This document shows, piece by piece, positions 1 to 64,000 of a stretch of 64,000 bases of DNA. The translations under genes were made by a program, and so were the position numbers. The stretch is from Candidatus Iainarchaeum sp. GTDB taxonomy: Archaea > B1Sed10-29 > WALL01. How positions within the stretch are numbered: position 1 is the stretch's first letter; each line of letters begins with the position of its first letter. The notes beneath the pieces are model-generated. The model did no database searches. It saw only the letters and a list, made by a program, of their open reading frames with translations, and was not told the origin of the DNA. The stretch is taken from the NCBI GenBank assembly GCA_023129115.1, contig JAGMCR010000011.1:1-64000 (forward strand). Reading direction: 5' to 3'.

Positions 1-25
1 CGTTATAATCCCTCCGGGCCCGCTT

Positions 26-71
26 ACAACCCTTTTCTGTGAAGCATTACAGAAAAAGCGTTGACGGAAAA
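26..71 (-). repeat. Copy A of dispersed intergenic imperfect hairpin repeat
   Basis: Reverse complement TTTTCCGTCAACGCTTTTTCTGTAATGCTTCACAGAAAAGGGTTGT matches the copies at 2685, 59002 and 63679. Confidence 0.8.
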
Positions 72-84
72 GAAGTGATGCAGC

Positions 85-534
85 ATGAAACGAAACGAAG
101 CATTCTTTTCTCTCTACGAGAACTTTTTCCTAGCCATGAAAAAAGACCTCGGCGAGGAAAAAGCGCTAGAATTATTCACAAAAGTAATGCACAACGGCCT
201 GAAGAAAGCGTACGACGCCTCCGGCTTCACGCGCGGCAGCGTCGGCGACTTTGTCCGGGTAATCACCGAGCGCGACGAGGGCGTGGGTCTCCGAGTTGAG
301 TTGGTCCCAGGCGAAGGCAAAATCATTTACCGCTTCCTCGACGACCCGTTCCCCAACTTGAAGAACAAAGTAGACGCCGCAAAGCTCGACGCGACGTACA
401 TTGCGTTCAAAGTCAGCTACCTCCTGGGCGACGGCTGGGGCTACACGACAACAAAGCACTTGTGGCGCGGCGACTCCTTCACAGAGCACGTTATTTCTTT
501 TGCCGCCTCTGGCGCCGCTTCTCCCGCCTCATAG
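85..534 (+). CDS. Hypothetical protein, weakly resembling the L-2-amino-thiazoline-4-carboxylate hydrolase-like family
   Basis: 149-aa ORF with normal protein composition; family resemblance is an impression only. Confidence 0.6.
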   Translation: MKRNEAFFSLYENFFLAMKKDLGEEKALELFTKVMHNGLKKAYDASGFTRGSVGDFVRVITERDEGVGLRVELVPGEGKIIYRFLDDPFPNLKNKVDAAKLDATYIAFKVSYLLGDGWGYTTTKHLWRGDSFTEHVISFAASGAASPAS

Positions 535-1561
535 CCCTTTCCTCGAGCTCCTTGAGCTTCTTCTGCTTTGCCTTGCCCTTTTCCTCGTCCCAGAGGGGCT
601 TGGCTTTTTCCTTTGGCCTGGGCTTGGCCTCCTCGGGCAGTGGCTTGTGGAACACGAGGCTCGTCCCGCCCGCTGCAGGCGCGACGGCGAGCGTCCCTGT
701 CACAAGGAAGAGGGCGAGTATTGCCCCCGCGTACGAGAGCTCGATGTTCTTGAATATGAACTCAAAGAAGCTAAGCGACCGGATGAGCGTGCCCGCGGTC
801 TCTTCGGACTCGCTGATGCGGGTGAGGGTGACCTGGACCTCTGCATCGAGCGCCGCCTCGTAGTCAGCGGAATAGCTCGCGTACAGCGCCTCTACTTCCT
901 GCTGGTCCTCGAGCCTGTAGCTGGCATAGTCTGGCGCGACCTGGGAGATGAACTCGCCCCACTCCATTTTTGGCCCGCTCTTTTCTATGATGAGCTGCCG
1001 TATCTGGCCCTCGTCCAAGTCATCCACGCCGAGCATGGCGACGCCAGTGACCCCGGTGACGAACTGGTCCCTGTACGGCTCGGGCTCCACGGCAACAACA
1101 ACAAGCACGCCCACGAACGACACGATTGCTATCGCAATCATCGCCTTCTTGGCGTGCTCGAACCCGATGCCGAACTTGCTCCCCTTGGCCTTGCTTGACA
1201 TGAAGCCCGCCACTGTCGTGCCGATGACGTAGGCCAGGCCAATGACTGTGTAAGTTGTCATCTGTGTCCAGAAGAACACGGCGCCGAACAGCACGACTAT
1301 GAGGCTCACCAGCGCCGCCAGGCCAGCGGCCCGGATAGAGCCGAGGAAGCGCGTCGCGGAGAACAATGCCCCCATCGAGACGCCGAGCAGCCCGAGCCCC
1401 AGCAGCAGGAGCACGGCATTGAGCCCCAGCAGCCCGTAGTAGAACGACGGGCTCATGAGGTTGGCTATCGAGAACCCAATCGTTGACAGCAGGCCCACGG
1501 CGCACATCCCCGCGCTGATTGAGATTGCCGAAGCGGCCCCAAGGAAGTGCTTTTTCATCAT
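491..1561 (-). CDS. Multi-pass membrane protein, unknown function
   Basis: About 6 hydrophobic segments, an acidic loop and a K/R-rich C-terminal tail; overlaps the map stop by 4 nt. Confidence 0.75.
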   Translation of the reverse strand: MMKKHFLGAASAISISAGMCAVGLLSTIGFSIANLMSPSFYYGLLGLNAVLLLLGLGLLGVSMGALFSATRFLGSIRAAGLAALVSLIVVLFGAVFFWTQMTTYTVIGLAYVIGTTVAGFMSSKAKGSKFGIGFEHAKKAMIAIAIVSFVGVLVVVAVEPEPYRDQFVTGVTGVAMLGVDDLDEGQIRQLIIEKSGPKMEWGEFISQVAPDYASYRLEDQQEVEALYASYSADYEAALDAEVQVTLTRISESEETAGTLIRSLSFFEFIFKNIELSYAGAILALFLVTGTLAVAPAAGGTSLVFHKPLPEEAKPRPKEKAKPLWDEEKGKAKQKKLKELEERAMRREKRRQRRQKK

Positions 1562-2439
1562 TTCGTCGTCACCTCACACCCGTCCGCGGTCACGATGACT
1601 GTTTTTTCGGCCTGTGAGACCAGGCCCGTGTCAATGAGTATTGGATAGGCAGTGAATATTTCCCTGGAAATGATTTCACGCAGCGCTATTTTAAGCTTTA
1701 GCCCTGTGCACACGCCCGCCAGGTGCCTCTCGGCAAACGGGAAGTGGGGGAAGTGCTCGCTGGCGTAGGCCACGACCTTCCGGGCGTCCGCGTTCCGTAC
1801 CGGGCCCTCCTTGTTCAGCGAGAATATCTCGACCCGACGCTCCTCAGTCACTCTCCCGCGGCCCATCGAGGCAAAGGGCTCGATTGCGATTGCCATGCCC
1901 TCCTCGAGCGCGAACCCTGAGCCCGTCTCGATGTTCGGCACGCTGAGCCCGCTGTGCAGGAGGTTCTGGGCGAGCACGTGCCCGCCGAGGTTCGCGATTG
2001 GCCTGAACCCATACCCCTCAATCGTGTCCCCTACAATCTTCCCGAGCGCCGGGCTCTCCACCCCCGGCCTTATCGCGGCAATTAATTCTTCCAGCGCCTT
2101 CTCGCTCGCCTCGACCAGCTTGCTATTTTCCCCTGTCAGGTCAATAGTGATGGCGGTGTCGCCGACGTACCCGTTGACGTGCGCGCCGACGTCCAGCTTC
2201 ACGACGTCCTTGCCGAACACCGTGTCGTCGTTGACTCCCGGGGTGTAGTGCGCCGCCTGGTTGTTGAGTGATATGTTTACCGGAAAAGCGAGCCCGTCCG
2301 CTTTTTCCATTATCTCTTTCTCGATTGACTCGGCGGCCTTCAGCAGCGACGCGCCGGGCTTGACTTTTTTGGCGCCCTTCTGCAGCGCTTCCCACGCGAT
2401 TTTGCCTGCCTTGTGGTAGTCCTCTTCCATCTGGTTCAC
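1558..2439 (-). CDS. map: Methionine aminopeptidase, type II (archaeal)
   Basis: Motifs FPVNIS, AAHYTP, KLDVGAHVNGYVGDTA, NLGGH, LHSG, AIEPF, SQAEKTV; type II helical insert present. Confidence 0.95.
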   Translation of the reverse strand: MNQMEEDYHKAGKIAWEALQKGAKKVKPGASLLKAAESIEKEIMEKADGLAFPVNISLNNQAAHYTPGVNDDTVFGKDVVKLDVGAHVNGYVGDTAITIDLTGENSKLVEASEKALEELIAAIRPGVESPALGKIVGDTIEGYGFRPIANLGGHVLAQNLLHSGLSVPNIETGSGFALEEGMAIAIEPFASMGRGRVTEERRVEIFSLNKEGPVRNADARKVVAYASEHFPHFPFAERHLAGVCTGLKLKIALREIISREIFTAYPILIDTGLVSQAEKTVIVTADGCEVTTK

Positions 2440-2473
2440 TTAATCCGCGGTTATTTAAATAATGTTCCCGTAA

Positions 2474-2683
2474 TTGTTTTTCATGGACCCGGCGAGTAGG
2501 ATGCGGCAGGAAATGGCGCTCGAAAAGTTCGAGAAGCTCAACGTGGTCGACAGGCGGCGCGTCCTCCACCACCTAAACAAAATGGCCCACGGCAAGGGCT
2601 ATTTCAACGAGCGCGACCTCCGCGAGAAAAAGCCGTACATCTGGGACCAATTGTGTGCCGAGGTCGTTAGCAAGCTCTTCTAG
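2474..2683 (+). CDS. Small hypothetical protein
   Basis: 69-aa ORF divergent from map; TTTAAATA TATA-like box upstream. Confidence 0.6.
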   Translation: MFFMDPASRMRQEMALEKFEKLNVVDRRRVLHHLNKMAHGKGYFNERDLREKKPYIWDQLCAEVVSKLF

Positions 2684-2684
2684 C

Positions 2685-2742
2685 TTTTCCGCCAGTGCTT
2701 TTCCACTGTTCAGCCGTAAGGCTGTAACAGAAAAAGGGCTGT
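2685..2742 (+). repeat. Copy B of dispersed hairpin repeat, flanked by 12-bp direct repeat CAAGCTCTTCTA (2671-2682, 2746-2757)
   Basis: TTTTCCGCCAGTGCTTTTCCACTGTTCAGCCGTAAGGCTGTAACAGAAAAAGGGCTGT; inner stem CAGCC-GTAA-GGCTG. Confidence 0.8.
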
Positions 2743-2792
2743 GGCCAAGCTCTTCTAAAACCTTATTATACCCCTTTTGCAATAATCTATTC

Positions 2793-3149
2793 ATGGCACA
2801 TGGCGAGCGGTCTTTTGGGGAGAAGCTAACGAAGAAGCTCTTCTGGTCGAGGAAGATAAAGGCAGACTACAAGGAGCTTACTAAAACTAGAATCCCGTTC
2901 CGCGGCAAGGACGCGCTGGCCAAAGTCGCTTCCAAGATAAAAAAGCACGAGAAAGACGTGGCCGCCCAGACCAAGAGGCTGAAGGCGAGCAAGGCACGCG
3001 CCGCCGACAAGTCCCTTTCTGAAAAAGATAGGGAGTCGTTCCGAAATACTGAGGTTGACTTCTACGAGGGCGACGTGAAAAAATACACGAACCGTGTCAA
3101 GAAGCTAAAAGAACTGGCCCAAAAAATCCGCGACCACATCGGCGCCTAG
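2793..3149 (+). CDS. Lys-rich, probably coiled-coil hypothetical protein
   Basis: ATG at 2793 (MAHGERSF...) after a TTATA box; the upstream ORF extension runs through the repeat and is unlikely. Confidence 0.65.
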   Translation: MAHGERSFGEKLTKKLFWSRKIKADYKELTKTRIPFRGKDALAKVASKIKKHEKDVAAQTKRLKASKARAADKSLSEKDRESFRNTEVDFYEGDVKKYTNRVKKLKELAQKIRDHIGA

Positions 3150-6100
3150 GCCCACGCGCCGAGCCCTGACTGCTTCGTGCCGGTCGTCAACTCATCAGCG
3201 CTTATTCCCAATTCTGCCAGAATCTTCATGACCGCCGGCAAGAGCTGGTGCGTCACGTAGTAGTCGACGTCCGGCTTCCGCTTCCCCAGCATCCTAACCG
3301 AATAGCTCCGGTCGCCAATGTTGCCCGCGCCCTGGCACACGACGTACTCAATCAGCGTGCCCTTCCCCACTTTTTCTCCTGCTTCCTCGAGCCGCTTCGC
3401 CGCGCGCACGTGCGGCCCCTGCGACGCATATCTGTCTATCCTGCGCTTGAGCTGCGTGCGGATTACATACTCCTCGATTGGCACCTCGTTCTTCCGCACC
3501 TGCTCAATCTTCTCGAGCACCAACGCCTTCGCGCCCTCCACGTCGTTCTCCAGCACTTTCTGGATTACCTCGCGCTGTGTCTTCTTCGCGATCTGCGACC
3601 AATCCCTCCGCACGAACTCGAGGCCCTTTATCTCGACCTGCCCGTCCTCGCGAATCAACGCGTACCGCTTCTTCGCCGCGCCGCCCTCCTTCTTGGTAAC
3701 GAAAATCCCGCGCGGGTAAAACCCCTCCAGCTCCAGTTCCATCGTGCCCGGCAGGGAGTCGTTGTAGTCCTTCAAAAACTTCAAGACTTCGTCCTTGCTT
3801 TTTCCGCCGCGCAGCATGAACACACTGTCCGTGTTATGTAGCAGTATTTGCCCGCAACTATCTACAAACATGTGTGAGTTAGAAACACTTAAGTCATAGA
3901 CGTAATCTGTGTTTTGTTCTTGGGTTATCGTAGTCTCCATTCGTGAATTGTGTTTTTTTGACGTCTTAACCGTGTAAACTTTTTTGCTTGGCCGGTATTG
4001 CAAAGAAAAGTTTATCCCAAGCTGTTTGAGCAGTAGGGTTACTCCTCCAATCAACTGTTGTGAGTTAGTGGTATAAGCAAAATTGTCTTCACAGTATTTT
4101 TGTGAGTACCTTTTGTCAAAGGATTTTGAGCCATCACCCAAGAGCAACCAGTCCAAGAAGTACTTTTGTTTGTTTTTTGGTAAGTGGAAAATGAACTCAG
4201 GTATTTTTTTACCTCTGCTCTTTTGCCCACAAAATTGTTTGAAAACTACTGCAGCCAATTGACTCATCATTTGTAGTTTGTGTGTTTTGTCTTGATACGT
4301 AAGTGTTTTATTACTATATCTAAGCGTTCTTTTGTTTTTATTTGGTGATACTATACTGGCAGAAGTGTTCTCAAACAACAAGTGATAATCTGTTTTCAAC
4401 TGTTTCAAGAGTTTTGTATCACTGTTTGCTATTGATGCACCCCACCTCGTTTTAGTGGTTTCAGGTGTGCTGGAACTGCCTTCTCCTATGTAAAGGGCGA
4501 GGAGGCGGAGCAACGCGTCAAACTCCTTGGAGTCAAGGGGTATGTGTCTCTTGAGCTTGACTGGTTTTTTACGTGTTGTCCAATTGAACCAAACAAACTT
4601 TTTATCTGCTGAAACACTCGCGGTTTTTTCTCTTCCTTTGTAAGTCGTGGTGTGCGAGTAATCTTTAATCCATTCATAAACATCAATTTTCTTGATTTTT
4701 TTGACTGTTGGGATTTGGTTTATCCTCGCAAGGTGTTCAGTAGTTATCTCCTCTGGTTTTGCGCATACGTACCCGCCTCGTTTGTTTATTATTAACGAGT
4801 GGTCTTTGGTTACTCGTGTTTCACCGTATTTTTGGTTCACTCGGAATATTTTCTTCTTTGTTTTATGGCGTATAACCTCAGTTATTGGTTGCCATTCAGG
4901 TTTCTTGGTTTTTGGGTTTGCTGTCAGCGCTTTGTGGTTTTTGAGTGGGATAACCTCTTTGCCCCCCACTTTCACGGCATTATGCCTATTTTCATTGAAG
5001 AGTTCCCCAATATTTTTTATTTGTATAACTCCGGTTGGGTCAAGAAGGGTTACAAACCGGTCTGAGGTTATGCTGTCCCCATATATTACCTTGAACCCGC
5101 GCTTCTCCGCCTCGGCGGCAGCGTCCTTGATGAACTTCCTGCCCCACGCAGTAGTGGCTTCCGCGCAGTCGAACGAGTACCACCGCGCCCGCGCGTAATT
5201 TAGGTAGCCGTAGGTTGCATTGGCCGCGATTTTAAGTGCTTTGTTTTCAGCGTCCAACAACTTTTTTTCTTTCCCACTTGCCTTCTTCAATTTCTTTTTC
5301 GCCTCGGCCCGCGCGCCGGTGACTTTCTCGAGCATCTCGGGAATCAATCCCTTCTTTTTCCTGCAGAACTTCTGCCCCATCGGCGACTCGAACGGCTTTT
5401 TGCAGCAGCCGCAGTCCAGCGTGCCCGGGTCGATGTTGTGCGAAATGATTATGCTTGGGTACAGCCCCTTGAAGTCCAAGACAGCAAGGTCCTCGTGCAG
5501 CCCCGGCTCCGGCTCTTTTACAAAAGCGCCCTTGAGCTGCTTGTTGATGCGTGCCTTGAACTCGCCCTCGACCGGCCTGTTCGGAGCGATTTCGCCGCGC
5601 TTCTTCGCCATCCGCAGCAGCAATAACTCGACAATCTGGCTCGAGCTCATCCGCGACACGTCGAACGGCATCTGGTTAATCAGCTTGGACAATGCAGTAT
5701 AAAGCGGCAGCAGCTGCTCGCCCAACTCATAAGCCGCCTCCGCGTCCTGCAGCGAATAAGTCGCGAGCTCCTCCATCTCTTTCTTGTCTGCCTTGTCCCA
5801 AATCTTCCACAGGTTCTTTGTTTCTATGTCCAGCTTTTCCTTGCCCGTCAATTCCTTGTAAACGTCTTCGAGCGTGTACCGCGGCAGCTTCAGCGCCCCG
5901 ATTATGGAAAGAAAAACCATGCCGCGGTAGGCGTCGATGTGCACCCTCCCAGGAATCCGCGCCTTGAGCCCGCGCATTCCCTGGCGGAGCGCGATTCCCT
6001 CGCCAGTGCCAAGGCTTTTCTTTATCCCCAATTTCTCCAGCCGTGTCTTCACGTAGGGCAGGTCAAAGTTGTCGCCGTTGTATGTGTACACGACGTCCTG

Positions 6101-6664
6101 CCCCACGTCAGAGACGAACCCCTTGAGCATTTCTTCCTCGTTCTTGTAGCTCTTCACGAACGGGAGGTTGATTTTTTTCCAGGTGTACACCCCGCCTTTT
6201 TTCCCGTCGTGCGCTGACACCATCACTATGGGGTCCTTTTCGGCCTCGGGCATCCCCCGTGGGTTGTACGTCTCTATGTCAAACGCAATCCGCGTGGGCT
6301 CGTACTCCCCCCCAGCTTTTTTTGGCTTCCCGCCCCCCCACTCGTACATGCTGAACGGGACAATGTCGTGGTCAATCAAGTAGCGCTGCGTGTACGGGAT
6401 GTCGTACTCGTAAATCCTGCCCTGTTTCGCCAGCTCCTCGCGGAGCTTGGGCACGTCGCCCGGCGCCCTGACAAACACTTTCCACAGCCCGCCCACTCGC
6501 TCCGCTTTTTTCAGCAGCTCGTGCTTTGGCGCAGCCCCCTCAAAGTAAAAGTACGGGTCAAAAGCCTCTTTTATCACCTCAAGCTTTTTGCCCTTGACGT
6601 AAAGGTCGACGTGGCTCTGGCCGTCGTCTTCTGAGTGCCCAATGTCGATGAGAGCGCCTTTCAT
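3146..6664 (-). CDS. polB: Family B DNA polymerase (archaeal), intein-containing
   Basis: Exonuclease motifs FDIET, YNGDNFD, YSLQDA; polymerase motifs DFKGLYPSII, KIAANATYGY, YGD/TDS (split), KKRYA; ATG 6664 preferred over TTG 6676. Confidence 0.95.
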   Translation of the reverse strand: MKGALIDIGHSEDDGQSHVDLYVKGKKLEVIKEAFDPYFYFEGAAPKHELLKKAERVGGLWKVFVRAPGDVPKLREELAKQGRIYEYDIPYTQRYLIDHDIVPFSMYEWGGGKPKKAGGEYEPTRIAFDIETYNPRGMPEAEKDPIVMVSAHDGKKGGVYTWKKINLPFVKSYKNEEEMLKGFVSDVGQDVVYTYNGDNFDLPYVKTRLEKLGIKKSLGTGEGIALRQGMRGLKARIPGRVHIDAYRGMVFLSIIGALKLPRYTLEDVYKELTGKEKLDIETKNLWKIWDKADKKEMEELATYSLQDAEAAYELGEQLLPLYTALSKLINQMPFDVSRMSSSQIVELLLLRMAKKRGEIAPNRPVEGEFKARINKQLKGAFVKEPEPGLHEDLAVLDFKGLYPSIIISHNIDPGTLDCGCCKKPFESPMGQKFCRKKKGLIPEMLEKVTGARAEAKKKLKKASGKEKKLLDAENKALKIAANATYGYLNYARARWYSFDCAEATTAWGRKFIKDAAAEAEKRGFKVIYGDSITSDRFVTLLDPTGVIQIKNIGELFNENRHNAVKVGGKEVIPLKNHKALTANPKTKKPEWQPITEVIRHKTKKKIFRVNQKYGETRVTKDHSLIINKRGGYVCAKPEEITTEHLARINQIPTVKKIKKIDVYEWIKDYSHTTTYKGREKTASVSADKKFVWFNWTTRKKPVKLKRHIPLDSKEFDALLRLLALYIGEGSSSTPETTKTRWGASIANSDTKLLKQLKTDYHLLFENTSASIVSPNKNKRTLRYSNKTLTYQDKTHKLQMMSQLAAVVFKQFCGQKSRGKKIPEFIFHLPKNKQKYFLDWLLLGDGSKSFDKRYSQKYCEDNFAYTTNSQQLIGGVTLLLKQLGINFSLQYRPSKKVYTVKTSKKHNSRMETTITQEQNTDYVYDLSVSNSHMFVDSCGQILLHNTDSVFMLRGGKSKDEVLKFLKDYNDSLPGTMELELEGFYPRGIFVTKKEGGAAKKRYALIREDGQVEIKGLEFVRRDWSQIAKKTQREVIQKVLENDVEGAKALVLEKIEQVRKNEVPIEEYVIRTQLKRRIDRYASQGPHVRAAKRLEEAGEKVGKGTLIEYVVCQGAGNIGDRSYSVRMLGKRKPDVDYYVTHQLLPAVMKILAELGISADELTTGTKQSGLGAWA
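3833..5074 (-). mobile_element. Intein (414 aa) with LAGLIDADG homing endonuclease, inserted in PolB YGD^TDS
   Basis: Starts S-ITSD after YGD; TKDH block B; LLALYIGEGS and FLDWLLLGDGS motifs; ends VYDLSV...ILLHN followed by Thr; AT-rich relative to the flanking polB sequence. Confidence 0.93.
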
Positions 6665-6728
6665 GGCTAAGCCCAATATGTTTTTATAGCCTTACGGGTT
6701 TATGCTTTATTAACCTAAAGGTGCTGCC

Positions 6729-7223
6729 ATGCCCTCCACGAGACACAGGCCGCGGCCGTCTTCGTCGGCCGCCGGCGCCGCACAGCCCAGAATGTCCGCG
6801 AGCCTCGCCTCTCTCGACGCCAAGCTGAAATTGATTGCGCAGCGGCTCAAGATAATGGAGAACAACGAGCAGGTAATCGGCCGCACCCTCGTCTCGCACA
6901 ACAAGAAAATGAAGGAGCTCGAGGCCCTGGCCGCCGCCGGCGGGGGCAAGGGGCTCGACCTGGCGCGGCTCAAGGACACCATCCGCGACGAATTGAAGGC
7001 CGAGCTAATGGGTGGCGGGCAAATCGCGCCGCCGCTGGAGCACGGCGCGCCGACGAAGCGCACTTCTTCTGAAATAATTAACCTGCGCAAGTCTGTCGAA
7101 GAGCTCCGCCAGGAAGTCAACGAATTAAAGTACGTCGTGGACTCAATCAACCCGCTGGAGTACATCACGCTCGACCAGCTGAACGACGTCGTGACCAGAA
7201 AAATCGAGAAGGCCAGGAAATAG
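6729..7223 (+). CDS. Coiled-coil hypothetical protein
   Basis: Two heptad-rich segments; AGGTG SD-like motif upstream. Confidence 0.75.
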   Translation: MPSTRHRPRPSSSAAGAAQPRMSASLASLDAKLKLIAQRLKIMENNEQVIGRTLVSHNKKMKELEALAAAGGGKGLDLARLKDTIRDELKAELMGGGQIAPPLEHGAPTKRTSSEIINLRKSVEELRQEVNELKYVVDSINPLEYITLDQLNDVVTRKIEKARK

Positions 7224-7224
7224 G

Positions 7225-8694
7225 CTACATAGCGCTGAGCGTCGGCCTTAAATTAATGCGGTAGACGGGCTTGCCCTGCTCGTTCACGCTGGCATTGTTG
7301 CCCTCAATCACCTGGATGTCCATCGTCGCGTTTTGGAGTATTTCGGTGTCGAGCCCGGCGTGGCTCTTGGCCACTGCGCACACGCCGATGCCAGTCTCTC
7401 CCGCGAGCTTGAGCATCGTGTTTGCCTCGCGGTCCAGCTTTGTCTCGGGCGCCCCGATTATGCTGGGGTCGCTGACTACGACGAGGACCTTCATCTGGCT
7501 GCTGGCGAACTCTTTCTTGTAGCTCTCGTAGAGCGTCTTGAGCGTGCAGTAGACCAGGCCCTTGCGGATGGATGGCTTGATGCCCTTGGTGTCCACCACG
7601 GCGATGCGCCCCATCTTCTTGAGCCACGGCGCCACGATTTCCTTGGGCTCGAGCGTGCCGTCGAACAGCCCGGGGTAGGCGAGGCCGAGGAGGCGGCAAA
7701 TGCGGATGGCCCTCGCCGCGAAATACTTCTTTTCCTCGGTCTTGATTCCCTGCAGGTGCTCTATCAGGCCCTTGAGGTTGAACGGCTTCTTCTCGAGCGC
7801 CTCGCCCACCAGCTCCATTTCAGTGCCGTGGCCCGCGCCGGTAATGTCCCCGAACAAGTCCTTGTCAAGGAGCTTGAGGTCTATGAAGAAGTCCGCGCCT
7901 GGCTTGAACCTCCTGAGGGGCATGCCCATGGGGTCCACTGCCAGGTCATACTTGCCGTAGTCGTCCGTGTTCGGGCTCGGCGTGTCCGCCTTCTCGAAGC
8001 CCTCGAACACCACGCCGGACACGCCGTTGATGACGCAGCCCTCCATCAGCACGTGCAGCGCGAGCCGGGTGTCCTCGCCGGACAGTACGGTGAGCAGGAA
8101 CGACTTCACGTCTTCCTCTGCCTTTTCTCCGGACAGGTTGTTGCCGAGGTGCAGCCGGCCCGTCAATTGCGTGGACTCGAGGCCGGGGCCTTCCTTCCTC
8201 ACCACGAGGGACGGCATGGCAAGCGGCTCGCCGAACAATTCGTTCGTGTCCTTGAGCTGCGCGTACTTGGCCTCGACGAGCTTGATGGCGAAGTCGCCGC
8301 TCTTCTGCCGCACTTCTACGGCGCGCTTCTCGAGCTCGTTCGCGTGCCTGTCCGCCACGCCAATCAATTCCCGCGGAGAGAACTTGACGTACTCGGGCAT
8401 CGTGGCGATGGCGAGGAACGAGCCCTTGTACGTGGGCGTGTTCTTCTGGATTACGACTGTGTTCTGGCCCGCGGCCTCGAAGAACCCGCCTGGGTTCCCT
8501 TCCACGAGGAAGAGCTTGGCCATGAAGAACACCATGCCCTTGACCAATTCGCCACGGCGGTCGTATATCATTACGAGTAGCTCCTTGTCGGGGTTCTCGT
8601 GGTACGAGATTTCCCGGTCACTCCATACCCCTGAAAGAATGTGCTTCCAGGGCCCGTGGGGGAGGTCAAGCGCCTTCAGTCCAAGCACCCGCAT
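7225..8694 (-). CDS. HerA/DUF87-like P-loop ATPase-fold protein, apparently degenerate
   Basis: LHLG...TVLSGEDTR (eroded Walker A region), VSGVVFEG, KVLVVVSD, GETGIGVCAVAKS, EILQNAT; the layout resembles HerA-like ATPases but there is no GxxGxGK[ST]. Confidence 0.55.
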   Translation of the reverse strand: MRVLGLKALDLPHGPWKHILSGVWSDREISYHENPDKELLVMIYDRRGELVKGMVFFMAKLFLVEGNPGGFFEAAGQNTVVIQKNTPTYKGSFLAIATMPEYVKFSPRELIGVADRHANELEKRAVEVRQKSGDFAIKLVEAKYAQLKDTNELFGEPLAMPSLVVRKEGPGLESTQLTGRLHLGNNLSGEKAEEDVKSFLLTVLSGEDTRLALHVLMEGCVINGVSGVVFEGFEKADTPSPNTDDYGKYDLAVDPMGMPLRRFKPGADFFIDLKLLDKDLFGDITGAGHGTEMELVGEALEKKPFNLKGLIEHLQGIKTEEKKYFAARAIRICRLLGLAYPGLFDGTLEPKEIVAPWLKKMGRIAVVDTKGIKPSIRKGLVYCTLKTLYESYKKEFASSQMKVLVVVSDPSIIGAPETKLDREANTMLKLAGETGIGVCAVAKSHAGLDTEILQNATMDIQVIEGNNASVNEQGKPVYRINLRPTLSAM

Positions 8695-8756
8695 ATTTAA
8701 ATAGTCCTAGTTGGTATGCTTACAACGTCGAAACCGTATTTATAGGTTGTGCAACT

Positions 8757-9176
8757 ATGGACGAGGCTACGCTGCAGCGCATTGTCGGGATTGTCAAGAC
8801 CATGCAGTCCAGCGGCATGGGCGAGGCCGAGATAAGGGAGAACCTGCGGCAGATGGGCGTTGCCGACGAGGAGCTGGCGGGAATTCTTTCGCAGGCCGGC
8901 TTCTCCGCACCGGCGCCCGCGCCCCCCGAGCCAGAAGTCGCGCCCCCGGTGGCAGAGGAGCACATGGAGCGCCTGCACGCGAACGTGAGCGAGCTCCACG
9001 CCAAGCACGACGACATGAAGGAATCCCTCTCGGGGCTCGGCGAAATCATGCGCGAAATCCAGGACATCAAGGCAGAGCTCGCGGACATAAGGCCACAGCT
9101 CGGCGCCCTGAAAAGAATCAACGAGAACCTCATCGAAATCAACAAGAAAATGCTGGCGCGGCTGGCGACGAAGTAG
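8757..9176 (+). CDS. Hypothetical protein: small helical N-domain, Pro linker, C-terminal coiled coil
   Basis: 139-aa ORF; TTTATA box upstream. Confidence 0.75.
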   Translation: MDEATLQRIVGIVKTMQSSGMGEAEIRENLRQMGVADEELAGILSQAGFSAPAPAPPEPEVAPPVAEEHMERLHANVSELHAKHDDMKESLSGLGEIMREIQDIKAELADIRPQLGALKRINENLIEINKKMLARLATK

Positions 9177-9184
9177 CTATTTTT
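9140..9184 (+). repeat. Left direct repeat (3' end of gene 8757..9176), duplicated at 11605-11640
   Basis: 18-bp exact match GCTGGCGACGAAGTAGCT at 9161-9178 and 11617-11634, plus CAACAAGAA(A/G)ATGCTGGCG. Confidence 0.8.
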
Positions 9185-9564
9185 AGGGAAAAGGATGGGT
9201 TCTCAATCCAGGTGCTTGTCGACTATTGTTTTCATCCTCTCGCAGTGCTTTCCCATGGAAGCGACTTCTCCCTTGCTGAGCTTGTCAACAACGCCGTATT
9301 CTGCCTCGCTTTTCTTGCCCAGCAGATAAGAAAAGTGTGCCACGTACTTTTTGTAGTCTTGTCCCAGGAACTTTGCGAGGCTTTGCACCTCTCTTTTCAG
9401 TACTTGCTTGTGGTCTGCTGCTTTTGGGATGTGGTGGAGGTATTTCTGGCACAGGAAGTCATTGAATTTTATGGCCGCGAGGATGAATAGTGTGGCACCG
9501 CTGTCAACCCGGTTTTCGCCGTAAAGCCTTTTCGCGTCGCTGTAGTACTCCAGCCCCTTGTCAT

Positions 9565-10927
9565 AATTTTCGGTGCGAGGAAACCACTCAATTCATGGGG
9601 TGGGGGAATCGCACCTCCATCCTTTCTCGGCAACCCATAGCCGAAAACCACCTAAATACTTCTTGCTTGATATGTTCCAGAATGCCTGCTATTAAATGCT
9701 TGAGGTTGAATCTGCTCAAGCCTTCAAGAGAGAAGCAAAGAATGTTGAACGGGCTTGGTAGTGAATATGCCCGGGTTTTTACTGAATTAAGAGCAATATA
9801 CAGCTTTGCTCACTTCACTTCTGCTATTGAATTGCACGAGTGGACTTATCGCGCTGTCCGCAGGGACTCCTTTTTGCCTTGCCAGCTCGTGCAGGAAGCC
9901 ACGCGCTTGGTCAAGGCAACCATCAAGCAAAACAATCCCACTCCCCACCCGAGGTTCAACACGCGGGTGATGTCGTTCAAGACCACCAAGCGAGGAAACC
10001 CAGTGCTTTCCTTGAGTTTCAAGCCACGCAAGCGTGTCCTCATTCCAATCGCTCAAGACGGCGCTTGGAAGCGATTCAACTCTTTTGTTGCTAATGGCTG
10101 GGCTTGTTCCAGCGTTGTTTACCACAACGGTGTTATTTGGGCGACCATCAAGAAAGACTTTGAGCCTGCCAAGCCAGCCACTCACCACATTATTGGTGTT
10201 GATGTTGGATGCAGGTGCTTGGCGGCAGTCACTGCCTACTATTCCTTTAACCACAAAATCAGGAAACAGCTCTATTTCGGCAGAGATGTTGCCATTCGAC
10301 AGGAAGGGTTTTCCGTACGGCGTGCGAGCCTCCAGTCCTTGGCGGATAAGGGAAGCCGAAGAGCAGCCAACTCTCTCGAAAGAACGAAGCGAAAGCAAAG
10401 CAACTTTGTGAGGAACAGGAGCTATGAAGTCGCTTGGCAAATCGTTGGGCTCGCCAAGAAGCATCGGGCCACTATTGCCATTGAAGACCTCAACAAGCTC
10501 AAAGAAAACGTTGTTGTCAAAGGAGCGAAGCAACTGAATAAAACCACTCAACGGCTTCCTTATCGCAAGCTTCGCTTCGCTCTTGAGAGCATTTGCTTGG
10601 TTGAGGGAGTGCCCCTTGTTGTAGTTAACCCCCACAACACTAGCAGAACTTGTTACGCCTGTGGGACAATTGATAAAAGAAATCGCATTAATGGAGGCAA
10701 GCTCTTCAGGTGCGTTGGCTGCGGCTTCGTTGCCAACGCTGACAGAGTTGGCTCTGTTAACATAGCTGGCAGAGCGGCCGAGAAGCAGGTGTTGCTTCAA
10801 GACCAGTCTTCTGCTGGTCAGGTGCCTGTAAACGCACCTTTGCGTTCCGATGAAAGTCGTGGTTTGGCATTGTATGCCTAAGCTACTCCTTGAGGAAAGC
10901 CACCGTTTTCAAACGGTGGTAGTTTAC
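9565..10927 (+). mobile_element. IS200/IS605-family element with solo tnpB (IS1341-like), 1363 bp
   Basis: Left-end hairpin GGTGCGA...TCGCACC (9572-9615); right-end hairpin CCACCGTTT-TC-AAACGGTGG (10900-10919) followed by TAGTTTAC; no TSD; excision restores the host genes (junction ambiguous by 1 nt). Confidence 0.85.
9682..10881 (+). CDS. tnpB: RNA-guided endonuclease TnpB
   Basis: RuvC-I IIGVDVG, RuvC-II IAIEDL, zinc finger CYAC...CVGC, RuvC-III NADRVGSVNI; ATG 9682 lies inside the element. Confidence 0.9.
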   Translation: MPAIKCLRLNLLKPSREKQRMLNGLGSEYARVFTELRAIYSFAHFTSAIELHEWTYRAVRRDSFLPCQLVQEATRLVKATIKQNNPTPHPRFNTRVMSFKTTKRGNPVLSLSFKPRKRVLIPIAQDGAWKRFNSFVANGWACSSVVYHNGVIWATIKKDFEPAKPATHHIIGVDVGCRCLAAVTAYYSFNHKIRKQLYFGRDVAIRQEGFSVRRASLQSLADKGSRRAANSLERTKRKQSNFVRNRSYEVAWQIVGLAKKHRATIAIEDLNKLKENVVVKGAKQLNKTTQRLPYRKLRFALESICLVEGVPLVVVNPHNTSRTCYACGTIDKRNRINGGKLFRCVGCGFVANADRVGSVNIAGRAAEKQVLLQDQSSAGQVPVNAPLRSDESRGLALYA

Positions 10928-11541
10928 AGTGCCCTTTTGAGATGCTCAATATACTCCCCTCCCGCCAATGCCTCGCCTTCGCTTAGGATATTGAATATGA
11001 ACCTGTCGCCTTCTTTAAGCCTTGCCCCGGCCTCTTTCTTTGTCATGACTACTGTGGAGATTACTGCTTTCTTGAGTGTGGCCGCGTCGCTCAAGACTTT
11101 TTCCTTCACTCTTTTTTTGGCTCCAGAAGAAGGGGTTATTACCAGGATATCAATGTCGCTAAGGGCCCCCATCTCGCGGCGTGCTGTTGAGCCATAGACA
11201 ACAAGTGCCGACACGTCTTTCCCTGATTTCGCTATTAAATTCCTGGCGAACCTCCTGGCATATTGATGGGCCCGCTTCTGGGGCTCGCTAAACAGTTTCG
11301 AGAGCTCGGGGAGCAAGAAAAAGCCTTGGTCGATGCTTACTGCCTTGCTGTTCCCTATATGGGTGACTTTAATCAAGCCACTGCCCTCCCATTCCCTGAT
11401 GACTTTGCTGACCCCCGATTTCGGCGTGCGGGTGAGTTTTGCCAGCTCCGAGACGGAGTAAATGTCTTTCTTGTGCCCAAGGAGGAAATCCAGGAGCTTT
11501 GCCTTGGTCTTTGAGCCCACGAGGGCATTCACAAATCTCAT
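10924..11541 (-). CDS. HTH-fused minimal nucleotidyltransferase (MNT antitoxin)
   Basis: N-terminal winged HTH (SVSELAK...KSGVSKVI); VVYGSTAR...SDIDILVI nucleotidyltransferase motif. Confidence 0.88.
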   Translation of the reverse strand: MRFVNALVGSKTKAKLLDFLLGHKKDIYSVSELAKLTRTPKSGVSKVIREWEGSGLIKVTHIGNSKAVSIDQGFFLLPELSKLFSEPQKRAHQYARRFARNLIAKSGKDVSALVVYGSTARREMGALSDIDILVITPSSGAKKRVKEKVLSDAATLKKAVISTVVMTKKEAGARLKEGDRFIFNILSEGEALAGGEYIEHLKRAL

Positions 11542-11604
11542 AACGTTCACTATTATGAACAATTGTTCAAAAATATGAACAACCTAATATTTAAAGTTAT
11601 CCCC

Positions 11605-11640
11605 CAACAAGAAGATGCTGGCGACGAAGTAGCTGTTTTT
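11605..11640 (+). repeat. Right direct repeat bounding the MNT-HEPN module
   Basis: CAACAAGAAGATGCTGGCGACGAAGTAGCTGTTTTT versus 9140-9184. Confidence 0.8.
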
Positions 11641-11668
11641 TTAAGTCTGCAACCCCTTAGTTTATGGC

Positions 11669-13021
11669 ATGCACGCACACGTCAAGGCCAAGGTGGCCAA
11701 GCACCGGAACCTGCTCGAGAACAGGGCGAAAGAGTTCAAAGCCAAGTACCAGCCCCGGCTCGAAGAGGCAAAGAAAAAGTCCCAGGAATACCGGGGGGTT
11801 ATGGACACTATGGATGGGGGGGCTGCCGTTTCCGACATCATGAAGCGCAGCGACATAAAAACAAAGCCGGAGGCCCAACGTGAGATTGTCCTCGCCCGCT
11901 TCGACAACAAGAGAATGGCTGCGCGCCTGTCTCGTGCCATGGAACGGGTGGACGGCAAAGTCAATTCCGCAAAGGAAATGGACGACGCACTCAACAACAT
12001 TTCCCGCCTTGACGCAGACGCCAGGCAGCGTGCGTTGGGAAATCTCCAGTCATATTTCCCTGAAGAAGACTTCAGCGAAGTGCAGCAGCAGCACAAAACC
12101 CTCTTGGAAGAGGAGCGTGAGCAAGAGCGCGAGCGGTGGTTCCCCAAATACGAAAAGGAATTCGACCCGGAGTCAATCAAGCACTTCACCGACAAGCGGG
12201 CAGTAATCGATGTGCTGGAGCACTTGCTGGAGGACACAACCCACAATGCCTTTCACGGCACTTCTTCGAGCGCACTGCCCGGCATAAAGAAAAAAAAGGG
12301 GCTGGTGCCGGCTGGCGAGCTCATGAAAGAGACGATGCCGCTCTCGGGCGAGCTGGAGTCTGGCATAATAGACGAGAAGGGTCAGAAGGGGATAAATCTG
12401 GACGCGATATCTTTTGCCCAGAAATATCGGGACGCGGCGTCGTATGCAGACGCCACTAATACTATCGGCCGCAAGCACTGGACGCGTGCTGGAGCCGTCA
12501 AAGATATTGAGGCCATTGAGAACATACAGGACCTGCAGTTCGCGAGAATGCTTGGGGGAAACTACAGCGACAAGATTGGAGAGCGCAAAGAAGTTCTTGA
12601 GAAGTACGGTGAAGACAGCCGCGAGGCAAGCCTTTATGCCAGAACCGGTGGCAGCACGGTAAAGCGCTACAATATAGAAAAGGAACGGCTCAGCCAATGG
12701 CCCACGCTGGAAGAAGAGGACAAACCAATCGTCGAGGGTGGATTCGCGGTCATAGTGCAGCCGCACGGAGAAGGGTTGGCCCATGAGGAGTTCCGCAGGC
12801 CGTCTGCCATATCTGAAAAGCTTTACCCGGAGGTCCCACTGGAGAACGCGGCGTTTTTTGTCCCCAGCGAGAATGTTGAAGAAGTAAGCGAATATCTCGG
12901 CAGCCACAAAAAAGTATTTTCACTAAACGCACTCCACGAAACAATGAAGCACGATGAGCACATCCTCAATAACCGCTCACGAATGGAGTTCATAAAGAAA
13001 AAGCTTGAGGAAAGCAGCTAA
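11669..13021 (+). CDS. Orphan protein with helical N-terminus and candidate ADP-ribosyltransferase-like domain
   Basis: FHGTS...GLVP followed by ISFA...AASYA, the spacing typical of HGT-type ART folds. Confidence 0.55.
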   Translation: MHAHVKAKVAKHRNLLENRAKEFKAKYQPRLEEAKKKSQEYRGVMDTMDGGAAVSDIMKRSDIKTKPEAQREIVLARFDNKRMAARLSRAMERVDGKVNSAKEMDDALNNISRLDADARQRALGNLQSYFPEEDFSEVQQQHKTLLEEEREQERERWFPKYEKEFDPESIKHFTDKRAVIDVLEHLLEDTTHNAFHGTSSSALPGIKKKKGLVPAGELMKETMPLSGELESGIIDEKGQKGINLDAISFAQKYRDAASYADATNTIGRKHWTRAGAVKDIEAIENIQDLQFARMLGGNYSDKIGERKEVLEKYGEDSREASLYARTGGSTVKRYNIEKERLSQWPTLEEEDKPIVEGGFAVIVQPHGEGLAHEEFRRPSAISEKLYPEVPLENAAFFVPSENVEEVSEYLGSHKKVFSLNALHETMKHDEHILNNRSRMEFIKKKLEESS

Positions 13022-13630
13022 CTATTTCTTCCTCTCGCTCCAGATGTAGAGCGTGTACACAAGAAGCACAGCCACTGCAAGAACAACAATCGCGCTGCTG
13101 ACGTCCGCGAACGGCACGAGCGCCGGCGCTTCCTGGCCAGCAACCAGTATGGAGTAGTCGCCGTCGTAGTACTCAATTGTGCCGTTGACCACGCGCTTCT
13201 GGCCCTCCATGGGGCACGAGTACTCGCCGTAGAACTCTGTCTCCTCGATTGTCTCGCAGCCCGTGAACTGGTCCATGAACGCGAGGACCGTGATTTCCTC
13301 GCCGGCCGAGACTTTTTCAATGGCGCACTGGTACTCGTAGTCAATCTCGTCAAGAATGATGTCGGTGTCGAACGGTATGTACATGCTGCAGGCCTCGTAC
13401 TCGAGCCCGGTGCTCTCGGCGTGCGCAAAGCACCCTATCTCCTCGAGGGAGCCGAACTCGTTCTGCACAGAATAGCACGTCACGTCGCTCGTGTAAGTTA
13501 TTTCCGCCTCTATCTCAGTGGCCTGCGGGCACACCAAATGGTCGCTGTACGTTTCGCACCCGGTCTCTGCGTCGACCTCAACCGCAAGAGCTGCACACAG
13601 CAAAAGCAGCACAAGCAAGACTCGCTTCAT
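13022..13630 (-). CDS. Secreted acidic Cys-rich protein with C-terminal TM anchor (candidate sortase substrate)
   Basis: Signal peptide MKRVLLVLLLLCAALA; C-terminal VPFAD + hydrophobic helix + RKK. Confidence 0.8.
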   Translation of the reverse strand: MKRVLLVLLLLCAALAVEVDAETGCETYSDHLVCPQATEIEAEITYTSDVTCYSVQNEFGSLEEIGCFAHAESTGLEYEACSMYIPFDTDIILDEIDYEYQCAIEKVSAGEEITVLAFMDQFTGCETIEETEFYGEYSCPMEGQKRVVNGTIEYYDGDYSILVAGQEAPALVPFADVSSAIVVLAVAVLLVYTLYIWSERKK

Positions 13631-13701
13631 TGGATACGCTTACCCCCCACTTCCTAATAAACTTATCACCCCGGGCCCCACGGGAAGTGCAGGCGCTTGC
13701 T

Positions 13702-14136
13702 TTACCCGCGGAAAAAGTTGCCGATGCCTATGGGGAAGCCGATGAACACGTTTTCCAGCGCCCCCATGGGCCCCTGCCTGCCGTAGTTCTGGAACGGGAG
13801 CATTCCCCTCATCACGCCGGCGACGTGGGGGTTTTGCACCCCCCTCGTGGCGATGTTCATGAAGTCGGGCTGCCCCCCGATGCTCATGGGCGACGGGCCG
13901 CTCATCATGGCCTGCCAGACGTTGTCCTCCTGCTTTTCCCACATGTCGTCCGGCGCCTCGACGAGCTTGTGCCTGGGCCGCGGCCTGGCCTGCGCCACGG
14001 GCGCCGGCGCCCGACTCTTAAGGGTGTCGAGCGTCAGCTGCAGGGCAATCGCTATGAACCCAAAGATGACGAGAAGCTCTGACCGTACCACTGTCCCAAG
14101 CAGTATGAGCACGATGGCGGCCAGGATAGCTATCAT
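13702..14136 (-). CDS. Small membrane protein (2 N-terminal TM), distant member of the paralog set
   Basis: Hydrophobic N-terminus, Pro-rich linker, PDFMNI motif. Confidence 0.7.
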   Translation of the reverse strand: MIAILAAIVLILLGTVVRSELLVIFGFIAIALQLTLDTLKSRAPAPVAQARPRPRHKLVEAPDDMWEKQEDNVWQAMMSGPSPMSIGGQPDFMNIATRGVQNPHVAGVMRGMLPFQNYGRQGPMGALENVFIGFPIGIGNFFRG

Positions 14137-14142
14137 CGCGCA

Positions 14143-14511
14143 TCACTCGTAGCTGCTGCCCCCAAACACCCGGTGGCCGAGGCGGGCGGCCCGGCCGGCG
14201 CCCTTGCCCATGGCCTTTTCGACCCAGGTGTCGCCGCCCCAGTTGGGCCTGACGCGGATGTTCATGAACGAGGGTATCCTGAACGGCGGGCCGCGCGTGG
14301 TCTCTATTATTATGGGCTCGAGCGTCTCGGCGCCGTGGACCCTGACACCAGCCGTGGACACACCCTTGGCCACGATGCGCTTGGGCGCCATCAATACAGA
14401 GGAAATCACGAGCAGTATGAATATGCCTATGGCGAGGCCGGGGTATCCGGCGATGTACACCGCCACGCAGACGGCGCCCATCATCATCAGCTGCTCTGTG
14501 TCAAGGTTCAT
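14143..14511 (-). CDS. Small membrane protein, paralog family
   Basis: 2 TM + EPIII...GPPFRIPSFMNIRVRPNW...WVEKAMG. Confidence 0.75.
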   Translation of the reverse strand: MNLDTEQLMMMGAVCVAVYIAGYPGLAIGIFILLVISSVLMAPKRIVAKGVSTAGVRVHGAETLEPIIIETTRGPPFRIPSFMNIRVRPNWGGDTWVEKAMGKGAGRAARLGHRVFGGSSYE

Positions 14512-14516
14512 TCAGT

Positions 14517-14903
14517 TCAGTCCTTGCTTCTCCTGAGTGCACGCCCCATCATTACACTGCGGAACATGCGGTGCATCAGGCCAACCCCACCGCTCGCGTC
14601 CTCGAAGAAGTTGTTCGCGTTCCAGTTGGGCTGGATTTTCAGCCTGAAGTCAGGCGGGTAGAGGTAAGGCGCTTCGCCCGTGTCCTGGACAATCACCGGG
14701 GTCAGGATTTCTTCCTCTTTTTGTGGGGGCGCGGCCTGTGCCACTGGCTGCGGCGTGTGGATTGAGACCGTGGACAGGATTATGAACACCGCACCGATGC
14801 CGACGAGTATCGCGAGCCAGGTGAGGTTGAGGTACATGGCGAGGATTAGCACGAAAGCCAGGAGCCCGACCGGCCGCTGTATGTTGTCGTTCACGCTCGT
14901 CAT
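14517..14903 (-). CDS. Small membrane protein, paralog family
   Basis: 2 TM + TPVIV...APYLYPPDFRLKIQPNW...FFEDASG; GGAGGT SD before ATG 14903. Confidence 0.75.
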   Translation of the reverse strand: MTSVNDNIQRPVGLLAFVLILAMYLNLTWLAILVGIGAVFIILSTVSIHTPQPVAQAAPPQKEEEILTPVIVQDTGEAPYLYPPDFRLKIQPNWNANNFFEDASGGVGLMHRMFRSVMMGRALRRSKD

Positions 14904-14904
14904 G

Positions 14905-15258
14905 TCAGTGACCTCCAACCTTGCCGCGGCCCTTTGGCTTGAAGGCCTGGGCCAGGAGCCCTGCGCCGACGCCTGCCGCGCCGAACGCGTTCTCCCACCA
15001 CTGGTAAGTGTTCCACCGCGGGGCGACCCTTATCCGCATCCTGGAGGGGTATATGCTTGGGGGGCCCGAGTACCTGCGCTTGACTATGATGGGCCTGATT
15101 TTCGGCATGCCGCTGGCGACCGGCATGGGCGGCTCGTTCCTGACGCCCCAGACGTAGGCGGCGATGAGCAGCCCGCTGATTACCGAGAGCCACGCCATGT
15201 TATAGGCGAGCCCAACCCACACCACGGTGGCGAGCAGCAGGATGGTCAGTATGTCCAT
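14905..15258 (-). CDS. Small membrane protein, paralog family
   Basis: 2 TM + RPIIV...GPPSIYPSRMRIRVAPRW...WWENAFG. Confidence 0.75.
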   Translation of the reverse strand: MDILTILLLATVVWVGLAYNMAWLSVISGLLIAAYVWGVRNEPPMPVASGMPKIRPIIVKRRYSGPPSIYPSRMRIRVAPRWNTYQWWENAFGAAGVGAGLLAQAFKPKGRGKVGGH

Positions 15259-15546
15259 CTATCTTCCCCCAAGGAGCATTCCGGGCGAGTAGTAGCCAGC
15301 CCCGCCTTTTTCTTTGGTGAACATGAATATCCCAAGCACGACCACGGAGGCGATGAGCATTATGACTTCCTGCTGCGCCTGGAACATGTACACCAGGAGC
15401 AGGCCGATTGCCGCCACCGCCAGCAGGCCCTTGCTGCGGACTGCCACGACGAACAGGAGCATCAGGAGGGCGGCGGCCCACGTGACGCCCTGGTTAATCG
15501 TCACCATTATCATGATGAGGAAAATGACAACAGTGAGTGTGTCCAT
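15259..15546 (-). CDS. Small integral membrane protein
   Basis: 95 aa, almost entirely hydrophobic; abuts the downstream gene. Confidence 0.75.
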   Translation of the reverse strand: MDTLTVVIFLIMIMVTINQGVTWAAALLMLLFVVAVRSKGLLAVAAIGLLLVYMFQAQQEVIMLIASVVVLGIFMFTKEKGGAGYYSPGMLLGGR

Positions 15547-15556
15547 TTACTCTTCC

Positions 15557-15814
15557 TCACTCTGGGTGTGGCCCGGGGATGAACGTGTTCTCGAACGTCT
15601 CGAAGAACGCGTAGCCGAAGAACAGCGCTATGACGATTACTAGCACGCCCATGTGCTGGTAGATCGTGAGGTACACGATGATTATGGCCAGCAGTATGCC
15701 TACCCTGCGCGAGCCGGTCATGCCAATGGCCCACTGCGTCAGGTAGACGAATACGAACAGTATCGCCGCCAGCTGCAAATCAGTCCACAGGTCCCCCATA
15801 TTTCCACCTTGCAA
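15557..15814 (-). CDS. Small integral membrane protein (about 3 TM)
   Basis: Hydrophobic ORF in operon context; start may be ATG 15799. Confidence 0.75.
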   Translation of the reverse strand: MQGGNMGDLWTDLQLAAILFVFVYLTQWAIGMTGSRRVGILLAIIIVYLTIYQHMGVLVIVIALFFGYAFFETFENTFIPGPHPE

Positions 15815-15837
15815 TTATTTTAACTTTCTTGTTTATA

Positions 15838-16185
15838 TTACTGTGCCAGCTTGAACAGGGTCAGCCCCCAGAACAGCATGCCGAAGAGGCCGAACCCCAT
15901 GAATGTCCATATTATGTAAAGCCCCAGGGTGAACTGGGGCAGGATGAACACGAATATGTATATCAATACCCCTGCAATCGCGTAGCTCAGCATTCCGGGG
16001 CCCACGACGTTCCTGACCCACGAGAAAACCATTATGGCTGCAGCCACCTGGAACAATAGCATCAGTTCCGACGAGAGCGAGACCGCGACTATCGGGAGGA
16101 ACAGTATCAGCCCAAGTATTATCAGAATCGCGGGAAGCATGAGCCCCGCGGGAATGAGCCCGATGAATCCCCTGTCCCCCATCAC
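15838..16185 (-). CDS. Small integral membrane protein with possible class III signal (DRG/FIGL)
   Basis: About 4 TM; 4-nt overlap with the upstream gene. Confidence 0.75.
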   Translation of the reverse strand: MMGDRGFIGLIPAGLMLPAILIILGLILFLPIVAVSLSSELMLLFQVAAAIMVFSWVRNVVGPGMLSYAIAGVLIYIFVFILPQFTLGLYIIWTFMGFGLFGMLFWGLTLFKLAQ

Positions 16186-16556
16186 ACCTCACCTGTCTGC
16201 ATCCGCGCGAGGACTCCCCTCTGGTCCCCCGCCCTTGCCTCTGGGCCAACCCCATAGTGCCCTCCGCCGAACGCGAGGTCTGTGATTGCCCCGCCGATGC
16301 CCATTATAATCAGCAGATAAACAATCGTGAGGGGCCCGAAGACGTAGAAGTACTGGAACAATGCCAGGTACCCGATGAACAGCATCACTATGGTTGCCAC
16401 CAATCCGCCGCCGAGGTGCCCGCGCACCCACCCGATTATGAAGAGCAGCATCACGATTTTAAGGCCAAGAATAACGAGCTCGCAGTAGGGAATGAAGGCG
16501 CACACGCCGCCCATGGTGCCCATGCCGCTGCTCAACACGGACTGGAGGAAGCCCAT
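16182..16556 (-). CDS. Small integral membrane protein (about 3 TM, Gly-rich)
   Basis: WVRGHLGGG resembles WVRNVVGPG of its neighbour; TTTAAATA box upstream on the minus strand. Confidence 0.75.
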   Translation of the reverse strand: MGFLQSVLSSGMGTMGGVCAFIPYCELVILGLKIVMLLFIIGWVRGHLGGGLVATIVMLFIGYLALFQYFYVFGPLTIVYLLIIMGIGGAITDLAFGGGHYGVGPEARAGDQRGVLARMQTGEV

Positions 16557-16623
16557 GGGCTAGAAGAAGAACCGCGTATTTAAAAGATTATCATTATATA
16601 CTATTCACGCGAAAACTTCTGTT

Positions 16624-16980
16624 ATGGCAAAGCCCAGGAAGAGAATCTCCAAGATTGCTGGCGGGTCCGGCGCTGTCCAGGCGCAGTCGATTCAGAGGAC
16701 CCTGACCTGGACTAACCCATTGAAGTTCCTGCAGAACATCCGCTACCAGAGCTTTTTGGGTGACGACAAGAAAAAGGCGCTGGAGGGCCCGCACCCGCAC
16801 GCGCCGTTCGGCGAAAAGGTGCGCCACCACCTGGACCGCGTGCAGAGGAAGACGGGCAAGCGCTCGCTCTCCCACGTGACCCCAAAGACGCTCAAGGACA
16901 ATGTCTCACCCCACCTGGACAAAGTAGAGGAAGAGCACGGCCGCCGCTCGCTCTGGGCCCACCTTCTCGAGAAGGACTAG
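16624..16980 (+). CDS. Basic His-rich hypothetical protein with an internal repeat
   Basis: HLDRVQRKTGKRSL / HLDKVEEEHGRRSL duplicated motif; TTATATA upstream. Confidence 0.6.
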   Translation: MAKPRKRISKIAGGSGAVQAQSIQRTLTWTNPLKFLQNIRYQSFLGDDKKKALEGPHPHAPFGEKVRHHLDRVQRKTGKRSLSHVTPKTLKDNVSPHLDKVEEEHGRRSLWAHLLEKD

Positions 16981-17372
16981 CAGTCCAGCGGCTTTTCTAT
17001 GGCATAGTTGTCAATCATCACCAAATCCACGGATTTGCCCTCGCACCCGTTTTTCGTGATTTTGACGTTTAGCTGAGCTCCGAGCGGCAAGCTGAAGCTC
17101 GCTGTGCCGTCTTCCGCCATGCTGGTGAGCCGCTGCTCGCCGTAGACGACGGTCACGCGCGCCCCGGGTGTTGTCGTGATGTCCAGCCTATACTTTACGC
17201 CGGGAAAAAGCAGGAAAGCCAGCCCAAACAGGATTATGAGCCCAATTGCCGTCAAAACAGCCCAGCTGGGGAGGCCCAGGCCCTCAATCGGGTCCGTAAG
17301 CACGTAAAGAGGTATCCCCCTGGCCTCAAGCCCGTCCACGAAGTCGTTCCATCGAGAAGCCATTGCCGGCAC
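16977..17372 (-). CDS. Mini-paralog of the giant surface proteins (conserved N-domain + TM + one PEGA-like domain)
   Basis: WNDFVDGLEARGIPLYVLTDPIEGLGLPS + TM + GARVTV...DGTASF...ITKNGC. Confidence 0.85.
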   Translation of the reverse strand: MPAMASRWNDFVDGLEARGIPLYVLTDPIEGLGLPSWAVLTAIGLIILFGLAFLLFPGVKYRLDITTTPGARVTVVYGEQRLTSMAEDGTASFSLPLGAQLNVKITKNGCEGKSVDLVMIDNYAIEKPLDC

Positions 17373-17939
17373 CTATACCTTATTGGTGTAACTAATGTAG
17401 TCAATTTCTAGGTTCGTGCTGAGGTCCATGTATTCGGCGAACCCCACAGGCATGCTGCCCTTGGCCTCAGTCGTTTCAGCAACTTTCTTGAAGGCCTTGC
17501 CCTCCTTGACATAATACTTTGTCGTGCCACTGGGGTCCCATACAATCTTGTAGGTGTGCCACGCATTTGTGTTCGCGCTGTCCCCCAAGGTAAATTTTTT
17601 GTAACCTGAAGAGCTGCCATACGTCGCGTCGCCCTTTATGTACGTGGCGGCACTGAGGTAATTGGTGAGGCTGCTAGTGCCGTAGAACACGTGGAACTTC
17701 CCGCCGCTGTAGTCGTGGAACCCAAACCACGGGTCCCACTCGTCCACAGTAGTCCACTTGGCCCGGACTTCCACCGTGCCCTGCGTGTACCACTCACTCG
17801 TCTTGAGGCCGCAGTGCACGTGGTCCCCTGTCGCGGCCTCGCACTTGGCTATGCCGTTCGCAGCGACGAACGGGTGCGCCCCCGCAGTCACCCACCTGCC
17901 GCTGTCGGAATCAAAATTGTCAGTCCACGCTATAAAGGG
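17373..17939 (-). CDS. ConA/LamG/GH16-like beta-sandwich domain in the -1 frame of giant protein 1
   Basis: WTDNFD...GTVEVRAKW...WHTYKIVW...LEIDYI; no signal peptide; the frame opens before the slippery site at 17933-17939. Confidence 0.65.
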   Translation of the reverse strand, partial: PFIAWTDNFDSDSGRWVTAGAHPFVAANGIAKCEAATGDHVHCGLKTSEWYTQGTVEVRAKWTTVDEWDPWFGFHDYSGGKFHVFYGTSSLTNYLSAATYIKGDATYGSSSGYKKFTLGDSANTNAWHTYKIVWDPSGTTKYYVKEGKAFKKVAETTEAKGSMPVGFAEYMDLSTNLEIDYISYTNKV

Positions 17940-20900
17940 GACACCACCACCGTTATCGGCGGGAGCTCGCCCTCAAACCCGCTGTTGTCTGTGTAGGTCA
18001 CCTTTATAGTGTACGTGCCTTCGGCGTCATATTCCTGGCTGTTCCAGCCGGTTGGCCCACTTGCCGTTCCAGCGCTGTTCCACGAGAACGTCGAGGTGCC
18101 AACTCCCCAGTCAATCGTTCCCGTGCCCCCTTCTGTGCCCGCTGCCACGATGCTGAACGTCAGCGTGACAGTCCCGCTCCCTATCATGCTGGTCGTGGAC
18201 GGGCTTGCCCCGATTGTCGGGCCCTTGCACGCGCTGGAAGTCGGGTCCGGCTTGCACGGGTCAGTGTCGTCCGGGTCCTCTGCAGAGCACGCGTTGCCGT
18301 TGACGCTGTAGCCATAGCCGTCGCCGTCATTGTCAATGCACTTGTCGCCGCACGTCCCGCTCACCGGCGGGTCGTTCTTTTCTTCCTCGTACGCGTTGAC
18401 CTCGATTATGGACGGCTTAAGGTCAACGTCCGGGGTCACGGACTTCTTGAACGAGTACCTGATGTACCGCATCATGAACTCATCGTCAAGCACGTCGTGC
18501 TGTGTGCCCGAAACCCTTCCAGTCTCGGTGATGTGCGTCCACTTCTCGCCGTCCGACGAGCCGTCGAGGAAGTAGCCCTCGTACAGCGGGCAGCCGTCGT
18601 CCTCCAGGAACGTGTCAATCTGCTTGATGTTCGCGACGTGTCCCATGTCCACGATTATCTCACACTTCTTGCTCCCGGCGTTGCACCAACTAGCGCCAGT
18701 CGTGTAGCTGTCGTCAATCGCCTTGTCTCCGCCACCCTCCGCTGTGACTTCAGCGTCATCGTACTCATCAGACGCGTGGTCCACCCACAGGTTCTCGACG
18801 TAGTAGTCGCACGTCAGCTTCTGCGCGCCCGACCCGCTCACCATCACGGTGAGGTAGGAATCGCTCTCAGTGGTCTCTAGCATGAACTCTTCGCTGCTGG
18901 AGCGCCCTATCTCGCCCGTGGAAATGGCCGTGTCCGGAGTATTGGCTGCGTTCTCGGGGATGTTGTCGCACCCGCCGTACGTCTCCGGCCGATTGGCCGT
19001 CTTCCACAGTGACACCACGCCAGTGCCGGCTGCCCCTCCAGTGTTCTCGACAGTCGCGTAGACGTCATAGACCAGCCCGTCGCTCTGCAGGGCCTTGCTG
19101 ATAACAAGGTTGGCTCCAGCGGACTGTGTTGCCGTGAGTGTTGTCCACACAGGGTTGCTCTCGATGCCGTCGTCGTCCCTCACCACGAGAGTCACGTTGT
19201 ACACTCCCGGCCCAGGCACTGCGTACTGGTACTTGGCGTCGCCCGTGGTGGACGGCTCCTCGTCGCCGATTGGGTTGAGGGAGATGTAGTCAAGCGTCTT
19301 GGCCCCACCGGTTGTGGAGACCTCCAGCTTGTACCTGCCCTTGGCCAGGCTCACCTGGCTGGTGTAGGCAGTGTCCTCTATCTTGAGGTCGAACGTGCCG
19401 CTCCCGCCGATTGTTATGGCGTAGTCGGTCGGCTCGCCGCTGTTTGGGTTCGCCATGTTGTCGGGTATGTCAAGCCAGTACTGGGCATACGCCTGCCCAA
19501 TGCTCTCCAGCTGGAACTTGTTGCTCGAGTCCTTGTCATACGTCACGGTAAACCCGCTCTCGGCGATGTACTCCTCTGCCTCGACAACCGCGCCGCGGCT
19601 TATTGTCCACATGTAGTCCACGATTTCGCCGTTTGAGTCATAGCTGTCCGAGCCATCGAGCGTCACAATCGGCGTTGCGCTCAGGTCCGCGTATATCGGG
19701 CCCTTCACCACGGCAGTCGGCTGGCCGGCCGCAGTAAGCGCCCAGACACTCTCCGTGTTCCAGCCCGGCCTGTTGGTGCCGATGGTGCCCTCTGTCCAGT
19801 ACTCCACAAGGCTAATCGCGAGCTGCTGCCTGTAGCCGCTGAGCAGCTCGGAGTCGTCGCGGTAGTCCGGGTTGTTGTAGCACAAGCCAAAGCGCACGGC
19901 CTTGTCCTCGAACCCGCTGCCCTCGCTGATGTCGAGGTAGCCAACCACTCCGGTGCACTGGCTGGTCAGCCAGTCAAAGTCAGTGTTGTCCTCTATCTGG
20001 CCAATGTAATAGTCCTGGTAGTCAAAGCTGTAAGAGCTCTTGTCATAGTCTGTCTCGAACACGTTGTAGTGCGAGCCGTAGCTGAACAAGTGCTTCTGCT
20101 CGATGTTGAGGTGCCCGCGGTCAATCGCCTTCTGGAGGTCGCTGACGAACGGCCCAATGCCGAACCCGCCAGTGCTCCTGAAGCCCGCGTAGTCGACGCT
20201 CCCCGGCTCCGACACGCGGAGCGCGCGGTCAAGGTTCATGTAGCCAATTGGCTCGGCGTAGGCACCGGTCGTTTCGATGGGCGCGCACTTCTTGTTATTG
20301 CACTCGCACCCGCTGTCGCAGTCGCTGTCCGTCGTGCACTTGGGGTATCGGCAGGTGCCAGATATGGGCGGCCAGCCCGGAACGCATTCCTGGCATTTTG
20401 GGCACGTCCCGGGTATGTGGGTGAAGCAGCTGTCGCCTTCAGGCTCCGGGCCACGCTTTACTGCTTCTCTCCAGCACCACTCCGCTTCGGTGGCGTCGGC
20501 GCCTGTCTCGATTTCAATGTCTCCGCCGCCCAGCGTCCTGAAGTCAACAGTGACCAAGCCGCACAACATGTCCTCGTTCACGACCCACAGCTCCTTCGCG
20601 TCGGTCGGCGCTGCGCTGCCGGTCTTGAACGCGTTGCTGATGTCGCCGTAGTAATACTCGTCCATCACCTTCTGGAACGTCGACACTTTTACGTCCTCGG
20701 CGCCGAGCGCGTAAGTCGCCTGCGGCGTCCCCGCCTCTGCGTCAGCCAGGACTGCCATGACGAACTGCTCTGCGTCGCACACGCTCGCCCGGGTCCTGCC
20801 GCCGGCAAGCGCCGTGATTGCACACCCACCCGTTGTTATCTCGGTGGGGTCAGCGGTCTCGCGCACAACGACCTGGCTTCCAACGAGCCCCGCCACGTCG

Positions 20901-23900
20901 CTCTCGCAGTTGACGTTGAAGATGAGCCTGTTCGGCTCGCCGCCGCCGACCACTGGAATCTCGAGGTACGCGATTTCCGTGCCACTGCATATCGCTGTGT
21001 CGGGCGAGCCCTTAATGGTCATCCTTGCGTGGCCGCCCGGCGGAATCCTGTCGGTGTCGCTCTGGGGTATGCCGTCCTTGTTGTGCACGCGGTCAATGCT
21101 GTACGACAGGCCGTAAGTCTTCTCGACCCCAAGCGGGACCCACGCGAACGTGCCGAACACCACCGGGGTGTCCCAGTAGTTCGTGACGTCCACGACTTTG
21201 GAATAAATATCATTCGTCGTGAAGTCCCAGTCGAACGGGCCGGCCGGCTCTATCTTGATGCCGCCGATCTTGAACGTCTTGTTGACGACGAACCTGTCGC
21301 CTTTTGCGTACAGTGTCAGGTTGCCCGGCAGCAAGCCGCTCCTGGGGTCGCCCCCGCCCGGCAGGTACCTCACGTACTGTAATAGGCTGTTGCTGAACGG
21401 AATCAGCAGTGCGTCATCGTTCTTGTCGTCCTCGTAGCCCTCGCCGCTCTTGAGCATCCACTCGGACAGGGAGTCGCCGGTCGCGTCAATGATGCTGTCC
21501 GACTCCGCGCCAATCCCGAGCGCCACGCCCTTCGGGTTCTCGGCGTCCTTGCGCACTATGTCCGCGACGAGCGCCGCTGTGTAAATGTCAAGGCCCTTCC
21601 TTTCATCCAGGCCGCCGGATGGCGGGATAATCCCTGTGAGCTCAATGTCATAGTCGACCCACCCGTGCTTGAACGAGCCCTGGGGCCACGGCAGCACGCC
21701 CTCGATGTCTGCGCCGCTCTCGAACAGGTAAATCTCGAGGTCCGACGCCTCGGTCAGGATGGTGTCGGTGCCGGCCGCCAGCACGCCCTCGCCGACGAAC
21801 GCTATCCAGTCGCTCTCGTTCGCCGAAAGTGTCCAGTCGTACTCCAGCTTTTCCTCGGTGGGCTCGTAGCCCAAAGACGAATAGTTAATCAGCAGAAGCT
21901 GGCCGAGCGCGTCGTCGTACTGCCCGCTCTCGACAAGCAGGCGCATGTTGACGGGCACGTCATCAATGTCGATTTCGTCGGCAGCGCTGCTGGTTATTTT
22001 CTTGAACCACGTCGTCTCGCCGGCTATCTTGCTTTCCTTGAGTATGCTCAACAGCTCGAACGTCGCGGTGTCGCAGTTTGCGTGGCTGTTGGAGTCCTGG
22101 TACAGGTGGCCGCTCCACTTGTAAGCCCCGCACAGCGTCACGGTGTGCTTGCCGTAGCCGAAGTCCTGTGGGATGACGACGCTGCCGTTAATGCTCTCGT
22201 TCGCCGCCAGCGTGGTGCTCACGAGCGGTATGGTGAACGTGTACTCAAGGAAGCCGTCCGAGTCAGTCACCCACCCGGTGAGGTTGACCTCGTACGCGGG
22301 GTTGGTGGAGTCGTTGACGTCCCAGTTCGTGAATGTCCAGTTGGCGTTGATTGCGCTGACGTCCACTTTGTACGCGCTGGTGAAGTTCAAGTCAAGCGTC
22401 ACGCCGAGGTCCTGGAGCGTGGCGTTGATTGTTGGCTTGATGGTGACTGCCTTGGCGTCGCACGCCGTGGTGCCGTCAATTGGGTTCCACGCACTGCCGT
22501 CGTACTTGAAGTACCCCACGCACACCGTGATGTTCTTGGGGCCTCCTCCCTCGGAGCCCCATAGGAACTTGATGCTCGTGTCCGACTTTCCGCCCTGGAT
22601 TCTTGGTATGTCGACGTAGAGCAGTTCGCTTGGCTTGTCCGGGTTCCACTGGTGTACGCCGTCTATGAACATGAACGCCTTTGGCTCGAGCGAGTTCCCG
22701 CCCGCCTCAGCCGGGCCGTAGCTCCCAGTGTAGTTCAGTATCGCCAGCGGCTCGTCGCCGAGGTTGCTGATTGTCGTGCTGATTGTGACGTCGTCGCCCT
22801 CGTTGACAGTGGCCGGCGAAACGCCGATTGTGACGTCCATTTCAGGCAGGTCCACGACCTCGACCTGGAGCGTGTCGTAGAATATCTTCGGCTCGCCCGC
22901 GGTCTCGACGGCCATCCCGACGGTGATGGTCTGAGTGCCGGTCTCGCTGGGCACGTAGTCAAAGATGAATACGTTGTCGGCCACGGTCGCGTTGTGGATT
23001 GCCCCGCCAGTGGCGTAGGCATAGAGCCTCCCGGTCTCGAGCGTGGCGCCGGTCGCGAGCACGTCCTTCACGCCGCCCCACTCAAGCGCGAGGGTCGAGC
23101 CCCATATGAAGCCCTGCTTCTCGATGGTATAAACATTGTCGCCCTCTGCGAGGTTCATCTCTTCCCAGCCATTGAGCTCGCCGCCAATCACGATTGGCAT
23201 CACGTGCTTGTAGAACTTCGCCCACGGCTGCTGGTTTCCTTTGGTCCTGTGCTCGTCCTGGATGAATATGGTAAGGTCCTTGGACAGCGAGGCGTCGGCG
23301 TTCTCGAAGTTAATCAATGCGCCGAACCTCCTCCCCTCGGTCGAGCCGTACTCGGGCACGTGGTAGGACGGGATTACTTCAGTGGTGTGGTCGTAGAAGC
23401 GTGGGTCTTTGCCAATGAGGCTGCCCACGACCTCTGTCGCGATTATGTTGGTGACCGAAGTCTCTTCCTCTGGCTTGAGGTCCCTCACGTTGAACAACAG
23501 GTCCTGCCTTGAGTGGTCGTTGAGGAGCGTGGTCTGGGCCTCGTACTCGCCGCTGATTCCGCCGGTCTCCTTGAGCTGCGTCTCCATCTTGATTGCGAGC
23601 CTCAATTCGTCGTCCGCGTCGAGCGAGTAGTCGCTGCCCATGGTGTCGCTCGGGGGGCTGATGCGCGAGGGGTCGCTGACCCTCGTCACGGGGAAGATTT
23701 CCTGCTTGATTCCGCTGGTCCTCTCGATGCTCCCCGAGTACCCGGCCGGCACTGCGTACGGGTAGCCGCCCTGTGGCATGGTGCTAAGCTCGACCACGTA
23801 GCTGTTGCTCGGCACGCGGGCCTTGGCCCTGAACTGCAGGTAGAATGTGCTTCCCTCTGCGAACGTGTACGCGTCCTTGAACTGCTTGATGCTCCAGTCG

Positions 23901-26353
23901 CCGACAACGTTCTTGCCGGCCTTGTCCGTGGAGAGCCACGCGTCGTAGAGGTAGAAGTACGGGTGGTCCTCGAGGAACCTCCACCCGCTCGTCTTGGTGT
24001 TTATCTTGACCGGGACGTGCGTCCACTTGCCGCCGTTGGTCGCGAACTCGGAGCCCTCGGGGCTCATCCAGAACGCGCGGTAGCTTACCTGGGCGTTGTC
24101 GCTCTTGACGTTGCTGCGCACGTGCAGCGGGATTAGTATGTCGTACACGCCGGCGTCGTCGTAGTTCGCAATGTCAATCCTGAGGTACTTGGACGCGCCC
24201 GTGGTCTCGGGGTAAATGTTCTGGTTGTAGATGAAAGTGTCCGCCGTGGTGAGCGCGCTGATTGCGGGGTCTTCCACAACGAAGTCCGTGAGTGCGACGT
24301 CGCGGATCAGTATGGGCGTGGCCTCGATGTCCTGGAGCGAGCCGATTCCGCCGGTGAAGAACTCGACGTAGACGGTCGAGAACGGCTCCTGTGTCTGGGG
24401 GTCGTAGTAAGGCAGGCCCAGCGCGAGCTTGGCGTAGTAATTCCCGCCCTCTTCGAGGTCCTTGGTGTACTCGTCCTTGTCCTCGTCGAGCATCGTGACC
24501 TCGACGTTGTTCTTGACGCCTGTGACGTCAATAGTGTATTCCCTGCTCTTGTTGTCGAGCTTGATTGGCGATGTTATGACGGGGCCGAACTGCTCGCCCG
24601 TGGTCGGCGAGGTGAAGCTGGCCTTGAGGTAGACAGTGCTGCCCTTGTCGAAAGTGAACTCGGCCATCCTGTTCGAGCCCGAGACTTCGCTGCCGACGAG
24701 CTCTGGGAACCTCGTGGAGTAAGTGATGTCGTAGAGCTCGACCTCGACTCCCTTGTTGGGCTCGCCCTCGACCTCGGTCAATACCTTGAGCGTGGCCTGC
24801 GGCGGGATGACCGTGAGGTCGACTGTCGTGGTCTCGCCCGCGACGACCTGTGCCAGTATAGTGTCGCTCCCCTCCTCTTCCGAGGTAACGGAATAGCTCC
24901 CCGCCAAAAGCCTCCCGAACTTGGCGAGGCCTTCGTCGTTGGTCTTTGTGCGCTTGAGTATCTCGTCCACCTGGAGCAGCTGGACCATCACGTCCTCGAG
25001 CGGCTCGCCCACGCCGTGGGCGTTTATTACCTCAACCTCGAGGTAGCCCGAGTTGGTGTCGTCGAGGGGCGTGAGCAGCGCCTGCGCGCTGGTGGTGCCA
25101 CCGGTGAAGTCAATTTCGGTGGGCATGTAGTTGGCGAACGAGACCTTGGCGGTGTACGACTTCTGCTCGAGCCTGAAGCTGGCCTTGCCGTCGGCGTCGC
25201 TGTAGCCGTAGTAAATCTTGGTGCCGCTGTCGAGTATGTCGAGGTAGGCGTTCGCGACCGGCGTGTTGTCCCTTGCGTTGAGCACTGTTATCGTGGTCTC
25301 GAACCCTTTCTCGAGCGTGATGTCGATGCTCTTGTCCTGGTTGGCGATGTAGGAAGTCGTCGTCTCCGGCGCGTATGCCGTGCCGGTGTCCTCTGCCTTG
25401 ACGTAGTACGCCGTGTTCTCGGGCAGCACCAGCGTGGCGATGCCGTCGCTTCCCGTGGTGGACTGGAGTATAATATTGGAATAAGTGAACGAGAGCGGGT
25501 TTCCGCTTGCGTCCACCGCCGTCACCCGAATGCCGCTGGCGGGCTGGCCGTCGCCCCGCACCGTGACCGTTGCTGTGTAGACGTAGCTCGCTGTGCTGAC
25601 GGTCGGGGTGTACACGTCTTCCTGCTCCTCCATGAGCTCAATTTCGTAGTCGTCCTGCACGTCCTGGATGAACCGCTCCATGGTGGCGGCGTATTCGTAG
25701 CCGTCGCAGCTTATTTCAACTGTCTGGCCTTCCTGCGGGCAGTTGTCGTCGCTGTACGAGAGGAATAGCTTTTTGCCGCTGACGACCCAGCCGAGGTCTG
25801 CGGCGGTCCTGTCGCGGTTCTTGACCGAGACCCTGCAGCTGCGTGGGTACGCGCCTGTGGGCGTCGTGAGGGCTGCCTGGTCGAGGCTTTCTGCGGCGGT
25901 TATGCATGCCGCGAAGGCTGGGCTTACCCTGCAAACCAATTTCATGAACAATTCGTCGTCGCCGGCGAGCGTCAAGTACTCTGTCTGGGAGTCACAGTCG
26001 TCTTTTTCGACCAGGACCTCAATTTCCTGGTCTAATGGCACCATCAGTTCTGCATAGCCGTCGCTATCAGTGGTCGCGGTAAGCGCTGTGGAGCCGAACA
26101 TTGCGGCTACTTCGGCGCCTTCGACGCTTTGGCCGAAGCTCGTCACCTGCACTGTCAGCGTCGCCCCTGGGGCTGGAAGCAGCATAAATGCCACGAGAGC
26201 AACGAGAATCAGTGCGACCCCGCCAACGACCGGGAGGCTCGGGAGCCCTGCGGTCTCGATTGGGTCGGTAATCGCGCGGATTGGAATCCCTTTCTTGTCC
26301 AAGTCCTCCACGAGTTTGTACCATTTTTTCTCAAGATTAGAATAGAAACCCAT
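17930..26353 (-). CDS. Giant membrane-anchored surface protein 1 (2807 aa)
   Basis: Conserved N-domain + TM; carboxypeptidase-regulatory/PEGA-like repeats; CARDB-like domains; CDAEQ core; Cys-rich insert; PKD-like and F5/8 discoidin-like domains; DNDGDG motif. Confidence 0.88.
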   Translation of the reverse strand: MGFYSNLEKKWYKLVEDLDKKGIPIRAITDPIETAGLPSLPVVGGVALILVALVAFMLLPAPGATLTVQVTSFGQSVEGAEVAAMFGSTALTATTDSDGYAELMVPLDQEIEVLVEKDDCDSQTEYLTLAGDDELFMKLVCRVSPAFAACITAAESLDQAALTTPTGAYPRSCRVSVKNRDRTAADLGWVVSGKKLFLSYSDDNCPQEGQTVEISCDGYEYAATMERFIQDVQDDYEIELMEEQEDVYTPTVSTASYVYTATVTVRGDGQPASGIRVTAVDASGNPLSFTYSNIILQSTTGSDGIATLVLPENTAYYVKAEDTGTAYAPETTTSYIANQDKSIDITLEKGFETTITVLNARDNTPVANAYLDILDSGTKIYYGYSDADGKASFRLEQKSYTAKVSFANYMPTEIDFTGGTTSAQALLTPLDDTNSGYLEVEVINAHGVGEPLEDVMVQLLQVDEILKRTKTNDEGLAKFGRLLAGSYSVTSEEEGSDTILAQVVAGETTTVDLTVIPPQATLKVLTEVEGEPNKGVEVELYDITYSTRFPELVGSEVSGSNRMAEFTFDKGSTVYLKASFTSPTTGEQFGPVITSPIKLDNKSREYTIDVTGVKNNVEVTMLDEDKDEYTKDLEEGGNYYAKLALGLPYYDPQTQEPFSTVYVEFFTGGIGSLQDIEATPILIRDVALTDFVVEDPAISALTTADTFIYNQNIYPETTGASKYLRIDIANYDDAGVYDILIPLHVRSNVKSDNAQVSYRAFWMSPEGSEFATNGGKWTHVPVKINTKTSGWRFLEDHPYFYLYDAWLSTDKAGKNVVGDWSIKQFKDAYTFAEGSTFYLQFRAKARVPSNSYVVELSTMPQGGYPYAVPAGYSGSIERTSGIKQEIFPVTRVSDPSRISPPSDTMGSDYSLDADDELRLAIKMETQLKETGGISGEYEAQTTLLNDHSRQDLLFNVRDLKPEEETSVTNIIATEVVGSLIGKDPRFYDHTTEVIPSYHVPEYGSTEGRRFGALINFENADASLSKDLTIFIQDEHRTKGNQQPWAKFYKHVMPIVIGGELNGWEEMNLAEGDNVYTIEKQGFIWGSTLALEWGGVKDVLATGATLETGRLYAYATGGAIHNATVADNVFIFDYVPSETGTQTITVGMAVETAGEPKIFYDTLQVEVVDLPEMDVTIGVSPATVNEGDDVTISTTISNLGDEPLAILNYTGSYGPAEAGGNSLEPKAFMFIDGVHQWNPDKPSELLYVDIPRIQGGKSDTSIKFLWGSEGGGPKNITVCVGYFKYDGSAWNPIDGTTACDAKAVTIKPTINATLQDLGVTLDLNFTSAYKVDVSAINANWTFTNWDVNDSTNPAYEVNLTGWVTDSDGFLEYTFTIPLVSTTLAANESINGSVVIPQDFGYGKHTVTLCGAYKWSGHLYQDSNSHANCDTATFELLSILKESKIAGETTWFKKITSSAADEIDIDDVPVNMRLLVESGQYDDALGQLLLINYSSLGYEPTEEKLEYDWTLSANESDWIAFVGEGVLAAGTDTILTEASDLEIYLFESGADIEGVLPWPQGSFKHGWVDYDIELTGIIPPSGGLDERKGLDIYTAALVADIVRKDAENPKGVALGIGAESDSIIDATGDSLSEWMLKSGEGYEDDKNDDALLIPFSNSLLQYVRYLPGGGDPRSGLLPGNLTLYAKGDRFVVNKTFKIGGIKIEPAGPFDWDFTTNDIYSKVVDVTNYWDTPVVFGTFAWVPLGVEKTYGLSYSIDRVHNKDGIPQSDTDRIPPGGHARMTIKGSPDTAICSGTEIAYLEIPVVGGGEPNRLIFNVNCESDVAGLVGSQVVVRETADPTEITTGGCAITALAGGRTRASVCDAEQFVMAVLADAEAGTPQATYALGAEDVKVSTFQKVMDEYYYGDISNAFKTGSAAPTDAKELWVVNEDMLCGLVTVDFRTLGGGDIEIETGADATEAEWCWREAVKRGPEPEGDSCFTHIPGTCPKCQECVPGWPPISGTCRYPKCTTDSDCDSGCECNNKKCAPIETTGAYAEPIGYMNLDRALRVSEPGSVDYAGFRSTGGFGIGPFVSDLQKAIDRGHLNIEQKHLFSYGSHYNVFETDYDKSSYSFDYQDYYIGQIEDNTDFDWLTSQCTGVVGYLDISEGSGFEDKAVRFGLCYNNPDYRDDSELLSGYRQQLAISLVEYWTEGTIGTNRPGWNTESVWALTAAGQPTAVVKGPIYADLSATPIVTLDGSDSYDSNGEIVDYMWTISRGAVVEAEEYIAESGFTVTYDKDSSNKFQLESIGQAYAQYWLDIPDNMANPNSGEPTDYAITIGGSGTFDLKIEDTAYTSQVSLAKGRYKLEVSTTGGAKTLDYISLNPIGDEEPSTTGDAKYQYAVPGPGVYNVTLVVRDDDGIESNPVWTTLTATQSAGANLVISKALQSDGLVYDVYATVENTGGAAGTGVVSLWKTANRPETYGGCDNIPENAANTPDTAISTGEIGRSSSEEFMLETTESDSYLTVMVSGSGAQKLTCDYYVENLWVDHASDEYDDAEVTAEGGGDKAIDDSYTTGASWCNAGSKKCEIIVDMGHVANIKQIDTFLEDDGCPLYEGYFLDGSSDGEKWTHITETGRVSGTQHDVLDDEFMMRYIRYSFKKSVTPDVDLKPSIIEVNAYEEEKNDPPVSGTCGDKCIDNDGDGYGYSVNGNACSAEDPDDTDPCKPDPTSSACKGPTIGASPSTTSMIGSGTVTLTFSIVAAGTEGGTGTIDWGVGTSTFSWNSAGTASGPTGWNSQEYDAEGTYTIKVTYTDNSGFEGELPPITVVVSPL

Positions 26354-26444
26354 TTTGCATTACCTCAGTAAAGCCCTATATTATATGCACAATTAATGAA
26401 GGACAGTATATAAATAGGTTACCCGCCGTGGCTCCCCCCGCTCA

Positions 26445-29400
26445 TTATACATTCCAGCAGCAATACCTGCTTGGCCACGAGCATTCGCCAACTCCGCTAA
26501 AGCAATAGTCATAACTACTATCGCTGGAGCCCTTACACGTGAACCCGTATGATGCAGGGTTTTCTGGTAGGTGGCGAGCAATGTAATCTATGGCATATGC
26601 CTCGCAGGAAATCTTAACACACTCATTTTCATCACCGGCAGTGCCACAATACGGGTAGTCGTCTGGGCAGTCACTGTCCTCGTCACAGAGGCATTCGCCG
26701 TAGCTAGTGCCAACCCCTACAGTGAAATCGCAGAAGCCGGACGCACACGCATCATTAGACCAGCACCATTTCCCCAACCCCAGCAAACCCTCCTTTGTGG
26801 CACTGACTGACTTCGCTTCTGCATCGGCAAGGCTCCCCTTGTTGCCGTACTTGTCCATGGCCAGCACCTTGTAGGAGCAGCCATCATCGCAGTCCGGATA
26901 TTTTTCACTGTAGGACAGTATTGAAGTCTTACCTGCTTCCGTGTAGCCCCCGTCCCCAATCTTCTCATAGATTATGTACTTTATTGGCGGGTGCGCGTCA
27001 GTCGCGGCCTTCCACGTCAGGTCTATCCTGCTTACTGTTCCAAACGAGTAGCTTACCTCTAACTTCTCTATTCCATTGAACGACGGCGGCGTGGTGTCCG
27101 CATCTACTTCGGTATAGCTAATGTCCGCGGCTATCGCAATGCTCATGTAGTCAAGGCACGCAGCCGGCGCGCAGGCACGGATGTACCTGAACGACTGGCT
27201 TCCCGTCGAAACGTCTTCCTTGAACCGGCCCCAGAAAAGTGTTGGCTGCGGCGGGTCCATTGCGGATCCCTTCGTGGAGACAGTCGATATGCTTGTGACA
27301 AAATTCCAATCGCAGTCTGTGTACCCCTCCATTGGATAGCTGCATTTCGCGCCGCCGTTGCCACACGTCAATTTGAGGCCCAGGCCGCACGCACAGTGTT
27401 CCCATTGGCCATTATCCTTACGCGCGTCGTCCTTGCCCATGTCCTGCCACACTTCATCAGCACCCATCTCCGTTGCTGTGCACCCACTTGCCACGTCTAT
27501 CCGGAGGGTGTCAGTATCGCCTGGGTCACTGCCCGTCGAGTACCTGACCTTCAGCGGGCTCGACAAAGTCACTGTCGACCCCACGTCGAAGTACCTGCAC
27601 GCCGCATAGCACCCCATGCCGGACGCCTCCTTCATGACGTATATCTCAACGGTCTTGGTTACCGAGGCGTCCTGGTCATCAGTGACCGTGATGCTAAGCG
27701 TCTTCTTGCCAGTGCTGGTGTAACTGTGCGATGCTTCTTTTGTCTTGGCCGTGCCGGTGTCACCAAAGTCCCACGCATACGTCAGACTGCTGTCATCGTC
27801 AGTTGCGTTGACATCATACGTCCCCGGTTCATCCAGCAGTATGACCTCTGGATAAATAATGTCATTTATCACGGGCGGAATGTTCTCGACCGTGAGGGCC
27901 CCAATCGCCTCGTACCACTCGCCCCAGTCCCCCTCGCTGTCCTGGAGCCTGCAATGCAGGTCATAGTCGCCCACGCCCATGTCCTTGGGCACAGTGAGGC
28001 TAGCCACGTAGCCGCCCTTGTCCGCCTCGTACTTGGCTGCCCCCAGCCACGTCTTCTCCGGCGTCGTGCCCGTTGGCCTCTTGTACTTTATTTCCGCGGC
28101 CTTCAGCGAGGCACCCGTGAGCAGGTCTTCTTTGTCTTCTCCCACGCACACTACCTCGGTCGCCTCGGTGCGGTAGACGGGGTTCGGGTCTGCGGCCAGC
28201 GACGTGACGTACGGCAAGTTGTTCTTCACTTTTATCGGCAGGCTTGCCTCAGTGGTGCTCACCATAAAGTCCTGGTCCTCTATCCTGCACGAAAGCATGT
28301 AGTTGCCCTTTGCTGCAGTCAGCTCGGGCGTGAAGCTGAATGGCTCGCCCGCCATCGTCGCCATCATCCCGTCCACAAGCGCCAGCCGCAGTGGCAGCGG
28401 CGTTGGGTGGCCGTCGTGCGGGGCAAGCATGCTCAAATAGCTGGTCTCGCTCTCCGGGGTGTACGAAATCCACGCGTTCAAGGTATTGTCCTCAGTGTCC
28501 TTGCCCTCGCACACGAGGCCTTCAAGCGTGTCGCCCCTGAAGACCTCGCCCTCCGGTGCGGTGAAGCTAAGGGCCTTCGGGTTGATGAGGTCGTCATAGT
28601 CCGGGTCAGTGTTCGGCAGCGCCTCCACTGCCCCGCACTCCTTGCCGGTGACTATGCCCCTCTGGTACTTGGGCCACGTCTCTCCAGAGAACCCGCTGCC
28701 GAGGTGCAGGTTGTTCTCGTGCCTCCGCTCCAGCGGGTAGTCGGTCGCCACGTGCCCCGTGTCCTCGAACCACATCAGCTCGCGCATGCCGGTGCTGTAC
28801 TTTTGCTTGAACGCGCAGTCGCCGGAGCCGCCCGCGCAGTCTGTGGGCGAGCCGCCAATGCCCAGCCCGCGCTTCACGACGTCGCCCCTGTCACTAAGCG
28901 AGACCGAGAGGCTGTCCCCGCTGATTTCGCCCTGCAGGAGCGAGAAGTCAACGTAGTAGCACGCTTGGTCGTCGTCCGCGCTTTTCGCGCTGGCGTTGTA
29001 CGCGTTGTTGTAGCAGTAGGCGCCAAGCCTCTCGACCATCGACGTCGCCTCTGCAACTCCCGGTGGAAGCAAATAGACCGGCACCGGCTTGCCAGCGGAG
29101 CCGCCCAGCACAGTGCCGACATTGTCGTACGGCACCATGCCCTTGAGGTTGGCCTCCATCTTGCCCACGGTCTCGGTCCCGGTGTCGCCAGTCTTGTGGA
29201 TTGTGGTCTCGCACTTCACGACCACGTTGTCGCCGTCGGCCTGGCCGTCCGCCGTGACGCTGATTGCATTGGCAATGTCCACTGCCCTGGCCAGCGTGGA
29301 CTCGAACGTGTACTCGCCAGGCTGGCTCGCCTCCAGCGTGTCGCCATAGCCGTGCGCCATCGGCGTCTCGGCGCGCACGCCGCCAACGTCCTTGAACAGC

Positions 29401-32400
29401 GCCATCGTGCACGTCGTCCGCGCGGCGTCAACTTCCTGGTCGTCGAACCAGCTGTCCGTGAAAGTGATGTTGATTCGCGGCGTCGCTGGCGTGCACGCGG
29501 TCACGTCATACTTCGCCGGCGTAATCGTCACCACCGGTGGCGCCTCGTCGTACACGAAGTCGAACGGCGCAGTCAGCTGCTGCGGCACCTCGCCCTCGGC
29601 CGCGAACTCGACGCACGCCACGTCTATGATGTTGTGCCCGTGGCTGAGGGTGACGCCCTGGCAGTTGTATTTCGCCTCGTAGCACCCGTGCCCGTCTGAC
29701 TTGCAGTCGACCTCGAGGCAGTTCCTGCCGCCGATTCCGCAGCCCGTAAGGCCCACGGTCGAGGATGCGTCGATGTATAGGTCTGGCTGCCCGACCTTGG
29801 TGTAGTAGTACACCTCGTCCACCAGCGTGACCGGCGTGTTGACAGTGTCCACGGTTATTATCGGTACGCCCTCGGGGTAGTAGTAGACAGCCCCGCGCGC
29901 CACTCCGTCGTTGCCGTTGAAGTCGAAGCACGTCACGTTGAACCTCAGCAGTGTGTACCTGTCCTTCGGCAGTCCCGTCGGCTCGGGCGAGTTGAACTGC
30001 GTCCTGCTGTCGCAGTCGAAGTTCTCGTTGTCCGTTGTCACGCACTCCCTGGCCGGGAACGTCTTGCTGCCCACGGCGTCCAGCTCGAGCAGGCAGTAGT
30101 CCACGCCGTACCTGTCCTCCGCGACTGCGGTGAAGATGACGCTGTCGTCCTGTATCGCGGTCAATGCGGGAATCGTGACCGACGGCGGCTCTGTGTCCTT
30201 CACGAGGAACGTCGTCGCCCACTTCGCGTACGCAGTGTCCCTGCACGACGCCTTGAACAATACATAGTCCTCCGCGGGCAGCTCCCAGTTCACCACGCTT
30301 GACCCGAGTGCTTCGCGCCTCAGCTGGTTGCCCGCCTTGTCCTCCATCACAAGTATGCAGTCCCGCCCCGACGAAGTCACGTGCACGTCGACGTCAGTGT
30401 CCCGCGTGGTGTGCACGTCGCTGCCGATGGAGTCGTCCACCCGCACCGATACACCCGGCACAACAATCGCCGGCGGGGCCTCGCAGGCCGCAAGGCCGGC
30501 CAGCACCACGCCGCCGCGCGCGTTCTTCAGGATGTAAGTGTTCGCGCCCGTGGCCCAGTGGTGCTCCATGTTCGCAAGGAAGCAGTTCGCGTTGCCGTCA
30601 ACCGTTCCAACAAAGAAGTCCGCGCCATCGCGTATTGGCGCCATCGCGAAGTAGCCGGTGCCGCCGCGCAAGAGCTCTTCCCTCTCCTTGAGCCATTTGT
30701 ACTTGGCAAAGCCCAGGCCCTTAACATCACTCTTCGAGAGCTCGCGGTACTCGACTGTGAACACCGCCTCGTCGTTTGTCCCGAGGCCGTGGCCAAGGAA
30801 CGTGTCCTGCTCCGAGTCTTCTGTCGCAGCCATTGTCTTGGTAAGGTCTTTTGCGAACGGTATTCCGGGGTTGGTGTTCATCGCGCCCGCAAAGTAGTAC
30901 TGGCTCGACGGGCTGCACCACGGCGCGTCTGTCTTCTTGGCAGTGAGCTCCATCCTGCCCATGCTGCCTTTCCTGAACACTGCCTCAATTAGCCCGCACT
31001 TGATGTCGGGCACGATGAGCGCGTTGTCGCTCTCCTCTCCCCTGCCGCCGACCGTGCCGGGGTAGCTGAGCGACATGGTCTTTCCTGTCTCGTCCACGAC
31101 TTTCGCGTTGACAAAGTCGTTGCCGAACGCATACACGTGCCTCTCAGTGTCCTTGTCTGAATCGTGCAGGTTCTCCGCCGCGAGCAGCAGCGCCTTGCTG
31201 AGCTGCTCCGCGTCGCACAGGTAGGCAGTGTCCCCAATGAGCTGGCACGAGCCCCTCTTTATCTCGCCGCTCTCCCTGAACACGACGTAGTCGCCCGCGC
31301 CGGGCCCGCGCGTCAGGTCGCAAGTGACGTCCGCGAAATAAGTCCCGGACTTGGTCATGCCGCCGCCGGACGCAGTAACCTTAATCGTATTATTACTAGT
31401 CTGCTGGTTGCACTCGATGCTCTCGGCGGCAGCAGTGAGGTAGACCTCTGCCCTGCCGTACGCGGGAATCACGTGCCCAGGCACTTCTTCCCACTTGTCG
31501 TTGAGCATCACCGCCTCGACCGAGATGTCGAGGTGCTCCTCCTGCAGGCTTGGCGACAGCACGAGCGACGCGGGCGCGTCGTTGTTGTTTATGACCGTGA
31601 CAATCTTCTTGCTGAGCACCGGGTGCAGGTCGTCCAGCACAAGCGAGGGCTTGCGGTAGTCCTTTTCCTCGGGCTCGAAGAATATGCCCTTGATTGGCGC
31701 GATAGAAAAGAGCTCGACGAACTCGCGGTGCCGCGCCGAGACCGGGATGCTGCTCCTGGTGAGGTCAAGCTCAAGCCCTTCGCTGCTGAAGTATCCGCCG
31801 TCCCTCAGCACGAGGGCCTTCCCCTCCGCATTCACTTCCGCATCCTCCATGAGCGCGCCGTTGCGGAGCGGCCGCACCCGCAGCTCTGCCGAGTCGGGCC
31901 TGAGGTCTCCAGTGTTGCCCATTGTTTCTATTGCGTAGTCGACAAGCCCGTGCGTGATGTACTGCCAGCCCTGGTCGTCCAGGGTTATTGCTATCTGGCC
32001 GGGGGCCTTGCCAGTCCCGGTTATGGGTGCCTTCACAGAGACCCCGCTGCCCACGGCAATCTCCTGCCAGTAGTTGAGCCCGCTTATCCCCGGGGCATTG
32101 ACGCCCATTGTGAACGTCTGGTCGGCCTCGCCCTGGTTCCGGAACTCTATCTCCACGTCAATTTCCCGCGGGCCTTCCTGCGACAGCGAGCCGAGCGTGT
32201 CAAGTGGCAGGAACCTCCCCCAGTTGCAGCCGCCGGGGTATCCCGCTGGCGGGCACACGAGCGCCTTCGGCACGATGGCAGCCTTCACGCCGGGAATCGG
32301 CGTGTCGAACTCTATGTCTTCGGGATTAAGGCCTTGCGACCCGTCGACCGTGAAAGTGAGCGGGCTCTTCCTGTTGTTGAAGAACTCGAGCGTGGCCTCC

Positions 32401-35033
32401 TTGACCGCGCTCATCGCCGCCATCTTCATGATGATGTGGACTGGCTCGCCTTCCCTGATTTCGTACTGGAGGCTCGCGGTCTGCGGCAGCGAGGGCGACA
32501 TTGCTTTCGTTTCGCCGCCGGCCTCGTACTCAATCGGCCTGATGTGCTTGGCGCCGCTGGACGGCGGGCGCGAGTCAAGCTTTATGGTGAATGTCTTCGA
32601 GTTCTTCTTGGGCATGGCGAGCACGTGCACGTACAGCTGCTCCCCCGGCATAAGCAGCGCGCTCTCGCTCCACATTCCTTCGGGCGCGTCATAAGCACCA
32701 AACCCCGCCTTGTAGCTGCTGAAGTACGCGTTGATTAGCTCTGTCCACTCTGTCCCGCCCGTGAGCGTGACCTGTGTTTCCTGCCAGCCGCCCTGGATTT
32801 TTTCGCCGCCAGTGGTCTCCCAGCGCGCGCGGTAGTGCAGTGTTGTGCTGCCCCTCGCCTCTGCCTTGGCGATTAATGGAATCGTGACAGTGTGCGTCCC
32901 GCCGGGGGCAGAGTACCGGATGTACTTTGAAGTGCCTGGCTCTTCCTTGATGGGCGGCTCGCCGCCGCTGTAGACGTCACTCGCCTTGACAGTGCTCCCG
33001 CTTGGGCCCATTACCTCGCCGAGCTCGACGGGCGTGTTGATTGGGTGGTCCTTGCTGCCCTGCTCTCCGCTCCATACCTCGATTACTGTGGCGGCGTACT
33101 GCTTCCGCGCGCCGAGTGAGCTGACAGTCGCCTGGGCAGTGCCGCCCGGGAGCATGGAGTCCGGCGCATCCATCACAACCGATTCTCCACCCACTGGGTC
33201 GGGCGTGCTGAACATCAGGTAGGCCTCAGTGTCGCCGGTCACGAGTATGCTGCTGCTACTGGCCGGCGGGTAGTCCCTGTACTCGCCCTCGAGGTAAATG
33301 CTCTGGCTGAGGTAGACCTCAAACTCGGCTTTCCCGTCCGCGCCGGTCTGCTTCTCGTCCAGCTTTTCGCCAGTGGCCCTGGACAGGAGCCGCACTGTTG
33401 CCCCACTCAAAAACTCTGTGAGCGTCTTGGCCCTCACCGCCAAAACAAATCCCTTGGGCTGGACAGTTATTGTCTTTTCGACCACACCCCCTGCCGCCAG
33501 CTCGAATCCCTCAAACTCCTGCGGGCTTGGGGTCGCGGGCGCGACTGCGCTGAGCCCGTACTGCCCGGGCGCCATGCCCTCGAACACGCACTTGCCGCTG
33601 TCGCCGGTGATGCAGTCGCCTGCCGTGATGTCGCCCCACGTGAGGAGCACGCGGGCGTTTTGGAGCGGCATTGTATCGGGGGCGAGCACGATTATTTTGA
33701 TTATCCCTTCGTCGCCTTCCACGACCTCGGCAAGGTCTATGTCGGCGGCTTCGCCAGCGCTGAACTGTGTGCTCCCGGGGTAGTAGCCACGCGGCGCCGA
33801 CTCTGCGCTGTATGTCCCACTGTCGAGCGAGACTGTCTTCTGCCCGCTGGCGTCGGCATTGGCCTTGACAAGGGTGACGCCGCCCTGCTTGACCATGATT
33901 GGCGCCCCGGCGAGCGGCGAGCCGCTGCCTGTGACGCGTATAGTGCTTTGCAGCCCGTCGTCCATCTTGAGCAGCACTTCCATTGAGTCGTCCGCCTTCA
34001 GGAGGCTGCTTGTTGCCGGGGCGTACACTTGGTTCAGGTCTTCTGCCCTCACCATGAACTCGAGGCCTTCAGCGATTTTGAGGACTGCGCTGCCGTCGAT
34101 GTTGGTGACGTCACTGGTTTTTGTGTTGCGGTAGCCCGTGATGTACTCGTTGCCGAGCGTGTCAATTGCAAGCACCCTGATGTTCGCAAGGCCCTGCCCA
34201 TCGCGGTTCTCGACTGTCACGTAAACGTTGTACAATGTTTCTGCCTTGAGCCCGCCTGTCCCGCTTGCGTGCACGAGGACTTCGCCGCTGATTCGCGCTT
34301 CGCTGACTATTTCGTCTGCGGTTGCGCGGCGGCTGTGCCAGTCGCAGTCGATGAATATTTCGTAGTCGTCCTGCACGCACTTTTCTGTGGAGAACATGAG
34401 GCGGTTCGTGCTGTCGATTACCCACTGGGTGTCTACTTCTCTGCCGTCTGGCGTGGTGGCGCTGAGCCGGCAGTTGCTTGGCTCGATGTTGTCTTCGCCC
34501 ACGATTCTTGCTGTGGAAAGTGTTTCTGGGAGCTCGAGGCATCCGCCGAATATTGCGCTGGTGAGGCACTCCATGTCGATTTCCCTTTCGCCGTCGCCAT
34601 CGACTTCTATTTCCAGTTCCCTGTCCTCACAGTTTTCGCGCGAGAGCTCGAGCCTGACTGTGCCGCGCGGCAATGACAGCTCCACTATTCCGTCGCTGCC
34701 TGTTTCGCCGCTGTCCACAAGGGTTTCCCCGGCGTATGCGCTCACTTGGACGCTGTCGAGCGCGCGGCCGTCGGCGCTTGCCTTGATTGTTATCTGGGCA
34801 CCCCCGCCCCCAAGGAAGAGGAATGCGATTCCGCCGATGATGAGCAGCAGCACAGCAATCGCGACGAGCACGCTCGGCACTTTTTCGTCGATTGGGTCAA
34901 TCACCTTGTACACGGGCACGCCTTTCGAGTCCAGAAAGTCAAGCAATGAGTACCACGGCCCCTCGAGGGCTGACAGTATCCCACCCCCCTGCTTTGCCGG
35001 CACCGGCGCCTGCCCACTCGTCGTCTCGTCCAT
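26445..35033 (-). CDS. Giant membrane-anchored surface protein 2 (2862 aa)
   Basis: Same N-domain, TM, repeats and CDAEQ core; Ig-like DTEPP domains, PKD (YAWDFGD), FN3-like domain and Cys-rich tail; AGGTGA SD. Confidence 0.88.
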   Translation of the reverse strand: MDETTSGQAPVPAKQGGGILSALEGPWYSLLDFLDSKGVPVYKVIDPIDEKVPSVLVAIAVLLLIIGGIAFLFLGGGGAQITIKASADGRALDSVQVSAYAGETLVDSGETGSDGIVELSLPRGTVRLELSRENCEDRELEIEVDGDGEREIDMECLTSAIFGGCLELPETLSTARIVGEDNIEPSNCRLSATTPDGREVDTQWVIDSTNRLMFSTEKCVQDDYEIFIDCDWHSRRATADEIVSEARISGEVLVHASGTGGLKAETLYNVYVTVENRDGQGLANIRVLAIDTLGNEYITGYRNTKTSDVTNIDGSAVLKIAEGLEFMVRAEDLNQVYAPATSSLLKADDSMEVLLKMDDGLQSTIRVTGSGSPLAGAPIMVKQGGVTLVKANADASGQKTVSLDSGTYSAESAPRGYYPGSTQFSAGEAADIDLAEVVEGDEGIIKIIVLAPDTMPLQNARVLLTWGDITAGDCITGDSGKCVFEGMAPGQYGLSAVAPATPSPQEFEGFELAAGGVVEKTITVQPKGFVLAVRAKTLTEFLSGATVRLLSRATGEKLDEKQTGADGKAEFEVYLSQSIYLEGEYRDYPPASSSSILVTGDTEAYLMFSTPDPVGGESVVMDAPDSMLPGGTAQATVSSLGARKQYAATVIEVWSGEQGSKDHPINTPVELGEVMGPSGSTVKASDVYSGGEPPIKEEPGTSKYIRYSAPGGTHTVTIPLIAKAEARGSTTLHYRARWETTGGEKIQGGWQETQVTLTGGTEWTELINAYFSSYKAGFGAYDAPEGMWSESALLMPGEQLYVHVLAMPKKNSKTFTIKLDSRPPSSGAKHIRPIEYEAGGETKAMSPSLPQTASLQYEIREGEPVHIIMKMAAMSAVKEATLEFFNNRKSPLTFTVDGSQGLNPEDIEFDTPIPGVKAAIVPKALVCPPAGYPGGCNWGRFLPLDTLGSLSQEGPREIDVEIEFRNQGEADQTFTMGVNAPGISGLNYWQEIAVGSGVSVKAPITGTGKAPGQIAITLDDQGWQYITHGLVDYAIETMGNTGDLRPDSAELRVRPLRNGALMEDAEVNAEGKALVLRDGGYFSSEGLELDLTRSSIPVSARHREFVELFSIAPIKGIFFEPEEKDYRKPSLVLDDLHPVLSKKIVTVINNNDAPASLVLSPSLQEEHLDISVEAVMLNDKWEEVPGHVIPAYGRAEVYLTAAAESIECNQQTSNNTIKVTASGGGMTKSGTYFADVTCDLTRGPGAGDYVVFRESGEIKRGSCQLIGDTAYLCDAEQLSKALLLAAENLHDSDKDTERHVYAFGNDFVNAKVVDETGKTMSLSYPGTVGGRGEESDNALIVPDIKCGLIEAVFRKGSMGRMELTAKKTDAPWCSPSSQYYFAGAMNTNPGIPFAKDLTKTMAATEDSEQDTFLGHGLGTNDEAVFTVEYRELSKSDVKGLGFAKYKWLKEREELLRGGTGYFAMAPIRDGADFFVGTVDGNANCFLANMEHHWATGANTYILKNARGGVVLAGLAACEAPPAIVVPGVSVRVDDSIGSDVHTTRDTDVDVHVTSSGRDCILVMEDKAGNQLRREALGSSVVNWELPAEDYVLFKASCRDTAYAKWATTFLVKDTEPPSVTIPALTAIQDDSVIFTAVAEDRYGVDYCLLELDAVGSKTFPARECVTTDNENFDCDSRTQFNSPEPTGLPKDRYTLLRFNVTCFDFNGNDGVARGAVYYYPEGVPIITVDTVNTPVTLVDEVYYYTKVGQPDLYIDASSTVGLTGCGIGGRNCLEVDCKSDGHGCYEAKYNCQGVTLSHGHNIIDVACVEFAAEGEVPQQLTAPFDFVYDEAPPVVTITPAKYDVTACTPATPRINITFTDSWFDDQEVDAARTTCTMALFKDVGGVRAETPMAHGYGDTLEASQPGEYTFESTLARAVDIANAISVTADGQADGDNVVVKCETTIHKTGDTGTETVGKMEANLKGMVPYDNVGTVLGGSAGKPVPVYLLPPGVAEATSMVERLGAYCYNNAYNASAKSADDDQACYYVDFSLLQGEISGDSLSVSLSDRGDVVKRGLGIGGSPTDCAGGSGDCAFKQKYSTGMRELMWFEDTGHVATDYPLERRHENNLHLGSGFSGETWPKYQRGIVTGKECGAVEALPNTDPDYDDLINPKALSFTAPEGEVFRGDTLEGLVCEGKDTEDNTLNAWISYTPESETSYLSMLAPHDGHPTPLPLRLALVDGMMATMAGEPFSFTPELTAAKGNYMLSCRIEDQDFMVSTTEASLPIKVKNNLPYVTSLAADPNPVYRTEATEVVCVGEDKEDLLTGASLKAAEIKYKRPTGTTPEKTWLGAAKYEADKGGYVASLTVPKDMGVGDYDLHCRLQDSEGDWGEWYEAIGALTVENIPPVINDIIYPEVILLDEPGTYDVNATDDDSSLTYAWDFGDTGTAKTKEASHSYTSTGKKTLSITVTDDQDASVTKTVEIYVMKEASGMGCYAACRYFDVGSTVTLSSPLKVRYSTGSDPGDTDTLRIDVASGCTATEMGADEVWQDMGKDDARKDNGQWEHCACGLGLKLTCGNGGAKCSYPMEGYTDCDWNFVTSISTVSTKGSAMDPPQPTLFWGRFKEDVSTGSQSFRYIRACAPAACLDYMSIAIAADISYTEVDADTTPPSFNGIEKLEVSYSFGTVSRIDLTWKAATDAHPPIKYIIYEKIGDGGYTEAGKTSILSYSEKYPDCDDGCSYKVLAMDKYGNKGSLADAEAKSVSATKEGLLGLGKWCWSNDACASGFCDFTVGVGTSYGECLCDEDSDCPDDYPYCGTAGDENECVKISCEAYAIDYIARHLPENPASYGFTCKGSSDSSYDYCFSGVGECSWPSRYCCWNV

Positions 35034-35044
35034 TGCTTTTTCAC

Positions 35045-38000
35045 CTATACTATCGGTACGGCATCCACTTCTGTATCACTTTGTGTTTCGCATGTTTTCG
35101 TGCCCTCACGCCACTCATACCAATAATCCCAATTGCTCTCGCATGAAACAAAGTCAAAAGAGATTCCGTCCGCAAAGTAGCCACTGTCCCTGCTTGCTGC
35201 CCTGCACTCGTCCTCGTTCAGCCACTCGCCATAGTCCTCGTAGTCGTTAAGGAGGTCCCATGATGCAAAGCAGCCATCTATCACAACATCATAGCCACTG
35301 GGGGCTGCCACTCCTATCCCCATGTCTATCTCAGCCGCATCACAAGCAATGTGTCCGAGGCCCATCCCACCAAGGCCAAGAACAACAATACCAATTACTC
35401 CGGCAACCCCGACTATTGTAAGGGGGGTAGTTAGCCCAACGGTAATTACGTTCAGAGCCACCAATGAAATCACGATAAGTGCTGCCAGGGCAGCCGCACC
35501 AATGGCAATGAATGCCCCTTTCCAGAAGCCCTCGCATACCTCATCATGGCAGTCCTGCATATTGTCGTACGCAACGTAAGTATACATGCAATGCTTGTAT
35601 TCCCCGCCAACACATTCCCCATAGCCGAGGGTTTTGCATCCAAGCGCACTGTTGAATTCCCCATCCCTGTTGACGTCTTCCTTGTTGCCGACGCGGTCCT
35701 CGGCATAGTAGCAAACAGAGTACCCTCCCTCGTCTTGGTCTTCTTCGGTGAAGCTTGTGGAAGCGAAGTACCTCCACCTCTTTTTCCCCGTCTCCAGCGC
35801 CTTTGTATCGAGCTGGACCATGCTGTGGTACTCTTCGTCAAGCTTCACTGTTTTGTCTTTAACTGATATCCCAACCTTAGTGAATCTCTCAAATGCACTA
35901 GCATCAATCCCATAGCCTGCCAATTCCTCGTCTGAAAGGCGTATATTCGCGACATTGTCAAAGTCATTAACTTCAAATCCTGCTTCCCAAGCCACGCTAG
36001 CACAGCCACCCTCGCCGCCCTTGCCGATGCCGGTGTATACCTTCGCAGTGCTTGCGTAGTCCCCAACTGCTTTGCCATTGCTGTCGACACCCACAAAGTT
36101 TGTGCGCAGGTTCTGCGGGGCCTTAACCTTTCGTTCGTCGCCAGTGGCCTGGCTCAACCCCACGTACGTGGTAACCGGCGGAGTCGTGTCGAGCACAATC
36201 GGGTCCAGCGCCCGCGACATCATAACCGGGACGCCAATCTCGGCGCACTGTATCTGTATCCCCGTGTTCCGCCCCTCCCGTGTGATGACCCGGTCGCCGG
36301 ACGGGCTAATCGTCGGGCAGTTGTAAAACTTCTTGTAGTCCGAAATGCTCTTGGTGGGCGGTCCGCAGCTCACGCTCACGCCCATCGAGTTGCTGATACT
36401 GCACCCGGTCAGCGGGTTCTCGGCAGACACGGAAATCGGAATCACGAGATTGTCCGTGTTGACAATGAAGTAGCCACCCATCTCCATGAACCCGTGGACC
36501 TCTCCCTTGTCCTGGTCACACTTCGCGTCCGGCGTCGGGCCGTCAAGCGTCTTCATCCGCTCCAGCTCTGTAACAGGCGGGTCGCGGTAGGACTCGCAGC
36601 TGTACTGGATTCCTATTTCCGCCGTGCTCATCCTGAACACAGTCTTCTCTTTTCCCGCGGTGTTGCCGTGCACGTCAGTGCACGTTATGTTGAGCCTGTT
36701 GTGGCCCGTTGCCGTTGGCTCGCACCGGTCCATGATGTCCTCGTTCAGTGCGAGCGGCGGCGTGTCGCACGTCACCGTGTACTTGTTCCCGAGCAGCGGG
36801 TCGTCCACCGGGATGCCCACGGAGCACGTGCTCTCGTGAAGCTCTGGCGGGCATTCCCCGATTATCTTGCATTCAGCGACTTCGTACTTGTCAGTCACAG
36901 TGAACGTCGCCTTGACAGTCTCTTCTGTCGTCGCGCGATCCATTTTTTCGATTGTTATCACTGGCGCGTTGCGGTCGAGTATAATCTGCATGGACTCCCT
37001 CGTGGACCAGAGCCCGTCCGGCGACACACACGCCGCCTTCACTGTGTACATGCCGTCGCTTTCCTGGTTGAGGTTCCATTCATAGACCATAAGCGTGTTC
37101 TCGTCCTTCCACGGGTAAAAGTCCTTCCCGTACGGCGCGCCGTATGTAGCCGGCGACTGGCTCCCGCGCTCGCCGTCATAGTTCCAGACGTGGCACGTGG
37201 CGACCTCGCCCTCCACTTCAATTTCGACTGAAATCGTGGGGTCGCCAGTGGCTTTGGCGCCCAATTCGTACGGCGTGAGGGAATGGAGTTTCATTGATAT
37301 CTTTGGTATTTCGAGGCCGCCTGCCTGCACGCACTTGTCGAGGTCGAACACCTGCTGGCTGTTCCCTGTAAGGCGCAGGCTCCCGGAGTCGCCAAGCGTC
37401 CAGTACAAGGCCAGGTTCGAGAGCATGCACTCCCTGTGCCTTTCCAGGTTGTCCTCGCGCTCGTAGACAATCCCCATCTGCACGTCCCCATACGAGTCAA
37501 TGTTAAAGAATCCCGTGCTCTCGTACTCTGGCTTGAGCCACTTGTGCTTCGGGTCAGTGAGCTCCGCGTACTCGCTGGCGGTGAACTCCCTGTAGCTGAC
37601 CACATGCGGGGCCTCGCTTTCCCCGACAACCTCTTCCGGGTCAAAGTTCCCAAACAAGTGCTCCTTCGGCACGTACTTGTACACTGTTGAAGTAAACTTG
37701 TTGAGGTCGCTGTCCTGGGTGAAGCCGGCGTACTTGACTATCAGGAATGTCCTGGCCTCGTCGCGCAAGCCCTCGTCGTAGTTCATCATGCCGAGGAACA
37801 CGTTGGGGCTTTGGCCGCACCATCCCCAGCCGGCGTCCATGTCGATGTTGGCAGTGATTTTCTCGCCAAGCCCCTTCTCGAAAAGAATGGTCACCACGCC
37901 GCAGCCGATTTGTTCCTGGCTAATCACGAGGCTCCCGTCCTTGGCAAACGCGGCCTTGTGGACCACGTCACTGATGTACCTCGACCCATGCGCCATCCTC

Positions 38001-41000
38001 GCCTCGGACATTACCACGGGCGTGACCACGTCGTCCGCCAGCGCGAACTTCCTCACGAGCTGGAGGTTGTCGCTCTGCTTGAGCTCTTCCGCGGCCCTTA
38101 TCACGGCCATGCTGAACTGCTCGGCGTCACAGATGTACGCGATGTCGTTGTACGAGGCGCACGAGTCAGGAGTTATCTTGCTTGCCCTGATGCTTTCCCT
38201 GAACGTCTTGGTGGCCCTGAACTGCTGCCTGGCCTCTGGCCCGCCCTCGAACGCGCAGCTGAACATTATCGAGTAAGTCCCGGTGTCGAGCGCGTCACTC
38301 GTCTTCGGCTCTGCCTCGACCTCAATCTTGTTCACGCTCGGCGCGAGGTTGCACCCGGTGCCGGGCGGCTTGGCGCTTATCCACAGCTCTGCCCGGCCGC
38401 GCGCCGGGATGTCGCTGTCCTCGCCCACGAGCTCAAAGCCCTGCGCGTCGAATATTTTCACTCCACTGTCCAGCCCGTAGTTCTGTCCCTGCGGGTCGTT
38501 GTCGAGCTCTTCGTCCAGAGTCAATTCGAGTACCTCGTCCCAGTTATTCGTGACCACGGTGTAAGTGACGGCCTTGCTCGGCGTGTCGTCGTCCAGCACA
38601 ACACTGTTGTTTGCGGTCACCGGCTCGATGAGCGTGCCGTGCACTTCGTACGACCTCTCGAGCCAGCCGAACTCGGGGTGGCTCGCCTGCACCTTGAGGA
38701 AGCCCCAGTCAAAGTCAAGCCCTGCCGGGAGCGTTGTGTAGACTGTCTTGTTCCTGAAGCCGAGCGCCCTTGCCGCCCAGTACTCTTCCCCGCTCTTCGA
38801 GAGGCGTATCGCGTCGGCGTGCCCGTTTGTGTCGAACCCGTCCCCAATCACTTCGCCCTTCGGCTCCTCGAAGCTCTTCCGCAGCACCACGACCTGTATT
38901 TCTTTTGCGTGCGTGCTGAGCGCATTAAGCTCCGCGCCGCCAGCGCCCATTGCCACGAGCCCGAACTCGTAGCTAATCGCGGCGTGCGGGACTGTCTTCC
39001 ACACCTGCTCCTCCAGCCCCTCGGCCCAGAGGTAAACGTTGATTCCCCCGCCGTTCGCAGAAGCGCCCGTGCCGGTTATCACTGCTTCCCTTATCCCGTT
39101 CGCCGGCAGCTCGACTTTGTCGGGGTAGTCCAGGCCCTCGATGCCTGTGCCCTCGGCCCTTAGCAGGACTTCCTTGGCCGTGGCCTCGGCATTCCTGAGC
39201 CCCACTTTTATCTTGAACTCCCTGCCCTCTGCGCGGAACAGGTCATAGCTTGGCATTGTCCCGCCGGCAGGCATCTCGCCCTCGGCACAGCTGCCGGTGT
39301 AGGGCGGGCTCGGGCAAAGCGTGGTGAGCACGCGCATCCTGGCCTCGACATTGGGGATGACTGTCTCTTCGAACCCCTGCGAGATGTCCTTCACGCGGTA
39401 GTGGAGCGTGTTCTCGAGGTCGTTGAGCACCGCAATCTCCGCGTCTGCAGAGCCGTTCGGCCGCATCGAGACAACGAGGTGCAGCTCGTCGTCCACGTCC
39501 AGCGCGTAGTAGTCCTTTTCCTGTTTCGCCGGCGAAATCGTGGCGGGCAGCGACCCGTCGAGCTCTTCTGAATAAATCGTCCGCACCTTGCCGTCCGCCT
39601 TTTTTATCACGCCGCGGTAGGCGAGCGGAAGCATGTGCTTTTCCCCTGCACTCATGGGCGGGAACGAGTCTATCTTCACGACGTAGCTGTCGCTTTCCCT
39701 CGCCGCAATCGCCCGCACGTGCAGGAACGCGGTCGAGCCAGTGGTGAACATGGGCACGCCGTCTTCCTCGACCTGGATTTCCTCTTGGTCAATGGGGAAG
39801 AATGGCAGGCCCAGCTCTTCCTTTTTTTCCGCCTGTTCCTCGCCCTCTATCTCGGGGCTGGTGCTGAGGAACCGGTTGTACGAGCTGAAGTCGCCGGTCG
39901 CCGGGAACCACCCTGCCTTGTCTTCTCCCGCGCCAAGCACGTTAAGCGTCGCCTCTGCCCAGTCGCCGCCGTGGCTCGTGAAAATCCTTCTCTCGCTGTC
40001 GGTCCAGCTGGCGCGGTAGCGCACAGTGACCTCGCCGCTTGCCTCTCCCCTCGCGAACAGCGGAATTTCTATCTCATAAACAGTTGGCTCGTAGTCAGTA
40101 ATCGTAAACCTCAGGTACTTGCTTGACGTGCCCGGGCTTCCGTACACAGAGTCCTGGCCGTACGTGTAAGCGTCGCTCGCCGCGACAGTGACGCGCGGCC
40201 GCTGCTGCTTGTCGAACACGTAAGTGTCTATGGAGCCGAGCACCACGGGCGTCTGTATCGGGTTGGACTTGTCGCCCGGGTCGCCCACCCATATTTCGGC
40301 TACCGCCTTGTCGTAGTTTTCGCGCGTTTTCTCGTCCGCGTACGGCAGCTCAATCACGAGCTTGGCGGTGTACAGCTTGCCGGCGGAGAGCTCGCCCGCC
40401 TCTGGCGGGGTGAACGAGACAGTGCGCGTGATTTGGCTCAAGTCAATTTCCATGTCCCTGTCGGAGTTGAGCGTGAACGGGCTTGTGGTTGTGGGCCCGA
40501 AGTCCCCCATGTCCCCGTGGTACTCTGCCTCGACATAGACTTTTTTGCCGCGGTACGTCGTGAACTTGACGCGGCGGTTCTCGCCGCTTTTCCCGCTGTC
40601 CAGCTTTTCGGGCACGCCGTAGCTGATGTCGTAAAGCGTTACCTTGACGTCCTTGGCCGGGTTGTGGTTGACCTTGGTGAGCACGCGGAGCTCGACTTCT
40701 GCCGGGGCCACGAGCAGCTTCCGCTCGACTGTCGCCCCTGCGGCGAGCGTGATTTTCTCGCTCTCCTGGTAGCCAATCGCGCCCGGCGGCGTCGCCCTAA
40801 GCCTGTAGTCGCCGGCCAGCACTTTCCTGAACTCGCACATCCCGCTGCTGGGAGTGGTGCACGTCTTGTACACCATGCCGCTTTCTGTCACCAGGTCAAT
40901 CCTGACCTGCGCGAAGCCTTCCTCTATGCCCTTGGCGTTCAGTGCGGTCGCCCTGATGGTGCCGGAGTTGCTGTCGTCCAGCTTTTCCAGCACTATCTGC

Positions 41001-42445
41001 GAGTCGACCCCGCCGGTGACACTCGTCTCCAGCGGAATATAGTCCTCGTGGATTATTTGTGCGTCGTAGAGCTCGCCCTTGTCGAGCACGAGCGTCGCGC
41101 GGCCCTGGAAATCGGTCTTTTTCTCGATTATTGGGTCACCCATGACGCGGACAGTGGCGTACGCGACGGGCTTTTCGCCCACAACTGTTATCGTGGTCGG
41201 GAACCCCCTCTGCAGTACGAGCGAGAGCTCCTGCTGCCGCGTCTGTATCATCAGCCCGCTCTTGGTCGGGCGGTATACGTCCATTGAGTCTTCTGCCTTG
41301 ACGTAGTAGTTCTGCCCCGACGGGAGCACGAGCGTCGCGGTCCCGTTTTGGGTCCTGTCCTCGACAATGGTGTTGTCGTACCCGGTCTCGAGCAGCACGT
41401 CCCCCGAGTCCACGGCAGTTATTGTTATGCCGTCGAGCGCTTCGCCAGTGTCTGCCCTGACCGTGACGTAGGTCGAGTAAGTGACGTCGGTCTCTGGCTC
41501 GCTGCTGTTGCCGCCTGGCGGCACCGGGTCGTCGCCGGGCGGGATGAACTCATCCTTTCGCGTGTCTTGGCCGCACGTGTCGGCGTCCTGCGCGTTGTTG
41601 ATGCCGTCGCCGTCCACGTCGAGGTCGTCGACGTCAAAGATTCCGTCGTTGTCGTTGTCCTTGTCGCGCGAGTCGGGAATGCCGTCGGCGTCGCAGTCGC
41701 CCTGGCCAATGATGTCGCCGCCCGCGCCGCGCTTGCTAATCGTGACTTCCCCGCGCTCAATCATTTCGTTGCGGAGCTCGTCGATGAAGAGCGTGCGCTG
41801 GTGCCCCAAACAGCTGACCTGTATCTGGTAGTCGTCCTGCAGGCATACTGAGTCGTCGAGGAACATGGTGTTGCCGTCGATTCCCCAGTCGATTTCGATG
41901 GGGTCGCCGCCGTCCAAGGCAACAACCGAGCAGTCCACCAATGGCGTGTTGCCTTCGCCGACTACTGTGGCTGTCGAGTACTCTTCTGAGATAGTGCTGC
42001 ATCCCGCGAACTGCGGCGTCACCCTGCACAATAGGTCGAACTCTATTTCGCCGGGCGGCACAATGAACTCGGATTGGCTTTCGCAGTCCGCGCTGCTTGC
42101 CTCGACCTTGATTTCTTCTCCTGCCGGCAGCTCCAGCTCCGCAACACCGTCGCTCCCTGTCATCGCTTCAAGCCCAAATGCCGCCACAGTGGCGCCCTCG
42201 AGCGGTGTTTCGGCGGACGTGACTGTGACAGTGACTATGCCTGTGCCAAGCCCTGCGCCCATCAGGACATACGCAGCCAATGCAGCCACAATAATAAGCA
42301 CTCCCGCCACAAGCGGAAGAGACGGAATGCCGGCGTTTTCGATTGGGTCTATTATATTGTAGACTGGCACGCCTTTGTCGCTCAAAGAGTCCAGAAGCGC
42401 GTACCATTTGTCTTCAATCTGCCGGTATATTGCTGCCGCGTCCAA
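35045..42445 (-). CDS. Giant membrane-anchored surface protein 3 (2466 aa) with C-terminal hydrophobic hairpin
   Basis: Same N-domain, TM, repeats and CDAEQ core; thrombospondin type-3-like DxDxDG repeats; two hydrophobic Gly/Ala-rich helices near the C-terminus. Confidence 0.88.
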   Translation of the reverse strand: MDAAAIYRQIEDKWYALLDSLSDKGVPVYNIIDPIENAGIPSLPLVAGVLIIVAALAAYVLMGAGLGTGIVTVTVTSAETPLEGATVAAFGLEAMTGSDGVAELELPAGEEIKVEASSADCESQSEFIVPPGEIEFDLLCRVTPQFAGCSTISEEYSTATVVGEGNTPLVDCSVVALDGGDPIEIDWGIDGNTMFLDDSVCLQDDYQIQVSCLGHQRTLFIDELRNEMIERGEVTISKRGAGGDIIGQGDCDADGIPDSRDKDNDNDGIFDVDDLDVDGDGINNAQDADTCGQDTRKDEFIPPGDDPVPPGGNSSEPETDVTYSTYVTVRADTGEALDGITITAVDSGDVLLETGYDNTIVEDRTQNGTATLVLPSGQNYYVKAEDSMDVYRPTKSGLMIQTRQQELSLVLQRGFPTTITVVGEKPVAYATVRVMGDPIIEKKTDFQGRATLVLDKGELYDAQIIHEDYIPLETSVTGGVDSQIVLEKLDDSNSGTIRATALNAKGIEEGFAQVRIDLVTESGMVYKTCTTPSSGMCEFRKVLAGDYRLRATPPGAIGYQESEKITLAAGATVERKLLVAPAEVELRVLTKVNHNPAKDVKVTLYDISYGVPEKLDSGKSGENRRVKFTTYRGKKVYVEAEYHGDMGDFGPTTTSPFTLNSDRDMEIDLSQITRTVSFTPPEAGELSAGKLYTAKLVIELPYADEKTRENYDKAVAEIWVGDPGDKSNPIQTPVVLGSIDTYVFDKQQRPRVTVAASDAYTYGQDSVYGSPGTSSKYLRFTITDYEPTVYEIEIPLFARGEASGEVTVRYRASWTDSERRIFTSHGGDWAEATLNVLGAGEDKAGWFPATGDFSSYNRFLSTSPEIEGEEQAEKKEELGLPFFPIDQEEIQVEEDGVPMFTTGSTAFLHVRAIAARESDSYVVKIDSFPPMSAGEKHMLPLAYRGVIKKADGKVRTIYSEELDGSLPATISPAKQEKDYYALDVDDELHLVVSMRPNGSADAEIAVLNDLENTLHYRVKDISQGFEETVIPNVEARMRVLTTLCPSPPYTGSCAEGEMPAGGTMPSYDLFRAEGREFKIKVGLRNAEATAKEVLLRAEGTGIEGLDYPDKVELPANGIREAVITGTGASANGGGINVYLWAEGLEEQVWKTVPHAAISYEFGLVAMGAGGAELNALSTHAKEIQVVVLRKSFEEPKGEVIGDGFDTNGHADAIRLSKSGEEYWAARALGFRNKTVYTTLPAGLDFDWGFLKVQASHPEFGWLERSYEVHGTLIEPVTANNSVVLDDDTPSKAVTYTVVTNNWDEVLELTLDEELDNDPQGQNYGLDSGVKIFDAQGFELVGEDSDIPARGRAELWISAKPPGTGCNLAPSVNKIEVEAEPKTSDALDTGTYSIMFSCAFEGGPEARQQFRATKTFRESIRASKITPDSCASYNDIAYICDAEQFSMAVIRAAEELKQSDNLQLVRKFALADDVVTPVVMSEARMAHGSRYISDVVHKAAFAKDGSLVISQEQIGCGVVTILFEKGLGEKITANIDMDAGWGWCGQSPNVFLGMMNYDEGLRDEARTFLIVKYAGFTQDSDLNKFTSTVYKYVPKEHLFGNFDPEEVVGESEAPHVVSYREFTASEYAELTDPKHKWLKPEYESTGFFNIDSYGDVQMGIVYEREDNLERHRECMLSNLALYWTLGDSGSLRLTGNSQQVFDLDKCVQAGGLEIPKISMKLHSLTPYELGAKATGDPTISVEIEVEGEVATCHVWNYDGERGSQSPATYGAPYGKDFYPWKDENTLMVYEWNLNQESDGMYTVKAACVSPDGLWSTRESMQIILDRNAPVITIEKMDRATTEETVKATFTVTDKYEVAECKIIGECPPELHESTCSVGIPVDDPLLGNKYTVTCDTPPLALNEDIMDRCEPTATGHNRLNITCTDVHGNTAGKEKTVFRMSTAEIGIQYSCESYRDPPVTELERMKTLDGPTPDAKCDQDKGEVHGFMEMGGYFIVNTDNLVIPISVSAENPLTGCSISNSMGVSVSCGPPTKSISDYKKFYNCPTISPSGDRVITREGRNTGIQIQCAEIGVPVMMSRALDPIVLDTTPPVTTYVGLSQATGDERKVKAPQNLRTNFVGVDSNGKAVGDYASTAKVYTGIGKGGEGGCASVAWEAGFEVNDFDNVANIRLSDEELAGYGIDASAFERFTKVGISVKDKTVKLDEEYHSMVQLDTKALETGKKRWRYFASTSFTEEDQDEGGYSVCYYAEDRVGNKEDVNRDGEFNSALGCKTLGYGECVGGEYKHCMYTYVAYDNMQDCHDEVCEGFWKGAFIAIGAAALAALIVISLVALNVITVGLTTPLTIVGVAGVIGIVVLGLGGMGLGHIACDAAEIDMGIGVAAPSGYDVVIDGCFASWDLLNDYEDYGEWLNEDECRAASRDSGYFADGISFDFVSCESNWDYWYEWREGTKTCETQSDTEVDAVPIV

Positions 42446-42521
42446 AGAGAACCACCTTTGCTTATGGTTATCATTAAGAGTATATAAATATTGGGCGGGG
42501 GTTAGCCACCCATCTGCTTAA

Positions 42522-45500
42522 TTACTCCGAGGGCTCTTCTGTTGTTTCTTCAGGCGATGACTCTTCCTCGGGTATTGCCCTTTCGGCGCTTTCGGTCACC
42601 CATGACTTAAATGTGTTCAGCGGTGCTATTGGGTCTTTTGATGCCAGTGAGCCCCCCACGGGAACCGTATCCCTCTGGATTGTAACGATACAGAGGTAGT
42701 CGTTGCAACCGTCTGCACACACTGATAGGGTGCCCATCATGGCCCCACCGGAGGATAAGTCTGTCCTGCCTGCCCTGGCTGAGATGACATACCTTTGCGG
42801 CTTGCTGGGTGATGCCGGTTCTGCATATTTCGATGTGCAGACAAGGGCCTGGTAGTTGTCGGGCACTGCAACCTTAAAGATTAGGATGCCGGGGTGCAGG
42901 AATGCCGCAGCCGCCTCGGTCACCACTCCAGTTCCTTCCCAGAGCGATTCGCCTTTGTCGCTGTAGTCGCAGATGAGGTTGGTGTCGTAGTCTTCCATCT
43001 TGGACTGCACTGTTGCGCTGAGTATGCCGCCTGTCAGCCTCGCACCCGCTGCGCCGGCGCGTATGGCCCAGAAGGCGGGCTTGGATGCTTCGAACATTGC
43101 CCGGAGCACTGCACCGCCGGCGAATAGCCGCATCGGCATTTCGAGTGCCACTGTCTCGTAAGACGGCTCTTCAAACGTGCCGGTTGCCGTGTCCATGAAA
43201 GACAGCTGTTCGAACGGGGCGTTGGTGTGGCCGAAGCTGGCTCCTCCTGTCAGGAGGAGAACTCCTCCGGGTCCGGTAAAGCCAGATGCTGGGCCTAAGC
43301 TGCCTCCTGCACCGGCACCTAGACCACCACCAGTGGCTCCGCCACCGAGGCCTCCGCCTAAGCCACCACCGCCGGGTGGGATAATCTCATCCGGGATTAA
43401 GACTTCGTCAGAGTAATCGATTGTAGCGAAATCGTCATCCCACTCCATTGCGTCGCGGCCGAGATCGTCACTGACCTGCTCTGGATTTGTCACGTCGTCT
43501 ATATCGTCTTCCCAGGTGACTCGGTCGTTCTGCCTAGCGTTTCCTCTTTCTCGCCCTGCCTCCTGGTTGACTTCCCGGTTTTCTTCACTTGGCTCGCCCG
43601 GCGCCTGCGGTGGCAAGCTTTTCGCCGCCCTCATAGTGTTTATCAGGACGTCAATTGCTGTCCAGCACACTCCTGCGCTGGCGCAGTCGATGTTCCCGCG
43701 GCTGATTGTCTTGTGGTAGAGCTTTTTCTGGTGCAGGTTCCGGATGTCCTCGTTGCTTGGCTCGCCGTCGGTCATTATGACGAACGAGTAAACGCCGTCT
43801 TCGTCCATGGTGGAGTCAGGCAGGAACGTGCCGTCTGATATCGTGACCGAACCTTCGGCGCCCACATCATAGAATCCAGCGGCCTGTATCTGGTCAGGCG
43901 TTGCATCCATCCTTATGAGCTCGCACGCCTTGACTGCCATGTCGGTAACATCGCCTGTGTCCATGGCCTGCAGCTGCATATCTGCGCGAGTACTCGAGTC
44001 TACCACAATCCGGTTACCGACCTGGTCATAACAGCTCAAGTGGAACGGGTGCTGCATGTTCATGAGAACCACTGGCCACCTGGCGTATTCGTCTTCAGTC
44101 TCCGCGCGGTAGTCGCATGTGGCGCCCATGTATGTGTCAAGGCCGCGGCTTACCTGGCTCAGCCCGCACTTGTAGAGCAGGTAGCTCTCCACGTCACCAA
44201 GAATGTTTACGTGGACCTCACAGTTCACTATGCTTGAGTAGTCGTCCTTGACACTGAACTTCATGGTCGGCGCCATGTCCCTCTTCTCCGGGTCATTCAC
44301 GTCCCAGCCGTCACGGCCCCACGCGTTCATCTCGAAGTCCGTGAGTATCTCTGGAGCTGTTTCGTCCCACGTCCACTCGAACGACTTGCTCGTCGCCATC
44401 TTTTTCTCGCTCATGTCTGTGCACGTGATTTCCACGTCGTTCACCGCGTCCTGCTTGAGCTTGATTGGGCACGTCACGCGCAGGCTGCGGAGCGAGCCCG
44501 CGCTCACTGCCTCGGCCTCGCACGTCTGTGTTGCTGCGGCGGCAGTTGGCCACCTGAATACGTTCTCCTCCTCGACCTTGCCGGTGTAGCTCTCGGTGTG
44601 CGCCACAACACTGTACGCGCACGCCGAGGCGGGGTCAAGCCCGTCCATATCAGTGACAGTGAAGCCAAGCTCAAACACGTCTGACTCAGCAGTTGGGGTC
44701 ATGGTGAACCCGTCTCCCCATTCCTTGGTCCCGGACAGGGCCTGGGGCATGTCGAGGTTGTCGAACCAGAATATGCGGCTCAATGGGTCCTCGTCCTCGT
44801 TCGTGCCCATGATAAAGTCGTCCGGCACGCTGAACTCCGGCTTCTCGCTGCTGTACCTGAAGATGTCAATCGTGCCGAGCGTGGCCTCGTTGCCGACCGC
44901 GTCCCTGCACCACAGCTCCACCTGCGTGACCGCGTCTTCCTCCTCCATGTACGGCGACCAGCACTGGACTTGTGCATTCTGGTAATGCTGGTCTGCCCAC
45001 CTGCCTTCTGGCGGTATGTAGCAGCACCCGTCCATGTAGCCCATTATTCCGTCCTCTGCGTCGGTGCCCATCAGCGCGCCCGGCTTGCCGTCTTTAATCA
45101 CGCTGTTCGCGTTGTCGTCTGTCTGGTCCTTCGTCGGGTCAAAGATTCCGTCGTAGTCATCGTCACAAATCTCGTAGTTCGGCATGTCAAGCACGTCGGC
45201 CCGCAGCTCGCAGTACACGACCTCCGAGAAGCGGTCCCTTATCCAGATGTACTCGCCCTCGGTCGGGGGCACCATGGTTGCCGTGTCGTGGGTGGTCACG
45301 AGCCTCGGCAATGGCCTGATGAGCGTCATCGCGGAGTCGTCCAGCATAATGCTGTCAGTCACCTTGTGCGACGGCACGCCGTTCTCGTCCACGCAGTACG
45401 CGTTCACGTACTTCATGCCGCTCCCGCTCGGGAGCTCCCACGGAATTGCCAGCACATACGTGTCATCGCCCATGTCGATTAGCATGTCGGTCGTCACTTC

Positions 45501-48500
45501 CTCCAGTGGCGCGCCGCTCGCGTCTAGGTTGGACACGATACAGAACGACGGCTCGCCTGTGACCGTGAGCTCGACGTTCACGTCCGTCGTGCCGACAAGC
45601 TCGTGGTTGGCGGTCCCCTCTGGGTCGAAGCCGTAAAGCTTGAACTCGTCCGGAGACTCCTCAATAATTGTTGGGCCCTGCAGGTCAAGCAGTATGTCCG
45701 CGAGCGGGTAGAACGCCGGGTCCATCGCGCTCTGGAACGTTCCGGTGTCCCACTCCCAGCCGCTTGACTCGCCGGTGATGAGGTAATTCAGCAGGGCCTT
45801 TGCGTAAACAGCGCGGTACGCGGGAATCTGGGTGTAGGCGCCGCCCGCGCCGACAATCCTGTTCTCGTCGTACACCATGCCTGCGAGCACGTCCTTCTGC
45901 TCTGTGACGTGGAAGTAGCCGATTATCGGGTGCTCGCTGCTCAGCCTCTTCACAGCGTAGCTCGGGCACTTCCCTGTCTCCTTGCGCTCGCACTCCTGAT
46001 AGTTGAAGAACGACGCCGCCTGCGAGCCGCTCCGCTCCTCAATGTCGTCCGGCTCGTAGCCGAACAGCAGTGCGGCGTCAATGTCGTTGCCCTGCTCCTT
46101 GGACTTCTGGATTGCCTCGAGGAACAGCCGTGCCTCGCCCGCGAACGACATGAAGTAGCCGAAGTCGGGCCGCAGTAGCTTGTCGAAGTTCATGAGCCCG
46201 ATGACGTAGTGCGGGTGGTTCTTCTGGCACCACGTCGCGCCCGTTGTTATCACGTCGAACGAGACGTTCACGTCCTCGTCAAGGTTTATCTTGGTAAAGT
46301 TGACCAGGAGTATGCCGCACGAGGGGGTGTTCGTGAGCACTATGTCGCTCGTCGAGGACTGTAGGGCGGCAGCGGACTTGGCGTATATGTTCGCGACCTT
46401 GTCAATGCCCTCCTTGTTTTCCTTCACTGCCTCGTCCATGATTGCGGCAGAGAACTCGTCGTTGCCGAACGCGTAGTACTTGTAGTCATTGATTGACCCT
46501 GGCCTCTGCAGCAGCGAGTCCGCGGCCTTGGCGATTGCCACGCTGAGCTGCTCCGAGTCGCAGATGAACGCGTACCCGCCGTCCGCGGCGGCGGAGCAGG
46601 AGTCCATCGTAATCCTTTCCGGCGTCAATGTCTCGCGCGACACGAAGTTCGTGACCAGCGGCCGGGTTGGCGCCTCCACTCCCGTAACCTCACACGTCAG
46701 CTCGAGCGTGTAGTGCGCCGGCCTCGGCAGCTTGTCCACCTCGATTTCGAGTATGGTCGGCTCGATGTCGAGGCGGCACTTCGCCGTCCTGGCGGTCGCC
46801 GCAATGATTATTTCGGCCCAGCCCTCTGCGGGAATGGCGATTGCCTTGTTCAGGTCAGCGCCGCTAAGCGTCTCGAGCAGCACGCTCGGGCTGCCGCCCG
46901 TGTGCGTCTTGACCGTCATCACTATGTCCCAGCCCTCGCGCTCGAGGTCGCTCAGCTCGAACGACACCGCTTCCTTCCAGCTGCTGAAAATCTTGATGGT
47001 CGTGGGCTTTGTCTCGCCGAGCTTGAACGTGTTCCGCAGCACCACCGGGTAGTCGGGGTCGAACACGAGGCCGGAGACCTCGGACTCGTACTCAAGCCCC
47101 CCGAACAAGGGGCTGTCCGCGATTACCTTCACGCCGTCTTCCGACTGGAGCGGCTTGTCCGCGGGCACCTCGAACTCGAAGTACGGCTCTGCCTGGAGCA
47201 CGAGAGTCGCCTTGCCGCGGTTCCTGCCTGCGTGGACGTCCGCCTGGTTGTCGATAAGGGTGTCAGCGCCCATCGCCGTCTGGACAGTGCCCTCTCTCCT
47301 GATTATCTTGATTTGCAGCTCGTCAGTCGCCTCGCTTATCGTGGTCTCCACAGCGCCAAGGCTGAACGGCGTGACCTGCATCGAGTAGTCCACCGGGCCA
47401 TAGGCCACCATAGCCCACGGCGCTGTCGGCTGCGCAGTGCCCGACTCCCAAATGTAAACGCTTATTGTGTTCTGGGCAAGCGAGGAGCCGTACCCCGAAA
47501 TCACCATTGTCTCCGGCGCCGCCACCGTGGCCTCGTAGTAATTTGCGCTTGTCTCGTCGAACTTGATTGTCGAGTCAGCCGCCTCGAAGAGCACGCTCGC
47601 GGTCGCGTTGCCCTCGAGCTCGAGCGTGAGCTTGAACTTCTTGTTGTTGGTCGGGAGCGTCATGCCCTCGGGGTACTCGAAGTAGCACGAGCTGCTGTCG
47701 CCGAGGCCGTTGTCGTATCCTGGCACGCAGAAGCTGCTCGCCGCAGTGAGCGTCGCGGTCACGCCGACAATCGGGGTCGACCCGGTCCGGGCCTTGCGCG
47801 TGACCTCGTACGGCATGGAATTGTCGTAGTCGCTGAACACGGTGAGCGTTCCCTTGCCGCGCGCGGTTCCGCGCAGCGCGACAGTGAGCTCGAGCTCGTC
47901 GTCCTTCCCGAGCCTGTACGCCTCCTCGGAATTGCTTATCGTGAAGTCCGCGCCCGAGAGCGGGAACTCCGCGACGTTCACAGTACTGCCGGACGCGCGC
48001 GTTATCTTGCCGGAGTACGACAGCGCCTCGACCTTGTCGGGGATGTTCTTGACGTCAACGCTCCACGCAGTGATTGCTGAGCGTGCCTTGCCGTTCACGT
48101 GCAGGTAGAACTTCGAGCCCTCTGGCACCAGGGGCTCGCTAATCGCGTCCTTGCCGAGCTGCTTCGTGAAGTACGCGGAGTACGAGTAGAAGTTCCCTGT
48201 CTCGAGCTCGTTGTCCACGTCTGCCTCGCCAGTGAGCTTCACGCTGGTCTCGCTCCAGAGGCCCTCGTTGCTCGTGATTTCCTCGCCGCCGGCCTCCCAC
48301 GTCGCGCGGTAGCTGATTTTCACGTCGCCGCTCGCCGCGAGCTCGCGCGCATAGACCGGGATGTCGACAGTGTAAATCGTCGGGCGCGTGTACTTGTCGA
48401 TTGTGACCTTGATGTACTTGGAAGTGCCGTCGTCGCTTGTCTTCGGCTTGGACTGGTACTCGTAGTCGTCCGCCTTGGTAATGGAGCCCACGAACGGCTC

Positions 48501-50627
48501 CTGCGACGCGATGTCGCTCAAGTGAATCGGCTGGATGACCAGTGGCGTCTTGCGGATGTCCTGCACACCGCCCGGCTCGCCGACGAACATTTCGATGCTC
48601 GCCGAGTCATAGGGCTGGTTCGGCCGGTACTCGGGCAGGCTAAGCCGGAGAGTAACCGTTGCTTCCTCGCCCTTCGCGATTTCACGGGGGGCGTCCACCG
48701 AAACTTCTTCTGCGACGCGCGTGAGCCTGATGGTGGTCTTCCTGTTCTGGCTCATCCTCATCGGCGACGTCTTGAGCGGCCCGTACTTGGTGCCGGTCTG
48801 GTCGTCGATGTATTCCGCGACGAGGAAGTAGCGCGTGCCCTGGTCCATCACGAACTCGACCTTTCGCGTCGAGCCGCTTTCCTTGGTCTCGACGGGCTCG
48901 CTGTAGTCCGCGTTCCACAGCGTTACCTCGACGTCCTTCTTGCGCACCGGCGTCCCGATTATCTGGACTTCGGTCAATACCGTGAGCGTCAGTTGGTTCG
49001 GCTTCACGCTCAGCGTCTGCACAGTCGTGTTCTGCGCAGTGACCGCAAACGCGGGGAACGACTGCGCGGTGATTGCCCCCGGCGGAGTCGCCGAGAGGTG
49101 GTAAGCGCCTTCCTTGATTCTGCTGAACACGCACCTGCCGTCGACCGGAGAAATGCACGTCATCCAGAGCGTGTTGTTTCCCTCGGAGTACAGCTGCACG
49201 CGCACCCCCGAGAACTCTTCCTGCAGCCCGGTCGAGCTGACCACGTCCACCACAACCATGCCTGTCTTGGTCTCGTCGATGGGCGCCATGAACACGCTGT
49301 GGTCCACGCCGCCCGCGATGTCCGCATACGTCGCGGAGTAGTGGGGATGGCTCACGTCAACGCGGTACTGCATTCCCTTGAGCAGGGTGATTGCGTAGAT
49401 GCCGTCGCTGCCAGTGGTGCCCTGGGAAATCACCCGCGACTCGGACGACACAGTTACCGTGGCGCCGGCGATGGCCGTTTGCCGCGCCTCTTCCTTGACG
49501 TAAATCAGTGTCTCGTAGCCAGTGGCAAGGTTAAGTATAATCGCATTTTGCGACTGGGTGAGCGTTGCTTGGTAGGCGGACGCACTGGTGTACGGCTGGT
49601 ACGCGCCGTTGGGGTCGTCCAGCTGCAGGTGGAACTCCTGCTGGTCCGGGAACACAAGCCTCGCGGTGCCGGTGGCGTCTGTCGCGCCCTCGAGCTCGAC
49701 GCCGTCGAGCAGGACGAACAGGTCCATGCCGAGCGCGTCAACTGCCTTCACAGAGATGCCCTCGAGCGGCGTCCCGGCGGTGTTCTGGACTTTTACGTAG
49801 ATGTCGCGCGTTATCTCGACCGGGGGCAGCTCATCGGGCGTTTCGGGCTGGACGTCTTCCTTGACTGCAAGTGTCAAATAGCCGAACAATTCAAGCTCGG
49901 TGTACATGCCTGCGACCGTGCCGTCCCACTTGTGGTACTGGCAGTCGATTAGCACGCGGTGGTCGTCGTCCGGGCAGGTGCCGCCCTCGGAGATGTCGAG
50001 CAGGCCGTCCGAACCCACTTCGAACGGGTGGTCGAGTGCCTCGCCGAGCACGTTGTAGACGCGCATTGTGCAGGCGGACGGCAAGTTGTTCTGCTCGTCG
50101 GCGAGCTGGCTGACGAGCTTTTCCTCGCTGAGCAAAGAGCAGCCCGCGAACTCGGGCGAGACGCATTCCATTTCTATTTCAAGGGAGTCCATCTCTTCGG
50201 TGTCGATGAGCTCTATCGCGCTGCCGCATAACTCGCTCTCGACGACTGCCTGGTAGCGCTGGGACGGGTCCAGGTCAAAGTATACCTCTCCCTTGGAGTT
50301 GGTGGTGGCCTCGTACAGGGCTTCCGCATCGACTTCGAGCGTGACGAGCGCTCCCTTGACCGGGTTGCCGTCAGTGTCGACGACAGTGATTGTGAACTCG
50401 CCCGGAGCCATCCCGGGCACGCCAGCGGTCATCGTGTACGCGATGAGCGCGATAACGACAATCAGCACTCCGCCCACAAGCGGGAGGGACGGTATGCCGG
50501 CGTTCTCAATCGGGTCGATTAGTTTGTATACGGGAAGTCCCTTCTCGTCAAGCGAGTCGAGAAGGCCGTACCATTTTTCCTCTAGTTGGGAATAGATAGC
50601 ACCGAAATCCATTGGTATCCCTCGCAT
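42522..50627 (-). CDS. Giant membrane-anchored surface protein 4 (2701 aa; start probably ATG 50612)
   Basis: Same N-domain, TM and repeats; CDSEQ core; Ig-like C-D-x-x-GN domains; poly-Gly linker and Ala-rich amphipathic C-terminal region. Confidence 0.88.
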   Translation of the reverse strand: MRGIPMDFGAIYSQLEEKWYGLLDSLDEKGLPVYKLIDPIENAGIPSLPLVGGVLIVVIALIAYTMTAGVPGMAPGEFTITVVDTDGNPVKGALVTLEVDAEALYEATTNSKGEVYFDLDPSQRYQAVVESELCGSAIELIDTEEMDSLEIEMECVSPEFAGCSLLSEEKLVSQLADEQNNLPSACTMRVYNVLGEALDHPFEVGSDGLLDISEGGTCPDDDHRVLIDCQYHKWDGTVAGMYTELELFGYLTLAVKEDVQPETPDELPPVEITRDIYVKVQNTAGTPLEGISVKAVDALGMDLFVLLDGVELEGATDATGTARLVFPDQQEFHLQLDDPNGAYQPYTSASAYQATLTQSQNAIILNLATGYETLIYVKEEARQTAIAGATVTVSSESRVISQGTTGSDGIYAITLLKGMQYRVDVSHPHYSATYADIAGGVDHSVFMAPIDETKTGMVVVDVVSSTGLQEEFSGVRVQLYSEGNNTLWMTCISPVDGRCVFSRIKEGAYHLSATPPGAITAQSFPAFAVTAQNTTVQTLSVKPNQLTLTVLTEVQIIGTPVRKKDVEVTLWNADYSEPVETKESGSTRKVEFVMDQGTRYFLVAEYIDDQTGTKYGPLKTSPMRMSQNRKTTIRLTRVAEEVSVDAPREIAKGEEATVTLRLSLPEYRPNQPYDSASIEMFVGEPGGVQDIRKTPLVIQPIHLSDIASQEPFVGSITKADDYEYQSKPKTSDDGTSKYIKVTIDKYTRPTIYTVDIPVYARELAASGDVKISYRATWEAGGEEITSNEGLWSETSVKLTGEADVDNELETGNFYSYSAYFTKQLGKDAISEPLVPEGSKFYLHVNGKARSAITAWSVDVKNIPDKVEALSYSGKITRASGSTVNVAEFPLSGADFTISNSEEAYRLGKDDELELTVALRGTARGKGTLTVFSDYDNSMPYEVTRKARTGSTPIVGVTATLTAASSFCVPGYDNGLGDSSSCYFEYPEGMTLPTNNKKFKLTLELEGNATASVLFEAADSTIKFDETSANYYEATVAAPETMVISGYGSSLAQNTISVYIWESGTAQPTAPWAMVAYGPVDYSMQVTPFSLGAVETTISEATDELQIKIIRREGTVQTAMGADTLIDNQADVHAGRNRGKATLVLQAEPYFEFEVPADKPLQSEDGVKVIADSPLFGGLEYESEVSGLVFDPDYPVVLRNTFKLGETKPTTIKIFSSWKEAVSFELSDLEREGWDIVMTVKTHTGGSPSVLLETLSGADLNKAIAIPAEGWAEIIIAATARTAKCRLDIEPTILEIEVDKLPRPAHYTLELTCEVTGVEAPTRPLVTNFVSRETLTPERITMDSCSAAADGGYAFICDSEQLSVAIAKAADSLLQRPGSINDYKYYAFGNDEFSAAIMDEAVKENKEGIDKVANIYAKSAAALQSSTSDIVLTNTPSCGILLVNFTKINLDEDVNVSFDVITTGATWCQKNHPHYVIGLMNFDKLLRPDFGYFMSFAGEARLFLEAIQKSKEQGNDIDAALLFGYEPDDIEERSGSQAASFFNYQECERKETGKCPSYAVKRLSSEHPIIGYFHVTEQKDVLAGMVYDENRIVGAGGAYTQIPAYRAVYAKALLNYLITGESSGWEWDTGTFQSAMDPAFYPLADILLDLQGPTIIEESPDEFKLYGFDPEGTANHELVGTTDVNVELTVTGEPSFCIVSNLDASGAPLEEVTTDMLIDMGDDTYVLAIPWELPSGSGMKYVNAYCVDENGVPSHKVTDSIMLDDSAMTLIRPLPRLVTTHDTATMVPPTEGEYIWIRDRFSEVVYCELRADVLDMPNYEICDDDYDGIFDPTKDQTDDNANSVIKDGKPGALMGTDAEDGIMGYMDGCCYIPPEGRWADQHYQNAQVQCWSPYMEEEDAVTQVELWCRDAVGNEATLGTIDIFRYSSEKPEFSVPDDFIMGTNEDEDPLSRIFWFDNLDMPQALSGTKEWGDGFTMTPTAESDVFELGFTVTDMDGLDPASACAYSVVAHTESYTGKVEEENVFRWPTAAAATQTCEAEAVSAGSLRSLRVTCPIKLKQDAVNDVEITCTDMSEKKMATSKSFEWTWDETAPEILTDFEMNAWGRDGWDVNDPEKRDMAPTMKFSVKDDYSSIVNCEVHVNILGDVESYLLYKCGLSQVSRGLDTYMGATCDYRAETEDEYARWPVVLMNMQHPFHLSCYDQVGNRIVVDSSTRADMQLQAMDTGDVTDMAVKACELIRMDATPDQIQAAGFYDVGAEGSVTISDGTFLPDSTMDEDGVYSFVIMTDGEPSNEDIRNLHQKKLYHKTISRGNIDCASAGVCWTAIDVLINTMRAAKSLPPQAPGEPSEENREVNQEAGRERGNARQNDRVTWEDDIDDVTNPEQVSDDLGRDAMEWDDDFATIDYSDEVLIPDEIIPPGGGGLGGGLGGGATGGGLGAGAGGSLGPASGFTGPGGVLLLTGGASFGHTNAPFEQLSFMDTATGTFEEPSYETVALEMPMRLFAGGAVLRAMFEASKPAFWAIRAGAAGARLTGGILSATVQSKMEDYDTNLICDYSDKGESLWEGTGVVTEAAAAFLHPGILIFKVAVPDNYQALVCTSKYAEPASPSKPQRYVISARAGRTDLSSGGAMMGTLSVCADGCNDYLCIVTIQRDTVPVGGSLASKDPIAPLNTFKSWVTESAERAIPEEESSPEETTEEPSE

Positions 50628-50656
50628 AAGTTATCTACTTTGAGTATATATAAGTT

Positions 50657-52738
50657 TCATGCCTCTTCGGCCGTTACCCAGCCACATTCCCGCGTCACGG
50701 CGTCGTCCACCGTATTATAGGAATAAGTGCATTTCCTCACGTTGTTGACGTCCCGCTCCCACGACCGCTTGATTGCGTCCCCTGACACGGTGTCGTCGTA
50801 GCGCGGGTATTCCTTCCAAAGCGTGTAATTGTGCCCCCCGCCCCCTATCTCCCCGTAGTCGTCCTTGACGCGCGTGTACTTCGCGGCGAACACAGGCCTC
50901 TCAGGCTCTTGCTTGCCGGGGGTGCTGCGGTAGAGGCGGTAAATCTCTTCCACGCGGTAGAGCGTCTTCGAGTCGCACGTCCACTCAATTGGCTCTGAAA
51001 TGAACCACGGGCAGTCACTCTCCTCGTCGCCGCAGACAGTGGTGCAGTCGCCTGGGGTGCACCGCGTGTCGCCGGGCGACTCCTTGGTATAAATATTCCT
51101 CGCCGCCTCGCACGCGTTCTCCGCGTTGACGGCCGCTATGTCGTCTGCCGAGAGCGGCGGCCTGACCTGGTAGAGCGTGACGAACTCTCCGCAGTGCCAG
51201 TTGTCCCTGCCCTGGAACCCGTTGCCCTCGAGGTAGTACTGCTTCGAGTCGATGACAAGCTCGTAGTTCAGGTGCTCCTTGGCCACGCCCAGCCCAACCG
51301 CGACCTCGCTCTTGATGCTGTCGCGCATTTCCTTGACCTTGGCGGCCATTCCCCAGTCCTCGCCCGTCATGAAGCGCTTGTCGTACGCTTCAGTCGTGTC
51401 GACCAGCGTTGTCCCGGCAGTGTGGTGCTCTTTCAGGGCAAAGGTGTCGTCGTTCCCAAGGCACGTGTCCACGCCGTCGGCGTCGTTCTGCCCGCCAGTG
51501 TGCGCTATGCTCCCGCCGGGATAAACAGTAAGCTTCTGGCCCTCGCTGTCCCCGAGTGGCATTCCATTGAGCTTGAGCTTTGGCAGTCCCGCGCCAGTCG
51601 TGAACGAGGCATAGCCGGAGACGAATTCCGTGAGCGGCTTCCAGTCCGGCTTGCCAGTAAAATACTTGTCGAACCGGAGGTTCTGTGTTGTGGGGAACGG
51701 CTGGACAACCGGCCTGGCCTTTTTGCCTATGGCCCACGCCATGTAGTCCGAGAGCGTCCCGCCTGCCTCGAAGTAGTCTTCTGCCACGGCGTTGTCCACC
51801 TCGAACCCTGGCGCCCACCCGCTCCCCGCCGTGTTCTGCCCGACAGAGCCATAGTACCTTTCATGGATTGCGTAGTTGTAGTGGTACCACTCGCTGCCGT
51901 TGGTGCCCTCGTAGTCAGGGTCGTGGCTGTCGCCGCCGCCGGCGTTGTGCCACGACTCGTTCAATAGCTGGAAATTGTTGAACAAGTCAGACGTCAGTAC
52001 CGCGTACTTCATGAACGGCTCGTGCGTCGTGTACACCCTTTCTTCGGCGGGCATGAAGACCTCGAGCCGCTTGCCCTCGCTCGCGATTTCTGCGATTGGC
52101 TCTTCTGCGAGGGGGGTGAAGTCAATCGTGACCTCGATTCTGCCGTCCTTGCAGTCGTCCCACATGCAGTCCTTGAACTTGATGTCCTTGACTATGCCGC
52201 CGAACTCGACTGGCTTCGCAGTCACGTTCACGAGCGAGTACTTGCTGACAATTCCCTGAATCGTGTGCTGGATGCTGGACTCGAGAAGTGCCTTGGCAGT
52301 CAGCTCGTTGGCCGCGGTGAGGTTTACCTGGTGGAACGTGTTCGCCCAGCACGTCTGCTCGCCACTGGTGCAGTACTCCACGCCCGACGCAGTGACGCCG
52401 CACACGCAGTCGCCTTCGCCGCACTCGGGGTCGGGGAAGTTGAGGTCAGCGGCAAGCTCGCCGCTAGGGCAGTCGTTCACCACAATCGACATCACTGGCT
52501 CGCCACGGATTGAGTAGTCCTCGAGCCGCGACGTGATTGACGAGCGCACTTCCTCAATCACGCGGCTCTGCGCCTCGCCCGCGATGTTCACGAGCTCGCT
52601 CGAGCGGTACGCCTTCACGCTGCCCTGCACGGCAATCCTCTCGCTCGTGATTATGGACGTGACTATGAGCATAGTAATCAAAATAACAAGAGTCCCGACC
52701 ATGGGCGTGAAGACAGCGAAGCCCCGCTTCTTCTTCAT
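50657..52738 (-). CDS. Large pilin-like/adhesin protein with class III signal peptide
   Basis: MKKKRG/FAVFTPMVGTLVILITMLIV followed by a Cys-rich extracellular region. Confidence 0.75.
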   Translation of the reverse strand: MKKKRGFAVFTPMVGTLVILITMLIVTSIITSERIAVQGSVKAYRSSELVNIAGEAQSRVIEEVRSSITSRLEDYSIRGEPVMSIVVNDCPSGELAADLNFPDPECGEGDCVCGVTASGVEYCTSGEQTCWANTFHQVNLTAANELTAKALLESSIQHTIQGIVSKYSLVNVTAKPVEFGGIVKDIKFKDCMWDDCKDGRIEVTIDFTPLAEEPIAEIASEGKRLEVFMPAEERVYTTHEPFMKYAVLTSDLFNNFQLLNESWHNAGGGDSHDPDYEGTNGSEWYHYNYAIHERYYGSVGQNTAGSGWAPGFEVDNAVAEDYFEAGGTLSDYMAWAIGKKARPVVQPFPTTQNLRFDKYFTGKPDWKPLTEFVSGYASFTTGAGLPKLKLNGMPLGDSEGQKLTVYPGGSIAHTGGQNDADGVDTCLGNDDTFALKEHHTAGTTLVDTTEAYDKRFMTGEDWGMAAKVKEMRDSIKSEVAVGLGVAKEHLNYELVIDSKQYYLEGNGFQGRDNWHCGEFVTLYQVRPPLSADDIAAVNAENACEAARNIYTKESPGDTRCTPGDCTTVCGDEESDCPWFISEPIEWTCDSKTLYRVEEIYRLYRSTPGKQEPERPVFAAKYTRVKDDYGEIGGGGHNYTLWKEYPRYDDTVSGDAIKRSWERDVNNVRKCTYSYNTVDDAVTRECGWVTAEEA

Positions 52739-53245
52739 TCACTTCTCCGTTAAGAGCCGGCCCAATTTAAGCTTTTCCCGCAGGACGTCCCGCAAATACC
52801 ACGCCGCGTAAAACCCGACAATCGCCACCACCAGTGTCGCGCGGAACAAAACAGAATGCACAATCTCCACTGCCCCCGCGCCCCACGCCTGCCACGCAAG
52901 CATCGTCGCCGCAATCCTCAAGGCGTTAATCATCATCACAAAAGCAAACGCCCCCGCAATCCCGAACACCCGCTCCCTCTTCGCGCGGTCCTCTGTCGAA
53001 AAAATCGCTCCCGCCAGCACAGCAACCTCAATGTCGCCCACGCACAGCGGAATCACGCGCACCGAAAGCGAGTTGAAGAACACGAGCGCGCCCTGCGAGT
53101 AAGCCACCCCGAACACCGAGAGCAGTGCCGCCGACATCCACGCGGTCAGCCCCTGCAGCGCCGGCATCACGCCAGAAAGCGCGAGATAGGCAAGGCTGCC
53201 GAATACCACAATCCCAACAGCAAATCTCAGGCCTTTCCCCGGCAT
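52739..53245 (-). CDS. Exosortase/archaeosortase family protein
   Basis: Multi-TM protein with Cys (VIPLCVG), Arg (INALRI) and His (IVHSV) catalytic triad in the expected order. Confidence 0.85.
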   Translation of the reverse strand: MPGKGLRFAVGIVVFGSLAYLALSGVMPALQGLTAWMSAALLSVFGVAYSQGALVFFNSLSVRVIPLCVGDIEVAVLAGAIFSTEDRAKRERVFGIAGAFAFVMMINALRIAATMLAWQAWGAGAVEIVHSVLFRATLVVAIVGFYAAWYLRDVLREKLKLGRLLTEK

Positions 53246-53280
53246 TACTCTTATATACTCCCCCCACGTTTTTAAGGAAG
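53246..53280. promoter_or_regulatory. Compact divergent promoter between the sortase and the pilus ATPase
   Basis: 35-bp gap; TTATATA at 53251-53257 (about 24 nt before ATG 53281) and TTAAAAA on the minus strand about 24 nt before 53245. Confidence 0.5.
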
Positions 53281-55587
53281 ATGGCTGAGGAGAAGAGCCC
53301 TTACACTGTTAAGACTGAAGGCACAATCAAGTACCTGATTATTGACTGCCGCGGCTCGACCTACGGCCCAAGCATTGCGGACTACCCCCAGCGCATGTCC
53401 GAAGTAATCGGGTATTTGGGCAAGACAGACGCCGACCGCATCGTCCTCGCCGAAGTATACGAGCGCGTCTACGACGAGGACCAGACGCGCATGCTGAAGC
53501 AGCTCGCCGAGCTCCTGCAGAAGTTCCGCGTCAAGGGGGTGTGGTCCCCGCAGTACCTCGGCGGCGACGCGTGCTCCGCGTTCCTCCCCACGCGCCACGA
53601 CCTCGTCGTAAACATCGCGTCGGACCTCCTCCGCACCGACCCAATCCGCGCGTACATGAAGTGCATCCAGGCAATCCAGCGCGAGAAAGCACAGCTCCCC
53701 CAGCTGCCGCCCGAGCAGAAAGAATGCACGCAGACATTCCTCACCACGCTCGAGTACATCAAGGCAAACTTCGAGGCCACGGACCTAATCCAGCAGCTCA
53801 AGGGCTACGTCCGCAAGCTCAAGAAGCTGCCGCCAGGCCGCGGCTTCTACCACACCGTGTTCGAGGCCCAATTAAAGCCGTCGTTCATCGGCTCCCGGCT
53901 CATGTTCAAGCTCCCCGCGGAAATTGAGCTCCTCGACCAATACGAGGTCAAGGGCACGCGCGTGACAATCTACAAGCACCCCGAAAAAATCGAGTACCTA
54001 TACCACATCAACCCGCCCGAGTACTCCCTCACCCCCGAGCACTACTTCCTCTTGAGCAAGACAAAGGAAATAGTGAGCGAGTACCACCCCGAGGGCCTTG
54101 AGTTCACAGAGCTCGCGACGAGCAAGGACTACTTCATGCGCATCTACGAGACGACCATCGCAGACATCGCGCGGCAAAACGGAATCGAAGTCTCGCATAC
54201 AGACATCCAGCAGCTCGCGCGCATCGTCGCGCGCTACACCATAGGCTTCGGCATGATGGGACTGCTTTTGTCGGACGAGCGGCTCACCGACGTATACATC
54301 GACGCGCCGCTCGGGCAGAAGCCCGTGTACATTGTCCACAGCGACTACGGCCCGTGCCAGACCAACGTGTTCTTCTCGGAAGAAGAGGCCAACTCCGTGG
54401 TCTCGCGCTTCCGCTCCCTGTCGGGCAGGCCGTTCGACGAGGCGCACTCTGTCCTGGACTTCGACCTGCACGAGTACCACACGCGCACGTGCACAATCGG
54501 CCAGCCGCTCTCGCCGGACGGCGTCGCGTTCGCCTTGCGCTTGCACAAGGGAACGCCGTGGACCCTGCCGCAGTTCATCGACGTGAAGATGGTGACGAAC
54601 GAGGTCGCGGGACTGCTGTCATTCCTGATTGACGCGCAGGCGTCCTCGCTCATCGTCGGGAGCAGAGGCTCGGGAAAGACTTCATTATTAATGTCGCTCA
54701 TGCTCGAAATCCTCCCCTCGCTGAGGGTCATAACTATAGAGGACACGCTTGAGCTGCCGGTCGAGTACATGCGCAAGACCGGGTACAACATCTGCCGGCT
54801 CAAGACAAGGAGCGCAATCTCTGTCGGCGCGATTGCGTCCGAGGTGTCGCCCGAGGACGCGCTCCGCACCGCGCTCAGGCTTGGCGACTCTGTACTCATC
54901 ATGGGCGAGGTCCGCTCCAAGGAAGCGCTCGTGCTGTACGAGGCCATGCGCGTCGGCGCAGTGGGCAACGTTGTGATGGGCACAATCCACGCCGAGAACG
55001 CCTACTCTGTGTGGGACCGCGTTGTGAACGACCTCGGCGTGCCGAACACCTCGTTCAAGGCGACGGACATGTGCATTGTCTCCGCGCCAATCAGGTTCAA
55101 GGGAGCGCTGCAGAAGACGCGCCGCCTCGTCGAAATCACCGAGGTCGGCAAGACATGGTACGAGGACCCGGGCCGCGAGGGCGGCTTGATTGACCTGATG
55201 ACGTACGACGCGACGAACGACGTGCAGACCGTGCACAAGGACAACATTTTCGAGAACTCGCAGTTCTTCAAGAAAATCCAGCGGAGGCGCGGCATGGACA
55301 TCGACATGATTTGGGAGGACATCCAGCACCGCGCGTCCTCCAAGCAGTTCCTCGTGGACATGAAAAACGAGTACAAGATTCCCACGCTGCTCGAGGCGAG
55401 GTACACCGTCAGGATGAACGACAAGTACCTCCTGATGCAGGAGCTGTCGCGCCAGGAGCTTGGCAGTGTGGACTACCCCAAGGTGCTCGAGGACTGGAAG
55501 CAGTGGGTCAAGGACGGCTTCGTGAAAGAGCTGGTCTCGAGGAGGGATGCGCTTGCCAAGGTCAAGCCGGCGGCAAAAAAAGAGTGA
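53281..55587 (+). CDS. Type II/IV secretion system (TadA/ArlI/VirB11-like) pilus assembly ATPase with long N-terminal extension
   Basis: Walker A GSRGSGKTS, Asp box TIEDTLEL, Walker B LIMGEVR, His box GTIHAE. Confidence 0.93.
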   Translation: MAEEKSPYTVKTEGTIKYLIIDCRGSTYGPSIADYPQRMSEVIGYLGKTDADRIVLAEVYERVYDEDQTRMLKQLAELLQKFRVKGVWSPQYLGGDACSAFLPTRHDLVVNIASDLLRTDPIRAYMKCIQAIQREKAQLPQLPPEQKECTQTFLTTLEYIKANFEATDLIQQLKGYVRKLKKLPPGRGFYHTVFEAQLKPSFIGSRLMFKLPAEIELLDQYEVKGTRVTIYKHPEKIEYLYHINPPEYSLTPEHYFLLSKTKEIVSEYHPEGLEFTELATSKDYFMRIYETTIADIARQNGIEVSHTDIQQLARIVARYTIGFGMMGLLLSDERLTDVYIDAPLGQKPVYIVHSDYGPCQTNVFFSEEEANSVVSRFRSLSGRPFDEAHSVLDFDLHEYHTRTCTIGQPLSPDGVAFALRLHKGTPWTLPQFIDVKMVTNEVAGLLSFLIDAQASSLIVGSRGSGKTSLLMSLMLEILPSLRVITIEDTLELPVEYMRKTGYNICRLKTRSAISVGAIASEVSPEDALRTALRLGDSVLIMGEVRSKEALVLYEAMRVGAVGNVVMGTIHAENAYSVWDRVVNDLGVPNTSFKATDMCIVSAPIRFKGALQKTRRLVEITEVGKTWYEDPGREGGLIDLMTYDATNDVQTVHKDNIFENSQFFKKIQRRRGMDIDMIWEDIQHRASSKQFLVDMKNEYKIPTLLEARYTVRMNDKYLLMQELSRQELGSVDYPKVLEDWKQWVKDGFVKELVSRRDALAKVKPAAKKE

Positions 55588-55606
55588 CTCCACTCCCAAA
55601 ACGGAC

Positions 55607-57748
55607 GTGGCAGAGCTCCTCTTCGGCGCGGGCAGGAAGAAGCCCAAGAAGAAAAAAGTGGAGAAGCAGCACTGGTACATCGGCTTCTGCAAGAGAGCGG
55701 CCAAGTCCTTCGGCAAGGGCGCGAAGAAGGAATTGACCGAGCAGTACAAGGTCGCGCTCGCCTTCCTCGGGTGGAAGCTGAAGCCCGAAGAAGTCAACGC
55801 CGCGCCGTTGGTGCCGATGTACTACGGCATGGCGCTCGCGTTCGTGTGGGCGCTGCTCAACCTGGTGTTCTCCGGCTTCATCAACGTTGGCCTTAAGCCG
55901 ATTGTTATCCTTGGCACGGAAACAGGCCGCGGCGCAATCGAGGGCGGCTTCCTCCTGATTGGCCACCCGCTTTCGATGGGCATCCCGCTGTTCTGGTACC
56001 TCGCGCCGTTCGCCATCGCGTTCTACGCGATGTACTATATACAGTCCACGCCGATGCGCGAGGCAGAGAAGCTGCGCATCCGCTCGCTCACATTCATCCC
56101 CGAAATCGTGAACTACTTTGTCATGGCGATGAAGGTCACGCCCAACCTCGAGCGCGCGATTGCGTTCGTCGCGGAGCACGGCCAGGGCCGCGTCGCCGAG
56201 GACTTCAAGTCGCTGCAGTACGACATCCACGTCGGCAAGTACCGGACCGTCGAGGAAGCTTTGGACAACCTCGCGTGGAAGTGGGGCGACTACTCCCCGG
56301 AGTTCAAGCACGCACTGATGCTCATCCGCTCCTCAGTAATGGAGGCGGACGAGGGCAAGCGGAACGACCTGCTGGACAAGGCAATCACGGACGTGCTCGA
56401 GGGCATCCAGGAAAAAATGGACTTTTATTCCCGCGCCATGCACCAGCCGAGCATCTACCTCTACTACTTCGGCGTGCTGCTCCCGCTCCTCCTAATCATC
56501 ATCATCCCTGTCGGCGCGATGATGGGCGGCGGCGGCATCGCGTGGCTCGCGGGCGCCATACCCCTCGCAATCATCTACAACGTGATGATTCCGGCCGCGT
56601 CGTTCCTCCTCGCGAAGAGCATTCTCGGGAAGCGGCCGCCGACGCGGGACGTCCCAAAAGTCCCCGTGGGCATGCCCGGCCTCCCCAAGCCGGGGTGGTT
56701 CAGCATCGGCGGGAGCCAGCTGCCCGTGACGTTTGTCGCCGCCGCGATTCTCGTTGGAATTGTCGCTGCGTCGTTCCTCGCGACGCCCATACTCGACCCC
56801 ATGCCGCGCGTGTTCGAGCCAATGTACGACTCGTACTGCCTCATCGGCTCGCCGACCGGCCTGTGCATCCCGTACCTCCAGTACGCCGGCATCCTTTTGG
56901 GCATCGTGGCCGCGTTCGGGTTCCACATGTGGTCGAACCACAAGGACCGCTGGGCCATGCAGCGCGAGATAATCCAGATGGAGAACGGGTTCCAGGAGAC
57001 ATTGTACATACTCGCGTCCCGCCTCGGCGAGGGAAGGCCGATGGAGGACGCGATGAAGCACGCGGCAGAGTTCATCCCCAACTCCCCCGCGACCAAGCGC
57101 ATTTTCCTGCCGACGCTGCACAACATGCGCATGCTCGGCATGACAATCAAGATGGCTTTGTTCGACGAGGCGTACGGCTCCTTGCGGTTCATCCCGAGCG
57201 GGTTCATCAAGGGCACGATGCGCATCGTGGTCGACTCGCTGGGCCTGGGCGTCCAGACCGCGGCCAAGTCACTGATTTCCCTTTCCCTCCAGCTCCGCGC
57301 CATGCAGAAAGTCGAAAAAGCGCTCAAGGCAATGCTTTCGGACATCACGAGCATGATGAGCACGATGAGCATGTTCATCGCCCCGGTCGTGCTTGGAATC
57401 ACCATCGCCTTGCAGCAAATCATCATGGGCGCGATGAAGTCCATGGGCGAGGCGGGCTTAGGGCAGCAAAGCACTGCGAACGTCCCCGGCATGAGCGCGT
57501 TCAAGATGCCCGAGCTGGGGGGCGGCGAGGCGCTCGAGGCCGCCGCGACGCAGGCAGAGCTATTGTTCATAATCAGCTTTTACATGGTCGAGATAGTCGT
57601 AATCCTCATGTACTTTGCCTCGCACGTTAACGAGGGCGACAACGAGCTCGCGTTCAAGATGGCGATTGCGCAGGCGCTGCCGATTGCGATGGCGATTTTC
57701 TTTGGCGTGACGTTCATGGCAATGAAGATGACGGCGATTGGGATCTGA
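55607..57748 (+). CDS. Type IV pilus membrane platform protein (TadB/C, ArlJ-like; two T2SSF-like domains)
   Basis: TPNLERAI and GEGRPMEDAM domain motifs with multiple TM; follows the ATPase; GTG 55607 is the probable start (ORF open from 55547). Confidence 0.88.
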   Translation: MAELLFGAGRKKPKKKKVEKQHWYIGFCKRAAKSFGKGAKKELTEQYKVALAFLGWKLKPEEVNAAPLVPMYYGMALAFVWALLNLVFSGFINVGLKPIVILGTETGRGAIEGGFLLIGHPLSMGIPLFWYLAPFAIAFYAMYYIQSTPMREAEKLRIRSLTFIPEIVNYFVMAMKVTPNLERAIAFVAEHGQGRVAEDFKSLQYDIHVGKYRTVEEALDNLAWKWGDYSPEFKHALMLIRSSVMEADEGKRNDLLDKAITDVLEGIQEKMDFYSRAMHQPSIYLYYFGVLLPLLLIIIIPVGAMMGGGGIAWLAGAIPLAIIYNVMIPAASFLLAKSILGKRPPTRDVPKVPVGMPGLPKPGWFSIGGSQLPVTFVAAAILVGIVAASFLATPILDPMPRVFEPMYDSYCLIGSPTGLCIPYLQYAGILLGIVAAFGFHMWSNHKDRWAMQREIIQMENGFQETLYILASRLGEGRPMEDAMKHAAEFIPNSPATKRIFLPTLHNMRMLGMTIKMALFDEAYGSLRFIPSGFIKGTMRIVVDSLGLGVQTAAKSLISLSLQLRAMQKVEKALKAMLSDITSMMSTMSMFIAPVVLGITIALQQIIMGAMKSMGEAGLGQQSTANVPGMSAFKMPELGGGEALEAAATQAELLFIISFYMVEIVVILMYFASHVNEGDNELAFKMAIAQALPIAMAIFFGVTFMAMKMTAIGI

Positions 57749-57755
57749 TTGGCTA

Positions 57756-58226
57756 ATGAAGCTACCGAAAATAGGCTCGCGCGGGCAGCAGTGGGAAGTG
57801 ATGAAGCTTTTGCAGGGCGGAGTCATCGCTGTGCTCATGCTCATCGTGGTCTATGGCGTGGTGAGCTCCGTCCGGGGCCAGACGCCGCGCTCTGACGTTT
57901 ATTCCGTGTCATGCGAAATCCTGGGCTCTGCCTACGCGGCGAGGGGCACGGGCGAGCGGTTCGTGCGCGAGGCCCTGCTGGTGGAGCAGGAAATCTTTTC
58001 CGAGGCCCTCGTCCAGTGCTCGGGCCTGCCGTCCGGGACATCGGTGAAGATGATGTGCAAGCACGCCTTTTGTTTGCACGACGGAGAGCCCCTGAACCGG
58101 GGGAGCGACTGCCGGCTGCACTCGCCGTGCTCGTCAATGGAGTTCGTGGCGGGCGATACCATCAACGTCTGTGCCGTCTGCGACGAGGGCGAGTGCCGCA
58201 TCTGGTTCGGCGAGAGCGAGTGCTAA
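57756..58226 (+). CDS. Pilin-like protein, class III signal peptide
   Basis: SRG/QQWE + hydrophobic helix; Cys-rich head. Confidence 0.8.
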   Translation: MKLPKIGSRGQQWEVMKLLQGGVIAVLMLIVVYGVVSSVRGQTPRSDVYSVSCEILGSAYAARGTGERFVREALLVEQEIFSEALVQCSGLPSGTSVKMMCKHAFCLHDGEPLNRGSDCRLHSPCSSMEFVAGDTINVCAVCDEGECRIWFGESEC

Positions 58227-58272
58227 CCTTTATATACCTCGCCTCTGTTATCCAAAAACGAGGTAATGCTTT

Positions 58273-58725
58273 ATGCAACGTGGACAAGCATTTGATGCAT
58301 TCAAGCTTCTGATAGCCGCTGTCGTGGCAGGCGCCATTTTGGTCATCCTGCTCTCGATGATTAGCGGGTTCGTGCCTGTGGGCCAGGACCCACTGACGGT
58401 CATGGGGCAGGAGCTGAACAAGGTCAAGAAGGGCGGGGTTTGCTCGACTTCTTCCCAGGTAGTCCAGTTCAGCGATGGCCAGGAGTTCAGCGCGGACGCA
58501 GTGGCCCGTGAGGCAGGAATCAACTTGGGCCAGGTGCAGTTCTGCTGCAGCGGCGTTGAAGACGAGGGGGGCAAGTGTGATGGCTATATGTTCGACGACG
58601 AGGACGCGTTCGACTGTGATGAAGCGTCATTACTGGTAACCGCACAAATGTCCGGCAAAGTCCGTTCTTGTTGCCCAATCAGCAGTGATGCGCCCTGCGT
58701 CATTGGCTTCAAGGCAAGCAGGTAG
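58273..58725 (+). CDS. Pilin-like protein, class III signal peptide (candidate major pilin)
   Basis: MQRG/QAFDAFKLLIAAVVAGAIL; own TTTATATA box at 58229-58236. Confidence 0.82.
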   Translation: MQRGQAFDAFKLLIAAVVAGAILVILLSMISGFVPVGQDPLTVMGQELNKVKKGGVCSTSSQVVQFSDGQEFSADAVAREAGINLGQVQFCCSGVEDEGGKCDGYMFDDEDAFDCDEASLLVTAQMSGKVRSCCPISSDAPCVIGFKASR

Positions 58726-58732
58726 ATTAGCA

Positions 58733-58897
58733 ATGCTTTGGATGCTGAAGGCACTGTTCAGGGATAATCGGGGCGACGTGAACTGGACCCCGATTTATCT
58801 CCTTATTTTGGCAGCCATCGCAGCAATACTCTTGATTAGCGTAATCAAGCCCATGTTCCAGAGCGCGGTCTCCAGCGCGTCAGCTGGCTTGCCCTAA
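58733..58897 (+). CDS. Minimal Flp-like pilin (about 40-aa mature)
   Basis: DNRG/DVNW + hydrophobic helix, no head domain. Confidence 0.7.
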   Translation: MLWMLKALFRDNRGDVNWTPIYLLILAAIAAILLISVIKPMFQSAVSSASAGLP

Positions 58898-59001
58898 CCA
58901 GGGAAGGGGGACACCCCCCAGCCCTGGACGTTGACCTACGGCCAACGTCAACCTGCACGGGATACCTGACCCCCGCAAGCTCGCTTGCGCTCGCAGTTTT
59001 T

Positions 59002-59059
59002 TTTTCCGTCAACGCTTTTCCACCGGGCGAGCGGAGCGAGTAACAGGAAAAGGGTTGTT
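59002..59059 (+). repeat. Copy C of dispersed hairpin repeat
   Basis: TTTTCCGTCAACGCTTTTCCACCGGGCGAGCGGAGCGAGTAACAGGAAAAGGGTTGTT. Confidence 0.8.
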
Positions 59060-59308
59060 ATAATCTGCGGTGGCCAGCGCGTCTGCTACGATGCCGCGAG
59101 TATTTTGCTTGTGTATGGGATGATAATGGAGCAAGGCAAACAATTTGGTAAATTATCGATTCGACAAGGTAGTCACGGATAGTACAATTTCAATCTGGAA
59201 AACGGTGGTTGATGTTCGAATCCAGTCTATGCCCCTACTTGATGCCTCGGCAAGTTATATCAGTCATCTTTAAATACCTGTTTTTGTGTGTGTATAAGGG
59301 GGGATAAA

Positions 59309-59803
59309 ATGAGTGTCACGGAAAAGTACAAAGAAGTAGTTCACTACATAATCCAAGAATGCCAAAAATCCCCCACCTTTGGCATGACTCTCTTATACAA
59401 ACTCCTCTATTTCACAGACTTCGATTATTACGAGCTCAATGGAACATCTATTACGGGTACTGACTACCGCAGAATCCCTTTGGGGCCAGCACCTTGCGAC
59501 ATAGACATAGTTCTTTCACAACTAAAGGCAGAGGGTGCAATAAAAGAAACCCGCCTAGAATTTAGCGGGGTAAAACAAAGACGGCTTATTCCACTAGAGC
59601 CCGCAAAACCTGAACACCTTTCCGCCATTGAAATAAAACATATTGACAACGAAATCCAAAAATACTCTGGTTGGACAGCTAGGAACATCAGCGCTTTTTC
59701 TCACGAAGACATGCCCTTCAAAGCAACAGAGGAAAATGAACTAATCGACTACAAACTAGTGTTTTATCGGGGCGATAAGTTTTCTGTAAGGCAAGAAGAA
59801 TGA
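59309..59803 (+). CDS. Panacea (DUF4065/GepA-like) antitoxin
   Basis: KLLYFTDFDYY...ITG.DY...LGPAP...SH motifs; AT-rich. Confidence 0.88.
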   Translation: MSVTEKYKEVVHYIIQECQKSPTFGMTLLYKLLYFTDFDYYELNGTSITGTDYRRIPLGPAPCDIDIVLSQLKAEGAIKETRLEFSGVKQRRLIPLEPAKPEHLSAIEIKHIDNEIQKYSGWTARNISAFSHEDMPFKATEENELIDYKLVFYRGDKFSVRQEE

Positions 59804-60159
59804 CATTCAACATAGGAAGCGTTCCAGAGTTCGATAAAGACTTAAAACGCTTGTCGAAAAAATATCGAACGTTGGATAGCGACTTCGAGACTTTTCAGAA
59901 AGCGTTGGCCGTTGACGGCCCAGCTCTTGTTGGAGTTGTTAGGATTAGTGGTTTGGGGGAGAATGTTCATACGCCCATCTACAAGGCAAGAAAATTCTAT
60001 TGTCAGGAGCTCAGGAAGACTAGAAGCGGGTTCAGGGTAATATACGCCCATGTGTGTGCTGAGAACAAGATAACCCTTCTTGAGATGTACCACAAGAACA
60101 AACAAGAAAATGAGGATAAGAAACGAGTCTTCAAGTATTTTGGTGAACCTAGTCCTTGA
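59800..60159 (+). CDS. RelE/HigB-like toxin
   Basis: EFDKDLKRLSKKY...IYKAR...GFRVIY; ATGA overlap with the antitoxin. Confidence 0.8.
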   Translation: MTFNIGSVPEFDKDLKRLSKKYRTLDSDFETFQKALAVDGPALVGVVRISGLGENVHTPIYKARKFYCQELRKTRSGFRVIYAHVCAENKITLLEMYHKNKQENEDKKRVFKYFGEPSP

Positions 60160-60244
60160 TTAATTTGTCGCAGGGCCTGGGCTGTTGGGTAAAGCTTGTC
60201 TGCTTAAGTAAAGCATTTAAACACCCCCTTCTTTGTTTTTGGTT

Positions 60245-60805
60245 ATGGCCAGTCGCGGACAGGAAGAGGCGCCCTTCTCGCTTTTGCTTGCTGTGGCGAT
60301 GATGGCGCTCGTCATCCCCATAGCCGCCTACATGTTCCAGGGGTTCCAGGCGTGGGAGTGCCAGCAGCGCATCGAGAACAACATGGAGACCTTCGCGCGC
60401 GAGCTCGAGCTCGCCGCGACGCTCGGCGGCGGCAAGCGCGTCGTGGACATAGACCTTTCCCTCTACGCGTGCCCGGGCGTGCACGTCGACAACTTCACAC
60501 TGAAGAATCCTGGCCAGGACAGGTGCCAGGAAGTGTGCCACGACCCCAATTGCAGGATATTAGAGGCGGTGTACGAGGAGTTCGACGACGAGACAGGGGA
60601 ATCGCTGGGCTTGTCCGTGGCCTCGCAGCCGGTGTGCGTGCGGATTCCGGTGAACGTTGACTTTTCGACCCTGGACTGCGACCCAAGCGAGGGCTATGAG
60701 CCGCTTGCGGGCGAGGGCCTCGCGCCGGGCTATTACCGCATCGCACTCATCAAGGAGGGCTACCGCGTCCGCGTGTGCAGGGTCCCGGTTGAGAGGTTTG
60801 GCTGA
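60245..60805 (+). CDS. Pilin-like protein, class III signal peptide
   Basis: MASRG/QEEAPFSLLLAVAMMAL; Cys-rich. Confidence 0.8.
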   Translation: MASRGQEEAPFSLLLAVAMMALVIPIAAYMFQGFQAWECQQRIENNMETFARELELAATLGGGKRVVDIDLSLYACPGVHVDNFTLKNPGQDRCQEVCHDPNCRILEAVYEEFDDETGESLGLSVASQPVCVRIPVNVDFSTLDCDPSEGYEPLAGEGLAPGYYRIALIKEGYRVRVCRVPVERFG

Positions 60806-61431
60806 TGAAGAAAGGCCTCGGGATGTGGATAATGAGCAAGCTCGTGCTCATGATTTTCCTATTCGCCTTGGTCCTTGTCCTCACCTTGTTCATGCGGGTA
60901 TACAGCGACAAGATAATTTCTGACACTGCGCAGAGCTACACTCTCCTGTGGAGCGAGGTCGCGAACGGCGCATTGCTTTACCGGTCGAGCAGCGACAGCG
61001 TGTTCCTCCCCGACATAATGCGGGTGCGCGAGGCGAACCGCGAGTACACTGTGATGGTGCAGAAGGTCGGGAGCGAGCGCGCCGTGTTCTTCCTGGCGTG
61101 GTACAAGCACGAGACCGCGGAAGACATGCGTGGGGAGGGGTTCGCGGCGGCGACGGCAATCAACATGCCGTCGGCGGTGGCTGGCGACGGCAAAATCCTG
61201 TTGTTCGAGGGCCTGGAGGGCGAGGTCGGGTTCGAGGAGCCGCTGGACCCCAGCGTGCTGATGGTTCGGCCGTCCGAAAGGGTGGGCAGGGACACGACGC
61301 TTTTGTTCACGCGGAAGGACGAGTACTTCTGCGTCGGCACGATAAAGGAGGGAGTGTCTGTCGAGCACTCGGTAAGCCTGTTCGGCGACTGCTGCCAGAA
61401 GGACTGGGATGATGTTGATGGCTGCTACTAG
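60805..61431 (+). CDS. Pilin-like protein, class III signal peptide
   Basis: MKKG/LGMW + hydrophobic helix; TGATG coupling. Confidence 0.75.
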   Translation: MKKGLGMWIMSKLVLMIFLFALVLVLTLFMRVYSDKIISDTAQSYTLLWSEVANGALLYRSSSDSVFLPDIMRVREANREYTVMVQKVGSERAVFFLAWYKHETAEDMRGEGFAAATAINMPSAVAGDGKILLFEGLEGEVGFEEPLDPSVLMVRPSERVGRDTTLLFTRKDEYFCVGTIKEGVSVEHSVSLFGDCCQKDWDDVDGCY

Positions 61432-61924
61432 GGGCTACATCGGCCCGCTGGGCGACGACTTCCCCGCGATTTTCCCGATAGCCATGGGCCTTCTCCTTTT
61501 CTTTTCCGCCATCACGCTGACGTACGACTATTACAACACCAAGCACGACGCCGCGCTTTTGCTTGAGGCCAACACCGCACTGGCAAAAGCCGCGCGCGCC
61601 CAGCTCGTGTTCACGCAGGACTACTGGGACGAGGAGGGCGGCGTGTGCGACTTGATTGACAAGACCAAGGCGAACTACGGCGTGCGCGCCAAGGCCGAGC
61701 TACTGCAGTTCGAGCGGCTGGGCCCAACGAAATACGACTTCAACAAAATAAGGAAAATCGATGGCAAAACCCTGGGCGACAACCCGTGCGTTGACTACGA
61801 GGACGACGACCGCAACCCATTGCCGTACGAGGGCGACTTCTTCATTTCCCTGACGTACCCAATCCTGCTGAAGTCTGGGAACGGCCAGGAGATAGCGACG
61901 CTGGTGGTGACGACGTGGATGTAA
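61418..61924 (+). CDS. Pilin-like protein, class III signal peptide
   Basis: TRG/YIGPLGDDFPAIFPIAMGLLLFF. Confidence 0.72.
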   Translation: MAATRGYIGPLGDDFPAIFPIAMGLLLFFSAITLTYDYYNTKHDAALLLEANTALAKAARAQLVFTQDYWDEEGGVCDLIDKTKANYGVRAKAELLQFERLGPTKYDFNKIRKIDGKTLGDNPCVDYEDDDRNPLPYEGDFFISLTYPILLKSGNGQEIATLVVTTWM

Positions 61925-62484
61925 AGCGCGGCCAGGCAGTGGTCATCGACGGCCTGTTCTTCCTCATGATTTGCGGGTTTGCGGCGGCGACACTGTTGTG
62001 GGCGGGCTCTGTCTACGGCGACAAGAGCTTCGAGGCCTACCGCTACATTTACATGACGGACTACACAGGCGGCGCGATGGCTGTGCTGAGCAACCTCGAC
62101 TACGAGTACACGGTTTCAATCGGCGGCAGCTCCGCGGCCGTGAAGGCGGCGTGGCTCGACGAGCTCGGGTCGTACATGCTTGGCGAGTTCAACGAGACCG
62201 ACGCGCGGTACAAGGTGATGCGTGGGCACTGGGATACGCTGTGCAGCCAGGCGCCTGCGCCGCTATTGCTCACTGTCTACTCTGAGTACGAGGGCACTGC
62301 CCGCGGCACGCAGGAGGAGCCGCTCTACTTCGCGTGCGGCGAGGGAGACCGCAGCCTATTGAAGGCCCTCGAGGACGAGGACGGCGAGCTCAACATCTTC
62401 AAGTACCCGTACTATTCGTCGGACATTATGTCCAAGTCCTGCTCCACCCTGCGGTGCATAATGGACATAAAGATTTATTACTGA
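61915..62484 (+). CDS. Pilin-like protein, class III signal peptide
   Basis: MDVKRG/QAVVIDGLFFLMI; GGTGA SD. Confidence 0.8.
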   Translation: MDVKRGQAVVIDGLFFLMICGFAAATLLWAGSVYGDKSFEAYRYIYMTDYTGGAMAVLSNLDYEYTVSIGGSSAAVKAAWLDELGSYMLGEFNETDARYKVMRGHWDTLCSQAPAPLLLTVYSEYEGTARGTQEEPLYFACGEGDRSLLKALEDEDGELNIFKYPYYSSDIMSKSCSTLRCIMDIKIYY

Positions 62485-62504
62485 AGTGATTATGGTGTAG
62501 CGGG

Positions 62505-62933
62505 ATGATGATTGAGCTCTATTTCACGTTTTTCCAGATGGTGCTGGAGTACGGCGACTACCCTGCCATGCTGATAATGGCTTTCCTGACGTCGCTCGTG
62601 GTGTTCGCGGCGGCAGTCGTGGCAAAGCTCGCGCTCGGCAAGGTAAAGCCGTGGTACTTCTCGGCTTTCCTCGTGACAGAAGGGTATTTCCTGCTGGCGC
62701 AGGTGTTCCTCGCCTTCTTCTATTCCACAGAAATAGGCATCCTCACGTTTTTCGAGCCAGCGACTTATACTTATCTCGTCTTCGTCCTCCCCATGGCAAT
62801 GGCGTACCGCAAGGCCATGGAGAAGTGGCCAGTCCTGCCGTGGCACTTCATGGTCTACGGCCTTTCCCTGCTGGCGTCGCTGGTGTTCTGGTACTTCGCG
62901 GTGTTTGTGTTCGGCATCTTCGCTCTGGCATAG
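62505..62933 (+). CDS. Integral membrane protein (about 4 TM)
   Basis: Hydrophobic ORF at the end of the pilin operon. Confidence 0.75.
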   Translation: MMIELYFTFFQMVLEYGDYPAMLIMAFLTSLVVFAAAVVAKLALGKVKPWYFSAFLVTEGYFLLAQVFLAFFYSTEIGILTFFEPATYTYLVFVLPMAMAYRKAMEKWPVLPWHFMVYGLSLLASLVFWYFAVFVFGIFALA

Positions 62934-62975
62934 CTTTTATGCAGTGCTGCCCACAACAAGCACGGGGAGAGAGTT

Positions 62976-63374
62976 ATGGCTGTAGTATATGTCGATACTA
63001 ATGTCTATCTTGACTATTTTGAAAACCGCTGTGACCGGCTGAGGCCGCTCGGCGAGTTTGCCTTCCAATTTTTTAGGAGGGCGCTGAAATGTGAATTTGA
63101 GATTGTAATGTCAGACCATGTCATGGATGAGCTCGAGTCAGTTGTTTCTATTGAAACGATTGACATGTTTCTTGAGCCACTAAAAAAGAAAAATAAGATA
63201 AAGCTTGTTTTTGTGGAGCAAGCAGACGTCAGGAGGGCAAAGCGTTTGCCGACTCACTGGCAGGATGCGCTCCACGCCGTACTGGCCGAGAAAGCCGGAG
63301 CTGAGTTAATTGTAACCCGCAATGCTAATGACTTCGCCGGATTATTCCAGGCCGTATTTCCTGAAGATGTCTGA
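62976..63374 (+). CDS. PIN-domain (VapC-like) toxin
   Basis: VYVDTNVYLD...DALHAVLA...IVTRNANDF. Confidence 0.9.
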   Translation: MAVVYVDTNVYLDYFENRCDRLRPLGEFAFQFFRRALKCEFEIVMSDHVMDELESVVSIETIDMFLEPLKKKNKIKLVFVEQADVRRAKRLPTHWQDALHAVLAEKAGAELIVTRNANDFAGLFQAVFPEDV

Positions 63375-63623
63375 CCGGTCCTTCTGGATGTTTTTTTCCG
63401 CCCACGCCTGGCGTTCCTTGCGAGTCATTCTTTTTATTGGCTTGACGCTCCCCTTCAACTTCTCAAGCTTGCGGATGGCGACCATGGTCTCGTATTCCTC
63501 GTTCATCCGGCGAATGCTTTCCCTCACGTATTCTTGGACATTGCTGAACCCGAACTCATTGGCAAGGGCCTTTGCTTCCTTGTAGGCCAGGTCAGGAATG
63601 CGCAAGTGCACCATCTTCCCCAT
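63342..63623 (-). CDS. Ribbon-helix-helix antitoxin-like protein
   Basis: MVHLRIP...GFSNVQEYVRESIR RHH pattern; convergent with the PIN gene. Confidence 0.78.
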   Translation of the reverse strand: MGKMVHLRIPDLAYKEAKALANEFGFSNVQEYVRESIRRMNEEYETMVAIRKLEKLKGSVKPIKRMTRKERQAWAEKNIQKDRSDIFRKYGLE

Positions 63624-63678
63624 GATACTATTTGATACCTAATTGGTATTTATGCGTATTGGTGGTGGGGGGGCATTA

Positions 63679-63755
63679 AACAACCCTTTTTCTGTTACAG
63701 GGGGTTAGCAGGCAAGCTAACCCCCTGAACGGCGGAAAAGCGTTGATGGAAAAAA
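63679..63755 (-). repeat. Copy D of dispersed hairpin repeat
   Basis: AACAACCCTTTTTCTGTTA-CAGGGGGTTAGC-AGGCAA-GCTAACCCCCTG-AACGGCGGAAAAGCGTTGATGGAAAA on the + strand; perfect 12-bp inner stem. Confidence 0.8.
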
Positions 63756-63796
63756 GGGAGCGACATTTATATACTCTCTAATGGTATAATCCTAGT

Positions 63797-64000
63797 ATGG
63801 ATAGGGCGTCCGCTGTGTTCATCGCGTTCCTCCTAATGTTCTCGCTGCTCACGCCATACACTGTGATGGCGCAGGAGAACGGCGGCGAAGAAGTGCCGGT
63901 GGCAGTGGTCATCCCTGCGAACGCGACTGGCTTCTGCCCGATTGGCCAGGCGCTTGAGGTCGTGAGCCTCGACTACCGCCAGGCCACTGCGCTGCAGGGC
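63797..64000 (+). CDS. Secreted protein, truncated by the window end
   Basis: MDRASAVFIAFLLMFSLLTPYTVMA signal peptide; TTTATATA upstream; open to the end of the window. Confidence 0.65.
   Translation, partial: MDRASAVFIAFLLMFSLLTPYTVMAQENGGEEVPVAVVIPANATGFCPIGQALEVVSLDYRQATALQG

Follow-up and report, generated by a model that had tools for sequence, protein, structure and literature searches.

A block of about 30 genes in the genome of Candidatus Iainarchaeum sp. is well supported as a co-inherited cell-contact machine. It combines a type IV filament system with four giant membrane-anchored paralogs, an archaeosortase, small membrane proteins and a cytoplasmic module, and its gene order is shared by three groups: the source DPANN lineage, genomes labelled Iainarchaeota, and one subgroup of Micrarchaeota. 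We place just on the probable side of even the reading that this is a single co-inherited contact apparatus of small-genome DPANN archaea, whose most likely task is locating a partner (host) cell and holding on to it; host attachment as such, which we infer, is about an even call.

Extent and content of the locus

The original prediction had placed such an apparatus between positions 13022 and 62933 of the window, i.e. the whole 64,000-nucleotide stretch of DNA that was analysed. These boundaries proved too narrow, as the system runs on past both sides, from window position 6792 to contig position 68395. It thus covers ~60 kb, or 4.9% of the 1.25-Mb genome, and the added parts are two coiled-coil proteins, the protein c489 (7225–8694) and, from 63797 onwards, a secreted protein of 1532 aa. 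Inside the narrower range, checking the ORFs returned the minus arm as it had been described (sortase, 693-aa protein, four giants, mini-paralog and eight small membrane genes), and the plus arm likewise (ATPase, 733-aa platform and seven class III proteins). The claim that no housekeeping genes intervene needs correcting in that genes foreign to the system do interrupt the locus: a SocA/Panacea and RelE-like pair, a 118-aa orphan and a GH16-like 172-aa ORF. The features are:

6792..7223 (+), CCPa, cytoplasmic coiled-coil protein of ~143 aa, beside c489 in three lineages
7225..8694 (-), c489, protein of HerA/VirB4/TrwB fold, Walker A and B both degenerate
8757..9176 (+), CCPb, small helical N-domain and coiled coil; conserved, divergent to c489
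13022..13630 (-), s1, 202 aa, secreted, with a C-terminal membrane anchor (C-terminal anchor scan; homologs in relatives)
13702..15258 (-), s2-s5, membrane-hairpin proteins
15259..16556 (-), s6, s7, s9 (15838-16182) and s8, small multi-TM proteins
16624-16980, 118-aa orphan ORF, not a system gene
16977..17372 (-), mini-paralog, 131 aa, anchor and one Ig domain (BLAST against the giants, E 3e-16)
17373..17891 (-), GH16/ConA-like ORF, 172 aa (PF00722, E 2e-5)
17930..26353 (-), giant 1, 2807 aa: N-anchor, CarboxypepD_reg-type Ig stalk, CDAEQ domain, PKD and F5/8C tip
26445..35033 (-), giant 2, 2862 aa: plan as giant 1, with PKD and Cys-rich tip
35045..42445 (-), giant 3, 2466 aa: plan as giant 1, plus a long run of hydrophobic residues at ~2306-2362
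42522..50627 (-), giant 4, 2701 aa: plan as giant 1, with a Gly-rich segment near the tip
50657..52738 (-), class III signal protein, 693 aa ([KR]G-F motif in 10/10 rows)
52739..53245 (-), archaeosortase, 168 aa (TIGR04178, 33.3 bits against a cut-off of 23)
53246..53280, divergent gap, 35 bp, two opposed, back-to-back TATA-like motifs
53281..55587 (+), type IV filament assembly ATPase, 768 aa (PF00437, E 3.7e-19), of the DPANN long-N-terminus subfamily
55547..57748 (+), multi-TM platform protein, 733 aa, assigned by position (it adjoins the ATPase) and topology
57738..58897 (+), class III proteins p1, p2 and p3
59288-60159, SocA/Panacea and RelE-like pair, low GC (0.42), a non-system insert
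60233..62484 (+), class III proteins p4-p7, minor-pilin block; motifs conserved, order kept in three lineages
62505..62933 (+), multi-TM protein, 142 aa, position conserved
63797..64000 in the window, ending at contig position 68395 (+), 1532-aa protein

The length given for the divergent gap was exact, the start codons of sortase and ATPase lying 35 bp apart. Gaps of identical length with the same motifs occur in loci L001 and L003, and the gap presumably acts as a divergent promoter. In a three-frame reading, the frame of the GH16-like ORF overlaps the end of giant 1, so that the ORF is possibly a detached tip domain.

Conservation across DPANN lineages

The components had been expected to be linked and co-distributed in other genomes, and in three lineages they are. 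The whole order is contiguous in G126 (single contig, 635.6-702.5 kb, 67 kb) and in G149, and the pilus-sortase-giant core is contiguous in G101, while in G372, G229 and G101 the left module of c489 and the coiled-coil proteins stands apart from the pilus arm. Platform and giant share a contig in 15 of the 25 relatives having both, and in 9 of the remaining 10 the locus is split internally by contig ends. Strong orthologs of the platform are found in 26/30 relatives; the 1532-aa family, with members of 1.3-1.7 kaa, is likewise present in 26/30, and it occurred in 8/8 positive and 0/12 negative genomes tested. Giants, c489 and the long platform match the same 5 of 71 Micrarchaeota-phylum genomes, and the locus was not found in the other 66. 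Among 281 other archaea, c489 was detected in 17, all with genomes of 1.3 Mb or smaller, and all 15 genomes with strong c489 matches also carry giants and platform. These co-distribution counts are not independent, the three carrier lineages being kin, negatives may represent divergence beyond the cut-offs, and some of the linkage may be inertia, since the conserved order also takes in housekeeping neighbours (PolB, methionine aminopeptidase). A metagenome scan returned one short contig.

Filament and surface proteins

In a quick version of the ATPase tree, with rows over 900 or under 380 aa left out, the locus ATPase clusters with Micrarchaeota and apart from four other ATPases of the same genome; in the 24-row DPANN clade it falls with Aenigmarchaeota-type loci. 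The platform protein has no Pfam or NCBIfam match, weakly matches a second platform gene encoded in the genome (E 5e-5), and probably consists of two fused TadC halves. Eight class III families conserve a [KR][GA] cleavage motif and a hydrophobic stretch across relatives. Among them p3, of ~45 aa and without a globular domain, is the candidate major pilin, and the 693-aa protein, which ranges from 257 to 755 aa in relatives and adjoins a giant in those examined, is a candidate large minor pilin or tip adhesin. As had been predicted, the window holds no prepilin peptidase; the genome encodes two A24 prepilin peptidases on other contigs, at positions C6:23028 and C13:73396 (two PF01478 matches over the cut-off). 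By analogy with known type IV filaments, ATPase and platform would polymerise a pilus from p3 together with the minor pilins p1, p2, p4-p7 and the 693-aa protein, the pilins being processed by one of these distant peptidases.

One of the known systems closest to this set is T4F system 1, the Epd pilus, with its many pilins, tiny non-globular pilin and adhesin-like accessory genes (PMC4858521; PMC13705601). The Epd cluster, however, has two platform genes and a dedicated peptidase, where here there is a single 733-aa platform gene and the peptidases lie on contigs C6 and C13, and the giants, the sortase and the left module come on top of the Epd set (same sources). We regard as somewhat unlikely the reading that the locus is a general adhesion cluster, i.e. 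an Epd-like pilus and giant adhesins by which cells stick to particles, to biofilm or to cells of their own kind, without a particular role at a host. PKD, F5/8C and Ig domains like those found here are widespread as adhesion modules, a globular domain is missing from p3 as is stated for the Epd pilin (PMC13705601), and one carrier lineage, the Iainarchaeota, is described as possibly free-living (PMC10936187), a point that also speaks against a host-holding role. Yet general adhesion leaves unexplained the dead c489, the coiled-coil pair, the eight small membrane proteins and the hydrophobic 1532-aa protein, and c489 was detected only in genomes ≤1.3 Mb.

The giants, of 2807, 2862, 2466 and 2701 aa, together span 17930-50627 on the minus strand and are mutual paralogs, with 24-37% identity across the first 900-1900 aa (BLAST, E down to 1e-147). 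Each has an uncleaved N-terminal anchor and type II membrane topology; N-termini are conserved, while distal halves and tips vary. Lengths run from 1.6 to 3.6 kaa and copy number from 1 to 4 or more, and short forms like the mini-paralog also occur in relatives and in Micrarchaeota. At E ≤ 1e-5, none of 19 homologous giants showed an enzyme or toxin tip in Pfam searches, which identified stalk domains, PKD and one CAP domain. The proposed heteromeric stalk or conduit finds no support as an obligatory arrangement of the giants, since G013, G015, G019 and G020 have single giant copies, and no fold or complex test backed it. To judge from their anatomy, conserved Ig stalks, held by the N-terminal anchor, would carry quickly evolving tips (PKD, F5/8C), with which the giants would bind the surface of a partner.

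The original prediction had itself named ordinary S-layer proteins as the alternative for the giants. In its wider form, an envelope-building cluster in which giants and sortase substrate make an S-layer-like coat and stalks and the pilus genes are merely nearby, this alternative appears very unlikely. Ig-rich, acidic proteins bearing N-glycosylation sites near a sortase are typical of archaeal coats, and the giant family is nearly universal in the source phylum (23/24 genomes). Against this, the giants match no S-layer Pfam family above cut-off (weak SlaB matches only, 17-18 bits against a cut-off of 700), their uncleaved anchor, variable tips, and range of copy number and length do not suit a coat, and the genome has a separate PF05124 S_layer_C gene at C13:146044.

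Archaeosortase/CTERM systems of the ArtB/VPXXXP type pair a Cys-Arg-His enzyme with substrates whose tail consists of a Pro-rich motif, a TM helix and a basic end. The locus enzyme conserves the catalytic Cys, Arg and His in 10/10 rows, and a Pro-rich/TM/basic-tailed protein lies nearby, but the enzyme scores below every subtype cut-off and the tail is LPxxPE-like and matches no NCBIfam model. That protein is not a giant: among 89 + 19 full-length giants, the last 50 aa include a hydrophobic stretch in just one protein (listed twice), which lacks the basic tail. A link between giants and sortase is unsupported, and on sequence grounds the best substrate is likely the 1532-aa protein, which has a signal peptide, internal hydrophobic Gly-rich helices and the tripartite tail, the last found in 9/9 aligned rows of its family; s1 is a candidate second substrate. 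From known archaeosortase biology, the sortase would cleave and anchor the 1532-aa protein and perhaps s1. With the structure predicted for residues 26-1205 (pLDDT 58), Foldseek searches of PDB and BFVD found nothing at E ≤ 0.001, and VIA returned generic helical hairpins only (Z ≤ 9.9). The protein is a candidate membrane-contact protein, and speculatively it could insert into the partner membrane; the fold searches with this model spoke neither for nor against a MACPF or fusogen identity.

Cytoplasmic module and proposed function

The AF2 model of c489 (pLDDT 82.9) matches HerA in Foldseek (4d2i, E 6.7e-13) and in VIA (Z 22.1, against 19.4 for VirB4). GxxxxGK[ST] is absent in 16/16 aligned rows and Walker B is degenerate, so that c489 is probably a pseudo-ATPase. 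Of the small membrane proteins, s3-s5 are paralogous and share a conserved PIIV...PxxYP motif, s7, s8 and s9 are weakly paralogous, and the order s6-s9 is identical in Iainarchaeota-labelled G126, G149 and G301. PDB sequence searches with s3-s5 and s7-s9 profiles gave chance-level matches only, including none relevant to a VirB2/CedA1-like pilin for s7-s9. Profile comparison finds no homology between s7-s9 and the small membrane proteins encoded in L009/L010 (hhalign 0.1%).

We hold it decidedly unlikely that these parts make a contact-dependent transfer machine, Ced/T4SS-like or type II-like, that moves DNA or protein and in which the pilus would work as a piston, the small membrane proteins would form the channel, and c489 would be the hub for coupling. 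The HerA/VirB4/TrwB fold and the small multi-TM genes beside c489 would fit, and full-length TrwK/VirB4 (7o42; Z 12.4, rmsd 15.8, 359 aligned) is the sole HerA/VirB4-family row aligned down to residue 28. However, without intact Walker motifs c489 cannot serve as the motor. In structure it comes closest to HerA and DndH, which match level with or above VirB4, and no relaxase or nuclease gene was seen within the locus.

For the favoured reading, an apparatus holding a partner cell, the anatomy suggests that the small membrane proteins, the coiled-coil pair and the catalytically dead c489 may form a base gathering the parts at one site.

The coiled-coil pair connects the locus to published systems. 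The CCPa profile matches the coiled-coil gene adjoining the ATPase in DPANN loci L009, L010 and L031 (hhalign 94%, E 1.2e-7), and the CCPb HMM matches 215-aa coiled-coil genes of L010 (9e-7) and L009 (4e-6); these genes stand beside orthologous ATPases in Aenigmarchaeota-type (cluster-2-type) loci. A complex prediction for ATPase and CCPa scored 0.00, and no verdict was drawn from it. In the text of Hamm et al. 2024, 'Locus 2' comprises a CpaF-type ATPase, a TadC platform and two coiled-coil proteins, is conserved in host-attached DPANN and partly expressed, and is reported for cluster 2 DPANN and Undinarchaeota only (PMC11291902). A corresponding set is present here, with the coiled-coil pair 44-46 kb from ATPase and platform within the same block, while the Locus 2 text leaves N-anchored giants, archaeosortase, sortase substrate and HerA/VirB4-fold pseudo-ATPase unmentioned (PMC11291902). 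The DPANN 'dark matter' pilin island is also alike in its ATPase, TadC, 'specific surface proteins' and divergent pilins; its text has no giants, sortase, coiled-coil or pseudo-ATPase module, though Fig. 2A may show part of the locus (Makarova et al. 2019, PMC6393860). The description of the system as undescribed thus stands only for the full architecture. The whole locus was not found in the literature searched, whose scope stopped short of figures, most supplements and subscription texts; Hamm Dataset 13, the PMC13705601 tables and Makarova Fig. 2A may bear on novelty.

The Nanobdellota attachment organelle, as its available text describes it, has a layered cone in the cytoplasm, together with a portal and a filament of 7-8 nm, with no genes assigned there (PMC11420986; bioRxiv 10.64898/2026.06.04.730037), and it would need the kinds of parts that the locus encodes. 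A bolder reading, unlikely in our judgement, takes the locus as the gene set of a DPANN host-penetration organelle that opens a feeding channel, its ATPase-platform-coiled-coil core being common to the Nanobdellota cone. Docking would fall to the pilus and the giant adhesins, while a portal and its cytoplasmic base would be made from the small membrane proteins, the coiled coils and a dead VirB4-like ring. The 1532-aa protein, anchored by the sortase, would put its hydrophobic helices into the host membrane, giving the channel. Nanobdellota are another DPANN branch, where giants and c489 were undetected in the five or six non-carrier genomes tested, and the link to the cone is conjecture.

Cultured Micrarchaeota attach to hosts although the locus was not found in 66/71 genomes of their phylum, which weighs against a host-holding role. 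In ARM-1, the connecting tube is stated to be made by the host (PMC11329633).

Tomograms of DPANN show cones, portals and filaments, without genes named in the text available (PMC11420986; bioRxiv 10.64898/2026.06.04.730037). The locus offers a bounded parts list of about 30 genes, found in three lineages and contiguous in a single-contig genome, as candidate DPANN cell-gripping machinery. According to a 2026 survey, ordered pilus loci are rare in Nanobdellati; order here extends over 60 kb and so qualifies its statement of scattered pilus genes (PMC13705601). Two unannotated families are added as well: c489, conserved but catalytically dead and of HerA/VirB4 fold, and the proteins of 1.3-1.7 kaa with a sortase-type tail, for which fold searches gave no match.

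Conserved linkage of the locus

The sequence studied is the initial 64 kb of a 107.9-kb contig, from a 1.25-Mb genome (88.6% complete) whose phylum-level DPANN group is small, with 24 genomes of at least 80% completeness. All ORFs of the original prediction were present on reading, and comparison among the four giants bore out their mutual paralogy. The divergent gap, exactly 35 bp as proposed and kept in two related loci, carries opposed TATA-like motifs, each ~27 bp from its start codon.

Among 30 relatives, a strong platform ortholog was found in 26 and the 1532-aa family in 26; a giant was found in 24 by single query, plus G005 by profile. Platform and giant share one contig in 15 of 25 relatives; in the remaining 10, contigs end inside the locus in nine and genome G004 is ambiguous. 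Parts, topology and linkage could be read directly, and the proposed synteny check gave the same block, with minor rearrangements, in the nine loci read gene by gene. On the single 1.24-Mb contig of genome G126, 67 kb hold a 1609-aa ortholog of the 1532-aa protein, p7-p2, platform, ATPase, sortase, four giants, small membrane genes and the left-module genes CCPb, c489 and CCPa; genome G149 is arranged identically.

The arms had been described as free of intervening housekeeping genes; the ORFs stand, but a toxin-antitoxin-like pair breaks the plus arm. Inserted or intervening genes are:
9490-13021: TnpB/Cas12f-like gene, HTH-nucleotidyltransferase and 450-aa orphan, dividing the coiled-coil module from the rest of the locus
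16624-16980, plus strand: 118-aa basic orphan ORF, opposite in strand within the minus arm, negative in family search
59288-60159, plus strand: SocA/Panacea antitoxin and 119-aa gene, of low GC (0.42), between p3 and p4
62976-63623: PIN-domain gene with a putative antitoxin of 93 aa convergent to it, after the pilin block and before the 1532-aa gene

The 119-aa gene, which has no family match, we take to be RelE-like; the pair is missing from the p3-p4 site in the close relatives read. The window indeed lacks a prepilin peptidase, but two are encoded on other contigs of the genome.

A second, paralogous ATPase-platform-pilin cluster occurs in genomes G013, G007 and G025 (loci L037 7605-13817, L038 6785-11724 and L039 9120-14128); in G013 a secreted protein of 1676 aa, containing internal hydrophobic helices, precedes it. 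Some orthologous pilus ATPases carry large insertions, probably inteins (up to 1788 aa; L008 9989-15355, L078 3109-7017, L006 1-2559).

Giants and the candidate sortase substrate

Conserved across 20 aligned giant N-termini are an amphipathic segment on the cytoplasmic side, a single membrane helix and Ig domains that contain Cys; CarboxypepD_reg-type Ig repeats lie in the first 550 aa of the four window giants. Over the first 600 aa nearly all family members show similarity, but at the tips few or none still do. Giants 1 and 2 carry PKD domains close to their tips, giant 1 has an F5/8C domain, and all four window giants, like 26 of 89 database giants, contain a Cys-rich CDAEQ domain. Among those 89 (>1500 aa) and 19 giants from loci, a hydrophobic C-terminal stretch was found in one protein only, counted twice. 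Judged from sequence, the giants are type II membrane proteins rather than sortase substrates. The heteromer originally proposed is disfavoured as an obligatory assembly, since copy number at the locus varies from one (G013, G015, G019, G020) through two (G009) and three (G002) to four (G008).

The frame of a GH16/ConA-like 172-aa ORF continues backwards into the terminal part of giant 1 (17373-17960), which suggests that a frameshift or assembly error split off a lectin-like tip domain. Other, unrelated giant ORFs of 1094, ~3600, 2608 and ~4000 aa occur in genome G000 (contigs C3 79896-96838, C14 13581-21407 and C15 1-12010).

Reading past the window end revealed a further protein:
63797-68395: 1532-aa protein

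The aligned orthologs have, in 9/9 cases, a signal at the N-terminus, a charged helical region that varies between them and a Pro-rich/TM/basic tail; 8/9 also have internal hydrophobic segments. Its AF2 model is of low confidence and structure searches gave no match. The sortase retains its Cys, Arg and His in 10/10 rows, and the 1532-aa protein is its best candidate substrate.

The left module

CCPa, c489 and CCPb lie left of the main block, past the TnpB gene, nucleotidyltransferase and orphan; in G002 the same interval holds just a 214-aa gene. CCPa and CCPb match coiled-coil genes adjoining orthologous ATPases in Aenigmarchaeota-type loci, and in a quick tree those ATPases and the window ATPase form one clade, separate from four other ATPases of the window genome. 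The nearest named matches of the window ATPase are records titled Iainarchaeum, Micrarchaeota and Aenigmatarchaeota. The confident predicted structure of c489 has, by structure comparison, a HerA/VirB4/TrwB-type fold, and Walker A is missing in 16/16 rows; that the locus is a transfer machine seems quite unlikely. Nearby, the family B DNA polymerase (3146-6676, minus strand) exceeds its G002 ortholog by ~410 aa and contains what, by eye, resembles an intein.

Distribution and possible function

In 301 archaea of at least 85% completeness, c489 matched in 19 of 20 own-phylum genomes and 17 of 281 outside, all 17 of them ≤1.3 Mb. Fifteen outside matches are strong, all in genomes with giants and platform; neither genome with a weak match has a giant. 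In the phylum to which G044 belongs (its record is titled Micrarchaeota), giants, c489 and the long platform matched the same five of 71 genomes, in a profiling check of the kind proposed with the original prediction; gene order is partly kept in G091, G042 and G101. Restraint in reading this co-distribution is needed because the carrier lineages are mutually related, negatives hinge on cut-offs, the left module is sometimes detached (G372, G229, G101), and the locus is accompanied by PolB and methionine aminopeptidase. That the locus is an envelope cluster is improbable.

The accessible portions of published work describe, for DPANN lineages of cluster 2, ATPase and TadC loci that include coiled-coil proteins (PMC11291902 and its preprint), mention a DPANN pilin island (PMC6393860), classify archaeal pili (PMC4858521) and describe ordered loci as rare in Nanobdellati (PMC13705601). 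Attachment structures and candidate surface proteins are treated in PMC11420986, PMC11329633, bioRxiv 10.1101/2023.10.27.564410 and 10.64898/2026.06.04.730037; the present locus is absent from the portions available of these four.

Three observations count against a host-directed role: one carrier lineage is described, in the portion seen, as possibly free-living (PMC10936187), the components were undetected in most Micrarchaeota genomes searched, and the ARM-1 connecting tube is, in the part available, made by the host (PMC11329633). General adhesion, as an alternative, is rather unlikely.

We lean towards a single contact apparatus, probably for host attachment, comprising the p3 pilus, variable adhesins, a sortase-anchored protein and a base. 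From what is known of the families, pilus assembly and sorting would be expected: a pilus would be built on the tiny pilin p3, and the sortase would anchor a membrane-contact protein. The giants would act as tall variable adhesins, and a membrane and cytoplasmic base would assemble as part of the apparatus, which may bind the host and insert into its membrane.
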